A DNA stretch of 62,568 nucleotides, counting the filler, from Asterionella formosa (Eukaryota), in the NCBI GenBank assembly GCA_002256025.1. It is 14 parts of 14 records of this genome, joined end to end, with 100 filler letters (N's around TTAATTAATTAA, not from the genome) between each part and the next. Parts side by side here need not be neighbours in the genome. Positions count along the whole stretch, not along the records: positions 8,974 to 13,359 come from NKIB01013556.1; positions 13,460 to 17,840 come from NKIB01013558.1; positions 17,941 to 22,319 come from NKIB01013559.1; positions 22,420 to 26,794 come from NKIB01013560.1; positions 26,895 to 31,271 come from NKIB01013561.1; positions 31,372 to 35,743 come from NKIB01013562.1; positions 35,844 to 40,216 come from NKIB01013564.1; positions 40,317 to 44,690 come from NKIB01013565.1; 6 more parts are not named here. One strand, given 5' to 3'. Numbering within the stretch: position 1 is the stretch's first letter; the number at the start of each line of letters is the position of its first letter. A model generated the notes under the pieces. It was given only the letters and a program-made list of their open reading frames with translations, did no database searches and had not been told where the DNA came from. This document shows, in pieces, positions 1 through 62,568 of this stretch. The position numbers and the translations under genes were made by a program.

Positions 1-419
1 CATGAAATGAATTGAAACAAGTGGAGCGAGGACCACCGGACAGATGAGAACTTGATATGTGAGGTCCGAAAGAATACTTGACGAATATGCTACCAGTAGT
101 ACTACTGTTATGATCGGCACTTAAAACTTTGGAACCTGGTACCGCCAGGTAGGTAGTTGGTACAGCTAGTTATAGGATCAACAAAAGTAATAGAAAATTG
201 TGGATATTTGTATCTGTATTATTTATTAGTTCGTAGTCATGCATTTCTGCTATGTATTGGTAATATATAATTGGATCAGTTTATTAAGTAGTATGATACT
301 GCGTATCCGGTACATATTTTGTTTGGCTTGCATCATGCAAATAATGATGGCTTTTTGCCTTCATCTTTTTTGCGTGTTTGCGAACACAAGCAGCATGCAA
401 CTTGCGTTGTGATGCTTTT

Positions 420-1045
420 TGTTGTCGGTTGATTGTTGTAGGTGCGATAGTTCGCATTCGTACTCAACCATACGAATAGATCAATTCGTCTGTTGTTTAT
501 ACACAGCACACATCAGATCATAGTCGTTTTTGGCCATTGATTTGTTTATGAATGTCTCATCTGTTTGATCGTTCTTGTCATTGCCTTAGAAAAAGTCTCA
601 TTAACAGGTCGACAGTATGATGACATTTGTGTTTTGGTGGATTGTTGTAGATGAACATGCGAATGTTCGCATTCATGCACAATCACACCAAAATAGCACA
701 ACCTGTTCAGTATCATCTGTCTTTGAAAGACCTCAGAGTAGAATCAATGTTGGCCCTTGAGTTTGTTGTATTGTAGTCTTGTCATTGTAGCCATTGCTGT
801 AGCAGTGAACTCGTTGATAGACACATATTGTTTGCAATTCGGCAGATTTGGTTGATATTTAAATTTGCATTTGCGATTGTTCCCATTCATGCACAATCAT
901 ACCAATGTTGCTCATTTTGTTCTCTCATCTGTCTTTATAGGACATCAGATTAGAATCAATATTGACCAATAAATTTATTGTTATGTTGTCTTATCATTGA
1001 AGTCATTGCCGTAGCAGTGGACTAGTTGACAGACATACATCATTT
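420..1045. repeat. Degenerate tandem repeat, about 215 bp x3
   Basis: A GTTC(G/C)CATTC..CA(A/T)CA(T/C)AC-like core recurs near 450, 665 and 878 with similar downstream blocks (TCTGTCTT..CAGA..AGAATCAAT, CATTGC.GTAGCAGTG). Confidence 0.7.
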
Positions 1046-1375
1046 TGCCATTGGCAAAGGTTTTCACCTTTTGCTCGAATGTGCCACAGGTATCATCATT
1101 TAAAGCTCACTTCATTTGGAGGCTATTAATGGATAGCAGCAGGTGTTAATTTTGCTACTGTAGCCTAGTCTTTTTGTTGCCTTCTTTGCAATATCCTAGG
1201 AAGAGGCCATGATTTGTTATTGTCATCACTACTACTACTACTTTACAAATTAAGGAAGAAGTCAGGGTTTTCTTCATATCCTTCTGCTATGCTGGAAGAA
1301 AAGTGCTACAGAGCCAAGCAAGTATCAATACTTCTTGGACCAAGGAAGATGAAAGGTAAGTATACAGATTGTTTA

Positions 1376-1890
1376 TGTCTGCAAAAACCAATCATATTCC
1401 TATGATGCATCACAGGATTATGATCACCTGATCATATTTTTTTGTTATATAATTAAATAATTTTGATAAATGCCCTTGTAATTGAATTGGTAACCCTTTT
1501 GACTATGGATATTTAATTACAATATGTATTGTTTCTATTAGGATCCTTCATTAATATTTCTTGATAAGATAATGTACCAGCTTAAGTAATGTTGTTTGGT
1601 TCATCATCCTCTCCAGTCCTCATTCCAATTATTGCAAAACCGATAAAACAGCCATGTCGAGAGGAACAAGTGTTTGTGATAAAATCTTCATTTGTCATTC
1701 AAGTCATCATATGTCTTTGATGAATCATCATCTACAGTGCACAGTATGTTTGTACGCAATCTGTTAAGAACTTGAAAAAAAATCCAATGAAAACGAAATG
1801 GCTCATCAAATCGCTCATCACACAACACAAATATTTCCGGTCTGTCACTGGAGCATCGATCAGTGTTACAACCTCAATCATAGCTAAACA
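1376..1890 (+). repeat. Dispersed repeat: inverted copy of the non-coding region downstream of the Plavaka-like transposase (about 59770-60285)
   Basis: Colinear reverse-complement similarity, e.g. ATCATATTCCTATGATGCATCA, ATAATTTTGATAAATGCCC, CCCTTTTGACTATGG, TGATAAAATCTTCATTTGTC, GATGAATCATCATCTACAGTGCACA. Confidence 0.85.
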
Positions 1891-1898
1891 ACATCCAT

Positions 1899-2454
1899 TA
1901 TTTATTTAATATAGTAGAATGAAAGAATATTACATCCAATGTCTTGTTGTTCTCCATCTTGTAATTCAATGGTGAAGTTTCTGGAGTCTAGTTTGGGTTA
2001 GCAATTATTTCTGCATCATCAATCTATATACAAGCCTGCGCCACTTGACATCAATATAGCTACCTCGACTTCATCAATGAAGAAAGTATGATGGGCGGAG
2101 CATGTGAGAAAAAACAGGGGTTGAGGTGAGCTGTTGTCTTGATGTCGACGTGCTTGGCTGAATTTGCAGGTCAAGGCATTGAGTAGCCTATTGACGTATA
2201 CAAAGAGAATGAAGCGATGATGAAAGAAGGAAAGAATCAAAATAAAATAAAGAAAGTGTTATCAACGTTTCAATATCTAGTTCCGAGGAAAATTGGGAAG
2301 AAGAATTCCAGGGTGGCTTGTCAGAATATCAACCGGTCTGACCTCTGTACATGTATATTTATTTAATATAGTAGAATGAAAGAATATTACATCCAATGTC
2401 TTGTTGTTCTCCATCTTGTAATTCAATGGTGAAGTTTCTGGAGTCTAGTTTGGG
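1899..2454 (+). repeat. Exact 99-bp direct repeat (1899-1997 and 2356-2454)
   Basis: TATTTATTTAATATAGTAGAATG...GAGTCTAGTTTGGG is identical in both copies. Confidence 0.9.
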
Positions 2455-3373
2455 ATTAGCATGCTTTCTGCCAATATTGAGACGCTCCGAATTTCTTTTG
2501 CATCCTAGGACTTTGGCAATCTTGTTGCAGTCCCCTTTAGCTAAGTAAACCTCTGCATTGGCAAACTTGTTGGGTCAGGTGTAAGCAATTTCTGCCATTG
2601 TATTGCTTGGCCTTGTCCATGACTGAATCAACATCATCATCAGTGTTTGAGGGTTATAACAACTCCTTGTATGGTGCATAGTGGATAAGGGTTTCATCAA
2701 ATTGAGACTAGTTCTTTATGTCTCATCAAGCCATTCTTCTCATGTTGCTTACTAGCAGCAGACAAACTGTGGATTGCTTGGGCAATGATTTTGCTTGCCA
2801 TTTTGTTTTAAAACATAGTAGTAGCACCTACCCTGTCCAATGTTTTCGGCCACTCCTAGCCATCATCCAATCTCATTTTCAGTTCCCCCTCCCCTGACAT
2901 CATGATATTTTACTCAGCCATAGAAATCGAATGGTATATGCCCCGGAGATGTCTGGGGTGGTGATACCGGTGAGTAGTTCAAGTGGCTGGGGTACTACTA
3001 CAACCATTAGTTAAGGGGTGTGCCATACGTTCTCGGATCTGAGAAGTGTATTCAAGACAGTAGTCCCAGAAGCATTCAGGAAATTTAGCTCAATGCATGA
3101 TGCAACTGAAATGTCGTTTTAACTTTGGTCTCACATGTTTGGCATGGTTTTGCTAAAGAGAATACTAGGGCTTGGTCAGATGTTGGAAAAGATATTTCTT
3201 CCTAATTTGTTTTCCCAGTCAGAACCAGTTTCTTCTCCTGCATTGTCAGTGACTAGGTACTTAGAGATACCAACAGTGGTACCACCATAAATCTATTAAA
3301 AAAAACGTTAGGCCTAACAGTTTTGCTGTAAGACCCACTGCCCCAAAAATTCTCAGTATGACGTATTATTTTT

Positions 3374-3526
3374 TGATTGATCATACAAAAAAACTGATTG
3401 ATCATACAGAATTACTGATTATCATACAGAATTACTGATTGATCATACAGAATTACTGATTGATCATACAGAATTACTGATTGATCACACAGAAATACTG
3501 ATTGATCATACAAAAAACTGATTGAT
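3374..3526. repeat. 21-bp minisatellite (ACTGATTGATCATACAGAATT), about 7 copies
   Basis: Head-to-tail units with no spacers. Confidence 0.95.
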
Positions 3527-4387
3527 ATCAACTAACGTTTTGGTGTTCGATCTAAAGATAGTAATCGTGAGATCAAATCAGTTATTGATTCAATCTAACC
3601 TTTGGAATGCTAATATCAAATAGAATTTTTAGCTTTCGATCTAATATTCATTACTACTGATCTAACTTATTACTCTCATTGATCAAACCTATTATCATGT
3701 TCTATAAATGATAAACAAAAATCGAATTAAATGGATTGATATTTAATACTCAAATATTCTAGTCTACTTCTGGTCACCCATACTTTCCACTGTGCATGCA
3801 TCCTCTATCAGAATGAGCAAACAGTGGTCTTCAATACCTCAATTTTCACTTCCGGTAGCTATGTTTAGATAATTGCCTTATCAAAATGAAATTAGAGAAT
3901 TAACAAAATTGATGATGCTTTATTCGAACCTCTACCATTGCAAATGGCAGCAAGTCACATTCTCCAATGTTCTTTTACGACTTTCCTGTAAGAGATAATA
4001 ACAACAATGTTAGCAAAACTGTTGCATCAAGTAAGCTACTAGGCAGCCATCTAAACAAAGATATGTGCAACGAAATGATCATATGAACAACCTATCACTC
4101 CAATTTCCGTATGAGCAGGCAATGTGCACCAGATGACTTACCTGTGCTCTCATGGTTTATTGTTGCTTCCATTAAGAATTGTAGCAAGCCACATTCTCCA
4201 AGGTTCCTGTATGATTTTGAGGAGATAATATCAATGTTAGCAAAAGTGTTGCAATGATTAAAGCATCTCCAGCCACACATGTGCCACGAACTGATGACAT
4301 CATAAACAATCTTTATAGTAACTTCACATTCCAATCGACATAACAAGCATCAAATGAGAGTACAATAACTTACCTAGGATGCTCTCA

Positions 4388-4487
4388 NNNNNNNNNNNNN
4401 NNNNNNNNNNNNNNNNNNNNNNNNNNNNNNNTTAATTAATTAANNNNNNNNNNNNNNNNNNNNNNNNNNNNNNNNNNNNNNNNNNNN
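4388..4487. other. Artificial contig-joining linker (N-TTAATTAATTAA-N). Repeated at 8874, 13360, 17841, 22320, 26795, 31272, 35744, 40217, 44691, 49162, 53632 and 58101
   Basis: Identical 100-nt N spacers carrying a six-frame stop linker, about every 4.47 kb. The intervening contigs are nearly equal in length and roughly decreasing, as expected for size-sorted concatenated contigs. Confidence 0.97.
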
Positions 4488-6266
4488 CTGGTATGAATCA
4501 CCACGGCCATGCGTCATGCAATGTTATAACTGGTACCAGGGGGGTGCCAGTACCAGGTATTGCATGACCACTCACATGCCAGTACGGGTAGTCCGATTTT
4601 GTTGGCTGCCGTGCGCCGAGCGGTCAATATTTCTTACGCATTCCGGAGTGGTAGCTGGTACCTGGTAGTTAGTAAGGTACATATGAGCATAAAAGCAAAA
4701 GTATATGGAAGGTGCGGTAATTGCGCCCACTGCGCGCTTTTTTGGTTTAAGCCCACCTCCAGAGCTTCAAAGCCACAACAAACTGATGGAGTCGGCTGAC
4801 TTTCTAGCCAATGGTTTTTTCTTTAGTAAAAACAAATTATAACCTTACTTACGAAAAGGTAATAACTTCTAAGCCGAGCCAACTTACAGTGAGCAAAATT
4901 TTTTAGCAATGAACAAATGCATGGAGCAATGAGCAAAATTTTCGTGTAGTGAGCAAAAAAATTCGGGACAGAGCAAAAGCAAAAATTCATGGGCAAAAAA
5001 TAGAACCTCGTCATTTTTGGCTGAAACAATTTCATCTTCATTTGTCGGAATTAGAGCAACAATTGAATTCTGGTAGAAAATTCTATGCAATACTGGTCAT
5101 TGAACAATTCTAATTATACCACTGTTATATCCTTGAATGAGGGGCCACGAAGTAGACCCCGTAGGCCTAGCATTATCAAAAACTTGACCCTATGTATGTA
5201 TTCATCAGTAATATTTTGCGCCTAAAAACTCTTGTTAAAATCACATTGAAAATGTCGGTATTATTCTGTTGGTTAACTCATCAATTTTGCAACCTCTCGC
5301 GCCGCTTGATTTATCAACAACATAACCGCCATGATCAGTGCTTTCAGTAAACGCATGAATCAAGCGGCGCGGGAGCACACTATTTCGTTTAAATACGACC
5401 TATTTAGTGTTGAGCATGGCAAATCCACGCCTACATGACCAAAAAAATCACGTACAAACCTCTTGAGCTTGACAGTATGGTACCTGGAGGTGAAACTGTA
5501 CAGGAATTCCTCAAATAGGGTGGTGCTAGCTACTATAGCAGTAACAATATAGCTACTTCGACGATTTCACAACCATCGCTGTGCAATGGACTTGATTTCA
5601 AGGTCATCAATGAATGAACTCAACCTTGTCAATATCAGTGTAATTAGCATAATTCTTTTACGATTGTATAGTCGATGATGTCGTGATTGCACGTACCAAA
5701 TAACAAAGCATCGTTCTGATTTTTCATTAAGTTATTTGTTATCTTTGTCGTGGTCAAGACTGAGACAACAGTTTGCAATATTCGCTCTCCAGACGTTCAG
5801 AATGACTACACTGTAATGTTTTAAATAGAGAAAAAGCATAAATCTAAGCTAAGTTATTTCATTCTAGTGCCTATGTGGGCTGCCTCGGATACTACCCTGG
5901 TGTGCATGAATCCATCAAAAGGCAAGGTGTATGATTTATTGCATGTTTCATGGGAAATACATTGGTTACTTCACCTTATGTTTACTGGTATGTTGTATCA
6001 TTCACTAAAGTGTTATGTAGGTATGTGGCTGTGATGGCTTTGGGTTGAAATGATCATGGCATCACACATTAAGGGAAATTGATAATTTAAGCAAATGTAC
6101 TTCAAGCAAAGCGGTCAAACATTAAGTAAATCCTAGCTATGGTACGACCAACTTGCAGAATAACAAGTTACAGTTAATTCCAAACAACCAGGCGGTGGGG
6201 TGGTTTATTAAATGAAAAATCAGAAGGGATACACAAGAATCATTTTATTTCAATTTATTTAGATTA

Positions 6267-6850
6267 CCTGTAACCGTTATAAACTTTCAAACGGAAAAGC
6301 GCTGCCTCCTTTCACCGCAGAATCGCTGACTACCAACTTCAACTTGCTGACTGCGGACTTCTTGTTGCTAACTGCTGACTTGATTTGCTGAAAATTTGAA
6401 ATATTCGCTGACTGCTAACTTCAACATGCTGACGTCAAAGAAGCTGCTTTGAACATAGGAAGAGACCGACTACCGTTACCAGCCAGTGTACAAATCGTGT
6501 CTACTTTTCAAATTAGAATCACGATGGAAACGCATCATCATTTTGTTGTTGGGATACTAAAAGCGATGCCTTCTACGTTCATACTATACTATTGGGAGTA
6601 ACATAGATGTACCTGGTACTCCGTACATGATAATAAACTGTGAAATCGACATCAATGCCAAAAAAACATTGATTGCTATCTACTTCGTGATATTGCTACC
6701 ACCATATACCAGTACTATCGTAAAAATGCTGACTTCAACTTGCTAACTACTGACTGCTGACTTGATTTGCTGAAAATTTGAAAAAATCGCTGACTTCTGA
6801 CTTCTTTTGCTGACTGCTGACATGAAATCGCTGACTGCTGACTTCAAGTT
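6267..6850. mobile_element. Transposon-like repeat rich in GCTGACT units. Homologous to 48601-48811
   Basis: CCTGTAA.CGTTATAAA.TTT.AAACGGAA.AGCGCTGCC...GCTGACGTCAA is shared with 48601-48811, with many GCTGACT units. Confidence 0.7.
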
Positions 6851-9326
6851 CATTTTGACAATAAAACGAGTAATGGCTTAACATCTATGTAAATGACAAT
6901 TTAAAGAGTATTGGAGTGGCGCAAAATTTAGGGGTTGAACAGAAAACGAGCAACCTGCACGCTATGTGCGCTGATTACCGGACCTTCCTGAAGGCAATAC
7001 ACGCCCGAGGTGGTCTCTTGCCTGCGAGGATACATGTGTTCGAGGCTGGGTGGCACAAGTAGGTCGACCGTACAAGTGGTGCCCCCGGAGCTGCGAGAAG
7101 GTCACCCTACAAATGATGCCATCCCAATCGAGTACACATTTATGTGAGAAGGCAAGTAGCCGCTGAGAAGGGTACTATTGAGGAAATTCCCGCTCTAGCT
7201 ATCGTTGTGTCATTCGCTTACCTACTGCCCACAAATAAAGCATAAATGTCAATTTTAGCTTACTATTGCCTATCATATAAAGTAAATTTTGTTTATTTCC
7301 TATCTTTACATCGAAAATTGCCAAAGGTCCGATATTGCCCATTATTAAAATATATTTTGTATATTTCATATGTTAGCATTTTGGCAAGACAACAGATGCC
7401 AATTGCCCCTCGGTTTTCCAGCCCTGGGATTGCTGAAATTGGCAAAGGTTCCACTTAAGGAAACCATTTTAAATACTCTACAGATTTAAATAATTTATAT
7501 CTAGAATTCACCTCGTTTTCTTCATCAACTGAAAAGTGGACTCCGGCAATTCACCTTTCACCGTGCTGATCGTCGTCCATCATGACCGGGTTGAAGCGAA
7601 ATCAGTTCAGCCAGTGATGACACCAGTAGCGATTCGTTGTCTGACAGATGCGGTTGGTTGTTGGATTGCTTTTATTCTCGAGGGCTTCATGTAGTTGCAT
7701 CGTCCATATTTCGTTGGACAAACAATGATAGCGATGCATCTGGTGAGGTTGGTGGCACGTTTTTGCTCCGGTCATGCATGTGATGATGCTGCCTTACCTG
7801 GGCTGTGACGGTAGTCATCTATCCTACATACGTACGTGGTACTGAAAACAACCAATCATGCATGGTACTTTGAACACATTATAATTTTATCTCTTTAGAC
7901 TCGGTATTATGTTTACGAGACCAGAATGTTAAATTATATTGTTCACATATTGATTGATTTTACGTACTGAATGGCCGATTTCGTCCTCACAATTATAATT
8001 CTCAGTCTATCCTGCCTGCCGTTGCTCAATTTGGGCTTGCAACAGAAACTTTCGACTTTTTTTATGCGCTCATCGTCTGCTGCGTGTTACCCTTGTTAGA
8101 GCAGATCGGTGAGTACAACAGTCAAATACTGAATGTGATCATATTTAGCTACGATTGTCGATTTTCCGATTTGATTGCTTCTGTGGTTTGTATTGATCGC
8201 TTCCATTGTTGTTTGTCGTTACGCACTGTTGTTTTGTTTTGATTGTATATATCTACATAAGAACCAATGTATTTATCAATGACTACTCTTTGAAGATGTG
8301 GGATTGTGCCGTTGTTGATCATATTTGTTGATTTTTACTATAGTTGTTGACTATGATGTCAATGTTGCCGCCAAGCAATGCTTTTCTTGTACCAACGCGT
8401 TTTGCTACCTTTCTACTATGAGTATGTATCACAAGCTACGTTAAAATACTTCGCTAGAGGGAATTGATAGTGCAGGAGCAGCCTGGCGATCATGCTCACT
8501 CAGAATGGAATGATGAGGGCTGTTGTTTGGTGGGAGGAATGACTGTGGTGGAAAGACCGCTATTACTAATGTCAGGCTGCTACAGCAATGTGAATGGTTG
8601 CAGCAAACAGATCATATATGCTACATAGAGATGCAGGTATAGTTGGTTTCCGCTTTTCTCTTCTCATTTCGGTCTTTGATTCTTGTGTGGTAATAGAAAG
8701 TCAATCTTGCCTGTGTAAGAACTATAATGTCACAATGCATATGTCTCCATTGAAACTCCTATTTTTTACTTCATTTCTAACCCAAAACAATTTTTTCTAT
8801 TTCTTATTTGATGCTACTTATTACTTTGCATTTCATACTTTGGTTGCTCCAAACATCATGTTCAATTTTCATTNNNNNNNNNNNNNNNNNNNNNNNNNNN
8901 NNNNNNNNNNNNNNNNNTTAATTAATTAANNNNNNNNNNNNNNNNNNNNNNNNNNNNNNNNNNNNNNNNNNNNTTTATAGTACATTGTGTATTTTCACCA
9001 GGAACATGGGTTTTCCAACATGATTTGATTACAGATATGTAATTGATATTGGGATATCAATGTCGATAAGTGATAATTGACAAATGACTACGTCGTGATA
9101 CTTTCCGTCGTCGTTCTTGCGATTACAAGGTTGTTGATGAGGTTTTAATCCTATCGGATAATCCTACTACCTTGGATAACCATGGACGAGGTCCTTATTC
9201 TATTTATTCAAGTATATGCCAATGGTCCAGTTACTTTTCAACAAACTATGCATACTACGGACTGAATTAATATCCATTACATCAAACCTTTTCAAAGGTA
9301 AAAGGTTTTCCCTTGGTGTGGGAGAG

Positions 9327-9523
9327 TGAGCGATCTTGCGCATCAATACAGATGTATATAGGGTTAGTGTTATATCATGTATGTATAAGAACTCAATAAT
9401 GAGAGAACTCGACTAACCCTCATTGTATACTTTGGTGTCGACTTGGAGAACGAGTTACACACAAGGATTAACAAATAAGCTCATATATTCAACAAATACT
9501 ACTACTTCTAGTTAGATACTTCA
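9327..9523 (+). mobile_element. 3' LTR (197 bp) of a Gypsy-like LTR family
   Basis: TG...CA ends, preceded by the purine tract GTGTGGGAGAG (PPT-like) and followed by CCTGG. It differs from 12900-13096 at 3 positions and is related to 41820-42026, which precedes a Gypsy-type gag. Confidence 0.85.
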
Positions 9524-10092
9524 CCTGGTACTCCTGGTCCCAGGCACTACCGGTAGGAGTACTCGCGCAGTAAACCATGGGACCGTAACAGGTACCGGTA
9601 CTCCAGGTACCAGGAACTTTACTCTGTACAGCAATTCCCCGTATTTTTTTCAGTATTTGTAATCGAGCATAGTAGGAGTCGAACCTGGCACCAAGTACCA
9701 GGTACTTTACCGGTAGTCGAATGAGTCTGGCGGAACGAGAAATCAGCATACGACTGGCCGTTTCGCACAGACAGACGCTCATCAATCCTGGACCTCCTGC
9801 CTCCCTGTTGCTTCCTTGCTTGCTTGGTTGGCTGTGAATGAAATCCAAATCCTCAGCCAACTCCTCGTTTATTTACGGGAATTTGCGCGCTGCTACATAA
9901 TGATATACTGGTACTATTATGTAGATGTGCGTAGGCGGGTGCAAATAGGTACGAGCCGAGCGCGATCGAAAGTATAATGCTATCTACCGACCACAGTAGC
10001 TACCGGTAGTCCGCTATACGCCCCAGTATTTTCTTACGATTTATGTAAAATAATTTTGGTCAGCCATATCGAGTTGCATCCCACCCACAACC

Positions 10093-11921
10093 ATGTCGGG
10101 CATGAACCAACCAGCGGCTACAGGATTGGTACGTTTAAGCTCCGTTAGAATCGATATTATCCGAGGAATAATGGAATGGAAATGTCTCAATAGCGAGACC
10201 AACGAAGATGTGTCAGCTACCTACATCGACGCCAGTTCCAATGCTGTCCGTGATGTGGTCTCCGTTCCCCACTCTCGCTCACTCTCTATCACTCACTCAC
10301 TCACACTGCAAACTTTCAGTTCCTCAACGGAACACGCGAGTCCGGAGCAGACGTGCGCATCGGAAACGTGACAGCCGCTCTCGCCGTTGCCAACATTGTC
10401 AAGTCGTCGCTGGGGCCAGTGGGGTTGGACAAAATGTTGGTGGACGACATTGGCGATGTGACCATCACCAACGACGGAGCCACCATTTTGAAGAATCTGG
10501 AAGTGGAACATCCAGCAGCCCGCGTTTTGGTGGACCTGGCGCAACTTCAGGACAAGGAAGTGGGAGATGGAACCACGTCCGTGGTTATCATTGCAGCAGA
10601 GCTGTTGCGGCGGGCCAATGAGCTGGTGCTGCAGGGGTTGCACCCAACCACCATTATCTCGGGATATAGAACGGCGTTAAAAGCAGCCATTGCATTTTTG
10701 AAGTCACACATGGTCCTGCAGGTTAACGACTTGGGAGACGAACACCTCCTCAATGCTGCCAAGACGAGCATGTCGTCCAAGATTATCGGCAAGGAATCGG
10801 ACTTTTTCGCAAAGCTAGCGGTCGAGGCGGTCAAGTCGGTCAAGATGAAGGGGCCAGAGGGAAAGATGAAATATCCGTTGTCCGCAATTCATATTTTAAA
10901 GGCTCATGGGAAGTCCAGTATTGAGTCACATTTAGTGCATGGGGGATTCGCCCTCAACGCGACACGGGCCGCCCAAGGAATGCCCATTGCTGTTGAAGGC
11001 GGCGTCAAAATTTGCTTCCTTGACATGAACTTACAACGTCATCGCATGGCCATGGGTGTGCAAGTTTTGGTAGACGACCCAGCAGAAATTGAAAATATCA
11101 AGAAGCGGGAGATGGACATTGTCAAGGAACGAATTCAAACAATTCTGGATACTGGCGCCAAGGTCGTTCTGACAACCAAAGGCGTTGATGACCTATGCAT
11201 GAAGTACTTTGTCGAAGCCGGAGTGATTTGTGCTAGACGTTGCAATAAGGATGATCTCAAACGGCTTGCTAAGGCTACGGGGGGGAAAGTTGTCACGACC
11301 ATGGCAGATATGGAAGGGAATGAGTCCTTTGAAGCAGACACCTTGGGATCATGTGATGCTGTGCGTGAAATGAGGGTTGGTGATGGGGAAATGTTGTACG
11401 TGTATGGATGCATGGGGAGTGGGGCGTCAACAATTGTCTTGCGAGGTGCCAATGAATACATGTTGGATGAAATGGACCGAGCCTTGCACGACGCCTTGTG
11501 TGTGGTGAAGCGCATGCTAGAGAGTAGCACGCTGGTCCCAGGCGGAGGTGCTGTGGAGGCGTCACTATCGGTATATTTGGACGAATTTGCCACCTCGCTT
11601 GGAACAAGAGAACAACTTGCTATTCAGGAATATGCTGCAGCTCTCTTGGTCATCCCCAAGACGTTGGCAGTAAATGCGGCCAAGGATTCAAGTGAATTGG
11701 TGGCACAGCTCCGGGCAGTCCATGCGAGAAGTCTTAAGGAAGGTGCTGACGAATCTCTCAAGTACATGGGGCTGGACTTGGTGGAGGGGACAATAAGAAA
11801 CAATTTGGAAGCTGGTGTGGTGGAGCCTGCCATGTCCAAGATCAAGTCTCTCCGATTTGCGACAGAAGCAGCTATCACTATTCTTCGAATTGATGATCGC
11901 ATTACACTTCATGCTAACTAG
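10093..11921 (+). CDS. CCT1: T-complex protein 1 subunit alpha (CCT-alpha). Exons 10093-10128 and 10320-11921
   Basis: Chaperonin motifs SSLGPVGLDKMLVDDIGDVTITNDGATIL, GDGTTSVV and alpha-specific KIKSLRFATEAAITILRIDD. A GT-AG intron (10129-10319) joins MSGMNQPAATGL in frame to FLNGTRESGADVR. Confidence 0.97.
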
Positions 11922-12131
11922 AGTAAGTTGAATAGCATTCCAGTACGTTGAATAGTAAATATACAAAACAAAATTTTCTTTTTAGATTAATTTTGTTGCG
12001 AATATCTAACTAACAATGGTTTGCCCCAATCTAGTCTTCTTTCTCGACACTCAACAACATCATGCCCAATAATAGTATATACTATTGGCAGCAAACGCTC
12101 ACATCACAAACATTGCTAAATAATGTGGTCA

Positions 12132-12560
12132 TCACCAGTCATGATCAGCATCTTCCTTGTCACCTTCATTGCCATCATCTGGGGCATCATACACGACAGG
12201 AACATCAACAAAGTCATCTGTTTCTTTGTCGCGTTGAACAGGAGCCTTTTCTCCTTCGATTCTGGTATACTTTTCGTGTGGTGGTAAATTGTTCAATCCA
12301 TGATGACTGCTAAAATGATGGCGACTGCTATGCAAATCAGATGGATCGACCATTTCAACACCATGTTTGTGGTGATGACACTTCAAGGAAGGGACCACTA
12401 GAAATACAATGACAGCAATAGCTAGAAGCAATCCCAGCAGACGGACTTTGCCGGAATACTCAGTATTACTACGACGCGGAGACGGCACAGTAGCAGACTC
12501 TTGTTCAAAACTGAACATGTCGCCCATGGGAATGGCCTCGTACAGTCCTGGAGTGGTCAT
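12132..12560 (-). CDS. Hypothetical 142-aa single-pass membrane protein with His-rich and acidic C-terminus
   Basis: ATG-initiated ORF with one hydrophobic helix (LLGLLLAIAVIVFLVV), convergent with CCT1. No family recognised. Confidence 0.6.
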   Translation of the reverse strand: MTTPGLYEAIPMGDMFSFEQESATVPSPRRSNTEYSGKVRLLGLLLAIAVIVFLVVPSLKCHHHKHGVEMVDPSDLHSSRHHFSSHHGLNNLPPHEKYTRIEGEKAPVQRDKETDDFVDVPVVYDAPDDGNEGDKEDADHDW

Positions 12561-12899
12561 GATGGTGGCTATTGAAGCAGGGATGAATATATTTGGATAC
12601 CTGGTAGAGTGTCAAAAGGCAGGAGGAACGAAGAAATACTATTCTATTTTCCGGTTTTTTATATGAATGACAGTGACGGCTGTGAACTCTGATATTATGT
12701 ACAGTTCCATGTACTTAAACAGCTCTATATTATTTATTATGCTGTAGAGGAAGATGTATAATATAACAAAAGAAGCAGAACGAAGCAGCTGATAAATGTG
12801 TGAAAGTTCGAATGTCCCCGGCTTACATAGCTCGTATGATCCCGGTACCTTTTTTGCACAGCAACCGGTAGTCTAGTGTGTATGGTACAAGGTACCTGG

Positions 12900-13096
12900 T
12901 GAGCGATCTTGCGCATCAATACAGATGTATATAGGGTTAGTGTTATATCATATATGTATCAGAACTCAATAATGAGAGAACTCGACTAACCCTCATTGTA
13001 TACTTTGGTGTCGACTTGGAGAACGAGTTACACACAAGGATTAACAAATAAGCTCATATATTCAACAAATGCTACTACTTCTAGTTAGATACTTCA
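12900..13096 (+). mobile_element. 5' LTR (197 bp) of the same Gypsy-like family
   Basis: Near-identical to 9327-9523. Preceded by GGTACCTGG and followed by CTTTGAAT, like the 41820 copy. Confidence 0.85.
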
Positions 13097-13459
13097 CTTT
13101 GAATCTAATATTGTTGATGTCCTCTCAAGTTCCAGTGGTCCCATTGATGAAGGATAACAACATACTAAACATCAAGATTCAAACTTCTTTGTGTATCCTT
13201 ACAAGCCAGGTCCACATTTGGAGTCTTACAGAAAAGATATGATCAATTGACGCTCAGGGGAAGCTTGTTTATTGATTTCAGTAAATCCTGTGATATGGCT
13301 AACACATATATCTTCAGTCCAGCAGATTCCTTGCTTGTTCACCTACTGCTACAAAAGATNNNNNNNNNNNNNNNNNNNNNNNNNNNNNNNNNNNNNNNNN
13401 NNNTTAATTAATTAANNNNNNNNNNNNNNNNNNNNNNNNNNNNNNNNNNNNNNNNNNNN

Positions 13460-13871
13460 AACCAAACCACTTGGGCCAGACCCAACCAACGGTTGCAAGC
13501 ATGGCCGAACGGCCATTAGCGAGTTCAGCCTTGCGGGCATATTCGCCAGGGACCCACTCATTGAGACCCCAAGGGTCGTACTGTAAATATGCATGGAAGT
13601 TGTGTTAGAAATGGATATTCATTCTTGTAATCAAAGCATATGACGCTTGCTGGTAAATCAAGTTGGTAGACTTCTTTCATCTTCGCACTCCACAGCAATA
13701 GCAAACGGTAGCCCCTGTACTCACAATGCGACCTCCAGTCTCAACATCGGCTCCAAGCATACCCTCAAGCTCAGAGCTCATGGCATGACTGGTCTGTACA
13801 GTAGCCCGCTGGGCGGCAGGGGCAAAGGCAGCAGCCGAAGCAACAAGGGAAGCAAAAACAGCGGTCTTCAT
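13460..13871 (-). CDS. Light-harvesting (fucoxanthin-chlorophyll a/c) protein, 3'-truncated by the gap. Exons 13871-13725 and 13580-13460
   Basis: Signal peptide MKTAVFASLVASAAA-FAP (ASAFAP-type bipartite plastid targeting), a GT-AG intron, then YDPLGL...RKAELANGRSAMLATVGW (LHC helix 1 ExxNGRxAM motif). Confidence 0.92.
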
Positions 13872-15694
13872 GGTCAAATACGATGTCGTGTTGCTTCGGT
13901 AACGGAGATGACGTGAGGCCTTGGGGTGAGTCGATGTTGCGCTGTACATACTATGAATGGGGGATCTTTGCTTTGCCGATCTTTTTGTCGAGAAGCTCAA
14001 CTTGTTTTAGTCGGATGACTCAAGAACATGTTCATCTCCAAGAAATCATCATATTCTTTACTCCTACCTGGTACCAGGTACCAGATACCATACAATAGCA
14101 AGCGGGAATTATGATTGGCGGAAGAATAACGGTCAATTTTGCATGACATCAGTGCATACATCCAGGTACATACTCATGTGCATGCAGGTACGTCACACGA
14201 GGGTCTGGGTTTTCAATCCCTAGTAGCCCTAGCTCAATTCAATGGATAATTCATATCTGAACAGTTAATCTAAATCTGAAGATATGTATGAATGGCAATC
14301 AGCTTATATAGGTTTTCAAAATTTCAGATACATGAGAAGTCTGCCTGCCAAAAAATCTCAAAAATAGTATCTGTGCAGGATGGCATGAAATCAAAATTTG
14401 ACAGCAATGGGCAAAGGTGCCATCGTTTCATGCCTTTCCAAATAAACTCACTCATCTCTGTGGGTCCAAAATCATCATGTGAACATTGCAAAAGAACATC
14501 GACTTAAAAGAATGACAGTTTGGCAGAGGGAGCTCAAGAAAATCAGAGGTTGGCAGGGATGCGATTGCCATTGTGGTCACTGCTCCCAGGACTATAGATG
14601 ATGTTGATACAACTGAGCTATAGAACCTTGAAAATCACTTCTAGATCATTTCTGATGGTGATCCAGACAACTTTTATTATGATGAAGGCAATTATTTACT
14701 TGAGGAGGCAGCAGAAGGTAAAGTGATGCCTTCAGAGTTTCTCAAACTTGTTAAGTGTGTACTGGCGCAGTTCTTGACACTGACAATGATATTGCCATCC
14801 CAGCTGGATTTTTTGATATTTGTGTTGGCAATGCCCCAGCATATGAAAAGGTTTTTTCACAATGAAGTTGCAAAAGATTTGTTTGTCAATGAGTGGGATA
14901 AGTCAGGAATTTGCAACAGGATCCAAGAGCAACCCAATCATCTGCAAATAGAAAACATCTAATTCATGTGATGCATCTTACAATGGCGATCATATGATCA
15001 TATAAATTCTATTTATCATCCAATATGAATAATATTTATCATCATATAGAATATTGTATGTATATATACATCAATATATGTATACCGTCACTGGCTGCAA
15101 ACATCAACAACCACTCAATCTGAATTTGAATCAATCATGTTGCATAAGTAGTAGGACAGTCATACATGGGTATGTGTACATATCTGCTATAACAATCTAT
15201 AGTTTAGAAGACATGATAGATATGCATATATGCATATGCATGTTTGAGTCTACTTTTGTGTGAGTACTGGTACCAGGTACTACTGTCTATTATATCATCT
15301 ATTCTACTACCTGGTACCCTGGTACCTGGTAGTACCAATATGTTGCACAGATATTTTTGCATGTAAACTTATGTACACGATTGATTTTAATTTTAATCAT
15401 GCCTATCATTGGGATACCTACTGGTATATATGTAGCACACATATTTTTGCATGTAAATGTATGTACCAGGATGCATACAATTGATTTGAATTCAAATCAT
15501 GTCCATCATAGTGACACCTATATACCAGTATGTTGTACAGATATTTGTATGTAAATGTACTATGTGTACGATTGAATTGAATTTGAATCATGCCCATGAT
15601 AGGGATAGGGTTAGGGTTAGGGAGTGACTTTGGTATAACGGTATCTAAAGGTGATTGAGGGTACGCAATATCACGTAGTTGTACAACAATGTGG

Positions 15695-16244
15695 CATTGG
15701 TATCTGTTGGTGATGAAGGGGATGCAATAACACATTGTTCTCGTACAAACAAGGTGACATTGGAATCTATTGTCACCTCGTACTCAGGCTACAACACGTT
15801 CTTGTACAGACAAGGTGACTACATTGGTATTGTCTATTGGTGATGGAGGGGACGCAATAACACGTTGTTCTCGTACAAACAAGGTGACATTGATATCTAA
15901 TGTCACCTCGTACTTAGGTTAAAAGTAAGATCAAATGAGCTAAATGTTGTTTTCTGTGATCTTATTTATTGGAAATCATATCTAACCAGAAAGTATGATC
16001 TGTAATTTTTTAGCAATAAGATATATTCATGTTAAAAGTAAGATCAAAAAAGCTAAAAATTGTCATCTGTGATCTTATTTATTGGCAATCGTATCTGACC
16101 AAAGTATGATGTGTAATTTTTTAGCAATAAGATATATTCATGTTAAAAGTAAGATCAAAAAAGCTAAAAATTGTCATCTGTAATCTTATGTATTGGCAAT
16201 CGTATCTGACCAAAGTATGATCTGTAATTTTTTAGAAATAAGAT
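15695..16244. repeat. Tandem duplications (about 127 bp x2, then about 111 bp x3). Same family as 33821-33858
   Basis: GTTAAAAGTAAGATCAAA units at 15918, 16031 and 16142. TCTAACCAGAAAGTATGATCTGTAATT also occurs at about 33832. Confidence 0.85.
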
Positions 16245-16779
16245 TAGAGGCAATTCATCTACTGGTAAATATTTTATGATTTGTACCATATGAAAAATTT
16301 CGTGTGACTCCCGCTAATTGAGGGGCTTAACTAAATAACTTACTTGTAGGTACAAGAATTGATGCGGAAAAATTCAAAGACAGTAAATCAGCAGGTCGTG
16401 GAAAACAATGATATCCTCATGCATTGTGTATATTTGAATTATGTATAAGCTTAATTGATGATAGTATAAACATTATGTCACTCTATTTATTCGTTTTCAA
16501 ATTTTTATAAATGTATACATAGCCTATACATTTGAAATCATGTTTAGAGGTACCTTGTTATGCCTACCAGGCAGTACCACATGATCCTGAAATGAAAGAT
16601 AATTTCTGCCCTTTGACAAGGAAAGTGAATAGCAAGGAAAACTGAAAGAACAACGCTTCAACGCACACAATGATGATAAACCTTGTGGCTTAGAAGGATT
16701 GAAAACGGAAGAGTGAATGGAATCTAGCTATGGTATGTCAAGAGTACATGCCAAGGTGATCAATTGTTGGGTTAATGTT

Positions 16780-16906
16780 TGTTTTTCAATCTTTCAGGAT
16801 AATTTTAAGCAAAGATTTTTGTTGTAAGTTACAAATGACATTGTGTTTTTCAATCTTTCAGGATAATTTTAATCAAAGAGTTTTGCTGTAAGTTACAAAT
16901 GACATT
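16780..16906. repeat. Tandem duplication, about 64 bp x2
   Basis: TTTTTCAATCTTTCAGGATAATTTTAA...GTAAGTTACAAATGACATTG occurs twice. Confidence 0.85.
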
Positions 16907-17170
16907 GGTGGGACGGTTTATTGATTTGTACACACATCATTTTACTGAATTATGCAAAAAAGACATCGATTTCTTGCAAGTGGATCATGCTAAAATCGGA
17001 TTGCAGTGTTGAGATATAAACAAAAGATGGCCAACAAGCGAGTAATTACTTATCATTGTTGTTATGATTTGGAAATCAAAATAGATAAAACAGAATCGGA
17101 TCAAAAGGAAATGGGATTTGCAGCATGTAGTCAGATGAGTTTCAGAATCTGAGTGGAAGGGAGCAAGGCG

Positions 17171-17361
17171 GGAGGCATGCATCAAGAGATTTGAAGGATG
17201 CAATGCATCCTCAAGAGCATTGAAGGGAAGCGGGGGAGAGGCAGGCACCCTCAAGAGCATTGAAGGGAATCGAGAGGCATGTATCCTCAAGAGCTTTGAA
17301 GGGAGTTGGGGGAGGCATGCATCCTCACGAGCATTGAAGGGAGACAGGAGGCATGCATCAA
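17171..17361. repeat. Minisatellite of about 39 bp (GAGGCATGCATCCTCAAGAGCATTGAAGGGA..), about 5 degenerate copies
   Basis: Visible tandem periodicity, which also explains the repetitive spurious ORF 16985-17392. Confidence 0.85.
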
Positions 17362-19114
17362 GTAACAATAAGGTTTTCAAATTGAGCCTCAAAGAGAGAC
17401 TGAAATCAGCCTAATGAGCCGGAAAGAACCCGTACTGTTACATGCATTTTACATACAATTTTTTTTTTCTCTTCATGATCATCAGATCCTACTCGTCAGC
17501 CAATATCACTTCACCTACCGGTAGCGCGCAGGAGGAGTGCTCAGTTGGTGACACCACTTTTCGGAACAGGCCATAATTCCCGTTATCTAAAAAAGCGAAT
17601 TGCAGACTTTTCATACATAGTAACGGGAGCGCAGCAGCATTGGAGATATATTATCGGCCGGACCTTACGGGCTTGCTAACTTTGATTTCAAGCTCTGAAC
17701 TATTGATGGAAGTCACTCAAACTGTTGTATTAGCTGCACATCTGTACAGGAGAGGACATTGGATAAATCGCTGCCGTTGGAATGGACTCCTTCTTGCTAG
17801 TCCTTGACGCAGTCGTAGAACGATGGCAGGACACACGCAANNNNNNNNNNNNNNNNNNNNNNNNNNNNNNNNNNNNNNNNNNNNTTAATTAATTAANNNN
17901 NNNNNNNNNNNNNNNNNNNNNNNNNNNNNNNNNNNNNNNNTACATACCGGTAGACTGTCAGAATGTGTCTGTTAGGCTGTTGATGTCGACAGTTGTCCGA
18001 AGGCTAGATGTAGTCTGAGGAAGAAATAGACAGTACCGGTAGTCAACAGTATTTTATATAGCAGAAAATAATACCGGTATGCAAACGAGCGCCGAGGGTA
18101 AAAGATCTTGACCGGTCATTACAGGGCAATACTGTAAGTTGCGGTCATTTTGCTTAAACAAACATTTTAATCTGGGATAAAGATAGCTAAATCTTTTGTT
18201 TCAGCAAATTTAATGCAACTTGCTGGAGCGCGCTAGGAAGAGGCGCCAGAAATTTCAACTCACATCCTATGTACAGCCGATATAATTAATACCTAAATTA
18301 CCTAATGGTATGTACGGTCATTCGGTTCAAACTTGACCGGTATATGGTGTTGTATACTGTATACCGGTATACCGGTATGTGAGACAAAAATGCTCTTGTC
18401 AAGCAAGGCTACCACCGACCGGTGTGCCGGTAAATCAATTGAATAGCGATATAGTATATATATATTTCAATTGTTTTTAATACACTGTATATATTTATGC
18501 CGGTATATTATACATAAAACTTTTAGGTGGAAGACGAACCCACGGTGGGGATTTTTCCTCATGCACAATGTAGAATAAATGCCCTGTGTACCGGTATACT
18601 ACGATATCCATCGTCTTATAGTACCAGGTACCCGATACCAGGTATCCTGGTATGATATAATTTCACTCGGTCATCGTGAAAGTTGTTCCCAACAATAATT
18701 TCAGTGTTTCAATTCAATAAGATTGGCTGCCACGAAGGACTGATCATTAGGAGCTCTCTTATACCCGAGCATTCGTCCTAATAAAGTCAAGAAGCTGGTA
18801 TCAACCATTCATAAAGGGTTCCGAGTAAAAGTGCTGCAATCAGTTCAGTTCAGTTCAGTTGTTAGCAAGGCACAATCGTTCCTTCTACTCTGACAGTCCT
18901 TGCTGTTGGTCAGGGGACTCACACAAGCTTCCCAGACGTCTCGGTTACTGCGGCTTCGAACAAGCCAGGGGGGCTCTGAGAACTTGAACGCCTTTGCTTG
19001 CGTCAATAAATTCACGTCGGTAAAGTTCTTGCGCAGCCGCAGCTTGTGCTGCCGAAGCAAATATCCAGGTTTTGTCCAAGTCCACACACGGCTCACTTGC
19101 GGACCAATTCCAAA

Positions 19115-21748
19115 ATGTCAGGGTCCACCAAGAAAACCTCCTCTCCGCCTCTTCCAATCGACGAATGCTTATTCGGGCCCACAAAGCACTGTCCCTCCAA
19201 CGTTTGGGAGGCTGTCCTTTCACGTCATCCCAACTTGGACGGCAATGACCAGACTCTCACTCCTTCCCACAAGGATATTACCGATGACTACATTCCCACC
19301 AAGACATTATCTAATTATATCACGCACTCGGTTCATGAAATTGTTTCTCTTTCCAAAAAGAACAAAAATAACACTCATCAAGTTGATGCCGCTGTAGCGT
19401 TGATTGGAATTGATGACCTTGATGAAGGGCGGTGGGGGTCTGGCATGCAACATGAGGCAGCGGCTGCCAAGGGCCCGCATGTTATTAGTATGCAAGAATT
19501 GAGACGAATTGCTTCTCAAGGGATTGTGGATGAGGGATGCCACAGACCAGTCGCGTGGAGAGTTCTGTTGGGATACTTGCCCCTGGAATTGTCAGAGTGG
19601 AAGGCTGCACTCCTCAGACAACGAATTTTGTATCGCAACCTTGTTGGGGATTTGTTTGTTGAACAACCACGGCATGAAGGAAATGATTTAAGAGGAAATC
19701 ATGGAAAAAGAATTTCGGCGCAACGGAAACTTGCCATGACGACTAAGCGAGATGAGGAAATACCTGACAATTTGTACAAGAGTCCTTTGACAAGTCCTGT
19801 TATCAAAAAGGAAAGTCCTACTAATCATTTGGAACTACTGTTGACTCCAATGTCAGAAAAAACTTTGGTACCTGTAGAAAGATTAAAGTCCAGAGAGGAT
19901 GGAAACGAAAAGAAAGGAATGGATTTTGAGAATGCAATTGGGTCCACCGATGGAATAGAGCCAGTGTCGACGAATGCTCTGCTTGAGATCAACGATAATT
20001 TTCCGGGGCCGCTTGATGCACCGAATGACTTTGTCGATGTATTGAACGATGCAACGGACAAGCAAAAAATTATTCCGCATTCGGAAGAGCCTGGGATCAA
20101 TGGAAAAGCTGTGTCCTCATCAGAGCTAGATGGCCCAGAAATGGATATGCCGGCAGATAACAGTGATCACAATGTCGACGTGTGTCCCAAGCCTATGTAT
20201 CGACGAAATAGACACCGTTCTCGCAGTTGCGATGATAGTATCAAATTATTCGCACCTTCTACTCAACGAAGACTATCATTAGCGCATGATTGTATGCCCG
20301 CCCCACTGGGTGTACGACCTGCCGCGGAAAACATGCTGGAAGAAGCGTGGGACAAACGAAAAGAAGAAGAAGAAATGATCATTCAATCGATTTCGATTGA
20401 AGATGCACTTGCGATTCCAAAGAAACCAGCCAAGAACAAAATGAATTTCAACGATAGTATTTCCTTTGACGACATTGGGGTACCCCTCACGAGAACCGCT
20501 GCAGACTGGATGGCGAATCATTCCGAACATTTTGAGGAAGAGAACGAGGACCTCGAGTTCGCCACGGAAAAAATTCCCACATCAAGTATTTATTCTCCAG
20601 GAAAACAGCTTTCTCGCTCAGAAATGATTCCCCCTCGAATTCGAGACGAATGGAAAAAGAGTGGACGAGACTTGTCAGTTCTGGATCAAATGGGTATCAT
20701 GGATGCTGCCATGAATACGCTACTAGTACTGGATGACGGCGACGACAAGTGCAAAAGGCGAATCTCGGTATCAGATGATCCACTCTCGACTGACGCAGAT
20801 TCCCAGTGGTTTCAGTATTTTGACAATGCCTCCCTATTGGACGAAATCCGGAAAGACGTTGTTCGTACCCACCCTGATCTCTGCTTCTTTCTGGAACCCG
20901 AGAGTAATCTCGGCCAACGCCGATACGCTGCATTGGAACGAATTCTTTTCGTCTGGGCCAAACTAAACAAGGGAGTCCGTTACGTCCAGGGCATGAATGA
21001 GATTGTTGGCACCATTTACTACGTTCTCGCCAATGATATGAACGAAATGTGGGCCTGTGAGGCCGAAGCAGATACATATTTCTTGTTCAATACCCTAATG
21101 ACGGAAATGCGAGATGTGTTTGTCCCGGACTTGGATGATGCCGACACTGGCATTCAAGGTCGAATCAACAACATGACGACCTTATTGAGTCTACACGATC
21201 CAGAAGTCCGTTGCCATTTGGATGATATGGGCATTGATGCTTCCTTTTACGCCATTCGGTGGTTGACGACTCTTTTAAGTCGTGAGTTTCTTCTTCCTGA
21301 TACTATCCGACTTTGGGACTCCATGTTCGCATCGACGCATAAGGACAACTTTATGCGTTATGTATGTGTAACCATGGTGATGATAGTCCGAGCTCAGTTG
21401 CTGAAGGGTGATTTCAGTACCTGTTTGCGGTTGCTCCAAGGATATCCTTCTACCAACATCGATGGTTTGTTGGAATCGTCTCGAGCTCTCTGGATCTACG
21501 AAAGTCAAGTGACACTAGCTTGTCACAAGGGAGGCATGTCTTTGCATCAAGCTTTGACGACCATTACTCCGCCACCATCTTTGCAAATGGCATACGGTCT
21601 AGTTGGAGGCATCGCTAGCAGACTCCCGGATCTCAATGACGAGTCCCCGGCTCCGTTGTCTGGACGAGGAGGAAGCTTCTTGAGTGGAGCCAAGAATTTG
21701 TTTAGTGGACTGGGTCGGGAGACTCGACTAAGACGAACAAACTCGTAG
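19115..21748 (+). CDS. Rab GTPase-activating protein with a split TBC domain (TBC1D13-like)
   Basis: LRRIASQGI..RPVAWRVLLGYLP, then a long low-complexity insert, then DPLS..WFQYF, IRKDVVRT (R finger), YVQGMNEI (Q finger), EADTYFLF and RWLTTLLSREF. First ATG at 19115. Confidence 0.93.
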   Translation: MSGSTKKTSSPPLPIDECLFGPTKHCPSNVWEAVLSRHPNLDGNDQTLTPSHKDITDDYIPTKTLSNYITHSVHEIVSLSKKNKNNTHQVDAAVALIGIDDLDEGRWGSGMQHEAAAAKGPHVISMQELRRIASQGIVDEGCHRPVAWRVLLGYLPLELSEWKAALLRQRILYRNLVGDLFVEQPRHEGNDLRGNHGKRISAQRKLAMTTKRDEEIPDNLYKSPLTSPVIKKESPTNHLELLLTPMSEKTLVPVERLKSREDGNEKKGMDFENAIGSTDGIEPVSTNALLEINDNFPGPLDAPNDFVDVLNDATDKQKIIPHSEEPGINGKAVSSSELDGPEMDMPADNSDHNVDVCPKPMYRRNRHRSRSCDDSIKLFAPSTQRRLSLAHDCMPAPLGVRPAAENMLEEAWDKRKEEEEMIIQSISIEDALAIPKKPAKNKMNFNDSISFDDIGVPLTRTAADWMANHSEHFEEENEDLEFATEKIPTSSIYSPGKQLSRSEMIPPRIRDEWKKSGRDLSVLDQMGIMDAAMNTLLVLDDGDDKCKRRISVSDDPLSTDADSQWFQYFDNASLLDEIRKDVVRTHPDLCFFLEPESNLGQRRYAALERILFVWAKLNKGVRYVQGMNEIVGTIYYVLANDMNEMWACEAEADTYFLFNTLMTEMRDVFVPDLDDADTGIQGRINNMTTLLSLHDPEVRCHLDDMGIDASFYAIRWLTTLLSREFLLPDTIRLWDSMFASTHKDNFMRYVCVTMVMIVRAQLLKGDFSTCLRLLQGYPSTNIDGLLESSRALWIYESQVTLACHKGGMSLHQALTTITPPPSLQMAYGLVGGIASRLPDLNDESPAPLSGRGGSFLSGAKNLFSGLGRETRLRRTNS

Positions 21749-21965
21749 TGTCTTACTCCCTTCATACTACAGCAAGTTCTAGTGTAGGGGCAATCAAGCA
21801 AACTAAGTAGGGCTGTTTCCATCACATATACCCATGTGTCAGCGTTAGCTATTTGAAGTTGCTAGAGGAACCAAACGACCGAAGTCAAAGCACACAGCAC
21901 GAGAGAAAGTCTTTTGTGCAATCCTAGTCCTCGTATATGTTTCTTTGGTAAAGCATTATAGTACT

Positions 21966-22319
21966 TTATTTCTTTGCTCCACCGAATCTAGGAGGAGGAG
22001 TTCTGACTTTGCGCCCTTCCTTGGATCTTCCACGAACAATACGCTGATGGACGGCAGCTTCGACGCAGTAGTACATCTTCAGATACAGCTTAGGAAGTTG
22101 GTACTCCTGGTAAGCACTAGCTTCCTTGATATCTCTGAGGGACGAGGCGTCAACAATGTTGCGGACAATGAATCTGCTAATGGCCTTATCCTTGGGGATG
22201 GCCTTTCCAGTCGAGACGCATCTGTGAAGGTTACGAGAACTGCAAGTTTAGTCTATACATTCCTGACAATATAACCTTTTTCATGGTTTTATCCCTAGGC
22301 AAACACTCACCTCACACGC
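21966..22319 (-). CDS. RPS26: 40S ribosomal protein S26 (eS26), 5'-truncated by the gap. Exons ...22319-22311 and 22221-21966
   Basis: Manual translation [87 protein letters not shown], with an 89-nt GT-AG intron (22310-22222). Absent from the ORF track. Confidence 0.95.
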
Positions 22320-22839
22320 NNNNNNNNNNNNNNNNNNNNNNNNNNNNNNNNNNNNNNNNNNNNTTAATTAATTAANNNNNNNNNNNNNNNNNNNNNNNNN
22401 NNNNNNNNNNNNNNNNNNNCAGTTAAATTTTCATAGCAATGCATCCTCCCATTTGTTATGCCTCCTCTTATTCATTTTAAATGTAATAATATCATTGATT
22501 TGAGTTGCATAATCTCGCCATCATTGGTCACTGACAATGTTGGCTTTAATCGGATTAAATATGAATACAGCTTGTGCTGCCACTGCCAGATTGATTATGA
22601 AATGAAATGAAATCGAAATCTGTCGTACCTTGTGTCATGAGAGAGTTGTCATGACAAAACAGCTGTATCCGAGTTTCCCAAAGTGAATGAGCTACTAGTC
22701 TACTAGTCATAGGCATAATTTTATTGTCTTCATGTACTTAGTTTTTTTCTCATTAACATTCAGAAACAGTACTATTTTGGCTGTTTCCCAATGCGTTGCA
22801 ATCAAAATGTGAAGGAGGATTAATTGATATGCTACAAGC

Positions 22840-23400
22840 CATCCATATCCCCAGCTCACCACGCCGACAAGAATATCGCTTGAAAAATCATTTCCGCAAA
22901 TAATCAGCAGCCCACCAGAGTCGCCTTCTTGGCAGCTGTCTTTTCCTTCTTGACCAGTGGCGGCATATACCATATCACTATGTATTTGGCCTTGGTACGA
23001 GTCAAGAGGAAACAATGCACCTTTTTGAATTTGAACAAGCGTCATTCGAAATGACTTCTATTGAAACCTGGACACCAGTGGTGCATGCCATATCGCTATA
23101 TATTTGGCCTTGGTACGAGTCAAGAGGAAACAGGGAACCTTTATGAATTCGAACAAGTGTCATTCGAAATGACTTCTTCGAAACATGGAGCAATCGACTG
23201 CTCTGCGACTGCTGGTTGTTCCTCTTTAAGTCGGGGTTTCCGTCTTTAAGTCTCCAACCCATTACTATCACTTCAGCTCCTGTAGCTGGTACACTCGAAT
23301 CAAAGTTCAATCGGACGCAGTTGTTTGTCCAGCCAGCAGTTTTATAATCATTTTGTCATGCCTTGAAGTGGACGATTCAACAAAAGAAGGATGAAGGTAC
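22840..23400 (-). pseudogene. Trypsin-like serine protease pseudogene fragment with an internal duplication
   Basis: [15 protein letters not shown]...[10 protein letters not shown] (catalytic Ser motif), frameshifts, and a ~95-bp block duplicated at 22963-23058 and 23084-23177. Confidence 0.8.
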
Positions 23401-23708
23401 TATTCCTTTCAGTTAAATACCTTTTGGATGATTGACGTGTACTGTATTGTAATTATGCATACCTTTTTTGCTGAGAGCAGACCATTTCGGGTATGAGCAA
23501 GCAAGTCTTGAATTATTCCGGCAAAGCCTGCAAAAAAACGTTGTAAATCCGGGATTTCTCATTCTTATGTGGTTTTTCAAGGTCTTTTGCAAACTTCGCA
23601 TTCTTTTGCAGTCTTTCAAGGTCTTTTCATTCAGACTCTTTCAGTGTTGTACTACCAGGTATACGATTTCCTGCCATGTATCGGAAGCAATGTCTATATT
23701 TCCCCTGG

Positions 23709-23878
23709 ATGTATAATGCCTTAGTATCAGAGCTCAAATTCGCTTAGAAAAAATTATACTTTCGTGTGCTTTTCAAGAAGTACGCGAACTTTGCAAAAGA
23801 ATGATATTTGGAAAATTAAAAAGTGAGATCTGTGCATTTTCTACAAACGAAGGAAGTATGGAGTTTCCCATACCTCCC
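23709..23878. repeat. Dispersed repeat, inverted copy of 48833-49036
   Basis: ATGTATAATGCC..ATCAGAGCTCAAA, AAGTACGCGAACTT and GGAAGTA.GGAGTTTCCC.TACCTCCC are shared in reverse complement. Confidence 0.75.
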
Positions 23879-24787
23879 CGGAAAAGGAGAACAATTTTGA
23901 GTTTGGAGAGTATTAAGCAATGTAAGTAAGACTTGCTTACTTTGCTTACTTTTGCTTCGGGCCACCCCTCGCTCTATTGCCATGTCTTTTTTTCAGCCAT
24001 TTGCCATGTTTTGATGTTTCCATGTTTTGACGATATAATCATTTACATCACTAACAAGCTAAGAGAGAGAGTTGATGATGTTCTCTATTTAGTCATTTTG
24101 AGTGCCTGTCCTGCATCATGATGTTGTCCATTTCAGCAAAATGACTGTAACTTGCAGGTACCAATACTATTGACAATTGACAATAAATTCCACACTAGTA
24201 AATGATATGCATAGATTTCCTACATTGTTTGAGTACTTGTTAATTATCACAACAGTCTGGAAGGAAAAGCCCATGTTTGTAGCCAGCCTGTAACTGTCGA
24301 ATATTTGTGATACTTTTGGGTGATGTCAATTCTATTTTATTTTATGTGGAGAATGAATATTTTGAATTAAAATCAAGTAGGTGTTGCATGATACTTTTTT
24401 AAAATATTATGATACCCTAATCCAAAATGAATTGAACATCACTTAGCATGATACCATTCCAGACACATTGTCAACCGATTGGAAATAACAATAGTGTTAT
24501 CATCCTGAACTTCTTCAGTACACAAAATAAACTGCCAGTAAAACACCAGGAGTGGGACGATTCAGAACTCACAACGTTCGGCCAAGATAAACAAATTTAT
24601 TGATTGTCGTTGGAAGCAATGTCCTGGACGTTTGAAAAGTGGCAGAAATGTATCAACAAAATAAAACATAAATTTAATATAAATGGAGGCGCGCTCAAGC
24701 GTCAATATATCGCTGCTTCCTGGCGACATCCTTCTTCTCTACTGCTCCTAAGAAATGTCGAAACGATGCTTCACATTCTATCTTCGC

Positions 24788-26684
24788 TCAGCGGTTGTAT
24801 GGAACGGCACCAAAACCCACTCCAAATCCACGTTGGAGGGGAGGGGGGCCTTGTCCGTGAATTACCAAAGCTCCAGCATGAACAGAATCAGGGTGAAACA
24901 ATTGAGGAGGAGCCTTCATAATTTCGGAAGGGTCTTTCAAAGTTGTGCCGGTCTTGACATTTTGAATTTGGCCCAATGTTGCTCCCGATCCGACTAGACC
25001 CTTAGCGACAGGTGGGAGTCCCCGAGATTTTCCACTCTTTTTCATGGCCATCTTTTCTTCCTCTTGCTTCATCATAGTGAGTCGCATTGCTTTCTCTGCT
25101 GGGGCAGTAAGATCATCAAAATTAACAAGGTTTTGCATTGCCTTTTCAAGTTCAGTAACTGGTCCTTTATTAGAATCCTCGCCGTCCACGGTAAGTGCAA
25201 GGGGGGCACTCATACTTAGGACGGGCGTGGTAGAATTTGTTGAGAAAGTAGGAGTAGCAACTTGGGAAGCAGCACCGTTTTGGGGTGTTCCAAAGTCCGG
25301 TTGACTGGGTGCAGCGCCAGTAGGGGTAGAGGGAGGAGCATAAGCGCCAAGAATCTAGAATAGAGAGAGGGTTAGGCGATTAGTTTCATAGGTTGATCTA
25401 AGAATCGGACCATGAAACTAGCCAAACTTACTGCATTGTGAATATCGTATTGAGTCGGCGGTGGAGCAGCCTTTGGCGCGAAAGGATCATCATACGAGTG
25501 TTGGACCGGGGCAAGCAAGGGGTTTGGGGCCGACGCAAATGATTGGGCATCCGGCGAGAATGAACTCTGGTAACCATTCCCATAGCTCTGAGGCGACCCG
25601 AACGGAGGAGGCTGAGCGTATGGAGGGGGTTGTGCATATGAAGTAGGGGGCTGTGCGTATGGTGCAGGAGCCGGAGGACCATACCCCGTTGGCTGGCCAT
25701 AAGGAACCATAGCACCCATCTGTGCGGGAGGGGTTTGACCGTAAGGAGCTGGAGGAGGCTGGCTGTACGAATCGTAAGTGATATACTGTGCAGGGGGAGG
25801 AGCAGGTGCGGCACTATCGAACCCCAAGAGATCAACATTATCCTGAGAAGCAGTAGGCGCCGGAACCGGGGCGATCTGATTAGCAGAATATCCTCTAGAC
25901 GATCCGGAATAGCTATTTCCATCATTTCCTCCTCTATTCAAATGCCGACGCGACTCCTCCAGCGACAATTGAATTGCACGTTGGATGTCGTTATCTTCGG
26001 ACCCTCCCCGCGAACTTCCTTCAATTCGATAATGGCCAGTGTCTCCTGGATTGCGTGCAACAGCTTGCGGTGCCCCGCGAAGACCCAGCTCAAATACCTT
26101 GGGCATTAAGAAGAATGACTGACCATCAATCGACAAGTCGTACTGGCGAAAGCCTACCGTTGCACTCAAGGGAGGAGTCGCATGAGCCATGATCTTCATG
26201 ACGTGGTTTCCGCGCATGGACCAACTGAAATCGAGAACGGAGGATCGGTTTGTGGAGAAGTGCACTTCCTGCCCGTCCATGGTGATTTGACGCTTTCCAG
26301 AAGTAACTGACCAAACGATCGTGACGTCGTGCTCCTCTCCGCGGCAAGCCGTTCCAGTGAGTCCTTCTTCCAAAGCCTTCTTGTTCGTGAACCCCCATCG
26401 CCAGCGAATGCGTCGCTTGGTAGTGGCTGCATATAAGTGGACGCAAGGGGGAGGCCAGTCGCATTAGACATGGAAGAAAAAGCGTTTCAAACCATTCAGA
26501 ACACCAAATTTCCTCACTCACCAATTCGCTTGCCAGCCGATTGCGCGGTAAAATCGATCTGATAAATCGGAAAGCGAGAGGAATGGCCCGATGGTGCGGC
26601 AGGGGGATAGTGCCCAATATCACTGGCAAGGGAGGGATACTCCTGCGAAGGAGGACCTTGAGTAGGAGGATAGGCGAACGACAT
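24788..26684 (-). CDS. Protein with FAIM-like beta domain, UIM, Pro/Tyr-rich region and clathrin-box-like motifs. Exons 26684-26522, 26426-25432 and 25354-24788
   Basis: Two GT-AG introns restore one reading frame across three ORFs. The domain reads HDVTIVWSVTSGKRQITMDGQEV...RQYDLSIDGQSF and the UIM-like helix reads EDNDIQRAIQLSLEES. Gene structure is confident; function is inferred. Confidence 0.8.
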
Positions 26685-27321
26685 AGTGGCTGGAGGCGAT
26701 GTGGACAATTGAATCTATATGAGTCGGGAGGATGCCTTGTTGTTCACCCCTTTGTCCAATGATGCCGGTGTGCTGCATTTACCTGTTGCTTGGTNNNNNN
26801 NNNNNNNNNNNNNNNNNNNNNNNNNNNNNNNNNNNNNNTTAATTAATTAANNNNNNNNNNNNNNNNNNNNNNNNNNNNNNNNNNNNNNNNNNNNCAATTC
26901 CATCGTATCCTCTTGCTTCACTTACCACAAATCAATGCAACTGATGCATAAGTCTGTAATAGTAACTTGTCAGTAAATTCTTGAATAAGTAAGTTTCGGG
27001 TATCCAATGTTGTTGAATAAAACTTACCGGTACATTTTTGTCATCTTAACTTTGAGAGAAGGTAAACGTTTTGTCAGTTTTGTTCCAACAGAAGTGAATA
27101 GGTCCAACAAGCGACAAGAGCACTTACGCAATTTGGTTTTGTTTTACATTGGTGCTCCCCAACAAGCGAAACGAGCTGTTAAATCAACTGAGAAAAAAGG
27201 AAATGTGGCTGCGTTTAGTTAACAATTTGTTGTTGTCCTGCCTGCCTCCCAACGATTGTCATCCAAGTACCACATTGATGGCTTCATTACCTTAAACATT
27301 CTCCATCCTTCGAAGGCCAAA

Positions 27322-27606
27322 TGTTGAATATGTGTAACGGACATGTCGGTAACGGTTACACCAATTACAACGATATTGACAATGACCGCACCAACCATGC
27401 CAGCATGCAAGCTAACGAACAAGAGTGGATCACAGCTGAACCAAGGAATATCAGGATTAGAGATAGTGTGTCTGGTACCAGCGAAACTGGCTCACTTTAA
27501 TTTAATTATTTGGTTTTATAAACGATACCATCCCGGTGTGCTTTTTATCGTCGGATTCGTTGTTTTATGGACACGAAGACATATTGAAAACATTGTGGTT
27601 TCAACA
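27322..27606 (+). mobile_element. 5' LTR (285 bp) of CoDi-like Copia element A
   Basis: Terminal inverted repeat TGTTGAA...TTCAACA, ending 23 nt before the gag ATG at 27630. Confidence 0.8.
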
Positions 27607-27629
27607 TAATTAAATTAAAGTTAAATAAG

Positions 27630-30600
27630 ATGGACAAGGTGAAAACAGAAGGTGGGGACGCCGACACGAAGGTTGACAAGGATTTCGGCATTGATGCCAA
27701 GAAAAGAGGTCGCTTCAACTTCGGAAAGCAACAGGCATCCCGGACACCAGCCGCAACGAAATTCGAAGGCAAATGCAACGAATTAAGAGGAAATGTGTAT
27801 GACTGCTCGGATATGAAGCAAGTAGACCTATTCGCAAAGACGACGAAGGAGATTGCAGGTTTCGTAGGGCGCACCTACAAATACGGTGGTGACATACGAT
27901 TGGTGGTTGAGAACCTTGAGATGGTCAGCATCACTACACCTAAGGATCCACCAAAGGATTCTACACGCACAGAGGAACGAATTTGGGAGAAAGAAGTGGA
28001 TGAGTTTGTAAAGAGATCAACATACCTCAAAGAAAACATCAAGACACTATACTCCCTTGTATGGGGACAATGCACGGATATAATGCAGCAGAAGGTTGAG
28101 GCCACGGACATATTTGACACAATGTCAATGGAAGGCAATGGTTTGATTCTCCTTAAAATCATCAAGGACGTCAACTATAACTTCCAAAGCCAGAAATACC
28201 TGCCTCACTCCCTATACGAATCCAAACGCAGGTTCTATATGTGTGTCCAGGGACGAAACATGACGACACAGGTCTACCTAGAACACTTCCAGAACATGCT
28301 AGATGTTATTGATCACAGCGGAGGGACCATTGCTGGCGACTCAGGAATCGAGAACATGATTCTGAATGAAAAGACAACTAGCAAGGAGAACATGAATGAT
28401 CAACAGTTAAGTGAACTCAAGGCAGAGGTACTCAAGCGATTCACAGCAGTAGCATTCCTAGTAGGAGCTGATCGTGTACGCTACGGCCGTCTGGTTGATA
28501 ATATGGAGAACGACTTCCTACAAGGACGAAACAACTATCCCGAGACCGTCAGTGCAGCCTACCATCTACTAACAAACTGGAAGCAGGATCCACGGCATGG
28601 GCTACACGAAGTAGGGGCAGTTGGTGATGGCGTATCCTTTCACAATGTGAATGACAAAGATGGAACGACACTGAACAACAACAGCGAGAATGGCGCGCGG
28701 AAAAGGCCAAAAGGAAAGGCACACATCATGTGCCACCGATGCCAAAAGAAGGGGCACTACGCTACGGAATGTGAGGAGCCTGCACCTGTCCCTAGGAATT
28801 TGACCACCAGTACTCCTCCCACAGCTGAAACGACATCAACCCAGTCCGCCACCACACTACTAATGGATGGTGTGCATGAGGGAGAATTCGAGGAAAATGT
28901 ACACTTCCAATTTCTAAATCAAGGAGGAGTGAGTCTGAAAATTGGGCCCGATGGAAGGCTACCACGTACATGGATACTATTAGACAATCAGTCAACAGTT
29001 GATGTGTTCCATAACGCGGAACTCCTACGCAACATCCGTGTCCACACCAGTAAGATGGATATCCACTGCAACGCTGGTATAATCAGCACCCAACTCGTCT
29101 CATAGGAGACCTTCATGGATATGGAACAGTATGGTACAACCCAAAGGGAATCGCGAACATCCTGTCCCTCGCATGTGTCAAGGAGCATGGATACAGGGTA
29201 ACATTTGATAGCAGCCAGGGCAATGCATTCCATGTTCACAAACCTGACGGAACCTATAGAGTGTTCAAAGAATCAATGAAAGGCCTATACTACATGGATA
29301 CAAAGGATCGCTCTGGAGTCACCCTTATCAATACGGTAGACGATAACCGTACTAGCTACTCCCAACGTGACTACTCACAAGCTGTGCTAGCCCGAAAGAT
29401 ACAGAAGATTATTGGGCGTCCTAGTACCCGCACATTCATCAAGATTGTCGAGAACAACCTGTTCCCAAACTGCCCAATCACACGCGATGACATTATAGCG
29501 GCAGAACAAATCTTCGGGCCCGATGTGGGCTCGCTAAAAGGAAAAACAGTGCACCGTAGTTCAGTGCCAGTGAGGACCAACTCTACCACCATCCCCGCCG
29601 GGATTATCGACAAGTACCGTGTCGTGACACTTGCAGGTGACATCATGTTTGTCAACATTATGCCCTTCCTTGTCACCATATCAAGACACATCAAATTTAG
29701 CATGGGCTCCTCGAAAACCGATGGCTACCAACAATAATCAAGGCCATTGACAATGTGCGCAAACTCTACATAAAAAGAGGTTTCCAAATCGAAACAATCA
29801 TCATGGATGGACAATTTGACGGACTGCGGGCCAACTTAGCCGAAATGGGAATGACACTCAACAGTTCTGCAAATGACGAGCATGTCCCTGAGGTTGAATG
29901 CCACATTCGCACACTTAAAGAACGAGTGCGATCTGTCTACAACATGTTACCATTTGCCAAAATGCCAGCTCGTATGATTATCGAGCTTGTCTATTATTGT
30001 GGGTTCTGGCTAAACAGTTTCCCAGCCCACGGTGGAATATCTCCTACTCTCAGTCCACGCACTATAATTGCAGGCATGACCATTGACTACAACCATCACT
30101 GTAAACTTGAGTTTGGAACATACGCACAAGTCCACGAGGAACACGATAACAGCATGACTGCACGCACGGTTGGGGCCATTGCCCTACGCCCAACAGGAAA
30201 CCACCAGGGCGGACACTTCTTTTTCAGCCTAAGCACAGGTCGCGTCCTAAACCGCAGCCATTGGACTGTGCTGCCAATGCCCACTGATGTTATCGATCGC
30301 GTTCACAAAATGTCATGTCGGGATGAAACTGAAGTCACCCTATACTTTGCCACAAAACGCGGTCAGATTGAAGATGAGATGCATGACGATGTTGACGATG
30401 ACCCCTTTGATCCAGCCAACAATGACAATACTGACGAAGATGATGACGACAACGCTGATGCCGCAGCACCCGTCCACATCGTAGGAGTGAATGACAATAG
30501 CGATGTAGAAGGTGTAGAAGATGGAGACGAATACGATCTCGAAGCCACGGAACCAGGCAACGAACTAAACGAAAACACTGCCGAACTCAACGATGAAGAA

Positions 30601-31142
30601 GAAGTCGACAAGGAACCCAACCCGCCTGATAATGATGAACCAAGAGCTGACAACAGCGATGTAGATGGTGAAGACAAACACGATCCCGAAGCCACGGAAC
30701 CAGGCAACGGAATAAACGAAGACACTGCCAAACCCAACAATGAAGAAGAGGTCGATGAGGAACCCAGTATCGAACAACGGATTCAACAAATGGACGCCGC
30801 ATATGGCCAGAGACAACACCAATACGATCTGCGGGCTCGCAAGCCTTGCGACTATAGTCACCTACATGTCATACTAGAAGTCACCGTCATGACCCAACAC
30901 AACATAAAGAAAGGGCTAAAAGTATTCGGCGAAGCCGGTGTGGAGGCTGTGCTTAAGGAATTGAACCAATTACATGAACGTGGAGTACTCAAACCAACAA
31001 AAAACTTATCACATGAGCAGCGCACGGATGCACTACAATACCTCATGTTTTTGAAACAAAAACGCAATGGAACAATTAAGGGCCGTGGCTGTGCTGATGG
31101 TCGGAAGCAACGTCAGTACACAACTAAGGAAGAAGCTACATC
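27630..31142 (+). mobile_element. CoDi-like Ty1/Copia polyprotein (gag, protease, integrase, start of RT), degenerate
   Basis: CCHC knuckle CHRCQKKGHYATEC, protease WILLDNQSTVDVF, integrase DIMFV/MDGQF/EHVPEVE, RT start KGRGCADGRKQR. Frameshifts near 29090 and 29705. RT is cut off at about 31142. Confidence 0.93.
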
Positions 31143-31260
31143 TAAGACGCGAAATACGCCACTTTTCGAAATTTCGTCTACGTATGAGTGTTAATTATGT
31201 GGTACTTCACATGCATTAATGCCACTCTTCACGTAAAAAAGATTACTTTTAACTGTTTCA
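31143..31260 (+). repeat. 118-bp dispersed repeat that truncates the Copia RT. Inverted copy at 46549-46666
   Basis: Reverse-complement match with 3 mismatches in 118 nt. Confidence 0.9.
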
Positions 31261-31371
31261 TGTGAAGTTTTNNNNNNNNNNNNNNNNNNNNNNNNNNNNN
31301 NNNNNNNNNNNNNNNTTAATTAATTAANNNNNNNNNNNNNNNNNNNNNNNNNNNNNNNNNNNNNNNNNNNN

Positions 31372-33001
31372 CTAACCGCTCCCGAAAAAGCAACTTTACG
31401 AGCTGCCGAAGATAATCCAATAGAATACACGCTCGCCAAAGGAGACGAAGCAAAGGCTTGTGCTCGCGTGTTGATCAAGGTATTGGCGCAAGCGTCTGGG
31501 CCCAGTGGTCCCTCCTTGAAAGTATCTCGTGTGACGGAGCTGCTGCCTGATGCCGAAGCCATGCCTTTGATTCACTCGGACCCGATGGGAGTTATGACCC
31601 ATTTTGTCATTGCTAAATTGTATGAAGTGATTGTGTGCTTGAAGGAAATGAAAGAAGGGTCTCTTGTTTGCATTGGAAGTGTATTTTACAATGATGATGG
31701 AGTACTGAATGAGGATTGGAGGCCACTTTTGCGTATCCTTCACCTTGGTGGAGCTGGAGATCCGTTTGCGCAGAGTGAGTGATAATCATTTGTGTCTTTT
31801 AAATGGCTTGCAAGCATTCAATATAGCTCTGACATTTATAATACTCCGAAAAATAAGGAGGTGCTTCGCTTTGCCTTTGTTACATTTTAATAGCTGGCTG
31901 TGCATCGCAAAAGTTGCGGGCAACACAAACTGGACCAAAATTGAAAAGCTCATCCGTGGAAGAACCGTTGCAGGCGTTGGTGACATGGGTTGCTTCCCAG
32001 CTACAATCATCGGCGTCCTCATCATTGACTCTTGTATCACCCACTTTGATGGTACTCATGGGGGTTCCCGAAGCACGGAAATCATTTCAAAACTGTGGTG
32101 GTATCGGGTACATCTCGCGACACTTGAGGGTTCGAAATGGTGCTGTGGTGAAACGGGGAAAAGAAACTCATACTGGAGCATCGGTACAGCAACTCTATGA
32201 ACTTTGCTATTGTCTATGGACGCTAACCTATGAATTACATGAGTCCGTGTCGGTCCGAACACACTTTGCTCGCGATGGAGCTATCCCTGCCCTTGTGGAT
32301 TTGGTGGCTGTCGCTCCAAGAGAAAAGGTGGTTCGAGTTGCCTTATCAGCCTTGAGCAACCTAGCAGATTACAAAATAATTGCTAGTGACGAAGGTATTT
32401 CTGAAGGGGGGGAAAAGAAGCAAGTCAATTCGGCAACATTTCTTACCGAAATGATTGGATGTGGATTGATCAAGTCGATTGATTTGATGAAGGAGCGTCA
32501 GTGGACAGATCCCGATATGGTGGCAGGTAAGAATGTGTGTCAGATGCCCTGTAATGCATGCATAAATATCCACTTACGAGATTGTTGATGACAGACCTGG
32601 ACAAGTTACATACTCTGTTGCACGACAACTTCAATGAAATGACAACGTGGGATGTTTACGAAGCAGAAGTTGAGTCAGGTCACTTGTCATGGGGAATTTT
32701 ACATACAGCAACGTTTTTCAAAGAAAATGCCAGGGCAATGGAGGGGCCCGATGGCAACTTTAGAGTAGTTCGATTGTTGACAAAGTTGGTACTAAGTGAT
32801 GACGACGAAGTCGCAGCCGTCGCTTGCTTCGATATCGGCGAGTTTAGTCGTCATTATCCCAATGGTCGAATAATTGCCAAGAGACTTGGTGCAAAGGATG
32901 TGGTGATGGGAATGATTGACCACGAAAACGTAGAGCTTCAACGGCAGGCATTGTCATGTGTATCCAAAATGTTGGTGCAAAACTGGGAAGCAGTGAAATA
33001 G
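31372..33001 (+). CDS. ATP6V1H: V-type proton ATPase subunit H, 5'-truncated. Exons ...31774, 31858-32526 and 32595-33001
   Basis: QQLYELCYCLWTLTY, REKVVRVALSAL, W.DPD, Y..EVESGHLSWGILH...FFKENA, AVACFDIGEFSRHYPNGR, LGAKDVVM, ALSCVSKML. Both GT-AG introns keep the frame. Confidence 0.95.
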
Positions 33002-33820
33002 ACTTCTGCCCTTCTTTCAACCATAAACATATACCTAGGACATTTAATTAAGGTGTAATTAAACAGCTGTATATATTCTTCGTATCGTAGATAGATATAT
33101 GTGTTGTACAATGTATTGTGGGATGTGGAACACCTGGAAAAAGTTGCAGATCATTTCATTCTGCCTTCCCTATCGTAATTCGCATTGCTAATAGCTGTAC
33201 CGTAATAGGGTTGGCTGACCATTGTGGTTGTGTCATGCATTTCGCATGCATGATTCTTACTGGTATCATAATCTTCGGAACCTGGTAGCAGGTACCAGTA
33301 CCTNNNNNNNNNNNNNNNNNNNNNNNNNNNNNNNNNNNNNNNNNNNNNNNNNNNNNNNNNNNNNNNNNNNNNNNNNNNNNNNNNNNNNNNNNNNNNNNNN
33401 NNNNNNNNNNNNNNNNNNNNNNNNNNNNNNNNNNNNNNNNNNNNNNNNNNNNNNNNNNNNNNNNNNNNNNNNNNNNNNNNNNNNNNNNNNNNNNNNNNNN
33501 NNNNNNNNNNNNNNNNNNNNNNNNNNNNNNNNNNNNNNNNNNNNNNNNNNNNNNNNNNNNNNNNNNNNNNNNNNNNNNNNNNNNNNNNNNNNNNNNNNNN
33601 NNNNNNNNNNNNNNNNNNNNNNNNNNNNNNNNNNNNNNNNNNNNNNNNNNNNNNNNNNNNNNNNNNNNNNNNNNNNNNNNNNNNNNNNNNNNNNNNNNNN
33701 NNNNNNNNNNNNNNNNNNNNNNNNNNNNNNNNNNNNNNNNNNNNNNNNNNNNNNNNNNNNNNNNNNNNNNNNNNNNNNNNNNNNNNNNNNNNNNNNNNNN
33801 NNNNNNNNNNNNNNNNNNNT

Positions 33821-34540
33821 TGGCAATCTTTTCTAACCAGAAAGTATGATCTGTAATTCATAATCAAGTTCGATTTGTTTACCTTCCACGTTTGATCAAG
33901 AAAGCATATTTATCATAGTACTATGATAAATGGTGTCACTGATATGAGAAAATGAATCATCTAATTGTTTTATTATATGTACCATAGTATTGATGTCTAC
34001 ATAAAAATCAGTGATGTCACTTACATTACTCCCAATTGGTGCCTCCAAATCGGTGTCACCAAATTGGTATTTCCAAATTGGTGCCACCAAATTGATAGTG
34101 TCAAGTCGGTAGCAAAGAGCGAGTTATGGATACCAATTTGGAGACCCAATTTGTAGTAAAAATAAATTGATACCGATTTAGATCCAAATTGGTAACAACG
34201 TTTCCAACCCTAACCCTAACGCCAAAATTAGAACCCGATTTGGAAACCAAATTTGTAGTTTAAAAAAATTGTCACCAAATTGGTAGCAATGCTTCAAACC
34301 CAAACCCTAATGCTGATAATGAATATCGATCGATTTGGAAACCCGATTGGTAGTTTCAAAAAAATTGATACCAATTTGGATCCAAATTTGGTAGCAACGT
34401 TTCCAACCCTAATGCCAAAAAAAGATACCAAATTGGCAGGAAAAATAAATACATTAGCTAAGGCTTAGCATATCTAACAATTTTTTTCCCAAATTGGCAT
34501 CAAAAATACCGATTTGGCAATAATCCCAATTTGGATTTTG
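33821..34540. repeat. Array of CCAA(A)TTGG palindromic units with AACCCT telomere-like hexamers (transposon subterminal-like)
   Basis: Many CCAAATTGG/CCAATTTGG/CCGATTTGG units. AACCCTAACCCTAAC at 34206-34220. Confidence 0.7.
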
Positions 34541-35049
34541 GACATGACATGCAACAATGCCCATAATCAAACTTTTCCAGTTTTCCGAGTTCGTTGTTAA
34601 AGCGAAAACTTGTTTTGCTAGTTTCTCCGATTTTTTTGATGAGGCTTGTCAATATACCCTATATTACTTTTTAAGATTAGTTCATAGTAATCATCGGTCA
34701 AATTGATATGATACCAAGAAAAATCAATTAACTCAGCAAAGGTAGTGACTTTCAAACAACCATGGCGGTAACTTTTAAGACCACCACTACGGATTTAAAA
34801 ACAATCTTGAAAGGCAACAGGCCTGTCTATTTGGATTCATTTCAGACTATGTACGACTGTTACAGTAAATGGTTGAATATAGGGAAAGTATAGTGGAACC
34901 AGAATTTACTAGCTTCGTCGCATATTTTTCATATATCATGGTATGACAGTATGTCATATTCACTAGTAAAGCTGCACTATTTCTAGTCGAAAATCAATCA
35001 AACAATCAAATCGCCGTTGAGTAGTATTATACTGACAATGTATTTCTTA

Positions 35050-35400
35050 ATGAAATCGTAGATGTGATTATCATTATGATGCCTTGTGTTGGTTCTTGGC
35101 AGTGCAATCTTCTGGTGCCATTGAGCCTGTTGGTTGTTGGTTGTTGGTTGTTGCGTGTTGTGGACGGTTGTGTGTGTCGTGAAAACAGTCTTGTTCTTGA
35201 TTTAGTAGATGTCATTGTTGTTGCGGCGCTCATTTTGCCTTGTGTTGATTCTTGGCAGTGAGATCTTCTGGCATCATTTTCACTTTGTTGCTTGTGTGCT
35301 TGTTGGTTGTTGCTTGTTGCTTGTTATGGGCGCTTGTTGTCTCTTGTGTGTACTGAAAACAGTCCTCTTGTTCTTGATTTTGTAGATGTTGTTTGTTCCT
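35050..35400. repeat. Degenerate GTT-rich tandem repeat, unit about 150-175 bp
   Basis: GCCTTGTGTTG.TTCTTGGCAGTG..ATCTTCTGG and TGAAAACAGTC..TTGTTCTTGATTT.GTAGATGT each occur twice. Confidence 0.7.
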
Positions 35401-38027
35401 GTTGTGGCGCTTGTGATACCATTTGATGTTCTGTTGGTGACATTTCCATGGTGGCACTTGTTGGTTGTTGGATGAAGTGAGTGCTGAGGTGCTTGTATAA
35501 ATCTGTTGATTGTCGTTTACAATAGCTGCATTCAAATACAGACAACTATACATGTGCTCTGGTGAGGAGTAAAATTATATCTACATAAAGCAATGTAGAT
35601 ATAAACGTCTTCATTCTTTTTGAACTGGAACTCTATCAATGTGGTGCCAATTTCTACTACATAGTTTAAAAATTACGAACTATATTTGTATCATGGGAAT
35701 ACACAGAAACAACTTCCCTGTTCCACAGCAATTTTACAACCCTNNNNNNNNNNNNNNNNNNNNNNNNNNNNNNNNNNNNNNNNNNNNTTAATTAATTAAN
35801 NNNNNNNNNNNNNNNNNNNNNNNNNNNNNNNNNNNNNNNNNNNAAGCAACTCACTTACCGGTACTTCATGCATACGGTAGGCAGGTGAATCCTTTTGGTG
35901 ATTTCATGAAAAAATCTCGTAGGTGGTACTGTTTCAGGTACCTGGTACAAGTAGTCGCGCCGAGAGGTCGCAGCTGATGTTCTCCATTTAGGTAGAGGAG
36001 TAAAATACTGGTAAGCACAATGACGTCGTTGCATATATTGTTATTGACAAAAACGAATCTGTTCGGACACTCAGTGAATCTATTGACGGAAATACTTTCT
36101 TATACCTGCTGTACATATATATATATATGAACACACACATATATATATAAGTTGTTTCCAGCTGAATGGAGTAAAAATTAGCTTTTTCATTTCATTTCTC
36201 GTCGTCAGCAAACCTTTGGGACTAAATACGGAAGAGGGTGCGCTCTCTGATATCAAAAAATTATTATTATATCACGTGTGTATGATTAAAACACAAATTA
36301 TTTTGGCGATTTTGTTATGTAATAATGTCATCACGCTCTCATAATAAAGAAATTTTAGATTAGTGATCTGACATTTTTATATAAATTATGCCATCATGAG
36401 TGAACTTAAAACAGGAGACAGAGAAATAGAAATTTCAGCAAGAAGCAAGCCTCTCATCCACAAATCAGGTCAACAGAACTTTCACAACAAGGTGTTGCCT
36501 TCCACTAGTGACTTTTCACTCCAAAATGAAGACATTCAGAGGAACTTGCATCGTTTGTTTGCCCATGCTATGGACTGAGCCCAACCTATTCTTGCTTTTC
36601 AACAACAAGTCTTATCAATCCCCATAGGGATGCAGGTGAAATCAATCATGTTTTCGATGAAATTAAAAGTCAATTCCATCAAAGGCAAGAGTGATTGGCA
36701 GCAAGCCCAACTTATTACTGACTTTCAACAACAAGATTGTTTCAATTACCATCATGGGGACGGAGGTGAAATCAATCCAGTTTTTGATGACATTTGAAAA
36801 TCAATTTCAACAGCTGCAAGAGAAATTAGCAGCAAATCCAAATGTTTTGCAGCCTTGTAGATGGAGATGATGAGGTACCAGGAGTGGAGAGGTTCAGTGG
36901 ACTGTGTTTTGTCTGGAAAATAAGTTCCACGCAGCAGACGCCATTGTACAAAGGATGGTACAGTAACAAAGGTCTGTGCATAGTGAACCTGATATCTTCA
37001 TTTACAAGCACAGCAAATGAATTTTAGTTGATGGCAGTGTTGACGATGTAGTGACATTAAAGCTAGCAAATAAATGTATAGAATGATATAATGCGCTCAG
37101 TTTCTTCATTTCGCCTTATAGTCATCAATTAGTACAGACATTGCACTTGATTTGATAGTGGCTGCAACCACTAAGATTGTATTGCAGGTGGATTGTGAGC
37201 AAGAAGACATGATCACAACAAAACTGGAAGCAGACGATTGATAATACCTTTAGGATGATCAATGTGTATATGTATATGCATACTGACATCTTTTTTGGTA
37301 AGAGCAAGCCATTTCAGGTATTAGCAAGCAAGTCTTGAAATATTACAAGAAATTATATGTAGTCATTTATGCCTATATATCTACTTATATAATACACTGT
37401 TATTTTTAACTGTACAAAAAATTGTCGAGGTGCAAACCGGAGTTACCAAATTTAGTCAACACAACCAGGNNNNNNNNNNNNNNNNNNNNNNNNNNNNNNN
37501 NNNNNNNNNNNNNNNNNNNNNNNNNNNNNNNNNNNNNNNNNNNNNNNNNNNNNNNNNNNNNNNNNNNNNNNNNNNNNNNNNNNNNNNNNNNNNNNNNNNN
37601 NNNNNNNNNNNNNNNNNNNNNNNNNNNNNNNNNNNNNNNNNNNNNNNNNNNNNNNNNNNNNNNNNNNNNNNNNNNNNNNNNNNNNNNNNNNNNNNNNNNN
37701 NNNNNNNNNNNNNNNNNNNNNNNNNNNNNNNNNNNNNNNNNNNNNNNNNNNNNNNNNNNNNNNNNNNNNNNNNNNNNNNNNNNNNNNNNNNNNNNNNNNN
37801 NNNNNNNNNNNNNNNNNNNNNNNNNNNNNNNNNNNNNNNNNNNNNNNNNNNNNNNNNNNNNNNNNNNNNNNNNNNNNNNNNNNNNNNNACACACACACAC
37901 ACAAACACACAATAATAGATCACCATAGTTTCTATGAATAGTTCCTATTGTGGGTTTCATTGTTTTCCAATACTTGATATTAAAAAAATAATAAATCCCT
38001 CCTTGTTGACAGTCACTACTAGAAGTA

Positions 38028-39307
38028 CTACTCCGCCGTACTGGTAACTTCATGTTCTTCACCTTCCGTTGGTTCTTCTGGCACTGGGTCCTTCATTTCC
38101 AAATAACTTTTGTCAAAAAAGTGCAACCTCACATATCCGTCTTCAGCGCCACTGGCATAGGATCGTCCATTGGGATTAATGGCCAATGCATTGATGGGAC
38201 CAAAATGTCCCTTGACACTGGCAAACTCTTCTTCATAGACCAAGTGAAAGAATCTGGTTTCAAATTTTCCCACTTTTCCCGACGTGGTGGTAACTGACAT
38301 GGCTTCTTGTCCACCTCCCAACAAGATATGATCCTTGGTTTCCGAAATGACAGCATCGTTGACAGGACGGTCCGTCTTGTATGTTTTCAACTGTTTAAAA
38401 TCCACAGCATCCCATAATTTGGCAGTGCAGTCCGCCGACGATGTAATAAAGAGAGTCTTGTCTTTGTTAAAATAAATGCGGTTGATCTTTTTTTCGTGCG
38501 CCATGAAATCGTCTACTTCATCTCCAGTGCTTGGATCGAACAACCGAATGGCTCCATTGTCAAAACAAACCATAATGGCTTCATTGAGTGGCATCCAACA
38601 AATGTTGGTGGGATTGATTCTCTTGGAGTTTTCCTTTGGTAAATCAATTTCTAAAACTGGGTCTTCACCACCTTGGTTTAGATGATAGATGCTTATCTGA
38701 GCATTGTGTTCCACGAACGGATCCGAAATGGTGGCAAACATTTGTCCACCCTCGGCCCATGCCGCCCCTCGTACTGGACCATGATGGGTAAATGTTTGAA
38801 TGCATTCTCCTGTTTCACAATTCCACATGCGTGCCGTACTGTGTGTGTGTATTGTTGTTGTTGAGTGTGTATTGTTGTGGTTCAGAGTCAAGGGATAGTG
38901 TGAGTGCTAGCGTAGTACACATGATAAGTCGATCAGTTTCGTGCAACACAATTCAGAACTGACACATGTCAGTTTAGGACAATACGTACGCATCAGCAGA
39001 AGCAGTAATGACTCGTTTACTGAAGCGATCGACGTCTAAATCCCAAATAGTGCCTTTGTGACCATGGAATGTTCCAATCCGCTCCCCATCCGATGAACGC
39101 CACATGGAAGGGACATGATCTTTGGAGGCAGTAAAGAGTAAATCTCCGTCATAATTGTACTTTACCACCGTAATGGATCGCTCGTGTCCTCGAAGAAGAA
39201 TAGGTCTCTGTGCAGTTGTGAGGGACTTTGTGAGAGAGCAGACGCCACGGCTACGCCCTTGCGGTCCGAAACACTTCGCTCGAGACTTCCGGCAGTCTAC
39301 TTACCAT
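38028..39307 (-). CDS. EIF3I: Eukaryotic translation initiation factor 3 subunit I (WD40). Exons 39307-39305 (ATG only), 39207-38990 and 38838-38028
   Basis: MRPILLRGHERSITVVKYNYDGDLLFTASKD...GGGQEAMSVTTT...KGHFGPINALAINPNGRSYASGAEDGYVRLHFFD. Canonical splice sites restore the frame. Confidence 0.96.
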
Positions 39308-40559
39308 GGTGAAGGGACGTTATCAGACAAAATCAATAACAGTAAGAACCGAAATAACACGAATATCATGGGCCTGTACAACAATATGATGTTCATGTAC
39401 ATTGAAAACCAACCTGGTAGTCTTCACCAGTACGTAATAGTGCACAGGTGCACGAGCCGATGAATACTACATCGTACCGGTAAACGGTACTCGCAGTAGT
39501 AGCTGAGTACCAGGGTACCTTGTGTGTACATATATCGGTCCACTAGAATACTAAATGCAATGAACTCCGTTGTACTCCTATGTATGATGTACTCCGGAGT
39601 ATTAGCTAGCTACCATAACCGGGTACGGTAATTGCGACGTCTTCGTCCTGCTTTCGTCCGGCGGTACCTGGTACCAGGGTAACCTGCTGTACAAAGGGAA
39701 ACGTGCCAATATCATACAAAAATTAGAGACAGGTGGTTGACAGAGTGAGGCTGTGGCTGGCTGTGGGGGGTTCTGTCCTTGTCGGCCTACATACGACTGA
39801 GCAATAATACCGGTATGCTGGACGTGCAGTCTTCGGAAGGTGTACCAGGTACCAGGTACCAGCACCATCATAACCATCGTATCTGGTCCAGGTAGACCAC
39901 TAGCGCACATTTTATGCGCACTTTTTCAGTTTCGACTCACACTCCCAATGACTGGTCCCATGCCTACCAGACGAGATAGGCTGGCTTTCCATTCCAAACT
40001 CTATCAATGCAAGGTTGCGGTCCTGGCTTAACTCTAGTTTGGAGAAACAACACGCTAGTAGCATTATAAAATTGATGCGGAACAGGTAATTTGTTTCTGT
40101 GTATTCCCATGCTGAGGACGCAAGTAGTACCTGTTTGAATATTTAAACTAAGTAGACAATGGTGCCACATTAGCAGAGTTACATTTCAGAAAAGAATGAA
40201 GACGGTTATGTTATATNNNNNNNNNNNNNNNNNNNNNNNNNNNNNNNNNNNNNNNNNNNNTTAATTAATTAANNNNNNNNNNNNNNNNNNNNNNNNNNNN
40301 NNNNNNNNNNNNNNNNAGGAGCCATGCTGAATTTGCTGTTGTAAAAGATGATATGCATTCTTGGTCTGGCTGGTGTCGAAATCATGGGATGAATACTTTG
40401 CCCATTTTGCTACCAACCAAAAAGCTGTTGCTGAATGAGGTTGTGTTTCATTGAACTACAACTTCTTCTTCCATCCGGAAATTCAACTGAAAAACCCCGA
40501 ATCTGCAAACAGAAGCAAACAATAATCAACTAGTCTCTTCCATTCCCCCATCCGTACGA

Positions 40560-40980
40560 AACTTGAGCCATGGCATCACTGGAACCCTTGTTGATCAGGC
40601 TAGTACAGTATCGCAATCATGAGGAATGAAAAGAAACAGCGCGAAGGGCGATTGCAAGAAATAAACGATACACAGCCGGTCTTCATGTTGCTGCAGGCAG
40701 GTACTTCAACTTTTGAAGTGGTTGATGAAGAGTTGAAAAGGAAGAGGCGTGCCGAAGGAGTGCAGTGTGAGCGAGAGTATAGTAGCTAAGAAAATAGATG
40801 CACACACGGCGCTTGCAAACAAGTTTGATGCAATCAGAACTCTAAACAAACAGTCAACAGAGTGCTGGACAGTAGCGCAAACGAAAACAACGGCAGCATG
40901 TTATAAGCGAGCAGGCAATCTTCCATTACCAACAACGAAGCAACTTCTACTTACCAGATACCATGACACTATGATGTGTG
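40560..40980 (+). pseudogene. Degraded ORF remnant, possibly a transposase C-terminus
   Basis: Coding-like but frameshifted. WTVAQ...YKRAGNLPLPTTKQLLLTRY resembles helical tails I associate with diatom DNA-transposon proteins (pattern recall only). Confidence 0.3.
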
Positions 40981-41034
40981 GCGATGCTGAAGGCAATACT
41001 GGTACACGCCCGAGGTGGTCTCTTGCCTGCGAGG

Positions 41035-41626
41035 CCTTAAGGTCTTCTAGTGTTAGGGAGGGCATAGCCTCAACCATTGTTACCACTTCTGAGTACTCCT
41101 TAGGTATTTTGTCAAGTATGTGGGCAATCATCTCGAGATCCTTCTTTTCGTAAGCAGAATCAATCGTCGCCATTCGATTCCTCAACAACTCGAGTTGGAT
41201 GAACCACTCATCTGGGTCTTGCGTCTCCCCCTCACAGATGCACTTGTTGAACTGTCCTGACAGTTGGATTAAGTCGCTTGTAGCATTAGGAACATAGCGA
41301 GCCTTGAGATAGGTCCAAGCAAGGAATGCATCGCCGTCTTGATGATTCTTTGTCTTGGCTTGGTTAACCAAACCAAACGCAATCCCAGTGCAACTCATAA
41401 TCAGAAGCTGGTATGCGCGGTCGTTCATCTCGTAGATTTTCTTGACATCGTCTTTGTCTGTAGTTTCGTAGACAGCATTGCTGCATGGAATGGTATCCTT
41501 TATGTAGGCATTCTTGAATCCTCTTGTGTTGGCTAGTGCAAGTGTCTTCACACTCCACTCATGCCAATTGGCGTCCTCGCCATCAAACTTCACAAGGCGA
41601 ATGGTCTCACCTTTGTCTTCAGTCAT
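41035..41626 (-). mobile_element. Copia gag fragment (N-terminal FDG..W..W motif plus UBN2-like region), 3'-truncated
   Basis: MTEDKGETIRLVKFDGEDANWHEWSVK...DAFLAWTYLKARY...DPDEWFIQLELLR...IAHILDKIPKEYSEVV. Confidence 0.85.
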
Positions 41627-41819
41627 GTTGCAAAACGAAGTTGATCCGCTTGCAAGCATGTTAAATTCTTCTGCAGTCTGGCTGCAATGCTAGCTCTTTC
41701 TAGACAAGCTCAGTGTAATAAAACTTTCTGTTCTAATCCAACCTTATTGTGAGCTTATTTGATCTATCTTGTAATCGTTCACATGACCAATTATTTGACA
41801 ACGCGGTACCGGTACCAGG

Positions 41820-42026
41820 TGAGCAATCCTACACATCGATAAAGATGTATATAGTAGAGTTAGGGTTATATCAAATACTATATTGGAATTCAGTAATGAG
41901 AGAACTCGACTAACACCCATTCTATACTTTGATGTCAGTTCAGGAAATGAGTTGTACATAAGGATTAATTAATAAGCTCATATATTCAACAAACTCTACT
42001 ACTAGTACTTCTAGTTAGATACTTCA
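41820..42026 (+). mobile_element. 5' LTR (207 bp) of a Gypsy-like element, diverged member of the 9327/12900 family
   Basis: TGAGC...AGATACTTCA, colinear with the other copies. Left flank is GGTACCAGG, and a gag ORF begins 40 nt downstream. Confidence 0.85.
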
Positions 42027-42065
42027 CTTTGAATTCAAAAAGAGTCGAATTAGAAGACAACAAAC

Positions 42066-43190
42066 ATGGCAATGTATTCAAGGGTTCCTGTGATTCCTCT
42101 GATCAAAGACTACAATGTATTGACTATCAAGACTAAAACATTCAGAGTTGCTTTACCCGGTGTAAGGTTTGAATCATTTTTTCAAGATATGATCGATGGA
42201 AACTCGGTGGAAGCATTGTTAATTGGAGTGAATCAATTTCGTGACATGGCTAACACATGTGCCTTTAGCCCTGCAAATACCTTTTCCTACTTTAAAAGGT
42301 GTTTGACTGACATTGCCTCATCAGATTGGTTGAATGTGGAAGTACACCCAGAAGATCAATCCTACAATAGTTTCGATGAAGCGATGGTTTTATGGTTAGA
42401 CAATCGTTTACCAAACAAGAGTTTTCAACGTCAACAACAATGGATGCTACGTTATTTATCTAAACCCTTTTCTATGTTGGTAATGGATTTCGGAGCTCAT
42501 ATTAAAACTTTGAACAGGCTACTTCAACTAATGCCTCATCCAGAAGATCAAGTTGGATTGTCAAAAGAAGATACGCGGATTATCATTATCCGTTCTATGC
42601 CCGATGAGTGGCAACAAGAGTTTGAATTAAATCATGCGAAGACTTCAGACCAATCGATTCGCTTGGTTCTCGCTTATTTCGAGAGTCAACAATCGTTTAA
42701 GAACCAAAACAAGCATCTTCCCAAGAACAGTTTTCAAACAATCACACAAAACCGTCTTCGTATTGCTGATGGCAATTGTGGGATGCGTCAAGAAAACGAG
42801 CGTGTCAGTCGTCAATTCTACAACGATAATTTTACTCCAAGTGGTCGTGGAAGAGCGCGTGCTATTGTCAATGCAGCCGGAAACGCATGGGATCGTCAGG
42901 CAACTGTTCGTTATCAAGCTCTCAAGCCAGTCGTACGTACCATGATTAGCGTGGTCCTTGCCTGGTACATCCTGAAGGTGCACATACTTGGGGCAATTGT
43001 TTCCAGAATCCTCTTACTCAAGGTGGTCGAGCAGGTCGCATGGCTGGTCGTCATAATCGACGTGGCCGTTCCAGTTTCGGTACATGAGGACATTTTGGTG
43101 GTCATGGAGGCGGTTCACATAGCAATCCAACGGAAAGCTACCACACTGACACTGCTAACCCTGTGTCTGTTCCACATGTTCGTATGTTAA
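42066..43190 (+). mobile_element. Ty3/Gypsy-type gag, frameshifted. No pol visible downstream
   Basis: Q..WMLRYLSKPFSMLVMDF...LNRLLQLMP...IIRSMPDEWQQEF capsid-like pattern, plus an out-of-frame CHHC knuckle CLVHPEGAHTWGNC at 42959-43000. Confidence 0.75.
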
Positions 43191-43567
43191 ACAAATTGTT
43201 GATTGTTGATTCGATCTCACCATCGGCGCCGACCACAAACTCTCATTCGCATTCGATTGTTTTCACATCGTTCATTTGTCTTCTACATCTGTCTAGCTGT
43301 ATAATACACTACACAGTAGCAGTAGTCAATTATATTGAGTAATCTCTATCAAAAGGGTGTTATTTGGCATTCAAAAAAAAGTACCTTCTTCCGCTCATTC
43401 GCCGCATCGGCAATTTTTTTTCGTTTCGTCGTGAAGTTTTGTTTTTCCCGACCATTACACTATTTTGGCTACGGAAGTAATCCACAGTAAACGATCAGTG
43501 CACACATTTATTTTCTTCACGTACCACAATACTACTACTGGTACCAGTACCCACACCAACCTTCTGT

Positions 43568-43741
43568 GCAGTAAGTGGTACAGTACATACAGTACTTCTA
43601 CAAGTACTCTGAGGTATACCAAGAACAGACTTCCTCCGCACCTGGTACCAATTGCCGTAAGTGGTACAGTACATACAGTGCTTCTACAAGTACTCTGAGG
43701 TATACCAAGAACAGACTTCCTCCGTGCCTGGTACCAATTGC
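43568..43741. repeat. Tandem duplication, about 87 bp x2
   Basis: GTAAGTGGTACAGTACATACAGT.CTTCTACAAGTACTCTGAGGTATACCAAGAACAGACTTCCTCCG..CCTGGTACCAATTGC occurs twice. Confidence 0.9.
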
Positions 43742-43937
43742 TGGTACGGCCTGCTAGTATACTCTACTGGCAAACCTGCTGGTAATACTATACTACAAAT
43801 ACAGACACTACCTGATACAACTTCTATTTAGTTTTGGTATTGATCCAAAGCAGGGACACTGAGCCTACAACTGCCAGTGCAATTGAAGGCTCACAAAAAC
43901 TGATCCTAGTCATTTATATTGGTCTTGCTTTACAATC

Positions 43938-44690
43938 ATGTCCAGGCAATATATCTACACTCAAATGGACAACAATCATAATCGCAAGCAAAGCAGTCGC
44001 CGCATGCCAGCAATTCCTAGACGTTCTACCCGGCTTCAATCTGATGGTTCTAAACACATCATGGTCCCTCCTACCGGTCCAATGCCTCACTTATTTCGTG
44101 GATCTCCTGCTCAACTTAATGATCTCTGTGCTGAATTGGGGTTCCCTCATCATGTACCTCTCCCAGACTCTCCTCAGGAGGGATCATATCCAACCAACCT
44201 CTCCATCAACTCTGATCCTGGACATCTCACTGCTGTTCACCCTGCTTTCCGTCACATTACTACCCGCCCTGGTTGCCGCAGTTATCATCGACAATCTCAT
44301 CAAGACCGATTCATACCTATCTCAATGGTTCCTTCTGCTCCAGGCCAATCATCCACCTATTACACTGGTGCTATCTCTCATACCTCCTTTGTTGATGAAA
44401 GTCCCTCTATCCACAGTGCCCCTGCTATGGGGCATGCACACTTTCGTCATGGTAAAGGTTCAAGTCATAGAACAACTCTTCCTTCAGGTACTCAGGGCCT
44501 CAGTCAAACTGAACTTGATTCCCTTCCTTGGGAAGCTATTGCTGACGATTACCTTCGACGGCTAAACAAGCGAAATCACAAAGTCCTGCGTCCTGTCCCT
44601 GCTCCGGATCAAGACCCTGATGATGATGATTCTTCCAACAGCGATGAAGAATCACAGCATATTCCTACTGCTCCCTCCGCTTCCTATAAC
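43938..44690 (+). CDS. Unassigned His/Pro/Ser-rich ORF running into the gap (possibly transposon-encoded)
   Basis: ATG-initiated ORF of at least 250 aa with no recognisable domain. Confidence 0.35.
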
Positions 44691-46483
44691 NNNNNNNNNN
44701 NNNNNNNNNNNNNNNNNNNNNNNNNNNNNNNNNNTTAATTAATTAANNNNNNNNNNNNNNNNNNNNNNNNNNNNNNNNNNNNNNNNNNNNTTCATCAAAG
44801 CACCAAGCTATTTCATCATGCTGGTGGTAGTTTGTGGATTGAGAATGAATTCATTTTCATTACATTACATTTGATTTGATTTTCTACAACAGGTACTGCG
44901 GGTTGGTGTGGGATCCTTTCGAAAACAGCAGTGAAAAGTCACATAAAATACTGCCCTCCTCACTATCACTCCCTTAGCAAAGGAGAAAGTACCACCGAAT
45001 CTATATAATATACGTTTTTCTTTCTGTTTTTTTACTATACATCCACAATATGTAAACAGATTCTGCCTCCTTTTATTTCACCTTTCTTCTATGATCCAGC
45101 CAGGTCAAGATGATCATATCGATCAACAGTATGATATACCGGGAAAGTATTTTATAATACTGTCCCATCCATTATTCCTTATTATCATAAATGTTCAACA
45201 AATAATATAATGGCTCATGTGAACAATGGGAAAATTAACCCTATGAGTTAGCCACTTGGTATATTTCCACAATACTTGAAAGACTGAATAACCATATCAA
45301 CAACTATGGGCTCTGTTGTCTTGAATGAATGAACCAGAAACATCTTAAACCAGAAACTTCTGAATGTGAAATTATATATGTATATATATATATGTATATA
45401 TATTTATATTTATATATATAAAATTATATTTATGGAAGACGTACAGAGAAATTCACATGCTCAAACCCGCAACAACGCAACAGACAAGATTAATGGAGAA
45501 GAAAACGAGTTCCAAAAAAGGGAAATATGGAAGTAATCCTTTTTGCACCTGCCTTTTGAGTAGTCCACTTGGATTTTCCTCGTTAGTAATCAAAATCAAA
45601 GCCATATATATAGTAGTCGACTTTTGGTGGAAATATATTGATGAACATTGCTTTGAATAGAGCTATTTATGTTTTAGAAAATGAAGAAACGTTGAAGTTT
45701 GCTTTTTCATGATGTCTGACGATCAAAAAAGGTCCAATGTTTTGTACTCCCATCTAAGTAAAGGGGTACGAGACACCAGTCAGGTTCTACGGAATAGCTG
45801 TAAAAGAAAAAGGCTTCTTAATCAGGGCAGAAAAATGGGGAGTTTTGTCTCCCCAAAAATTGGACTATCAAGAAAAGACGACGCTTGTACAAACCGCATG
45901 TTTGTTTGATCCTGTTCTGTGAATCATTTGTCGTCGTATGCACATATGTACCGGCAACGGTATATAATGTTCGGCCAATAGTATACCAGCATTGCCTTGG
46001 GGTACTCCTGGTACCAGTAAAGGTAGTTACCAGTTACTCCGTCCCAGATACCACCAGTAGCTGGTACCAGGGATATACGGAAAACGTGCTTTTACACATT
46101 GAAGTGAATTGTTGACATACGTTTAAAAAGTTTCGCCTCAAAACTAAAAGCATTATACGTCGACTTCCTTTGGGATGGGCCAGCGGGATAAAATGCATGC
46201 ATGCCGGCCTTTCCCCCAATGAAACGTTTAACTCAAGGTTCCTGCATTTCAACCCTAAGGCAAAAATTAAAATATTGTTCAGGATTTTCGAAGTGGGTGT
46301 GCTAACCACTAAGCCATTCCCCCAAAGAAATGTAGTTGCTACAATAAAAATCGTTTGCAATACGCTAACCACTATTCGATTCCATGTATTTGATTAGTAT
46401 ACAATGGCTACTGAGGGAATGATGTCATGATCACTGTCGGCAAATTATCAGCGATTTGTTGTAGTTGTTGCTGACATAATGAT

Positions 46484-46487
46484 GATG

Positions 46488-46552
<65 letters not shown>
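46484..46552. repeat. Heptamer microsatellite (GATGAAT), 9 copies plus a partial copy
   Basis: Perfect tandem units abutting the 118-bp repeat at 46549. Confidence 0.97.
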
Positions 46553-46553
<1 letters not shown>

Positions 46554-47149
46554 CCGTTAAAAGTAATCTTTTTTACGTGAAGAGTGGCATTAATGCATGT
46601 GAAGTCCCACATAATTAACACTCATACGTAGACGAAATTTCGAAAAGTGGCGTATTTCGCGGCTTATATGTATTTGTCAACAGGATAAAGCTAGTTGGTT
46701 TCAAAATCATTATTTCTTACTTTTTATCATGTTTATACTTATACTTGTCAAATAATTTTTAACGATAGACCTTCTGCCTCTAGAGCCCCCCCCCTCCCCC
46801 CGCCCCCCTCTTTGCTTGCTGAAAATGATTACGTGCAGGTCGTTGTTGGTTGTTGATTGTTTGGCATCAGCTTAAAGACAGTGAACCATTGAATCCCAGC
46901 AATCCGCCTGATTCTACTACCCTTTTGGTGTCAATTAAAAAATTTCAAGGCAGTCCATGCATTGTTCCAATGCAATCAGGACCTTCTCTCTAGACAAAGG
47001 CAGCTGAAGGAAGCCCCGGCTCTTTGCGGTCACATCCAGCATCCTCTCCATCAAAATCCTAAATTCGTCTTGATACTGCATTCCTCATTTTACATCCACA
47101 CCAAATAACAACCTTGTTGCCATCACTTATTGTTGCAAAAGATACATCA

Positions 47150-48495
47150 GGATTATCAGAAATATTTCCGTTGGCCTATATTCTTCACTTGATCTCCAAA
47201 ATGCCACAGGCAATATGCAATATGCAATATGCAATTGCCACAGTGCACAGTGGAAACTGCCAACCAACCGGAACACGCTGTAATATTCCATCGTGTGGAT
47301 TGCAAGAACAGCTGTGACTCAAATGAAGACTTCCCGGATGTATCAACTTTGTAAGCACCATTGTGTTCATTGTTTATCTTCATTTCATTCCTCATTCCAT
47401 TCTTCTGGTCCTTACTCACCTCTAGATTTGACCCCACTACCTTCTGGATCAACTCAACCATTCAAGACTCCAACAATACACCTCCAAATGTCCGATTATC
47501 AAGCATTTTTTCGAATTCCTTTAGCAGTGATGCCCCAAGTGCCTGTAGTTCGCCTCTCATGCTCCTGACGGCTGCAAGATGGGCAACATGAGGAGGAGAA
47601 GGTATACCTGTCAACTACACAGCAAATGAGGATTCTTCCTCGCATGAAAAATATCGAACAAAACCATTTTGTTCATCAAGTGAAAAAACCTCCCTTGATG
47701 TGTAGTAGCTAGATAGCAGTCTTACTCAATGCCGACTTGTCAGTACAAAGCTGTTGGAGATGTTTTCTGTGGTGCAGGATACATGCTAGTCGAATACAAA
47801 GAAATGGAAGCACCATAACTTGCCCACCAATCACATCACCAAACAGGGAACATAAAGCCAGAATCACTTTTCCATCAAGCTATGATGTTTGCCATCTTGA
47901 TCATTTTTTTAAATAAAAACATCTTTCAGATCATCATCAAAGTATCAAAGTCGTCTGTAGCCTTCATCTTATACTTCTTAAACAGATTGTAAAGTGATGT
48001 TTTCTTGTTTTATACATCTTTTAACTAAAAAGACAGCCTGTCACTGGATTACTGAGGGTCCTAAGATACTTTGCAAAGTCTGTAGGCTTTATTTCCTCAA
48101 ATTTAATTTGATGCAATCCTGTAGAGACTTCCCATTCAAGAAAAACGCGTATCACTGACCTTGCTTTCTTCATATGATGAATGGGAATATTGTCAATATC
48201 ATCAGTGATATATCTGATTTGCGCTAGCATCTCTGGTCCTAGCAGCTGGTACTCATGTTTATATATATAAACAGAAATATTTCATGTTCAGACTGGTGCC
48301 AGCTCATTGTTGATTTTGCTCTTGTGTTCCTCTGATATTTGCTAAAATCATGAGCTGTAAGGACTTCATTTTATTTTCTTCATTCTTCGCTTTTTTTGTA
48401 TCATGTTCTCTAATAATATTCGCAATATATTCGGACTTTCCTGGAACTCCCTGGTGGGAAGATCTGGTAATCAGCCAATTGCACGCACTATACAC
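47150..48495 (-). mobile_element. Degenerate Crypton-like (tyrosine recombinase) element remnants
   Basis: Fragments FAKYLRTL...SLYNLFKKY and DGILQRVPVGWQFP...LWHFGD resemble stramenopile Crypton proteins. The catalytic core is not recognisable. Confidence 0.4.
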
Positions 48496-49261
48496 TCAAA
48501 ATTCCACGTAGCGGTTTCAACCCACTTCATTGGAGGTCTGACTGGCTCACCAATTCCGAAATGATGAAAAATCTTAAAATATTTCCATGTGTTTATGCTG
48601 CCTGTAAGCGTTATAAAGTTTGAAACGGAAGAGCGCTGCCACCTTTCACAGCAGAATAGCTGACTACCAACTTCAATTTGCTGACTGCGGACTTCTTGTT
48701 GCGAACTGCTGACTTGATTTGCTGAAAATTTGAAATATTCGCTAACTGCTGACTTCATTTGCTGACTACTGACATGCAGTCGCTGACTGCAAACTTCAAC
48801 ATGCTGACGTCAAGCACGCTACTTTGTACACTGGGAGGTACGGGAAACTCCGTACTTCCTCGCTACGTGGAAAACTCCTTATGTCTACTATCGTGCACAG
48901 ACCTCGCTGTTTTTTTTCAAATATCTTGCAAAATTTTAGTTGCGCGTTCTTCTGCGAAGTTCGCGTACTTTTTGAAAAGTACGCGCGACTACCATTTCAT
49001 CGAATTGAGTTTGAGCTCTGATCAGGCATTATACATTCACTCAACACATTTCCCTGCAAAAGGTAGTACCGGTATATAACATCGATCTGTTGTTGTTCTT
49101 GTTCATGTTTGCTGATTTTGCTGCTTGTTTCTTGTTTGCTTTGTTGCTTTGTTGCTTTGTTNNNNNNNNNNNNNNNNNNNNNNNNNNNNNNNNNNNNNNN
49201 NNNNNTTAATTAATTAANNNNNNNNNNNNNNNNNNNNNNNNNNNNNNNNNNNNNNNNNNNN

Positions 49262-52200
49262 ACGACGTCCGGGTCCACATGCGAAATCTTGTTGTCGTCT
49301 ACATACCACGCAATCGTACACTGCTTCCCGTTGATTGTGCAGTTAGCAATGCAAGAGTCGTAAGGGTTTAACACAAAACCCATCTCTTTTAGGGTGTTGT
49401 GGAATAAATCATACCATAGTAGGGCAGATTTGACGCACCCATAAATCGCTTTCACTAGCCTGACGTACAACACTTTGTTTCCTTTCTCGTTGGACACAAA
49501 ATTCGTGTGCTCTGGATTCATGTTGCATACTATATCGACTGATTCACCAGTGAATTTCATAACAACGAAATCATCCATGTCTGCTTTTAAATACGCACCC
49601 GCCACATCTGCTGTGGCGACATCTCTTCCTTCATGTGCATCGATCATGATGGACAACATGAGTGCATCGGTGGATACTGTTGGAGATGCCGTCTGCGACT
49701 TGTCATAAAGTGATCGCTGCGGTCTCCCGTCGGCTACTGTACGCCCCTTGAGGCGCCCGTCTCTCTTCTATTTGATGAAATTGATGGCTCGGAGCGCTCC
49801 CGTCCTCTGTTCCCTGGTAAGGGAGTTCGCGCTTACGGGTTCGTACACATCCAGCTCCTCTAGTTGTGCAAATTCTCTCATCAGGGCGGCCTCCGCCGCT
49901 TTCCCGTGTTTCTTTATTCCCGCCTTCGCGGTCATCTGGTTCATTACATACCCAAAAATATGTTTACTTGTGTTGTCGTCTGCGTATGACATCTTTGTTC
50001 GAAATCCGCGTTGTACGAACTGTCTTGGTGGAAAGTATGACTTGTTGCTATGCGGTGCATCAATGGCCTGCTTGAACTGTTCACTTGTGGCTGCCCGGCG
50101 TTGTCGGGGATTATATGGTCTGTGTTCTTCCGCCAACGCTCCTTGATCTGCCACCTCAATGATCGCTGTCTCTTCCATAGGCGCTCCTTGGTTTTCGTCG
50201 ATAGGCGCCCCTTGTTCCAAGTGCGCTCCTTGGTCTTCGTTGTGTTCTTGTTGTATGTAGTCATTGTAGACAAGCGCGACATCATCAATGTCGATCGTGT
50301 TTGGGTCTCCTGGGTTTGGCTCGACTGGATTTGGCTCGACTAGCAGTGCATCGTCCAAAACCGTAGGGTGTGGCCCATCATGGAGCAGATCGGCAACTTC
50401 GTGATCATCGATGGCATCAAAATCCGCGGAGTTAAAATCGTCAATAGGTTGATGTGCGGCAGGCTCGTAGTCCCGGTCGTATTCGTTGTTGTCAATGTGG
50501 TGATCGGTGCGCCATTCTACAGCTAGGCCTCTGGCCTGGATGGGGGGCTGCCCCTCATGTGCCGCGAGCGCCTCCACGCGGGCAATGGCGGTGTCCGTCA
50601 TGGGCAACTCCGTCCAATTATGTCGGGAAATTTTATTGCCGGTTGCAAGAGACATGAAGTAGTAGTCACCTTGGACATTACCAGTGGGGGTAAGGGCAAT
50701 TGCCCCGAGGGAACGCGCTTGAAGGGTGTTGGATGGGTCGTTGTCTTCAAAAACTTGGACGTAGGTCCCAAACTCAATGCGCATTTGGTTGTATTCTGGG
50801 TTGGCAGCGCCCGTGACAATGCATGCAGGGCTCATGGTGTCTGAGATGCCGTTTGCCCATGGGAACTGGTTTAGACATCGAACGGCATCGATCACCATAT
50901 GGTTGATGATCACCCGTGGAAGACGCTTGAAAGGTAGGCCGTGTGCGCACGAGCGTAGTCGCTCCTTGATGGTTCGGATGGACCGTTCCACTTCACCAAC
51001 GTGACTGTCGGCAGGTACAATGTTTAATGCGATAGGTTGCAATTCCTCACGAACACACTCGAGTTCACTGTCAGCATGCACATCACAAACCTGTAAACCG
51101 CGTAGGTGGTAGAGGCGGACCGCACTCCGAATTTTGCGTAGAATGGTAGTCTTGGTCCGGTCGGGAACCAGGTCCACGGTTCGGAAACCGATGCCGCGTG
51201 AGATGGTATGAAAAAATGGTAGACCCTGCACAAAGAAGAAATCGGCGCACAACGTTACGTTGTGGTGATGCTCCAGGATTGGGGCAGGAATCGGTTCGGC
51301 CACAAACGTTGGCGCTCTTGGGGCGGCGCGCGACCGCGTAGTTTTACCTTTTATGTCAGCGATGTCTGGACCGTAAATAATGAGGGCGCGCTTGGCGTCG
51401 TCTGGCGTCACTGGGCAATTTCTAATCAAGTTGTTCCATAGGATGGATTGGAATTCCACCTCGGCAGGCCGCCCGATCTTTCTATACAAGTCTCTGGCTG
51501 TATTGGCTGATTGAATTTCACGTCGTGAGAATAGTTTCTTCTGTTCTGCTACTGTGGATAGCATGGTGTAACCTGTAACATTGTCGTTAGTATCGTTGTT
51601 ACAACTAAACACATATAGTCCTGAGGGGTGCTCAAGAAATTTCATCACAGTTCCATCGAGTCTATGGACAAGCATCGCGGGCTCGTCCGCAGAGTCCATG
51701 GTGACACGGCATACCTTGCGCACCTCAGCAAGGGAGAGGATGTTGGCAATTGATTCACGGTTGTACCAAACCTTACCCAAGTTGGGAAAATCTCCTACCA
51801 TGTTGGATTTCTGGTAGCCCCCATTTGTGAGCGCCCTGAGTAGTGTCGACTGCGAGTCAAGAAGGATCCACTTAGGATCAATCCCAGGGTCGCCGGTCTG
51901 TGTAAGCATGTATGCATACTGCGTCAATGTAGTGCCTGAGGTCGTCGATCCCTGCCTGTCAGGGCAGTCTCCCGTGTAGTGTCCTAGGCTTTGGCAGTTG
52001 TAACAGATGATGCCATCATGTAACACTCCATTATTGCCTGCGATTTCGCCACGTTGCGCAAACGTCATTGCGCTGGCCTCAGGGCTTCCAGTCGGCTGGG
52101 AGCGTGGTGTATCTTTCCTGACATTGGTGTTCGTTGGAGTTCTGTAGTTTACGAGAAGGCTTTGGGCTGACAACAAATCGGTGGGGTACTGGTCAATTCC

Positions 52201-53094
52201 CATTGCATACTGGTTTGACAGGTCAGCGATGAGGGTGCCATACCTGGTGGGGTCAGCACTTTGAATCAAAGCGATTGCAAGGGTGCGTTCACGCGCGATC
52301 TCCTTTCGCTCTTCAATGCTACGCCAATTCCTGTCCTGATCCTGGAAGGATACCAGTTTATAATTTGCTGCCACGGTGCCGCCATGGTACTCGATGGTCT
52401 CAGCCCATCCTCGCAAACACTCAACGTAGTCTTCTGCGGACTGTCCTTGTAACTGACGACAAGTGAGGAAACTGGTCTGGGCGTCCAAAAGTGCAATGAA
52501 ACCATTCCTGCTCTGATCGAACTGTAAAGTAATCGACTTGATCTGTTTTAGAAGCCAAAAATAATCGTTGTTGGCAGTCTTGTCCTTGTAGTCATCGTGC
52601 GTTTTGACCTTTGCCTTCATGTCATCATTACACTGGCCCCAAATCACCGCATACACTGTTGCTAGGTTGCTCTTCAGGTAATGATTGCGCTTGACATACG
52701 TTTTTACTTCTTCTGCGAAAATCATTTTCATGGTCAGTCCTGCATCATCATCTAGTTCATCTGGCATGTCTACCATGGGAACCGCCATGGTGTCGGCAAA
52801 CAAAGGGGCAAGGTCTTCAGAGTACTTCAGTGTTTTCCTCACATATCCATCTACAACTTCTAACGTTTTGGCGTACTGGCGTCTGTCACTTTGTTCTTCA
52901 TAGCATTCAAATACGTTTCCGTTCATGCCCTCTGTGCTGCCCTTAAAAATGCCACGGTTGTTGCTTGTCGCTTGTGTCCTTCCCTGGCCGCCACGGCTCC
53001 CGCGCGGACGGTTGTCCCTTCGCCCTCTCCCACCGGTGCTGCCGCGTCCACTCGCTAAGCTGCCGCTGGTCGATGCGTCTGGGGTGGCACTCAT
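49262..53094 (-). mobile_element. CoDi-like Ty1/Copia polyprotein B (gag, protease, integrase, RT), cut by the gap
   Basis: CYNCQSLGHYTGDC, WILLDSQST, ADFFFV/HADSE/HVGEVERSIRTIKER, RT ADVAGAYL...KAIYGCVKSALLWY...YVDD. In-frame TAG at 49768-49770 and an apparent deletion in the protease. Confidence 0.95.
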
Positions 53095-53291
53095 GGGGTT
53101 CGTTGGTCAAATCTCTTCAAATTGTCGCTGTTGGTTCCTTGATTGGTGGCTGCGGCCTTCAGCTGCGCTACTCGAATCTGTAAAATGTTCAAAACCGCGA
53201 TTGAGATGTCGAAACTCCAGCCTTCCATGTGAGTCTCAAAAAGAACGGCTGTTCCTTTTGTTTTACTTTATTTTATTTTATCTCGAAACAA

Positions 53292-53631
53292 TGTTGTTCC
53301 AACTACCGTAATCGACCGTATCGTAGGCCTTGAACCTAGTACTGTGTTAATCGAATACAGTTGATGAAATTGATAGCAACGAAGGAGTTGTCAAACTTAA
53401 ACTTTCACTTTACTAACTGGATTGTTTCGAGATAATGGTCTCGAAACACTCTTATTTCTCACATTGCATTTTAACATTTTTTCCTGACCTCTGATTGCTT
53501 TTCCTTGCGTTGTGCCTTTTACCACGTCAGCCCAGGTAAATCTTGGTAGCGGCTGTACGGTTTTAACTGTAGTACTGTTCTCTCTCGTATCTACTATACC
53601 CTTCACTCCTGTCCTGTGGCAGTCAGCTCGC
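53292..53631 (-). mobile_element. 5' LTR of Copia element B (its 5' end lies in the gap)
   Basis: Ends in ...GGAACAACA on the minus strand, about 200 nt upstream of the gag ATG. The boundary is inferred from the CAACA terminus. Confidence 0.7.
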
Positions 53632-54334
53632 NNNNNNNNNNNNNNNNNNNNNNNNNNNNNNNNNNNNNNNNNNNNTTAATTAATTAANNNNNNNNNNNNN
53701 NNNNNNNNNNNNNNNNNNNNNNNNNNNNNNNTTTGCAAATTTCCACTGATTTAAATATTTCAAATGGAATCACGTCATTCAAAAATAGCTAATTAAATCC
53801 TTAATTCCAGGGAATTTTGGCAACCCTAAGCAATATTTAAATTTTTGCCTAGGGTTTCAAATGTAGCAATCTTAAATATAGATATACCCCGGCCTGTGTA
53901 CTACATGTATATAAATAATACATTGTATGTATGGATATATTTTATTATAGCTAAGAATACTGGTCCCCCCATAGATTTGAAAACTTTATGCCCCTACCTC
54001 AATAGATAAGTAAACGCATGATCTTGGTAAATGTACCACATGGAGCACTTGTCACTTCTATAGAAATATTGGTTTAGGATCAATAGCATGTCCTAGTGCA
54101 TGGTGATTCAAAACTGACAAATGCCACAATGGGCTCTTCCTTTTTGGACTGGCTACATTTAATATACAATGAAAACTGTAACAAGTACAATGCGGTAAAC
54201 AAAGCATAGAACCGCCATGAACTGAGGATGATCATCTTCAACGTACTTATCATCTCTAATATCTCTAGTTTTCGCAATTTTTTACACTTTAGGGACTTTT
54301 TCTGCACACCAGTCCACTACTCCAAAAAATATTT

Positions 54335-54866
54335 GCTGATGTCTAATTTTATCAATACACATTCATTCTGAGCAAATTGACACTCCAGATGTAGACATTG
54401 CTTGATCTCGTGCACTTTGAATACTTTAATAGATAGAAACGGCTGCAAATTGGTGGAGAGAAATGTATTTAATTTTTGTGGCTACATTACAGGTCATCAG
54501 TCTACAAGCACCAAAAACAGTATACATGCTGATGGGTAATTTGCTCAATATGCATTTGTCCTGAGCATATCAGTACTCCAAATGTAGACATTGATCTCTT
54601 GTACATCGAAAACTTTACTTGATAAAAATTGGCTACAAATTGGTGGAGAAAATGGATTTGATATTTTTTGTGGCTGCATTATGGATCATCAATCCACAAG
54701 CACCAAAAATAGTATACATGCTGATGCCTAATTAGCTCAATGTACATTCGTTCTGAGCATATTGATACTCAAAATTTTGGCATTGATCTTTGTATATCAA
54801 ATACTCTACTAGCAGAGAGAAATCGGCTGCAAATTGGTGGAGAAAAATGGATTTCATTTTTTTGTG
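54335..54866. repeat. Degenerate tandem repeat, about 190 bp x3
   Basis: GCTGATG..., CTGAGCA, CATTG and GGCT.CAAATTGGTGGAGA recur at about 190-nt spacing. Confidence 0.85.
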
Positions 54867-55679
54867 CATCACTGCTTCTGGACTATCTATCGCAGAATAC
54901 TAGCATGTTCTTGTAGTAATTTGAAATAGAAAATTGCCATTGTGGACTCCTCCTTTTCGGACTGGCTATGTTTAGTGTACAACTTTTGTCTCCGCCATGG
55001 TGCTTTCCGCCCCTGCCCCTGCCCCTGCCCCTGCCGCCCCTCTCCTCTCCTCCCCTCCACTGGCAAATCTCCCATGGAGGTTGATCCCCCATTGATCTAG
55101 CATCCCTCCTGGCAAAACCACCAACCAAATCCACCAAATCCTATGGAAAAATGAACGGCACTGGGCAACTATATCTCAGCGCCTACTTCCAGCACCATTC
55201 TCTTATTCTCTCTCCTCCAGTTCTCACAACCCTTCCTGATCCCTCTCTCCTCTCGCCTTCCTTCTCCCTCCCCTGTGACCACCCACATAACAAAAGAAGA
55301 ATACATTGCAACCAACCTCCTCATGCGGCATCCCAGACCTATAGTCGCCCACTGGTACCAATTTTGCCAATAGTTCATGTTCCCTCTCCTCTCTATCCTC
55401 TCCTCGTCTCCCCAATGCTGGCTCCCTAGCACCACCCCATTATGTTGTTGACCCTATTACTACAAGATCAGTTCACCCCTTTGATGTCGGATTTCAGAAT
55501 TTGTGGCTTTTCTTTCAACTTTCGATAGTATGCAAGACTAAGAATTGAATATTGTAAAATCCCACATAAATGATGAACAAGAAGTACTTCAGTCACTTCA
55601 TTGGTCACTTTGTCCTCATAATATTTTATACCACCTATATCTTCAGAAAAGTAGATAGCTCTAGTCTACTATCAGAGAT

Positions 55680-56515
55680 CTAGACATCCGCAGTATTCTG
55701 CTCAGTTGGCTGGTCGATAATGGTAGTATAGCTTCGCTTTGAGTCAATAGCATCATTTGCAAGTCCTGAGTAAGCAGTATGGGTCAGTTGGAGCAAATGT
55801 GTATTTACCATTAATAGGAAAAAATGCTGGTACATACCATCAGCAACACAGTTGTCTTTTCGATACACATGTTCAAAAGACACTTGTAGTGGCAAGAGGG
55901 ATCTTATTTGGCTCAAGGTTGAATTTACTTGATGGTAAAGGGGCAATAGGTTGGGACTTCGACATTCATTGTTGCCACTTAGTTGTTGAATTATTAAGTT
56001 CGAGTCTCCTTTCACTTCAATGTAAGCAATCCAAGTTTGCTCGCCTTTTGAAATATTAGATATAGCATTCTTAGCTTCCAAGAGGCCACACAATACGCCA
56101 TTATACTCTGCCTCATTATTGGTGGCTCGGCCAGATATTTTCGAACATGTATTTTTTGCTGTTTCAAGGTGTGGCCAGATACTGTTTGCTCCATAACCAC
56201 GACTTCCGATCCAGCGCCGGATAAACCCGGATTTCCGCGTGAACCGCCGTCAAAATGAATTCCGATCAATATCTTACGAGTTGGTTCTATCTTCCTTCGT
56301 TTAGGAAGTGGTGACTTTTTGGATAACGACGGATTGGATTGTTTTGGTGTATCAATCTTGTTTGCCTCGACAAAATTTTCAGCTTCCGCTTTAGAAGCAA
56401 AGCTTTTGAACTTTGCTCCCTTGAAGCCCTTCACTTGGGCCTCGCACTCGCACCACGAGTTGAAAATACCCAGTTGGAGACCGACAGCGACAGCGTAGTA
56501 CTTCGTTTTGGCCAT
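55680..56515 (-). CDS. Ribonuclease H1: N-terminal hybrid-binding (viroplasmin-like) domain plus archaeal/plant-type catalytic domain. One frameshift near 56130 and a probable intron at 55837-55766
   Basis: KYYAVAVG...GIFNSWCECEAQVKGFKGAKFKSF, FDGGSRGNPG, ATNNEAEY, KGDSNLIIQQ, HVYRKDNCVADGLANDA. Confidence 0.85.
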
Positions 56516-56757
56516 CAGATAAAGTAGACGGTATCAAATGATTCTCATTTCTCTATCGCTATTTTACGTTTATGGTAGAACCGATAAAGCGTCTGGAGCA
56601 GAGTATTAACGCTACACCAAGTAAGTTTAAACCAATATTATATGATCGCATGAACAACGAAGCAAAACCAAAAGCACAAATGTGATGTTGTGGTTTTGCC
56701 GAAGGCAAGACACGCCCGAGATGCATGTGTTCGTTCCTGTGAGTACCTGGTACATGG

Positions 56758-57022
56758 TGAAGTATCTAACAAGAAGTAGTAGTATCGAATAAATACGCTA
56801 GTGTTGTCGGCAGAACAACTTACATGGTGCATAAGGAAAGAAAGATAAAGGTTGAAAAGATAGACTTTAAGATATATAAACCTACGCCGTTCTAGCGCAT
56901 TCGCTGCTCCAAGCCTGCACGCTGTACTATCGCTAAAACACTCTAACGACTAGTTAGTCCCCTGTACCGTATGACACGGTACATTCATCCACGCGCCCAT
57001 ACTGCACTGCAATATTCGTTCA
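56758..57022 (-). mobile_element. 3' LTR (265 bp) of Copia element D
   Basis: PPT-like GAGGGGAC immediately before TGAACG..., an internal TATATAT, and the end ...AGATACTTCA. It lies downstream of the RNase H ORF. Confidence 0.8.
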
Positions 57023-57191
57023 GTCCCCTCGAATACATGGGAGGTGAAACCAAACAAATATTTATCACTAAACATCGACCTGGATTCGGTGCCACACGTC
57101 ATTGCGTGCCCAGGAGGTAACCGGTGTCATAGGTTGTGACATCACGATGAACCTTGGCTTCAATCTTTGACCCACTGTGATCCAACAGCCA

Positions 57192-58100
57192 TCAATACAT
57201 GAACTTGTCGCACAAATACTCTCGTGTAATTTGGGGTAATGGCTTCGTCAGCACATCAGCCAAATTAGTCTTTCCATCTTCCTTCGTTACCCGAATCATC
57301 CCTGCCGCCACAGCTTCTCTCGCTCTGTGATACGCTATTGCATTATGTTTCTTTTTCAAAGTCGATTCTGGATGAATCGTGTTCTTCGTCACTGCCTCGT
57401 TGTCGCAGAAAACGTTAGTCGGTCCATCGATTGGGATTCCAAACATTCTCAGCTTATACCTCAATGCCTCGATCAGTTCGACCGAGATCTTCAAAGCCAC
57501 AAATTCGCTACCAAACGTCGATGTCTCGACAGTGTTCTGTCGCTTACTGTACCATATAATTGGAGCCCGATTCACAAAAATCAGTATCCCGGTCTGCGAG
57601 CGCCTCGTCACCCGATTCCCTGCATGATCCGCATCCACAAAACAGTGAGTAGTTACAACATTACCTCTGGGCTCGGGTGCATCCCCTGGAATAGACTCCT
57701 GCGCTCCCCTGTAAAAGTCGTACCAATCGCATTTGACAAACCTGGACTCGTTTATATCGGGGTGTGTCGGATCAAAGATCAACGTCCTCTTGGGTTTCGC
57801 TTTCAAATATCCGAACATGTGATATACCTGTTGTAAGTGTCCGCTCCTCGGCAACGCTAGGTGAGTAGATAACATAGAAACTTCCATAGCAATGTCTATT
57901 CGTCCAAGCTCCACTGCCCAGCGGAGCACGCCGATCAATTCCTGGTAGTATCTCACGCCTTCAATCTTGAGTTCGGCAGAAATATCCAGTTCCGGTCTAT
58001 AATTCCCCTGCAATGGGGTAGTGCACCTCGTTGGAAGCCGCTGACCCGACTCGTCGAGTTTGAACTCTACGTTGGCGATGGCCGCCTTGACATACTGCTC
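57192..58100 (-). mobile_element. Copia RT C-terminus and RNase H, intact frame
   Basis: YQELIGVLRWAVELGRIDI, FVDADHAG..RRSQTG, TFGSEF, FCDNEAV, KKKHNAIAYHRARE, NLADVLTKPL. Confidence 0.95.
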
Positions 58101-58791
58101 NNNNNNNNNNNNNNNNNNNNNNNNNNNNNNNNNNNNNNNNNNNNTTAATTAATTAANNNNNNNNNNNNNNNNNNNNNNNNNNNNNNNNNNNNNNNNNNNN
58201 TAAGTTACAAACAGCAGTGTTGGAGCCCATTTATTGATCGATACTTTGCTTCTCATTCAATCTTCGACTGACACATTCTTCTACAGAAATATGCATCAGT
58301 TACTTCCTCAATTTGTGGTAAGTGAAGATAGAAGCGAAATGAATGTTGTTGTGTAAGCAAAACATGAACAGCTAACAATGAATTGCTTCTCTTTGTTAGT
58401 ATGATTGGGACAACGAAACGGTTTAAATAGTAATAGGAAAATGCGTGAATGCAAACTCAGAACAACCCTCAGGAGTAAATGGAACAAAGCAAGCAGGGGA
58501 ACAACGGCAAGGCAACCAGTACAACAACCTTCAGAATTGGATTGAGGGAGGGGGAGGTGGAAGTGAAAGCGGCACCAACAATCATTGCGATGAGAGCATT
58601 GTAGAAAATTCTGTAGCCACTTAAGATATGATAGAATCATAGAACCATTCTTAGCTAAATATAGTTCTAAATGTCGATCAATTTCATCCTATTTTAGACA
58701 GTGATATCGATGAGAATTACGATCATGCTAAGATAGATGTATGACAAAAGTATACACATCATATGACCATGTTTAACTAATTATATGATGC

Positions 58792-59150
58792 AATGGTATT
58801 ATAACTATGAGAGTCTCATCAAACTTCAAGCTCGGTAAAAGTTTACTGCATGATCATAATTATATGATACATCGATCATATTTTTGATCGAAAAACTATC
58901 ATATATGTGAAAATCCTGTGCCACTTAGCGTACAATACCCTTGATCATATTTTCATGATATTTTTAATTTACAGATGATGCCATTTTGCATGGTATTATA
59001 ACTATGATAGCATCATCATACTTCAAGCTCAGTAAAAGTTTACTGCATGATCATAATTATATGATACATTGATCATATTTTTGATCCAAAAACTTTCATA
59101 CATGTAAAAATCCTGTGCCACTTAGCATACGATACCCTTGATCCTATATT
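58792..59150. repeat. Tandem duplication, about 198 bp x2
   Basis: ATGGTATTATAACTATGA...CTTCAAGCTC.GTAAAAGTTTACTGCATGATCATAATTATATGATACAT...AATCCTGTGCCACTTAGC occurs twice. Confidence 0.9.
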
Positions 59151-59179
59151 CATGATAGTGTTTTTTTGCAGACAGTGCA

Positions 59180-59345
59180 TGCTGTTGACGTCTGCTCCTT
59201 ACCATCCGGGATGATACCTACAGAGATCTCAAGCAACCGTCCCCAAAACTTGCTTGCCTTCTGACCAGTCCCAGTGATTGAGTCTTCACTGGCTGCAACC
59301 CAGGACCGAGCAAGCGCCCAATCCTCTTCTTTCTCCCACGTAACA
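59180..59345 (-). pseudogene. Myb/SANT-like (NAM-associated type) fragment typical of the PIF/Harbinger accessory ORF
   Basis: WEKEEDWALARSWVAASEDSITGTGQKASKFW. Confidence 0.65.
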
Positions 59346-60273
59346 CCTGAACCCACACTGACAAGGTTAAATAAATTATGCGTAGATTTATGAGTCAACC
59401 TCAAACACACATGCTGATGGTTGTATTTTTACTAGTCTACATGAAGATTGTACCGAAAATGTGTTGAAACTATTTATGCACTTATTAAACCATAAACGTT
59501 AGGTGCTGGCGCAAGCCACAATCTAAACCAAAAGAAATGCTTCTTAGATTTGGTTACGGTCGGAATCTAATCGACCAAATACCAGATATTTGGTCAATAA
59601 GGGGGTCATCCTCGAACAAGGAGACCAAAGCATATTTGGTCTTGGTCGATGTGGTGGCTAAAATATTTTTGCTTTTTCGACCAAGACAACACATCATGAC
59701 GTGAAATGAATCCCAACTGCAATTGGCTTGGTATTTGGTCAATGCGCTAGAGATGATCTAATGAGTGTTATTTAGCTATGATTGAGGTTGTAACATTGAT
59801 CAATGCTCTGGTGACAGACCGCCGGAAATATTCGTGTTGTGTGATGAGCCATTTCGTTTTCATTGGATTTCTTTTCAAGCTCTTAAGAACGGACTGCATA
59901 CAAACATAATGTGCACTGTAGATGATGATTCATCGAAGACATATGATTACTTGAAAGACAAATGAAGATTTTATCACAAACAGTCATTCCACTCGACATG
60001 GCTGCTTTGTTGTTGTTGCAAGAAACAGAGTGAGGACTGGAGAGGATGATGATGAGCCAAACCACATTACTTTTACTGGTACATTGTTATCCTACCAAGA
60101 AATTTAAATAAAGGAAACTTAAAGAAAGAATACATATATTTATTAAATTTCCATAGTCAAAAGGGTTACTTTTTAAATTACGAGGGCATTTATCAAAATT
60201 ATTAGATGATATAACGAAAAATTATGATCAGATGATCATAATCCTATGATGCATCATAGGAATATGATGGTTT

Positions 60274-61315
60274 TTATTTGCAGACAATATCAGGATTGTC
60301 AGGATCTTCAGTTGAAACCAGGTAATCACGACAAACATATCGTTGATATAATCCATTACCACCCCTGAAACTGCAGATTTTGTTGTGCTCTTCTGTATCA
60401 CCAATGATCATTCCAATCTCGAAATCAACTTTTGTCATACCAACACCATGAATCCAAATATCGTATGACTTGTTTCGATCTTCGAAAGGCAACAATAGAA
60501 ATCTTGTAGCAGAATGGTATAATTTGAGTCTACATAAGGACAACTTGTCACCAGATACTTTTTATTCATTTGTTTCTCCAGATCACTGACTTCAATGTCT
60601 GGCAAAAGAGATACTGATTGCCATCCATCAACAAGTTTAACATTGTCACCAAGAACAGATGCTCAGAATGCTTCATTTGTTTATCAATAGGTGAACCATC
60701 ACTGAAAACTGCTAGGGCAACAAATAAAGAACACCCTGTCTTCAACACTCCATTCTCTGATGCAGGAGAATTGTTGAACGCATTTTCAAACCAAGGTGCA
60801 GAAGTTACTTTGTCATATATGCATTCTCCACAAGTTGTAAGTTCCACGTGTGGGTGACATACAAAATGTTGCATGATATCGGAATTGCATAGCAATGCTG
60901 CCATGAGCTGCTCTATTGGTTCAAAATAATGGAGTGTGTGTGGGATGATCATGTTTGAATTGCTATCAATCTATATTTTTTTGGTCAACAGTTGACCACC
61001 AGCTTATGTTGGTGGAAATGAAACATCCATGCGGTTCTTCAAAGTCTGGTAGGATGGAGCTTGATACCTTCCATCAAAATATTTCATTGCTTTTGCCTTG
61101 AACAGCCTTTTCATTAGATGATCAAAGTAAACTGGTGGAAGGTTATTCTTGTGAAGGAATAATGTTAGTTCTAATTTGATTGGATGCATGTAAAAAAATG
61201 AATGTTTACTTGGAAGTTGAAATTGAGGAGGAAGGGGCATTTCCATTGCATTTTCAGGGAGGAAGTCAGTATGATCTTGAAAATCTGAATATTGCATGGT
61301 GCATAGTTTCTGCAT
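60274..61315 (-). mobile_element. Degenerate Plavaka/CMC-like transposase
   Basis: Broken ORFs: ELTLFLHKNNLPPVYFDHLM, IYDKVTSAPWF, ALAVFSDGSPIDK...HLFLVTMLNL, IIGDTEEHNKICS...YVCRD...DPDNP. Confidence 0.6.
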
Positions 61316-62568
61316 TCAATCCTTGGAGAGATTTTCACAATTTTTTGTCTTGTTGTGACTGAATATTTTTATAAACAGAATCATCGCTGTTGTCATGAAA
61401 TGGATGATTATGGCCACTTGATTCAAGGATGGGATACATATTGATATTCTGTTTTACAGTACCTGCAAATTACGAATTATAACATCAAACTTAAATGTTC
61501 ACAGCAAAACTTCTTGGTATTGAAAATAAAACTCACACCCTTTGTGACATTAGATAATTCAATTTTAGCTAAGCGGAAACAAGGTTCTGATAAGGCTGCT
61601 GAAATAGAAGATTCTTGATAACCTCATATGGACAAGCATGTTTTGAAGCGAAATTCAACCTTTGTAGTGACTGAGTTCATTGACCAATTGAAAATACCCT
61701 TTGGAAACTGCAAAGTGTTTTCCTTTAGATTGCCATGTACTTGTTGGTCCATGCGATTAGAAAATTTATGATAAGGAACCATGTTGTCCATCTGCATCTG
61801 GGAGTTATTAATGGTATTATTGACAGGAGTCATTATTCTTGTAGCAATAACTGAAGAAGAAACATCATCATTGCTTTCAGTATCAATTAAGGGGATCCTG
61901 TGTAGCTGATGGTGTCCCCAGGCATTGATGATGGGGTAGTACCCCCACTAACTCCCTGTCGCCTATTGGGTTCCTTTGGATAATTGCCAATTCGCTTTTT
62001 CTTTGTGAACTCATTTTGGTACTTGCTTCTTTGTTCCATACTGGCAGTATTTACCAAATGTCACTTGTTTCCAAAAACCTCTTTATGGTTTTTTGAAGGC
62101 ATTGTACTACTAGATAACTGTTGTCATTTTCAAAAGTTTGATGATCTTAAAATCAGGTGTTGCTACAATGATTTCAAGTGGGTCTGGCCTTGGCAAGGAG
62201 GTGGTGCTAGCAAGATTTGTGGGACCTGTATGATGAGCACCATCACCCTGATAATGCCACGTTGGCTTTTACCAATGCCAGTGGTGCCATTATGGAAGAT
62301 GAGTGGGAAGTTAGGATGGAAGATTTGTTTGCATCATCAGCAGAAATTGAATGTCTACAAGGTGCTGTGGTGCAAGTATTTGTTACTTTGATTCCTTTGG
62401 ACAATCAAGTGGATGTTCATCTTGGTTGTTCTAAATTTTCAGCATAAGGCATTTCACTTATTCTATATAAATAATGACCACAATAATAAGCATGTCAATG
62501 CTACTGCGAATGAACGTGTGTGTTCTGATCAGTATACATGATTATGACCATAATCAATGTTAAAGTAT

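Follow-up and report, generated by a model that had tools for sequence, protein, structure and literature searches.

Organization of the Four LTR Junctions

The window, as we term the whole 62,568-nucleotide stretch of Asterionella formosa DNA analysed here (filler included), contains four LTR junctions on three contigs, each bordered by a host half-site (Table 1). Specifically, the LTR end CA at 9523 is followed by CCTGGTACT, GGTACCTGG ends at 12899 and GGTACCAGG at 41819, each immediately before TGAG, and on the minus strand CA at 56758 is followed by CCATGTACC. These are the flank strings of the original prediction, and all four were found in place on the three contigs. The first two junctions belong to insertions of the same direction that flank a host CCT-alpha gene, and the internal end preceding the first LTR retains an integrase C-terminal remnant with 4 stop codons (tblastn match).

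Table 1. Features at the four LTR junctions of the window
Feature	Position	Strand	Remarks
Family-A (non-autonomous) Gypsy 3′ internal end	8974..9326	+	88% to family-A element L093
Polypurine tract GTGTGGGAGAG	9316-9326	+	Directly before family-A 3′ LTR
3′ LTR, family A	9327..9523	+	197 bp, TGAG...CTTCA
Host half-site CCTGG-TACT	9524..9532	+	Duplicated 5-mer 9524-9528
Host array of GGTACC/CCWGG/TACCGGTA	9533..9720		Upstream of CCT-alpha gene
Host TCP-1/CCT-alpha chaperonin gene	10093..11921	+	PF00118, E 5.6e-155; start codon inferred
Host half-site GGTA-CCTGG	12891..12899	+	Duplicated 5-mer 12895-12899
5′ LTR, family A	12900..13096	+	98.5% identity with LTR at 9327
Family-A internal region, start	13097..13359	+	This copy has lost part of the primer-site palindrome
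Host half-site GGTA-CCAGG	41811..41819	+	Duplicated 5-mer 41815-41819
5′ LTR, family B (coding-competent)	41820..42026	+	
Perfect 12-bp palindrome TTTGAATTCAAA	42028..42039	+	At primer-binding position, without TGG tRNA site
gag region, truncated family-B copy	42054..43191	+	94.8% to full-length L142 over 41820-43191
Host RNase H1-like gene	55683..56515	-	PF01693, PF13456; directed away from fourth junction
Host half-site CCATG-TACC	56749..56757	-	One mismatch to consensus; 5-mer 56753-56757
Gypsy-group LTR, last 28 bp (U5 end)	56758..56785	-	Outside the Copia; 96% identity to Gypsy LTR end
Copia-type element 3′ end	56786..58100	-	Adjoins Gypsy LTR remnant; RNase H frame 57195-58100; LTR ends ...TATTCG

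The junctions had been assigned to both a Gypsy-like and a Copia element. The Gypsy assignment is correct and the Copia assignment is not, as all four are ends of a single Ty3/Gypsy LTR group. In the window the Copia 3′ end does continue straight into ...AGATACTTCA followed by CCATGTACC, which is what a target common to both superfamilies, and hence a superfamily-independent host guide, would produce. The final 25–28 bases of this Copia are nevertheless absent from the end of all 29 other loci of the same element, of which 26 end in ...TATTCG, one ends about 10 bases earlier and two reach a contig end. At two Copia loci a TGG primer site lies right behind ...TATTCG, which fixes the true end, and CCWGG begins none of 14 other Copia host flanks. 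We therefore rejected the Copia as a motif-targeting element, the 28 end bases being Gypsy LTR; a shared target is refuted for the window's Copia family, and the probability left to a superfamily-independent guide is negligible. With respect to the CCAAA flank reported earlier for element A, no junction matched it, repeats A and B in the window having been viewed in passing.

Families, Structure and Kinship of the Gypsy Group

Two families make up the group. Family B is coding-competent, measures about 5.2 kb with the order gag-PR-RT-RH-IN and has LTRs of about 195 bp; family A is non-autonomous (4.2–4.5 kb), with a decayed coding region and the same LTR ends. The pol order is that of Ty3/Gypsy, PR-RT-RNase H-IN, with an LFDSG protease motif, RVT_1, RT_RNaseH and Integrase_H2C2 domains and a D-D-E core, and the group has paired LTRs with TG...CA ends, a polypurine tract and a fixed short duplication. 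The tRNA primer-binding site that is usual, though not universal, in Ty3/Gypsy is absent; the 5′ LTR is instead followed by C and the 12-bp palindrome, with no TGG. Among the references the reverse transcriptase is nearest to that of Ty3 (7q5b, E 3.7e-100; 4ol8), 4ol8 also ranked first in a fold search, and Ty3 is the best match in both structure and sequence.

The integrase stops right behind a GPY/F-SH3-like module and carries no extra tail. No chromodomain was found at its C-terminus by Pfam search, and a model built from 20 sequences ends in a small beta module; there is likewise no third, env ORF, the integrase frame ending just ahead of the polypurine tract. The 20-sequence model (pLDDT 73, compared with 37 for a single-sequence model) and the fold search together indicate a Ty3-like pol, and neither pointed to specificity residues.

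The nearest named relatives are proteins of Nitzschia inconspicua (50–51% over the integrase) and Attheya; the viral collection yielded none. Ten metagenome loci examined for relatives with flanks provided one host junction and one full element. The junction, from an independent metagenome and a close relative (L178), reads CCTGGTGCC, in agreement with the target. The full element (L182), whose integrase has 41% identity, represents a distant relative and lacks such a flank at its one junction, so that these loci do not tie the trait to an integrase lineage. A second Gypsy family was sought as a control by a reverse transcriptase search with a distant query; the 20 loci taken from it were all either members of this group or decayed pieces.

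Target Preference Across the Genome

The genome holds 591 Gypsy-group LTR 3′ ends, 242 internal and 349 non-internal, and CCWGGTA directly follows 216 of the latter, where 0.2 would be expected (background rate 5.8e-4 per position). Among 155 distinct junctions sampled, 100 right and 55 left, the outward flank consensus is CCWGGTACC on both sides and alike in both families: CCWGG begins 109 flanks and CCWGGTAC 101 (background 4.3e-4 of strand-positions in 200 kb), and 119 lie within one mismatch of CCWGGTACC. Three or more mismatches occur in 23, a set that includes old copies and at least one wrongly called junction (L167). Overall, near-matches are used in roughly one-fifth of insertions and poor matches in about one-seventh. 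The enrichment of a CCWGG/GGTACC motif that had been predicted is thus far beyond chance when the junction collection and flank matrix are set against the background rates.

The full target is the 13-bp palindrome GGTA[CCWGG]TACC, with about 16 bits of information, which occurs 9,910 times in the genome, or about once per 7 kb, compared with 5 occurrences of a reversed control. The 5-bp flank had been proposed to be centred on a palindrome, and this is borne out by paired sites, where the two 5-mers are identical in 15 of 21 cases, differ by one mismatch in 3 and share the middle base in 19, with a target that is both longer and stricter than proposed. Off-consensus duplications also agree between left and right (e.g. 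ATGAC/ATGAC and CAAGG). The motif lies outside the LTR terminus: 5′ LTRs run into CTTTGAA at 242 places, and off-consensus sites such as ATGAC/ATGAC show that the LTR ends at CA. A first sample, with one flank base in the query, had pointed to a 4-bp duplication and an LTR ending in CAC; the symmetric matrix and the ATGAC/ATGAC site led us to reject this.

A consensus of this kind could merely mirror the arrays in which it lies if the elements preferred nucleosome-free, bendable palindrome arrays as regions or structures. The word is indeed some tenfold denser in junction flanks than in background (0.4% versus 0.04% per position), and weak palindromic preferences are described as general among LTR elements in the available portions of two papers (PMC6911290, PMC3276498). 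The register of insertion argues otherwise. In a set of 145 junctions, 66% have the word at +1, none at +2 to +7 and 21% at +8, the next repeat unit; the excess at exactly +1 is 150-fold over the local density of 0.4% in these flanks. Moreover, the sister palindrome of the same arrays, TACCGGTA, is comparable to TACCWGGTA in abundance (96 versus 82 in background, 79 versus 120 in junction flanks), and is used at 1 of 155 junctions versus 104. Finally, of 95 matched flanks, 42 contain the word only once in the 200 bp on that side. A purely regional preference is largely refuted by the register and sister-word tests, and we regard it as improbable. Selectivity also extends beyond the duplication, with TAC following 101 of the 109 CCWGG junctions versus 173 of 746 background CCWGG sites, and 29 of 46 non-CCWGG junctions versus 1.5% in background.

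The pattern could also have arisen after insertion, through selective removal of other insertions, later addition of motif units at LTR edges (e.g. transposon scars) or assembly artefact. Only surviving copies are visible, many junctions lie at the ends of short contigs, where identical copies may be assembly averages, and no empty allele was found. Specifically, a search of the assembly for an empty allele of the CCT-alpha locus returned only the locus itself, and no clean empty-site joint was present among the 15 matches listed (of at least 57) when contigs of four other runs were compared with full-length L142. Depth over the element greatly exceeded that over the host in this comparison, and one loose-end consensus ended in GTACCTG, at an agreement of 0.37 that is too low to be informative. 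Against an origin after insertion, a base-exact register cannot be fixed by selection, the left and right 5-mers of one insertion agree even in the choice of A or T at the middle base and in the off-consensus cases, and flanks differ from each other outside the word. Agreement with the target is, furthermore, at least as good in the youngest copies as in older ones (CCWGGTAC in 59 of 79 versus 42 of 76). This alternative is accordingly very improbable.

In terms of host context, 79 of 82 motif occurrences in the 200-kb background lie outside ORFs, and the motif is present in 6 of 7 divergent versus 2 of 8 convergent gene gaps. Genes beside junctions are oriented evenly by a crude test (24 away, 22 toward, 9 with none). 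The promoter association originally proposed is weakly supported, by the non-coding location and the lean towards divergent gaps; gene orientation beside junctions was uninformative.

Proposed Mechanism of Integration

The consensus and its symmetry, the exact register, the 5-bp duplication, the rejection of the sister word and the non-coding location of the word are all observed directly, and there is strong support for sequence-guided insertion into a host palindrome, the 5-bp duplication lying at its centre. We consider it probable that this diatom Ty3/Gypsy group integrates sequence-specifically into GGTA[CCWGG]TACC, duplicating CCWGG. The two cDNA ends would join the target at positions 5 bp from one another, in each case behind the A of GGTA^CC, with each half of a symmetric integrase complex directly reading the bases and shape of one GGTACC-type half-site. 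Family B presumably moves family A in trans, and the benefit to the element may be an abundance of non-coding landing sites.

TFIIIB places Ty3 and Sap1 places Tf1, and a host DNA-binding protein could similarly recognise TACCWGGTA and tether the integration complex with precision onto, or over, the site that it binds. The abundance of the word relative to its reversed control, its location outside ORFs and its divergent lean are as expected of a bound cis-element, and identical statistics would result from a protein with affinity for TACCWGGTA and none for TACCGGTA that positions the complex above its binding site. Strand transfer nevertheless occurs at the centre of the word and not beside it, with offsets +2 to +7 never used, and the integrase has no additional C-terminal targeting domain. 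Retention of outer or inner bases at near-cognate sites is also graded, and the Copia of the same genome disregards the word. Tethering of this type is thus rather unlikely, yet the most credible of the alternatives. Of the original suggestion of sequence- or host-factor-guided integration, the first part is strongly supported, and for the second direct readout is the preferred alternative: the exact register and the near absence of TACCGGTA from junctions favour direct reading by a symmetric integrase complex over regional tethering. Evenly balanced, in our judgement, is the fuller proposition that the DDE integrase alone reads a 13-bp GC-rich palindrome, a host repeat word offering thousands of safe sites, in a lineage that also primes from a 12-bp palindrome without tRNA. 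If direct readout is correct, the integrase on naked DNA would prefer GGTACCWGGTACC over TACCGGTA or scrambled sites.

Relation to Known Targeting Systems

Ty3 (Pol III starts) and Tf1 (Pol II promoters) resemble the diatom group in targeted, gene-sparing integration near gene starts. Both are placed by host proteins and their duplicated sequence varies, whereas in the diatom group the duplicated bases themselves are fixed. A review describes sequence-specific integration, in its available text, as an exclusive property of Drosophila errantiviruses (PMC5408687). As described in the same text, these elements and their two-ORF derivatives (gypsy, ZAM and Idefix subgroups) have, like the diatom group, a Ty3/Gypsy integrase and a palindromic target centred on the duplication. 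Their targets are TATA, CGCG or ATAT with mostly 4-bp duplications, as given in the accessible part of PMC3276498. The motifs are AT-rich and reach at most 3 bp beyond the duplication, in contrast to a GC-rich 13-bp target with 4 bp on each side of a 5-bp duplication. Errantiviruses further have AGT/AnT ends, no GPY/F and, in full forms, env, whereas the diatom group has TG...CA ends, GPY and no env. Thus, of the features of errantiviruses, the diatom group has the specific palindromic target and does not share env, the AGT/AnT ends, the 4-bp duplication or the absence of GPY/F.

The GyDi elements (Maumus et al. 2009) are likewise diatom Ty3/Gypsy elements with the order PR-RT-RH-IN, and the available text of PMC2806351 makes no mention of their target preference. 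Rice Tos17, a Copia element, has the consensus ANGTT-TSD-AACNT (as cited in the accessible portion of PMC6911290), which is similarly palindromic around a 5-bp duplication; it differs in superfamily and in that the consensus only flanks a variable duplication. Our literature search found no paper on target preference in this diatom Gypsy group.

Sequence preference is normally weak in retroviral-type integrases, which host proteins direct to their targets. Sequence choice of this kind in about two of three copies is rarely seen among LTR elements. Errantivirus targets comprise 4–6 bases, as against about 16 bits of target information in a compact diatom integrase, from which site-preferring integration tools might be developed. 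This integrase and its close relatives at 50–65% identity would form a natural system for finding target-reading residues. For the host, hundreds of recent insertions in non-coding arrays near genes may shape regulatory variation.

Identity of the Window Junctions

The four flank strings of the original prediction are present as written at window positions 9524, 12899, 41819 and, on the minus strand, 56757, in a window of 14 spacer-joined contigs (~4.37 kb each) drawn from a 68-Mb assembly. Three of these junctions carry clear LTRs of ~197–207 bp that start with TGAG and end with CTTCA (see table). The fourth had been assigned to a Copia element, such that Gypsy and Copia elements would share one target. 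Searching the Copia 3′ region against the genome gave 47 matches, 30 of which were fetched. In 26 of the 29 other loci, matching stops 25–29 bases short of the supposed Copia end; one stops ~10 bases earlier still, and two run to the contig end. Because TGG comes directly after it in two loci, the true end was fixed at ...TATTCG. The 28 bases beyond this end (window 56758–56785) match the Gypsy LTR end at 96% identity. Of 17 distinct sequences following the Copia end, three were excluded (the window's own, a primer site and an internal inverted arrangement), and none of the remaining 14 starts with CCWGG. Since the Copia end falls short of the junction and the last 28 bases are Gypsy-like, all four junctions are ends of one Ty3/Gypsy group; the shared target is refuted, and end mapping together with the flanks rules out this Copia family as its user.

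The LTR of the Copia family (window 56786; loci L062–L087) ends in ...TTCG, not CA, and its 3′ region occurs in inverted arrangement at seven loci (L079–L085). Other contigs of the window hold further gag-pol remnants of Copia type, as well as a different repeat family (27588–31191, 49261–53106, 40904–41689, 1376–1900/59759–60286).

Coordinates of LTRs, primer-site palindromes and host genes
Feature	Position	Remark
3′ LTR, Gypsy group	window 9327–9523	downstream of polypurine tract
5′ LTR, Gypsy group	window 12900–13096	
5′ LTR, Gypsy group	window 41820–42026	
12-bp palindrome	window 42028–42039	
12-bp palindrome	L181:330–341	
12-bp palindrome	L182:924–935	
12-bp palindrome	L184:760–771	
RNase H1-like	window 55683–56515	host gene
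Rab-GAP TBC	window 19010–21745	host gene
eIF3i	window 38031–38906	host gene
V-ATPase H	window 31857–32585	host gene

Target Motif

The LTR 3′ end AGTTAGATACTTCA occurs 591 times genome-wide, and internal CTTTGAA comes next at 242 of these; the other 349, with haplotype duplicates still counted, are a mixture of host junctions, contig ends and internal ends altered by mutation. CCWGGTA directly follows 216 of the 349, versus 0.2 expected from its background frequency (5.8e-4 of strand-positions in 200 kb out of two long contigs).

From loci L001–L175 and L186–L205, 155 junctions (100 on the right, 55 on the left) were kept as distinct over the first 25 bases of flank. The sample is non-random, combining top LTR hits (query with one flank C), integrase hits, hits to a pattern taken in contig order and chosen regions, and at least one of its junctions is mis-called (L167). 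On either side, reading away from the LTR, the flank is C93 C86 W94 G86 G89 T92 A88 C88 C74 per cent and then declines. CCWGG starts 109 junctions and CCWGGTAC 101; measured against CCWGGTACC, 119 have at most one mismatch and 23 at least three. The match is alike for the coding-competent family B and its non-autonomous partner, family A, and at least as good in young copies as in older ones (59/79 versus 42/76). At 21 sites with both flanks, the 5-mers are identical in 15 (13 CCWGG, ATGAC and CAAGG), differ by one base in three and disagree in three; the middle base agrees at 19, full GTA-CCWGG-TAC is found in nine and the full 13-mer in five. The symmetric flank matrix and the paired 5-mers thus define the target as GGTA[CCWGG]TACC with a 5-bp duplication. 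It holds ~16 bits relative to base composition (per-position sum), though the word is common in the host. We regard integration by this one Gypsy group as almost certainly real and sequence-directed.

No empty allele was seen among the sequences checked, and no second Gypsy family was found as an internal control among 20 loci of the assembly taken from an RT search. The junction sets from outside it are two: that of a close metagenome relative (L178) fits the target with one mismatch, and that of a distant one (L182; 41% integrase identity) does not fit.

Sequence or Region

Across a set of 145 junctions, 66% have the word beginning at +1 and 21% at +8 (the next 7-bp repeat unit); none has it at +2 to +7, and a start falls on 0.4% of the other flank positions. 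A second copy is absent within 200 bp on the same side at 42 of 95 matched flanks. TAC follows CCWGG at 101/109 junctions versus 173/746 background sites, and stands at 29/46 non-CCWGG junctions versus 1.5% in the background; selection therefore extends past the duplication. The sister word TACCGGTA, a palindrome of the same host arrays that lacks the middle base of TACCWGGTA, is counted 96 times in the background (TACCWGGTA, 82) and 79 times in junction flanks (TACCWGGTA, 120). Among the 155 junctions, 104 start with CCWGGTA, one with CCGGTA and none with ACCGGTA.

An odd-length palindrome would suit a two-fold symmetric integrase complex with cuts 5 bp apart. A host DNA-binding protein with the same spacing rule may instead guide integration, host-factor pairings being familiar from Ty3–TFIIIB and Tf1–Sap1. 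On balance, direct reading of the target by the integrase seems the reasonably probable arrangement.

Separate element copies lie 12 to ~230 bases apart at L097, L098 (contig C1361), L099 and L160; at L098, only CCAGGTACCTGG stands between two elements, which occupy neighbouring repeat units of one array.

Element Structure and Priming

Full-length family-B copies (~5.2 kb) encode gag, protease, RT, RNase H and integrase, and the best match of their pol by sequence and fold is Ty3. The integrase combines a zinc finger and a D-D-E core with a GPY module. Its frame ends immediately upstream of the polypurine tract, and up to that tract family B has neither an env nor a chromodomain or long tail. 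Many copies have stop-free integrase frames with identical scores, although contig-end copies may be assembly averages, and LTR pairs within ten single elements are 90–99.5% identical. Family A (4.2–4.5 kb; for example window 8974–9523, L092, L093 and L170) retains a coding remnant with stops. As this region is decayed, yet its LTRs are 99–100% alike among the 40 best matches and share the family-B ends, family A was probably moved in trans. The element is Ty3/Gypsy and probably of a diatom lineage; among named proteins, those closest to its own come from Nitzschia inconspicua and Attheya, which points to a diatom host. Labelled runs in which over half of the CCT-alpha stretch is present are algal or freshwater metagenomes.

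In the metagenome contigs L176 and L177, the 3′ LTR runs straight into the internal 5′ region, a layout that may reflect circles with one LTR, copies in tandem or a collapse in assembly. Adapter sequence is present at the ends of L176.

After CA-C at the 5′ LTR, where a tRNA primer site would stand, lies a perfect 12-bp palindrome, found in all four readable more distant or independent loci (L177, L181, L182 and L184, near-identical ones apart). It reads TTTGAATTCAAA in the window element, TCTGAATTCAGA in a 63% relative, where positions 2 and 11 have changed together, and TATCGTACGATA in 35–41% relatives. This suggests that the element's own RNA may prime reverse transcription. Such priming is reportedly remarked on in Repbase for a Thalassiosira Gypsy; in the literature searched, Repbase aside, we found no paper on it. 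Accessible text on chromoviruses mentions hairpin priming (PMC3601003).

Host Word and Gene Context

The host word GGTACCWGGTACC has 9,910 perfect copies in the assembly versus five for a reversed control, and no description of it was found in the literature. In the 200-kb background, 79 of 82 sites lie outside ORFs of at least 150 codons, which cover 37%; the accompanying sister word is likewise nearly all outside ORFs. The word is present in 6/7 divergent, 9/24 tandem and 2/8 convergent gaps. A host ORF lies ~240–570 bases downstream of three window junctions, and a Copia gag remnant downstream of the fourth. Beside 55 long flanks, genes point away in 24, toward in 22 and are absent in nine, an even outcome in a crude test. 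For the promoter-associated motif originally proposed, a non-coding location is shown; a promoter link is only suggested.

Comparison with Known Systems

In the accessible text of PMC5408687, sequence-specific integration is called exclusive to errantiviruses and their derivatives, which target TATA, CGCG or ATAT, have AGT/AnT ends and lack GPY/F. The present group resembles them in targeting but differs in membership features (ends, GPY, env). As far as the available portions of other sources go, Drosophila Gypsy duplications are mostly 4 bp with AT-rich motifs and up to 3 bp extension (PMC3276498), plants have only a slight palindrome preference (PMC6911290), GyDi elements are defined without a target motif (PMC2806351), and a recent preprint gives insertion ages only (bioRxiv 10.1101/2025.10.24.684338). 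We found no description of this target in a literature that excluded most subscription journals, Repbase and the GyDi duplication supplement, the last of which may bear on novelty.

With respect to the host, two LTRs that are 98.5% identical and in the same direction flank the single CCT-alpha gene within 3.4 kb (window 9327–13096). Were these two LTRs to recombine, the gene would be lost or released as a circle.

Follow-up and report, generated by a model that had tools for sequence, protein, structure and literature searches.

Priming by a host tRNA is taken as a hallmark of LTR retroelements, and it provides a handle for host defence by tRNA-derived small RNAs. Tf1 of Schizosaccharomyces pombe, whose Tf1/sushi group belongs to Ty3/gypsy, has a priming duplex of 11 bp and a U5-IR stem-loop. 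Reverse transcription of Tf1 is reportedly self-primed, in work said to be that of Lin and Levin in 1997, Butler et al. in 2001 and Atwood-Moore et al. in 2006. For plants, the part of Neumann et al. 2019 (PMC6317226) drawn on here predicts self-priming for 12% of elements, the Ty1/copia lineage TAR included (Capy 2005 being cited for Houba and Osr-1), and takes as a self-primer site a stretch of at least 10 nt, 0–5 nt after the 5' LTR, that is complementary to the 5' LTR; in view of that prediction, the earlier note on this DNA gave an incomplete account when it named tRNAs or tRNA halves as the primers of characterised Ty1/Copia elements. The fungal Copia element GalEa carries a "Conserved Hairpin Site" in place of a primer-binding site (PBS), according to the available text of Donnart et al. 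2017 (PMC5445492). The Copia elements of diatoms are known as CoDi (Maumus et al. 2009, PMC2806351, and Llorens et al. 2009, PMC2774666, both in part); the accessible text of these two papers makes no mention of PBS, tRNA or priming, and neither do a preprint on diatom transposable elements (10.1101/2025.10.24.684338) and Filloramo 2021 (PMC8147415). We found no report of self-priming in diatoms; subscription journals, Repbase/GyDB or the supplements of Maumus 2009 may hold one.

Elements A and B, described here, very likely belong to a diatom Ty1/copia clade that primes minus-strand DNA with its own RNA and not with a host tRNA. The best reading is that of a known mechanism with a new holder, a diatom clade that appears to carry the full sequence signature of Tf1-type self-priming. 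As in Tf1, there is no tRNA site, and the stretch after the 5' LTR is complementary to the putative start of R; as in the Tf1/sushi group, the complementarity varies by family and covaries. Unlike Tf1, the diatom elements are Ty1/copia, with integrase before an RVT_2-type reverse transcriptase (RT), their duplex measures 14–18 bp against the 11 of Tf1, a search for a helix like U5-IR found none in them, and many families show an extra U3 hairpin over the start region; the likeness is one of sequence, cleavage and start being putative in the diatom elements. With TAR they share the Copia architecture and a predicted self-primer, which has the length, position and complementarity laid down in the portion of Neumann et al. 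cited above (PMC6317226); they differ from TAR in having diatoms and not land plants as hosts, and in what supports the prediction, namely covariation across 25 families and an initiator motif where the arm begins. Judged from host range, membership in the TAR lineage is unlikely; because self-priming of TAR has already been proposed, the diatom clade would not be the first such Copia lineage. Like GalEa, the diatom elements have no tRNA-type PBS; unlike GalEa, which in the available text has a local palindrome for which no complementary LTR sequence was found (PMC5445492), they have the partner within the LTR, 71–177 nt upstream. Like CoDi, as far as the cited parts of those papers describe them, they are diatom Ty1/copia elements with short TG...CA LTRs, some with an ORF upstream of the polyprotein ORF.

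The two elements and their class

The window, by which we mean the whole stretch of 62,568 bases that was analysed, consists of 14 pieces of about 4.37 kb each, linked by N44-TTAATTAATTAA-N44 (N runs at 4388–4487, 8874–8973 and so on to 58101–58200), and two longer N runs lie inside pieces (33304–33819 and 37470–37888); because the pieces were joined, features on separate pieces are not genomic neighbours. Element A lies in piece 26895–31271 on the + strand and element B in piece 49262–53631 on the − strand (Table 1); no 3' LTR of either was found in the window pieces. The limits of the A LTR rest partly on its termini, TGTTGAA...TTCAACA, which match the TGTTG...CAACA ends of relatives, and also on homology to relatives with true LTR pairs and 5-bp target duplications; at the left limit, contigs assembled from RNA runs show a loose end at 27324, with the flank going on without the element.

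Table 1. Features of elements A and B in window coordinates, and state of the LTR junction in 79 related metagenome loci
Feature	Position or loci	Strand	Remarks
5' LTR of A (putative)	27322..27606	+	285 nt, TGTTGAA...TTCAACA
Initiator-like motif TCACT (TCAH(+1)W) of A	27492..27496	+	putative start 27494/27495
Putative self-primer of A (5' end of R), ACTTTAATTTAATTAT	27494..27509	+	perfect 16-nt complement of 27606–27621
Rest of R-U5 in A	27510..27605	+	96-nt loop between arms
Putative own-RNA primer-binding site of A, ATAATTAAATTAAAGT	27606..27621	+	first base is the last base of the LTR
gag ORF of A	27630..29105	+	zinc knuckle; runs into protease motif ILLDNQST
Integrase, acidic repeat linker and RT start of A	29054..31138	+	two further frames; copy ends at 31138
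5' LTR of B	53292..53631	-	first ~13 bases lost at piece border
Putative self-primer of B, TTATCTCGAAACAAT	53421..53435	-	CCA just before; putative start 53436/53435
Putative primer-binding site of B, ATTGTTTCGAGATAA	53278..53292	-	starts at last A of LTR (..AACA)
U3 segment of B complementary to primer arm	53439..53451	-	second, upstream hairpin; pairs with 53420–53432
gag-protease-integrase ORF of B	49768..53094	-	1108 aa; RT goes on at 49262–49767
Perfect pair at LTR junction	34/79 loci		13–18 nt
Imperfect or indirect pair	4 loci		L065, 14/15; L040, 13/15, rearranged copy; L030, 13/14; L037, 14 nt against arm in its 3' LTR
Site and LTR end both there, contig begins within LTR	3 loci		L004, L020, L076
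170–875 nt 5' of gag, no recognisable junction	4 loci		L014, L050, L064, L075
Region absent	34 loci

A is read in three frames, and because the RNA-run contigs of its family differ from it at two points (5 nt fewer at 29094 and 4 nt more at 29701), the window copy carries frameshifts relative to the copies in the RNA runs. The same contigs diverge from the window sequence at 31138; this abrupt end may represent a truncated insertion, or it could come from chimeric assembly. Between integrase and RT lies an acidic repetitive linker (30440–30790) with direct repeats at 30513–30619 and 30660–30766 that are 86% alike, and length variants of the linker, with 59–181 nt skipped, occur in the RNA-run contigs. 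The flanks of A (26895–27321 and 31139–31271) had in run X1 a contig depth 20–60x that of the element (2,000–4,700 vs ~70), and the left flank shows one joint, from 27187 to 27291, with CT..AC ends, as for an intron of the minus strand; these depths, the diverging contigs and the intron-like joint place A in or beside a highly expressed spliced gene. A search for Rfam families in the whole window, the flanks of A included, returned none.

The proteins of B are 27–41% identical to those of A (gag, 27%). In locus L001, 92% identical to B, the LTR is 353 nt long and its position 210 is where the primer arm lies; the primer arm of B lies 196 nt from the piece border. A start of the B LTR at TGTTAAAATG (53476), giving a 41-nt U3, was considered and rejected on the length of the L001 LTR, that of B being cut by the border.

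Alignment A1 has 19 sequences, of which 18 matched RVT_2 (PF07727), the exception being B itself, which is cut before most of RT, and 17 matched zf-CCHC. The tail of B holds the YVDD region and A holds the RT start alone; in P0001 the zinc knuckle occupies residues 307–322 and RVT_2 residues 1072–1306. An AlphaFold model of the stretch of about 430 aa between protease and RT (pLDDT 85.5, 25-sequence alignment) matched the integrases of retroviral intasomes (RSV 5ejk, E 1.7e-08, probability 1.00), by which residues 520–870 of B (region 50485–51807) are confirmed, at the level of the model, as an integrase fold. The order is gag-PR-IN-RT, and the elements are therefore Ty1/copia; the TG...CA LTR ends and short target duplication of Ty1/copia were seen in L029, L054, L060 and L079. 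The integrase, clear by fold, was missed both by Pfam rve (0 of the 19 polyproteins) and by a PDB sequence search with the integrase region of B (no relevant match); since it is clear only by fold, domain-based classifiers of transposable elements may mislabel these elements.

Between the primer-binding site and gag, 16 of the 18 relatives examined have a separate ORF of 98–126 aa (L008 1004–1381, L009 337–654, L012 1599–1913, L029 9373–9738, L079 3130–3501 and 11 more loci), which is absent in A and B. Its product begins with a coiled coil and has a small barrel motif (IGDRVRI...KNL) at the C terminus; its Pfam matches were weak and SH3/KOW/Sm-like, that of L012 alone being above cutoff (MS_channel_2nd, 29 bits). 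An upstream "ORF1" is described for some CoDi elements in the accessible part of Maumus 2009 (PMC2806351).

The complementary pair at the LTR border

Within gCTCActt (T 27492, C 27493, A 27494) it is the A that opens the first arm of element A, and the second arm starts at the final A of ..TTCAACA (27606), the same position as that of the site in relatives with defined LTR ends. The earlier note had claimed for A a perfect 16-nt reverse complement, an LTR arm beginning at the A of an initiator-like CTCACTT and no TGG-starting PBS behind the LTR, and for B the same geometry with a different sequence, and all of this is borne out: the two arms of A are the sole two sites in the window at up to 2 mismatches (expected 0.15; at least two such sites in 1 of 100 shuffles), no TGG occurs in the first 9 nt after the A LTR, and the arms of B, 15 nt long, pair perfectly. 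All 16 pairs of A are present in the minimum free energy (MFE) fold, with P ~1.00 for the middle pair; the fold as such is not more stable than those of shuffles (z = -1.31).

When the A LTR (27322–27605) was shuffled 20,000 times and the match was anchored at -2..+5 of the LTR end, complements did not exceed 13 nt, a length attained once, and none came to 16 nt. The arms are 88% A+T and the window is a composite of short pieces, two points in favour of a chance match in AT-rich sequence or an assembly artefact; since 16 nt is out of the reach of the shuffles, AT-richness is no explanation of the match, and the geometry of A recurs in B and in 34 metagenome contigs independent of one another, while the arms of A are unchanged in the RNA-run contigs of other studies, among the contigs listed. 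Chance or artefact we count as refuted.

Relatives were sought with the integrase region of B, which gave 351 at E <= 1e-10 among 8,000 scored candidates; those with a name are from the diatom Fragilaria crotonensis, whose proteins share 76–78% identity with B, and carry RVT_2 and zf-CCHC. A scan of IMG/VR viral contigs with the polyprotein alignment gave 96 pattern matches and no relatives. JGI metagenome contigs, scanned with alignment A3 (one row of A included), yielded 79 loci at 31–92% identity to B. The best protein identity of A to these loci was 30–43%, with no close relative recovered, so that the backing of the A pair itself consists of lineage-level analogy and of the unchanged arms in RNA contigs. 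Several of the 79 loci show true LTR pairs on self-comparison, and in many of the contigs the two ends overlap by 127 nt, which we take as assembly circles with collapsed LTRs. The LTR pairs of L029, L054, L060 and L079 are 99.65–100% identical, have the termini TGTTG...CAACA and are flanked by 5-bp target duplications (TGGAG, GGCGC, CGTTT and ATAAT, respectively); these are thus insertions of recent date, from which the LTR is known to end at ..CAACA. In all four, the complement starts at +1 of the LTR end.

The 79 loci and the A and B pieces (81 sequences, 444,307 nt) together contain 41 inverted repeats that pair perfectly over 13 nt or more around a loop of 40–300 nt. Of these, 36 had the geometry of A, in which one arm lies at a CA inside the LTR and the other begins at -1/+1 of the LTR end, and 5 lay elsewhere. 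The loops between the arms measure 71–177 nt in the relatives, and the distinct pair sequences, those of A and B included, number 25. One of the five non-canonical repeats, L029 493–505 / 597–609 (TTCTTTGGAGATA / TATCTCCAAAGAA), is pair-like but for the CA contexts and may be the remnant of an older element.

A tRNA-type site was looked for in the same families. In none of the 25 do the 9 nt that follow the LTR contain a TGG, and their 25 sites all differ from one another. The longest complement of any site to the tRNA-Met gene of L051, the sole tRNA gene found (17 large loci), was 7 nt, and the window holds no tRNA genes; for any single family a match to an unusual host RNA could still exist, the tRNA comparison being with one tRNA-Met gene.

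Covariation was examined in alignment A4, which holds one sequence per family. Standard pairs occupied 95.2% of the cells, compared with 65.0 +/- 1.6 in shuffles, and none of 500 shuffles reached the observed value; double changes were seen in 13 of the 15 pairs, and double-changed cells numbered 106 against 27.8 +/- 4.4 in the control, counts which overstate the independent events because the 25 families share descent. When the partner was slid by 1–3 columns, 39–50% of cells were paired. Misalignment of a row or a gap (L066, L007), together with six families whose arm is shorter by one base, accounts for most of the unpaired cells, and G:U occurs in 1 of 374 cells. RNAalifold with no structure given predicted the primer/site helix alone, both for the 25 sequences and for a 12-sequence subgroup, and the single-sequence MFE folds contained the full helix in every family. 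No conserved extra helix in R-U5, a Tf1-like U5-IR included, was predicted by RNAalifold from either set, in which the loops are too diverged to align well. Natural covariation is taken here as a surrogate for compensatory mutation, and as such it suggests that the duplex is required.

In retroviral replication the start of minus-strand synthesis sets the right border of the LTR, and therefore whatever anneals just 3' of the LTR is the primer. Wherever the LTRs are defined in these elements, the 3' arm lies at -1/+1 of that border, where a primer must anneal, and no other conserved or tRNA-like sequence was seen at the LTR border. Covariation by itself shows pairing and not priming, so that the helix, present in all 25 folds, could instead be a structural part of the genomic RNA which closes R-U5 for packaging, dimerisation or translational control, some other primer having gone unrecognised; such a role is improbable in view of the position of the arm and of the kind of pairing, since a helix kept by selection only should give G:U intermediates and mismatches, and the near absence of G:U fits an arm copied from an arm. 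In retroviral replication the primer also templates the plus-strand copy of the primer-binding site, so that a self-primer would re-template its site each cycle, which fits the near-perfect Watson-Crick pairing better than does a selection-only helix. A precedent for the structural reading is fungal GalEa, a Copia element without a PBS and with a conserved hairpin whose role is given as unknown in the available text (PMC5445492). The earlier suggestion that the lineage self-primes gains support from the pairs in 34 of the 79 loci and in A and B, 25 sequences with almost no mismatch or G:U, and the family-wide check of complementarity and covariation was passed.

The putative transcription start and the proposed priming reaction

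The CA before the LTR arm is invariant (25/25 families); T stands at -2 in 21 of the 25, and the CA is followed by Y and then by W (T or A) in all 25. This motif at the arm border fits the metazoan-type initiator YYANWYY. It also fits TCAH(+1)W, the Inr-like consensus that Kadono et al. 2015 put forward for diatoms (PMC4686930, in the part available). Complementarity starts at H(+1), just after the CA, in 22 of the 25 families; the arm takes in the A in 2 families, that of A being one, and reaches the C in 1, extensions which, from their number, are probably about what chance would give.

Family A was present in four metatranscriptome runs from several studies (shares 0.67, 0.44, 0.22 and 0.11), which consist of assembled contigs, without RNA ends. 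The contigs span U3 as well, as expected from transcripts of the 3' LTR. Among the metagenome loci, contig L034 has its first bases at the TCA and runs on to a point some 100 nt inside the 3' U3, a weak hint of an RNA start at the TCA; the contig ends of the loci showed no informative poly(A) tails.

A second covarying inverted repeat was seen in 14 of 24 families, where a segment of U3, located 4–40 nt 5' of the invariant CA, pairs perfectly over 9–16 nt with the putative start and the 5' part of the primer (L008 809–858, L079 2942–2996, L028, L060, L062, L054 and others). B has it too (13 nt at 92%; 9 nt when a perfect match is demanded); it is missing in A, L009 and L066. This repeat could be a promoter palindrome, or it could form a hairpin that masks the copy of the primer in the 3' U3-R end of the RNA.

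The position of the start bears on which RNA would act as the primer. In 22 of the 25 families the complementarity has a sharp limit at the base that follows the invariant CA, and this CA lies within the initiator-like motif, as expected if the arm were the 5' end of the transcript. The primer might be another LTR-derived RNA and not the capped 5' end, with the start site upstream; the arm would then be cut free at both of its ends, or else be provided in trans by the U3-R copy at the 3' end or by a second packaged RNA. The start position is itself deduced, and the pairing of a U3 segment across the putative start, seen in 14 of 24 families, could be a sign of transcription and folding of this region; with the upstream hairpin missing in A and the two other families named above, and with one contig starting at TCA, we hold an upstream start to be quite improbable.

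The preferred reading, priming by the capped 5' end of the element's own RNA, would then proceed as follows. Transcription would start at the initiator-like TCA(Y)T within the LTR, and the first 14–18 nt of the transcript would fold back over an R-U5 loop of 71–177 nt to anneal to the site, whose first base is either the last of the 5' LTR or the next one; we infer that this pairing is within one RNA, rather than between two. A cut at the 3' end of the duplex, by the RNase H of the element if matters are as in Tf1, would free a 3'-OH, which reverse transcriptase would extend into U5 and R. Plus-strand strong-stop synthesis would later copy the primer into DNA, so that the site would be re-templated from the primer in every cycle, which would explain why the arms are almost always in perfect Watson-Crick match.

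Meaning for diatom Copia elements

The range of self-priming would be widened past the Tf1/sushi group of Ty3/gypsy and one plant Copia lineage, in which it is predicted only, to a clade whose hosts are a major group of marine and freshwater algae. The finding bears on the question whether self-priming is ancestral or was invented repeatedly. That it is ancestral and universal in a deep diatom (stramenopile) Copia clade, either as a survival or as a third independent invention, with the U3 hairpin as a new regulatory part, is conceivable though doubtful; the clade would in that case span elements about 30% identical in protein. If it were so, the survival would be that of hairpin self-priming, on which Benachenhou et al. 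2013 (PMC3601003, in the part available) speculate for the earliest LTR retrotransposons, and the U3 hairpin, where present, would mask the primer sequence repeated at the 3' end and thereby reserve the primer-binding site for the true 5' end.

For annotation, the elements offer a signature, TCA-primer ... CAACA-site; PBS-based LTR finders that seek tRNA matches would miss or misjudge such elements. Diatom Copia elements are described as stress-induced and as shaping diatom genomes in the accessible text of Maumus 2009 (PMC2806351), and their mode of replication is for this reason relevant to the evolution of diatom genomes and to retrotransposition assays in model diatoms.

Follow-up and report, generated by a model that had tools for sequence, protein, structure and literature searches.

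A clade of diatom Ty1/Copia retrotransposons that probably primes reverse transcription with the start of its own LTR transcript

Introduction

Self-priming of reverse transcription has been demonstrated for the Ty3/Gypsy retrotransposon Tf1, in which RNase H cuts the duplex to generate the primer, and proposed for the Tf1/sushi elements more generally (PMC7175516, PMC4600332). In the self-primed group, which includes Tf1/Tf2 of Schizosaccharomyces pombe and Tj1 of S. japonicus, the RNA 5′ end, lying within the 5′ LTR, is described as complementary to a primer binding site (PBS) just past the LTR; a tRNA site is lacking, and the R-U5 between the two pairing segments forms a loop. Among Ty1/Copia elements, the plant TAR lineage (Houba, Osr-1) is described as lacking a tRNA PBS and, on sequence grounds, is predicted to self-prime (Neumann et al. 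2019, PMC6317226). The fungal GalEa Copia elements are likewise described as lacking a tRNA PBS, and have at the PBS position a Conserved Hairpin Site that takes in the last A of the 5′ LTR; this 9-bp site is palindromic and pairs with nearby downstream sequence, its authors having found no complement to it in the LTR (PMC5445492). The Copia elements primed by a whole or half tRNA-Met differ in having a lineage-constant, tRNA-complementary PBS.

For the diatoms, the main text of the paper on the CoDi Copia elements contains nothing on tRNA, priming or the primer binding site (PMC2806351). Across the literature searched, which excepts supplements, Repbase notes and subscription journals, we found no paper tying self-priming to diatom or other stramenopile elements. 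Here we describe diatom Copia elements in which the start of the predicted LTR transcript is complementary to the sequence at the LTR end, and show that this pairing is maintained across a clade while the pairing sequences themselves turn over.

Results

Layout and affinities of element B

The whole stretch of DNA that was analysed, 62,568 nt of the diatom Asterionella formosa (hereinafter the window), consists of 14 unplaced contigs of ~4.4 kb each joined by N44-TTAATTAATTAA-N44 linkers (4388-4487, 8874-8973 ... 58101-58200); longer stretches of N occupy 33304-33819 and 37470-37888. As the window is made of joined contigs, neighbouring features on different contigs are not physically linked. 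One contig is filled by a retroelement, element B, which in element sense displays the order partial LTR, leader, Gag-PR-INT frame and start of the reverse transcriptase (RT):

49262-53631, minus strand: contig of element B, the element filling the whole of it
53292-53631, minus strand: 5′ LTR of element B, with ~13 nt of its start lost at the contig end and ending ...CAACA at 53292
53439-53451, minus strand: "arm 0", 13 nt of U3 that resemble the PBS, with 92% complementarity to 53420-53432 and able to hairpin locally with arm 1
53436, minus strand: predicted transcription start, the A of an initiator-like CCA, inferred from the CA/TCA conserved before arm 1
53421-53435, minus strand: arm 1, proposed self-primer at the start of R, TTATCTCGAAACAAT, then CC; perfect complement of 53278-53292
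53293-53420, minus strand: R-U5 loop of 128 nt, which the pairing of arms 1 and 2 closes in the element B fold
near 53321-53342, minus strand: possible U5 hairpin, only suggestive
53278-53292, minus strand: arm 2, proposed PBS, ATTGTTTCGAGATAA; its first base is the last A of the LTR
49768-53106, minus strand: Gag (CCHC)-protease-integrase frame, 1112 codons, with a terminal TAA at 49768-49770
49263-49767, minus strand: first part of a Copia-type RT (RVT_2), 168 codons, Pfam PF07727, E 2.3e-14, cut by the contig end

A protein search recovered a 1642-residue full-length polyprotein (P0001) that is 92% identical to element B and whose residues 1-1240 map to window positions 52926-49264. An RVT_2 domain is also present in its residues 1072-1306 (PF07727, E 8.5e-19) and is followed by only ~330 residues, the last 77 of which are LTR-encoded. 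Pfam searches of element B and P0001 recovered no integrase match, and a PDB sequence search with the family profile returned zinc-knuckle matches only and no integrase. In a 30-protein alignment of the family (A1), D580 and D637 are invariant and E673 is nearly so; these residues lie upstream of RVT_2 with the spacing of a D,D-35-E motif, which we take to be of the integrase type. With an integrase-like motif preceding an RVT_2-type RT, element B is by its domain order a Ty1/Copia element. As its RT is RVT_2 and the integrase-like motif lies before the RT, it is by the same token not a member of the Tf1/sushi clade of Ty3/Gypsy, and would be Tf1-like in mechanism only.

The TAA that separates the Gag-PR-INT frame from the RT lies opposite a Glu at P0001 residue 1066, and contigs from each of the four sequencing runs compared carry C and not A at position 49770, giving GAA on the element strand (the comparison used assembled contigs throughout, with window 53251-53287 masked). 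Because all four runs give GAA, the TAA is private to the copy in the window, being either a private stop or an assembly error.

Identity and end of the LTR

Residues 1566-1636, at the C-terminus of P0001, correspond to 53630-53418 with 94% identity, so that the segment 53292-53631 is found both upstream of gag and at the end of pol. In run X4, a DNA contig links 49262, in the RT, via 972 further letters to 53631-53324, and these 972 letters fit the missing RT-RNase H part together with the ~13 nt of the LTR start. Since the polyprotein ends inside 53292-53631 and the X4 contig runs from the RT into it, this segment, which the initial annotation had taken for an LTR, is a true LTR. In run X1, the loose ends of 13 contigs extend past 53631, and on the element strand their consensus puts a TGTTG, the inverted counterpart of the terminal CAACA, 13 nt ahead of the contig end. 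A second copy of the element B LTR, the 3′ LTR included, was not found within the 62,568-nt window.

On the minus strand the text of element B reads ...GGAACAACA, ending at 53292, and homology to the LTR ends of its relatives places the end of the LTR at this position. CAACA is a nearly invariant column block of an alignment of family leaders (A2, see below), and it is the proven LTR end in four relatives whose 3′ LTR runs into flanking DNA: L008 has a TGTTG...CAACA LTR with the 5-bp target duplication CTGTA; L059 has the same termini (CGACA in the 5′ copy) with the target duplication CACAG; and in L024 and L050 the 3′ copy ends ...CAACA and is followed by unrelated DNA. TG...CA termini with a short target duplication, a feature of Copia elements, are seen directly in the relatives, and are ascribed to element B by its own end and by homology.

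The pol frame of the element B family passes through U3 and arm 1 and stops ~20 nt past arm 1, the last ~77 residues being encoded by U3 and arm 1 (window 53397-53631, minus strand; P0001 residues 1560-1642). Close to the C-terminus the family alignment displays a nearly invariant EERVG, and in L008 and L059 GAGGA(T/G)CG stands immediately before the 3′ LTR, which opens with TGTTGAG; this coding motif appears to span the polypurine tract and the TGTTG of the LTR start.

U3 itself seems, from the copies compared, to be far more variable between copies than R-U5. At 53448-53458, contigs match from the R-U5 side up to this point and then diverge into different upstream sequences, and in L050 the repeat common to both ends begins exactly at arm 1, the two end copies being alike only from there onwards. 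The loose contig ends clustered at 53448-53458 were considered as a start site, and this was rejected as they are present in DNA and RNA runs alike; being the same in both, they represent U3 variants.

An inverted repeat joins the predicted start of R to the LTR end

The complementarity between a segment inside the LTR and the LTR end, from which the initial annotation had started, is a perfect 15-nt inverted repeat that pairs 53421-53435 with 53278-53292 across 128 nt, with arm 1 standing directly after CCA. The annotation had set beside it a second element of the window, element A, for which it claimed the same register and pairing of the terminal LTR A, and both points hold:

26895-31271, plus strand: contig of element A
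27494-27509, plus strand: arm 1 of element A, 16 nt, perfect complement of 27606-27621
27606-27621, plus strand: arm 2 of element A, the proposed PBS, starting at the A of ...CAACA

The arms of element A are 96 nt apart. Folding of the 5′ leader, which had been suggested as a check, closes the stem in both elements: in element B the 15-bp stem is closed in the minimum-energy as well as in the centroid fold (-41.4 kcal/mol, z -3.81), and the fold of the element A leader closes its own stem (-29.7 kcal/mol, z -2.96), none of 200 shuffles being as good in either case. Compared with P0001, element A is 27% identical in Gag and 41% identical in PR-INT, and among the loci described below L078 comes closest to it, at 53% identity; at these identities, elements A and B are placed as distant members of one Copia clade. 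The end of the element A contig (31137-31261, 125 nt) recurs inverted at 46548-46672, on the contig 44791-49161, with 96.8% identity, by which the latter is assigned as another fragment of the element A family.

The pairing is widespread in the family

Named relatives of element B are annotated in the diatom Fragilaria crotonensis, with 52-65% identity. Scanning metagenome contigs with alignment A1 yielded 79 loci, 45 of them with a recognisable Gag N-terminus, of which 39 have at least 250 nt upstream. We searched the 900 nt before gag in each for the longest perfect inverted repeat with a loop of 30-450 nt. In 31 of the 39 loci this repeat has the geometry of element B, a figure that is free of prior selection for the repeat. 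By comparison, in 780 mononucleotide shuffles of the 39 upstream regions the longest perfect inverted repeat never exceeded 13 nt. One further contig, L053, begins inside arm 1 and has a full arm 1, with a 15/15 match, in its 3′ LTR copy, while three (L006, L007 and L031) begin downstream of the expected arm 1 and are excluded from the assessable loci. Thus, the pattern is present in 32 of 36 assessable loci (31 plus L053). The four without pairing are L001, L021, L022 and L041; nothing resembling an LTR precedes gag in L021, and in L041 the text following the 5′ repeat is unlike that following the 3′ repeat.

In an integrase tree of 38 rows, paired loci are found in every major branch and the four unpaired ones are scattered singly. 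As it is present in every major branch, the pairing is inherited and ancestral to the sampled clade. Elements A and B, which the initial annotation had counted as independent instances, are therefore not independent: they belong to one Copia clade and received the trait by descent.

For the anatomy of the pairing we used 33 elements, namely the 31 loci together with A and B. The arms are 15 nt long in 24 of them, 16 in five, 14 in three and 11 in one, and the loop measures 95-132 nt throughout. Arm 1 is immediately preceded by CA in 28 elements (TCA in 22) and immediately followed by CC in 23, and in 28 the LTR's terminal A is also the first base of arm 2. There are 32 distinct arm 1 sequences among the 33 elements and equally 32 distinct PBS sequences. 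A canonical tRNA PBS following the LTR, which had been named among the outcomes that would overturn the self-priming reading, is not in evidence: TGG is absent from -2 to +10 of the LTR end in all 33 elements. The window itself contains no tRNA gene with which the PBS might be compared. As regards the element termini, no TATA-like positional signal was found upstream of arm 1 in the family, and none of the loci ends in poly(A); these points, like the four loci without pairing, weigh against the self-priming reading.

These data bear on whether the repeat might be fortuitous, or the LTR boundary misplaced with a canonical tRNA site nearby, a reading for which the absence of element B's 3′ LTR from the window leaves some room. 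Against it, no shuffle reaches even 14 nt, the same register recurs in 32 further elements, the identity of the LTR is established by P0001 and the X4 contig, and no TGG lies near the boundary. On these four grounds we reject it, its probability being negligible.

The specificity of the arms is marked. Cognate arms agree at 14.88 of 15 positions and non-cognate arms at 7.73 of 15 (n=1054), with at least 14 matches in 1.9% of the 1054 non-cognate comparisons. Such family-specific arms would suit pairing within one RNA and pairing between two equally well, and cis and trans pairing look alike in sequence data; hence arm 1 could in principle prime in trans, either as the 5′ end of the co-packaged second RNA or as a short capped fragment of an LTR transcript. 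However, the loop is tightly kept within 95-132 nt in the 33 elements, a distance that a trans mode would not constrain, and the minimum-energy folds close the stem in cis. We accordingly regard priming in trans as quite improbable, and favour priming by the arm 1 of the same RNA molecule.

Covariation of the arms

To examine the helix across the clade, we used an alignment of 32 leaders (A2) made with MAFFT and not fitted to structure, from which L039 was omitted as its segment spans contig ends. The helix corresponds to columns 14-28 paired with columns 224-238, arm 1 of element B occupying columns 14-28. Of its 474 cells 92.0% are paired, as against 62.0 +/- 1.5 in shuffled alignments; this is an upper view, because loci entered A2 on account of an inverted repeat already found, the unselected measure being the 31 of 39 given above. 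Both sides change in 14 of the 15 pairs, there are 128 double-change cells compared to 33.9 +/- 4.8 in the shuffled alignments, and none of 500 shuffles scores as high. Registers slid along the alignment are 42-57% paired. RNAalifold, unaided, recovers 13 of the 15 pairs, and no pairs besides these. Cells with G-U or U-G number just 5 of 474. Thus, the arm sequences differ between elements while the pairing persists, and the proposal of the initial annotation, that pairing preserved through complete sequence turnover points to a fold-back, gains considerably in weight, now resting on 33 elements, 32 arm sequences and strong covariation where it had rested on two elements.

Such covariation demonstrates pairing and not priming, and this is the main consideration in favour of the helix being a conserved RNA structure with some other role, e.g., packaging, dimerisation, translation control or an aid to strand transfer, comparable to the U5-leader stems of retroviruses, with a different RNA serving as the primer. 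Consonant with such a role, the leader is structured beyond this helix, having a second, weaker covarying hairpin in U5 (see below), and the hairpin that fungal GalEa Copia elements keep at the PBS position is of obscure role (PMC5445492). On the other hand, the start of arm 2 coincides with the LTR end, the site of a primer 3′ end, in 28 of 33 elements; the diversity of the PBS sequences, combined with the lack of TGG, means that no shared cellular primer fits; and the scarcity of G-U cells would be unusual if only RNA shape were under selection. We therefore consider another role for the helix unlikely, if somewhat less so than priming in trans, and retain self-priming as the preferred reading.

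A proposed priming cycle

In LTR elements, the end of U5 is set by the position of the primer's 3′ end. Since arm 2 begins at the LTR end and, for all its diversity among the elements, invariably finds its match in the arm 1 of the same element, arm 1 is the simplest candidate for the primer. We accordingly propose, with a good deal of confidence, that element B belongs to a diatom clade of Ty1/Copia elements that self-prime their reverse transcription as Tf1 does.

In the cycle that we envisage, transcription would begin at the A of the conserved (T)CA, position 53436 in element B. This start is a prediction drawn solely from the conserved CA/TCA before arm 1. Nucleotides 2-16 of the RNA, constituting arm 1, would then fold back across the ~128-nt R-U5 loop and pair with arm 2, the PBS, over 15 nt beginning with the last LTR base. 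RNase H would be expected to cut between arm 1 and the conserved CC, and the 3′-OH of arm 1 thus freed could be extended through U5 and R to yield minus-strand strong-stop DNA. With the first base pair using the terminal A of the LTR, one primer nucleotide would stay on the cDNA end. The Tf1 primer, too, is reportedly not removed. Plus-strand strong-stop synthesis would finally recopy the primer into the PBS. If so, a change in arm 1 would reach arm 2 in one or two cycles, since the primer is recopied in this scheme. Such recopying of the PBS from the primer would also explain the near-perfect Watson-Crick arms, the few G-U pairs and the free divergence between families.

PBS-like copies in U3 and a hairpin in U5

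Element B further displays arm 0, a copy of its own PBS in U3. Copies of the cognate PBS of at least 8 nt within 70 nt upstream of arm 1 are found in 7 of 31 elements, B included, as compared to 0.75% of 930 non-cognate comparisons. The other loci with an arm 0 are L002, L012, L015, L039, L048 and L052, in which it lies in U3, 3-35 nt before arm 1. One may speculate that a start between arm 0 and arm 1 would leave only the 3′ copy of arm 1 masked.

The second candidate structure is a U5 hairpin located ~30-50 nt before the LTR end (53321-53342, minus strand, in element B; columns 33-55 of alignment A3), with a T-rich loop and a covarying stem. It is 68.5% paired as against 53.4% in controls, with 60 double-change cells as against 31, in a test that is biased inasmuch as the hairpin was drawn by eye from the same sequences that were scored. 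RNAalifold applied to the last 63 nt of U5 returned no consensus pairs. The hairpin recalls the U5 stem-loop of Tf1, which is said to be needed for priming.

Occurrence and a third Copia-like element

Fifteen sequencing runs, mostly freshwater metagenomes along with one freshwater metatranscriptome, each contain roughly half, or more, of the words sampled from the element B contig, and estuary metatranscriptomes contain a fraction of 0.19-0.48 of these words. In two RNA libraries from two studies, contigs cover most of element B at 90-99% identity; what these libraries attest is the presence of the family in them, which is not proof of transcription.

The window has a third Copia-like element at 40901-42040 (minus strand), with a Retrotran_gag_2 Gag (gag at 41689-40901). 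It shows only a 10-nt inverted repeat, with a geometry unlike that of A and B. Its LTR-like unit of ~205 bp has copies at 9326-9524 and 12899-13097 (98.5% identical), which lie to either side of a TCP-1/cpn60 chaperonin gene (10254-11921) on a different contig. In the third element the unit is followed by CCTGGTACC..., which may represent a TGG-type site.

Discussion

The diatom elements compare with each of the described systems in part. With the Tf1 group they share the complementarity of a stretch inside the 5′ LTR, in the diatom elements the predicted RNA 5′ end, to a PBS at the end of that LTR, the lack of a tRNA site and the R-U5 loop. They differ in being Copia elements with RVT_2 and the integrase before the RT, Tf1 being Gypsy; in a duplex of 15-16 bp in elements A and B as against 11 in Tf1; in that the pairing takes in the last LTR base; in their diatom host; and in being known here from sequence alone. 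The plant TAR lineage is the nearer parallel in being Copia, in lacking a tRNA PBS and in having its self-priming predicted from sequence; it differs in comprising land-plant elements, the likeness being one of published description. GalEa resembles the diatom elements in the inclusion of the final LTR A in its site, whereas the diatom arm 2 is non-palindromic and has its partner in the LTR, 95-132 nt upstream. With the tRNA-primed Copia elements, the diatom clade has in common the TG...CA LTRs, the 5-bp target duplication and the order Gag-PR-INT-RT-RH, the contrast being that the diatom PBS varies per element and matches the element's own LTR. The type of mechanism is hence already known, and the diatom Copia clade is best seen as a new and very well supported case of it.

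A broader model can be sketched, which we advance tentatively, rating it at slightly less than an even chance. It holds that a widespread clade of diatom Copia elements does without host tRNA primers and that each family instead carries a 15-nt primer/PBS "barcode" from +2 of the transcript, which would be recopied in every cycle and could drift yet stay paired; that co-resident families, such as A and B, would consequently be unable to cross-prime; and that some elements, B among them, would use a decoy PBS in U3 to mask the 3′ copy of the primer.

Self-priming has so far been demonstrated only in Gypsy elements of the Tf1 type and predicted in one plant Copia lineage, so that the diatom Copia elements would constitute a third setting, for which the sequence evidence is unusually clean, with dozens of natural compensatory changes in a single 15-bp helix at the LTR end. 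For annotation, a simple rule follows: the LTR ends in CAACA, and the PBS is the reverse complement of the 15 nt that follow the (T)CA of the LTR, located ~115 nt upstream. LTR finders that depend on a tRNA site will overlook the PBS of these elements. The position of arm 1, in turn, predicts the transcription start of each family. Copia elements are abundant in diatoms and are found in many freshwater, estuarine and marine samples, and this clade offers a natural system for studying the co-evolution of a primer and its binding site.
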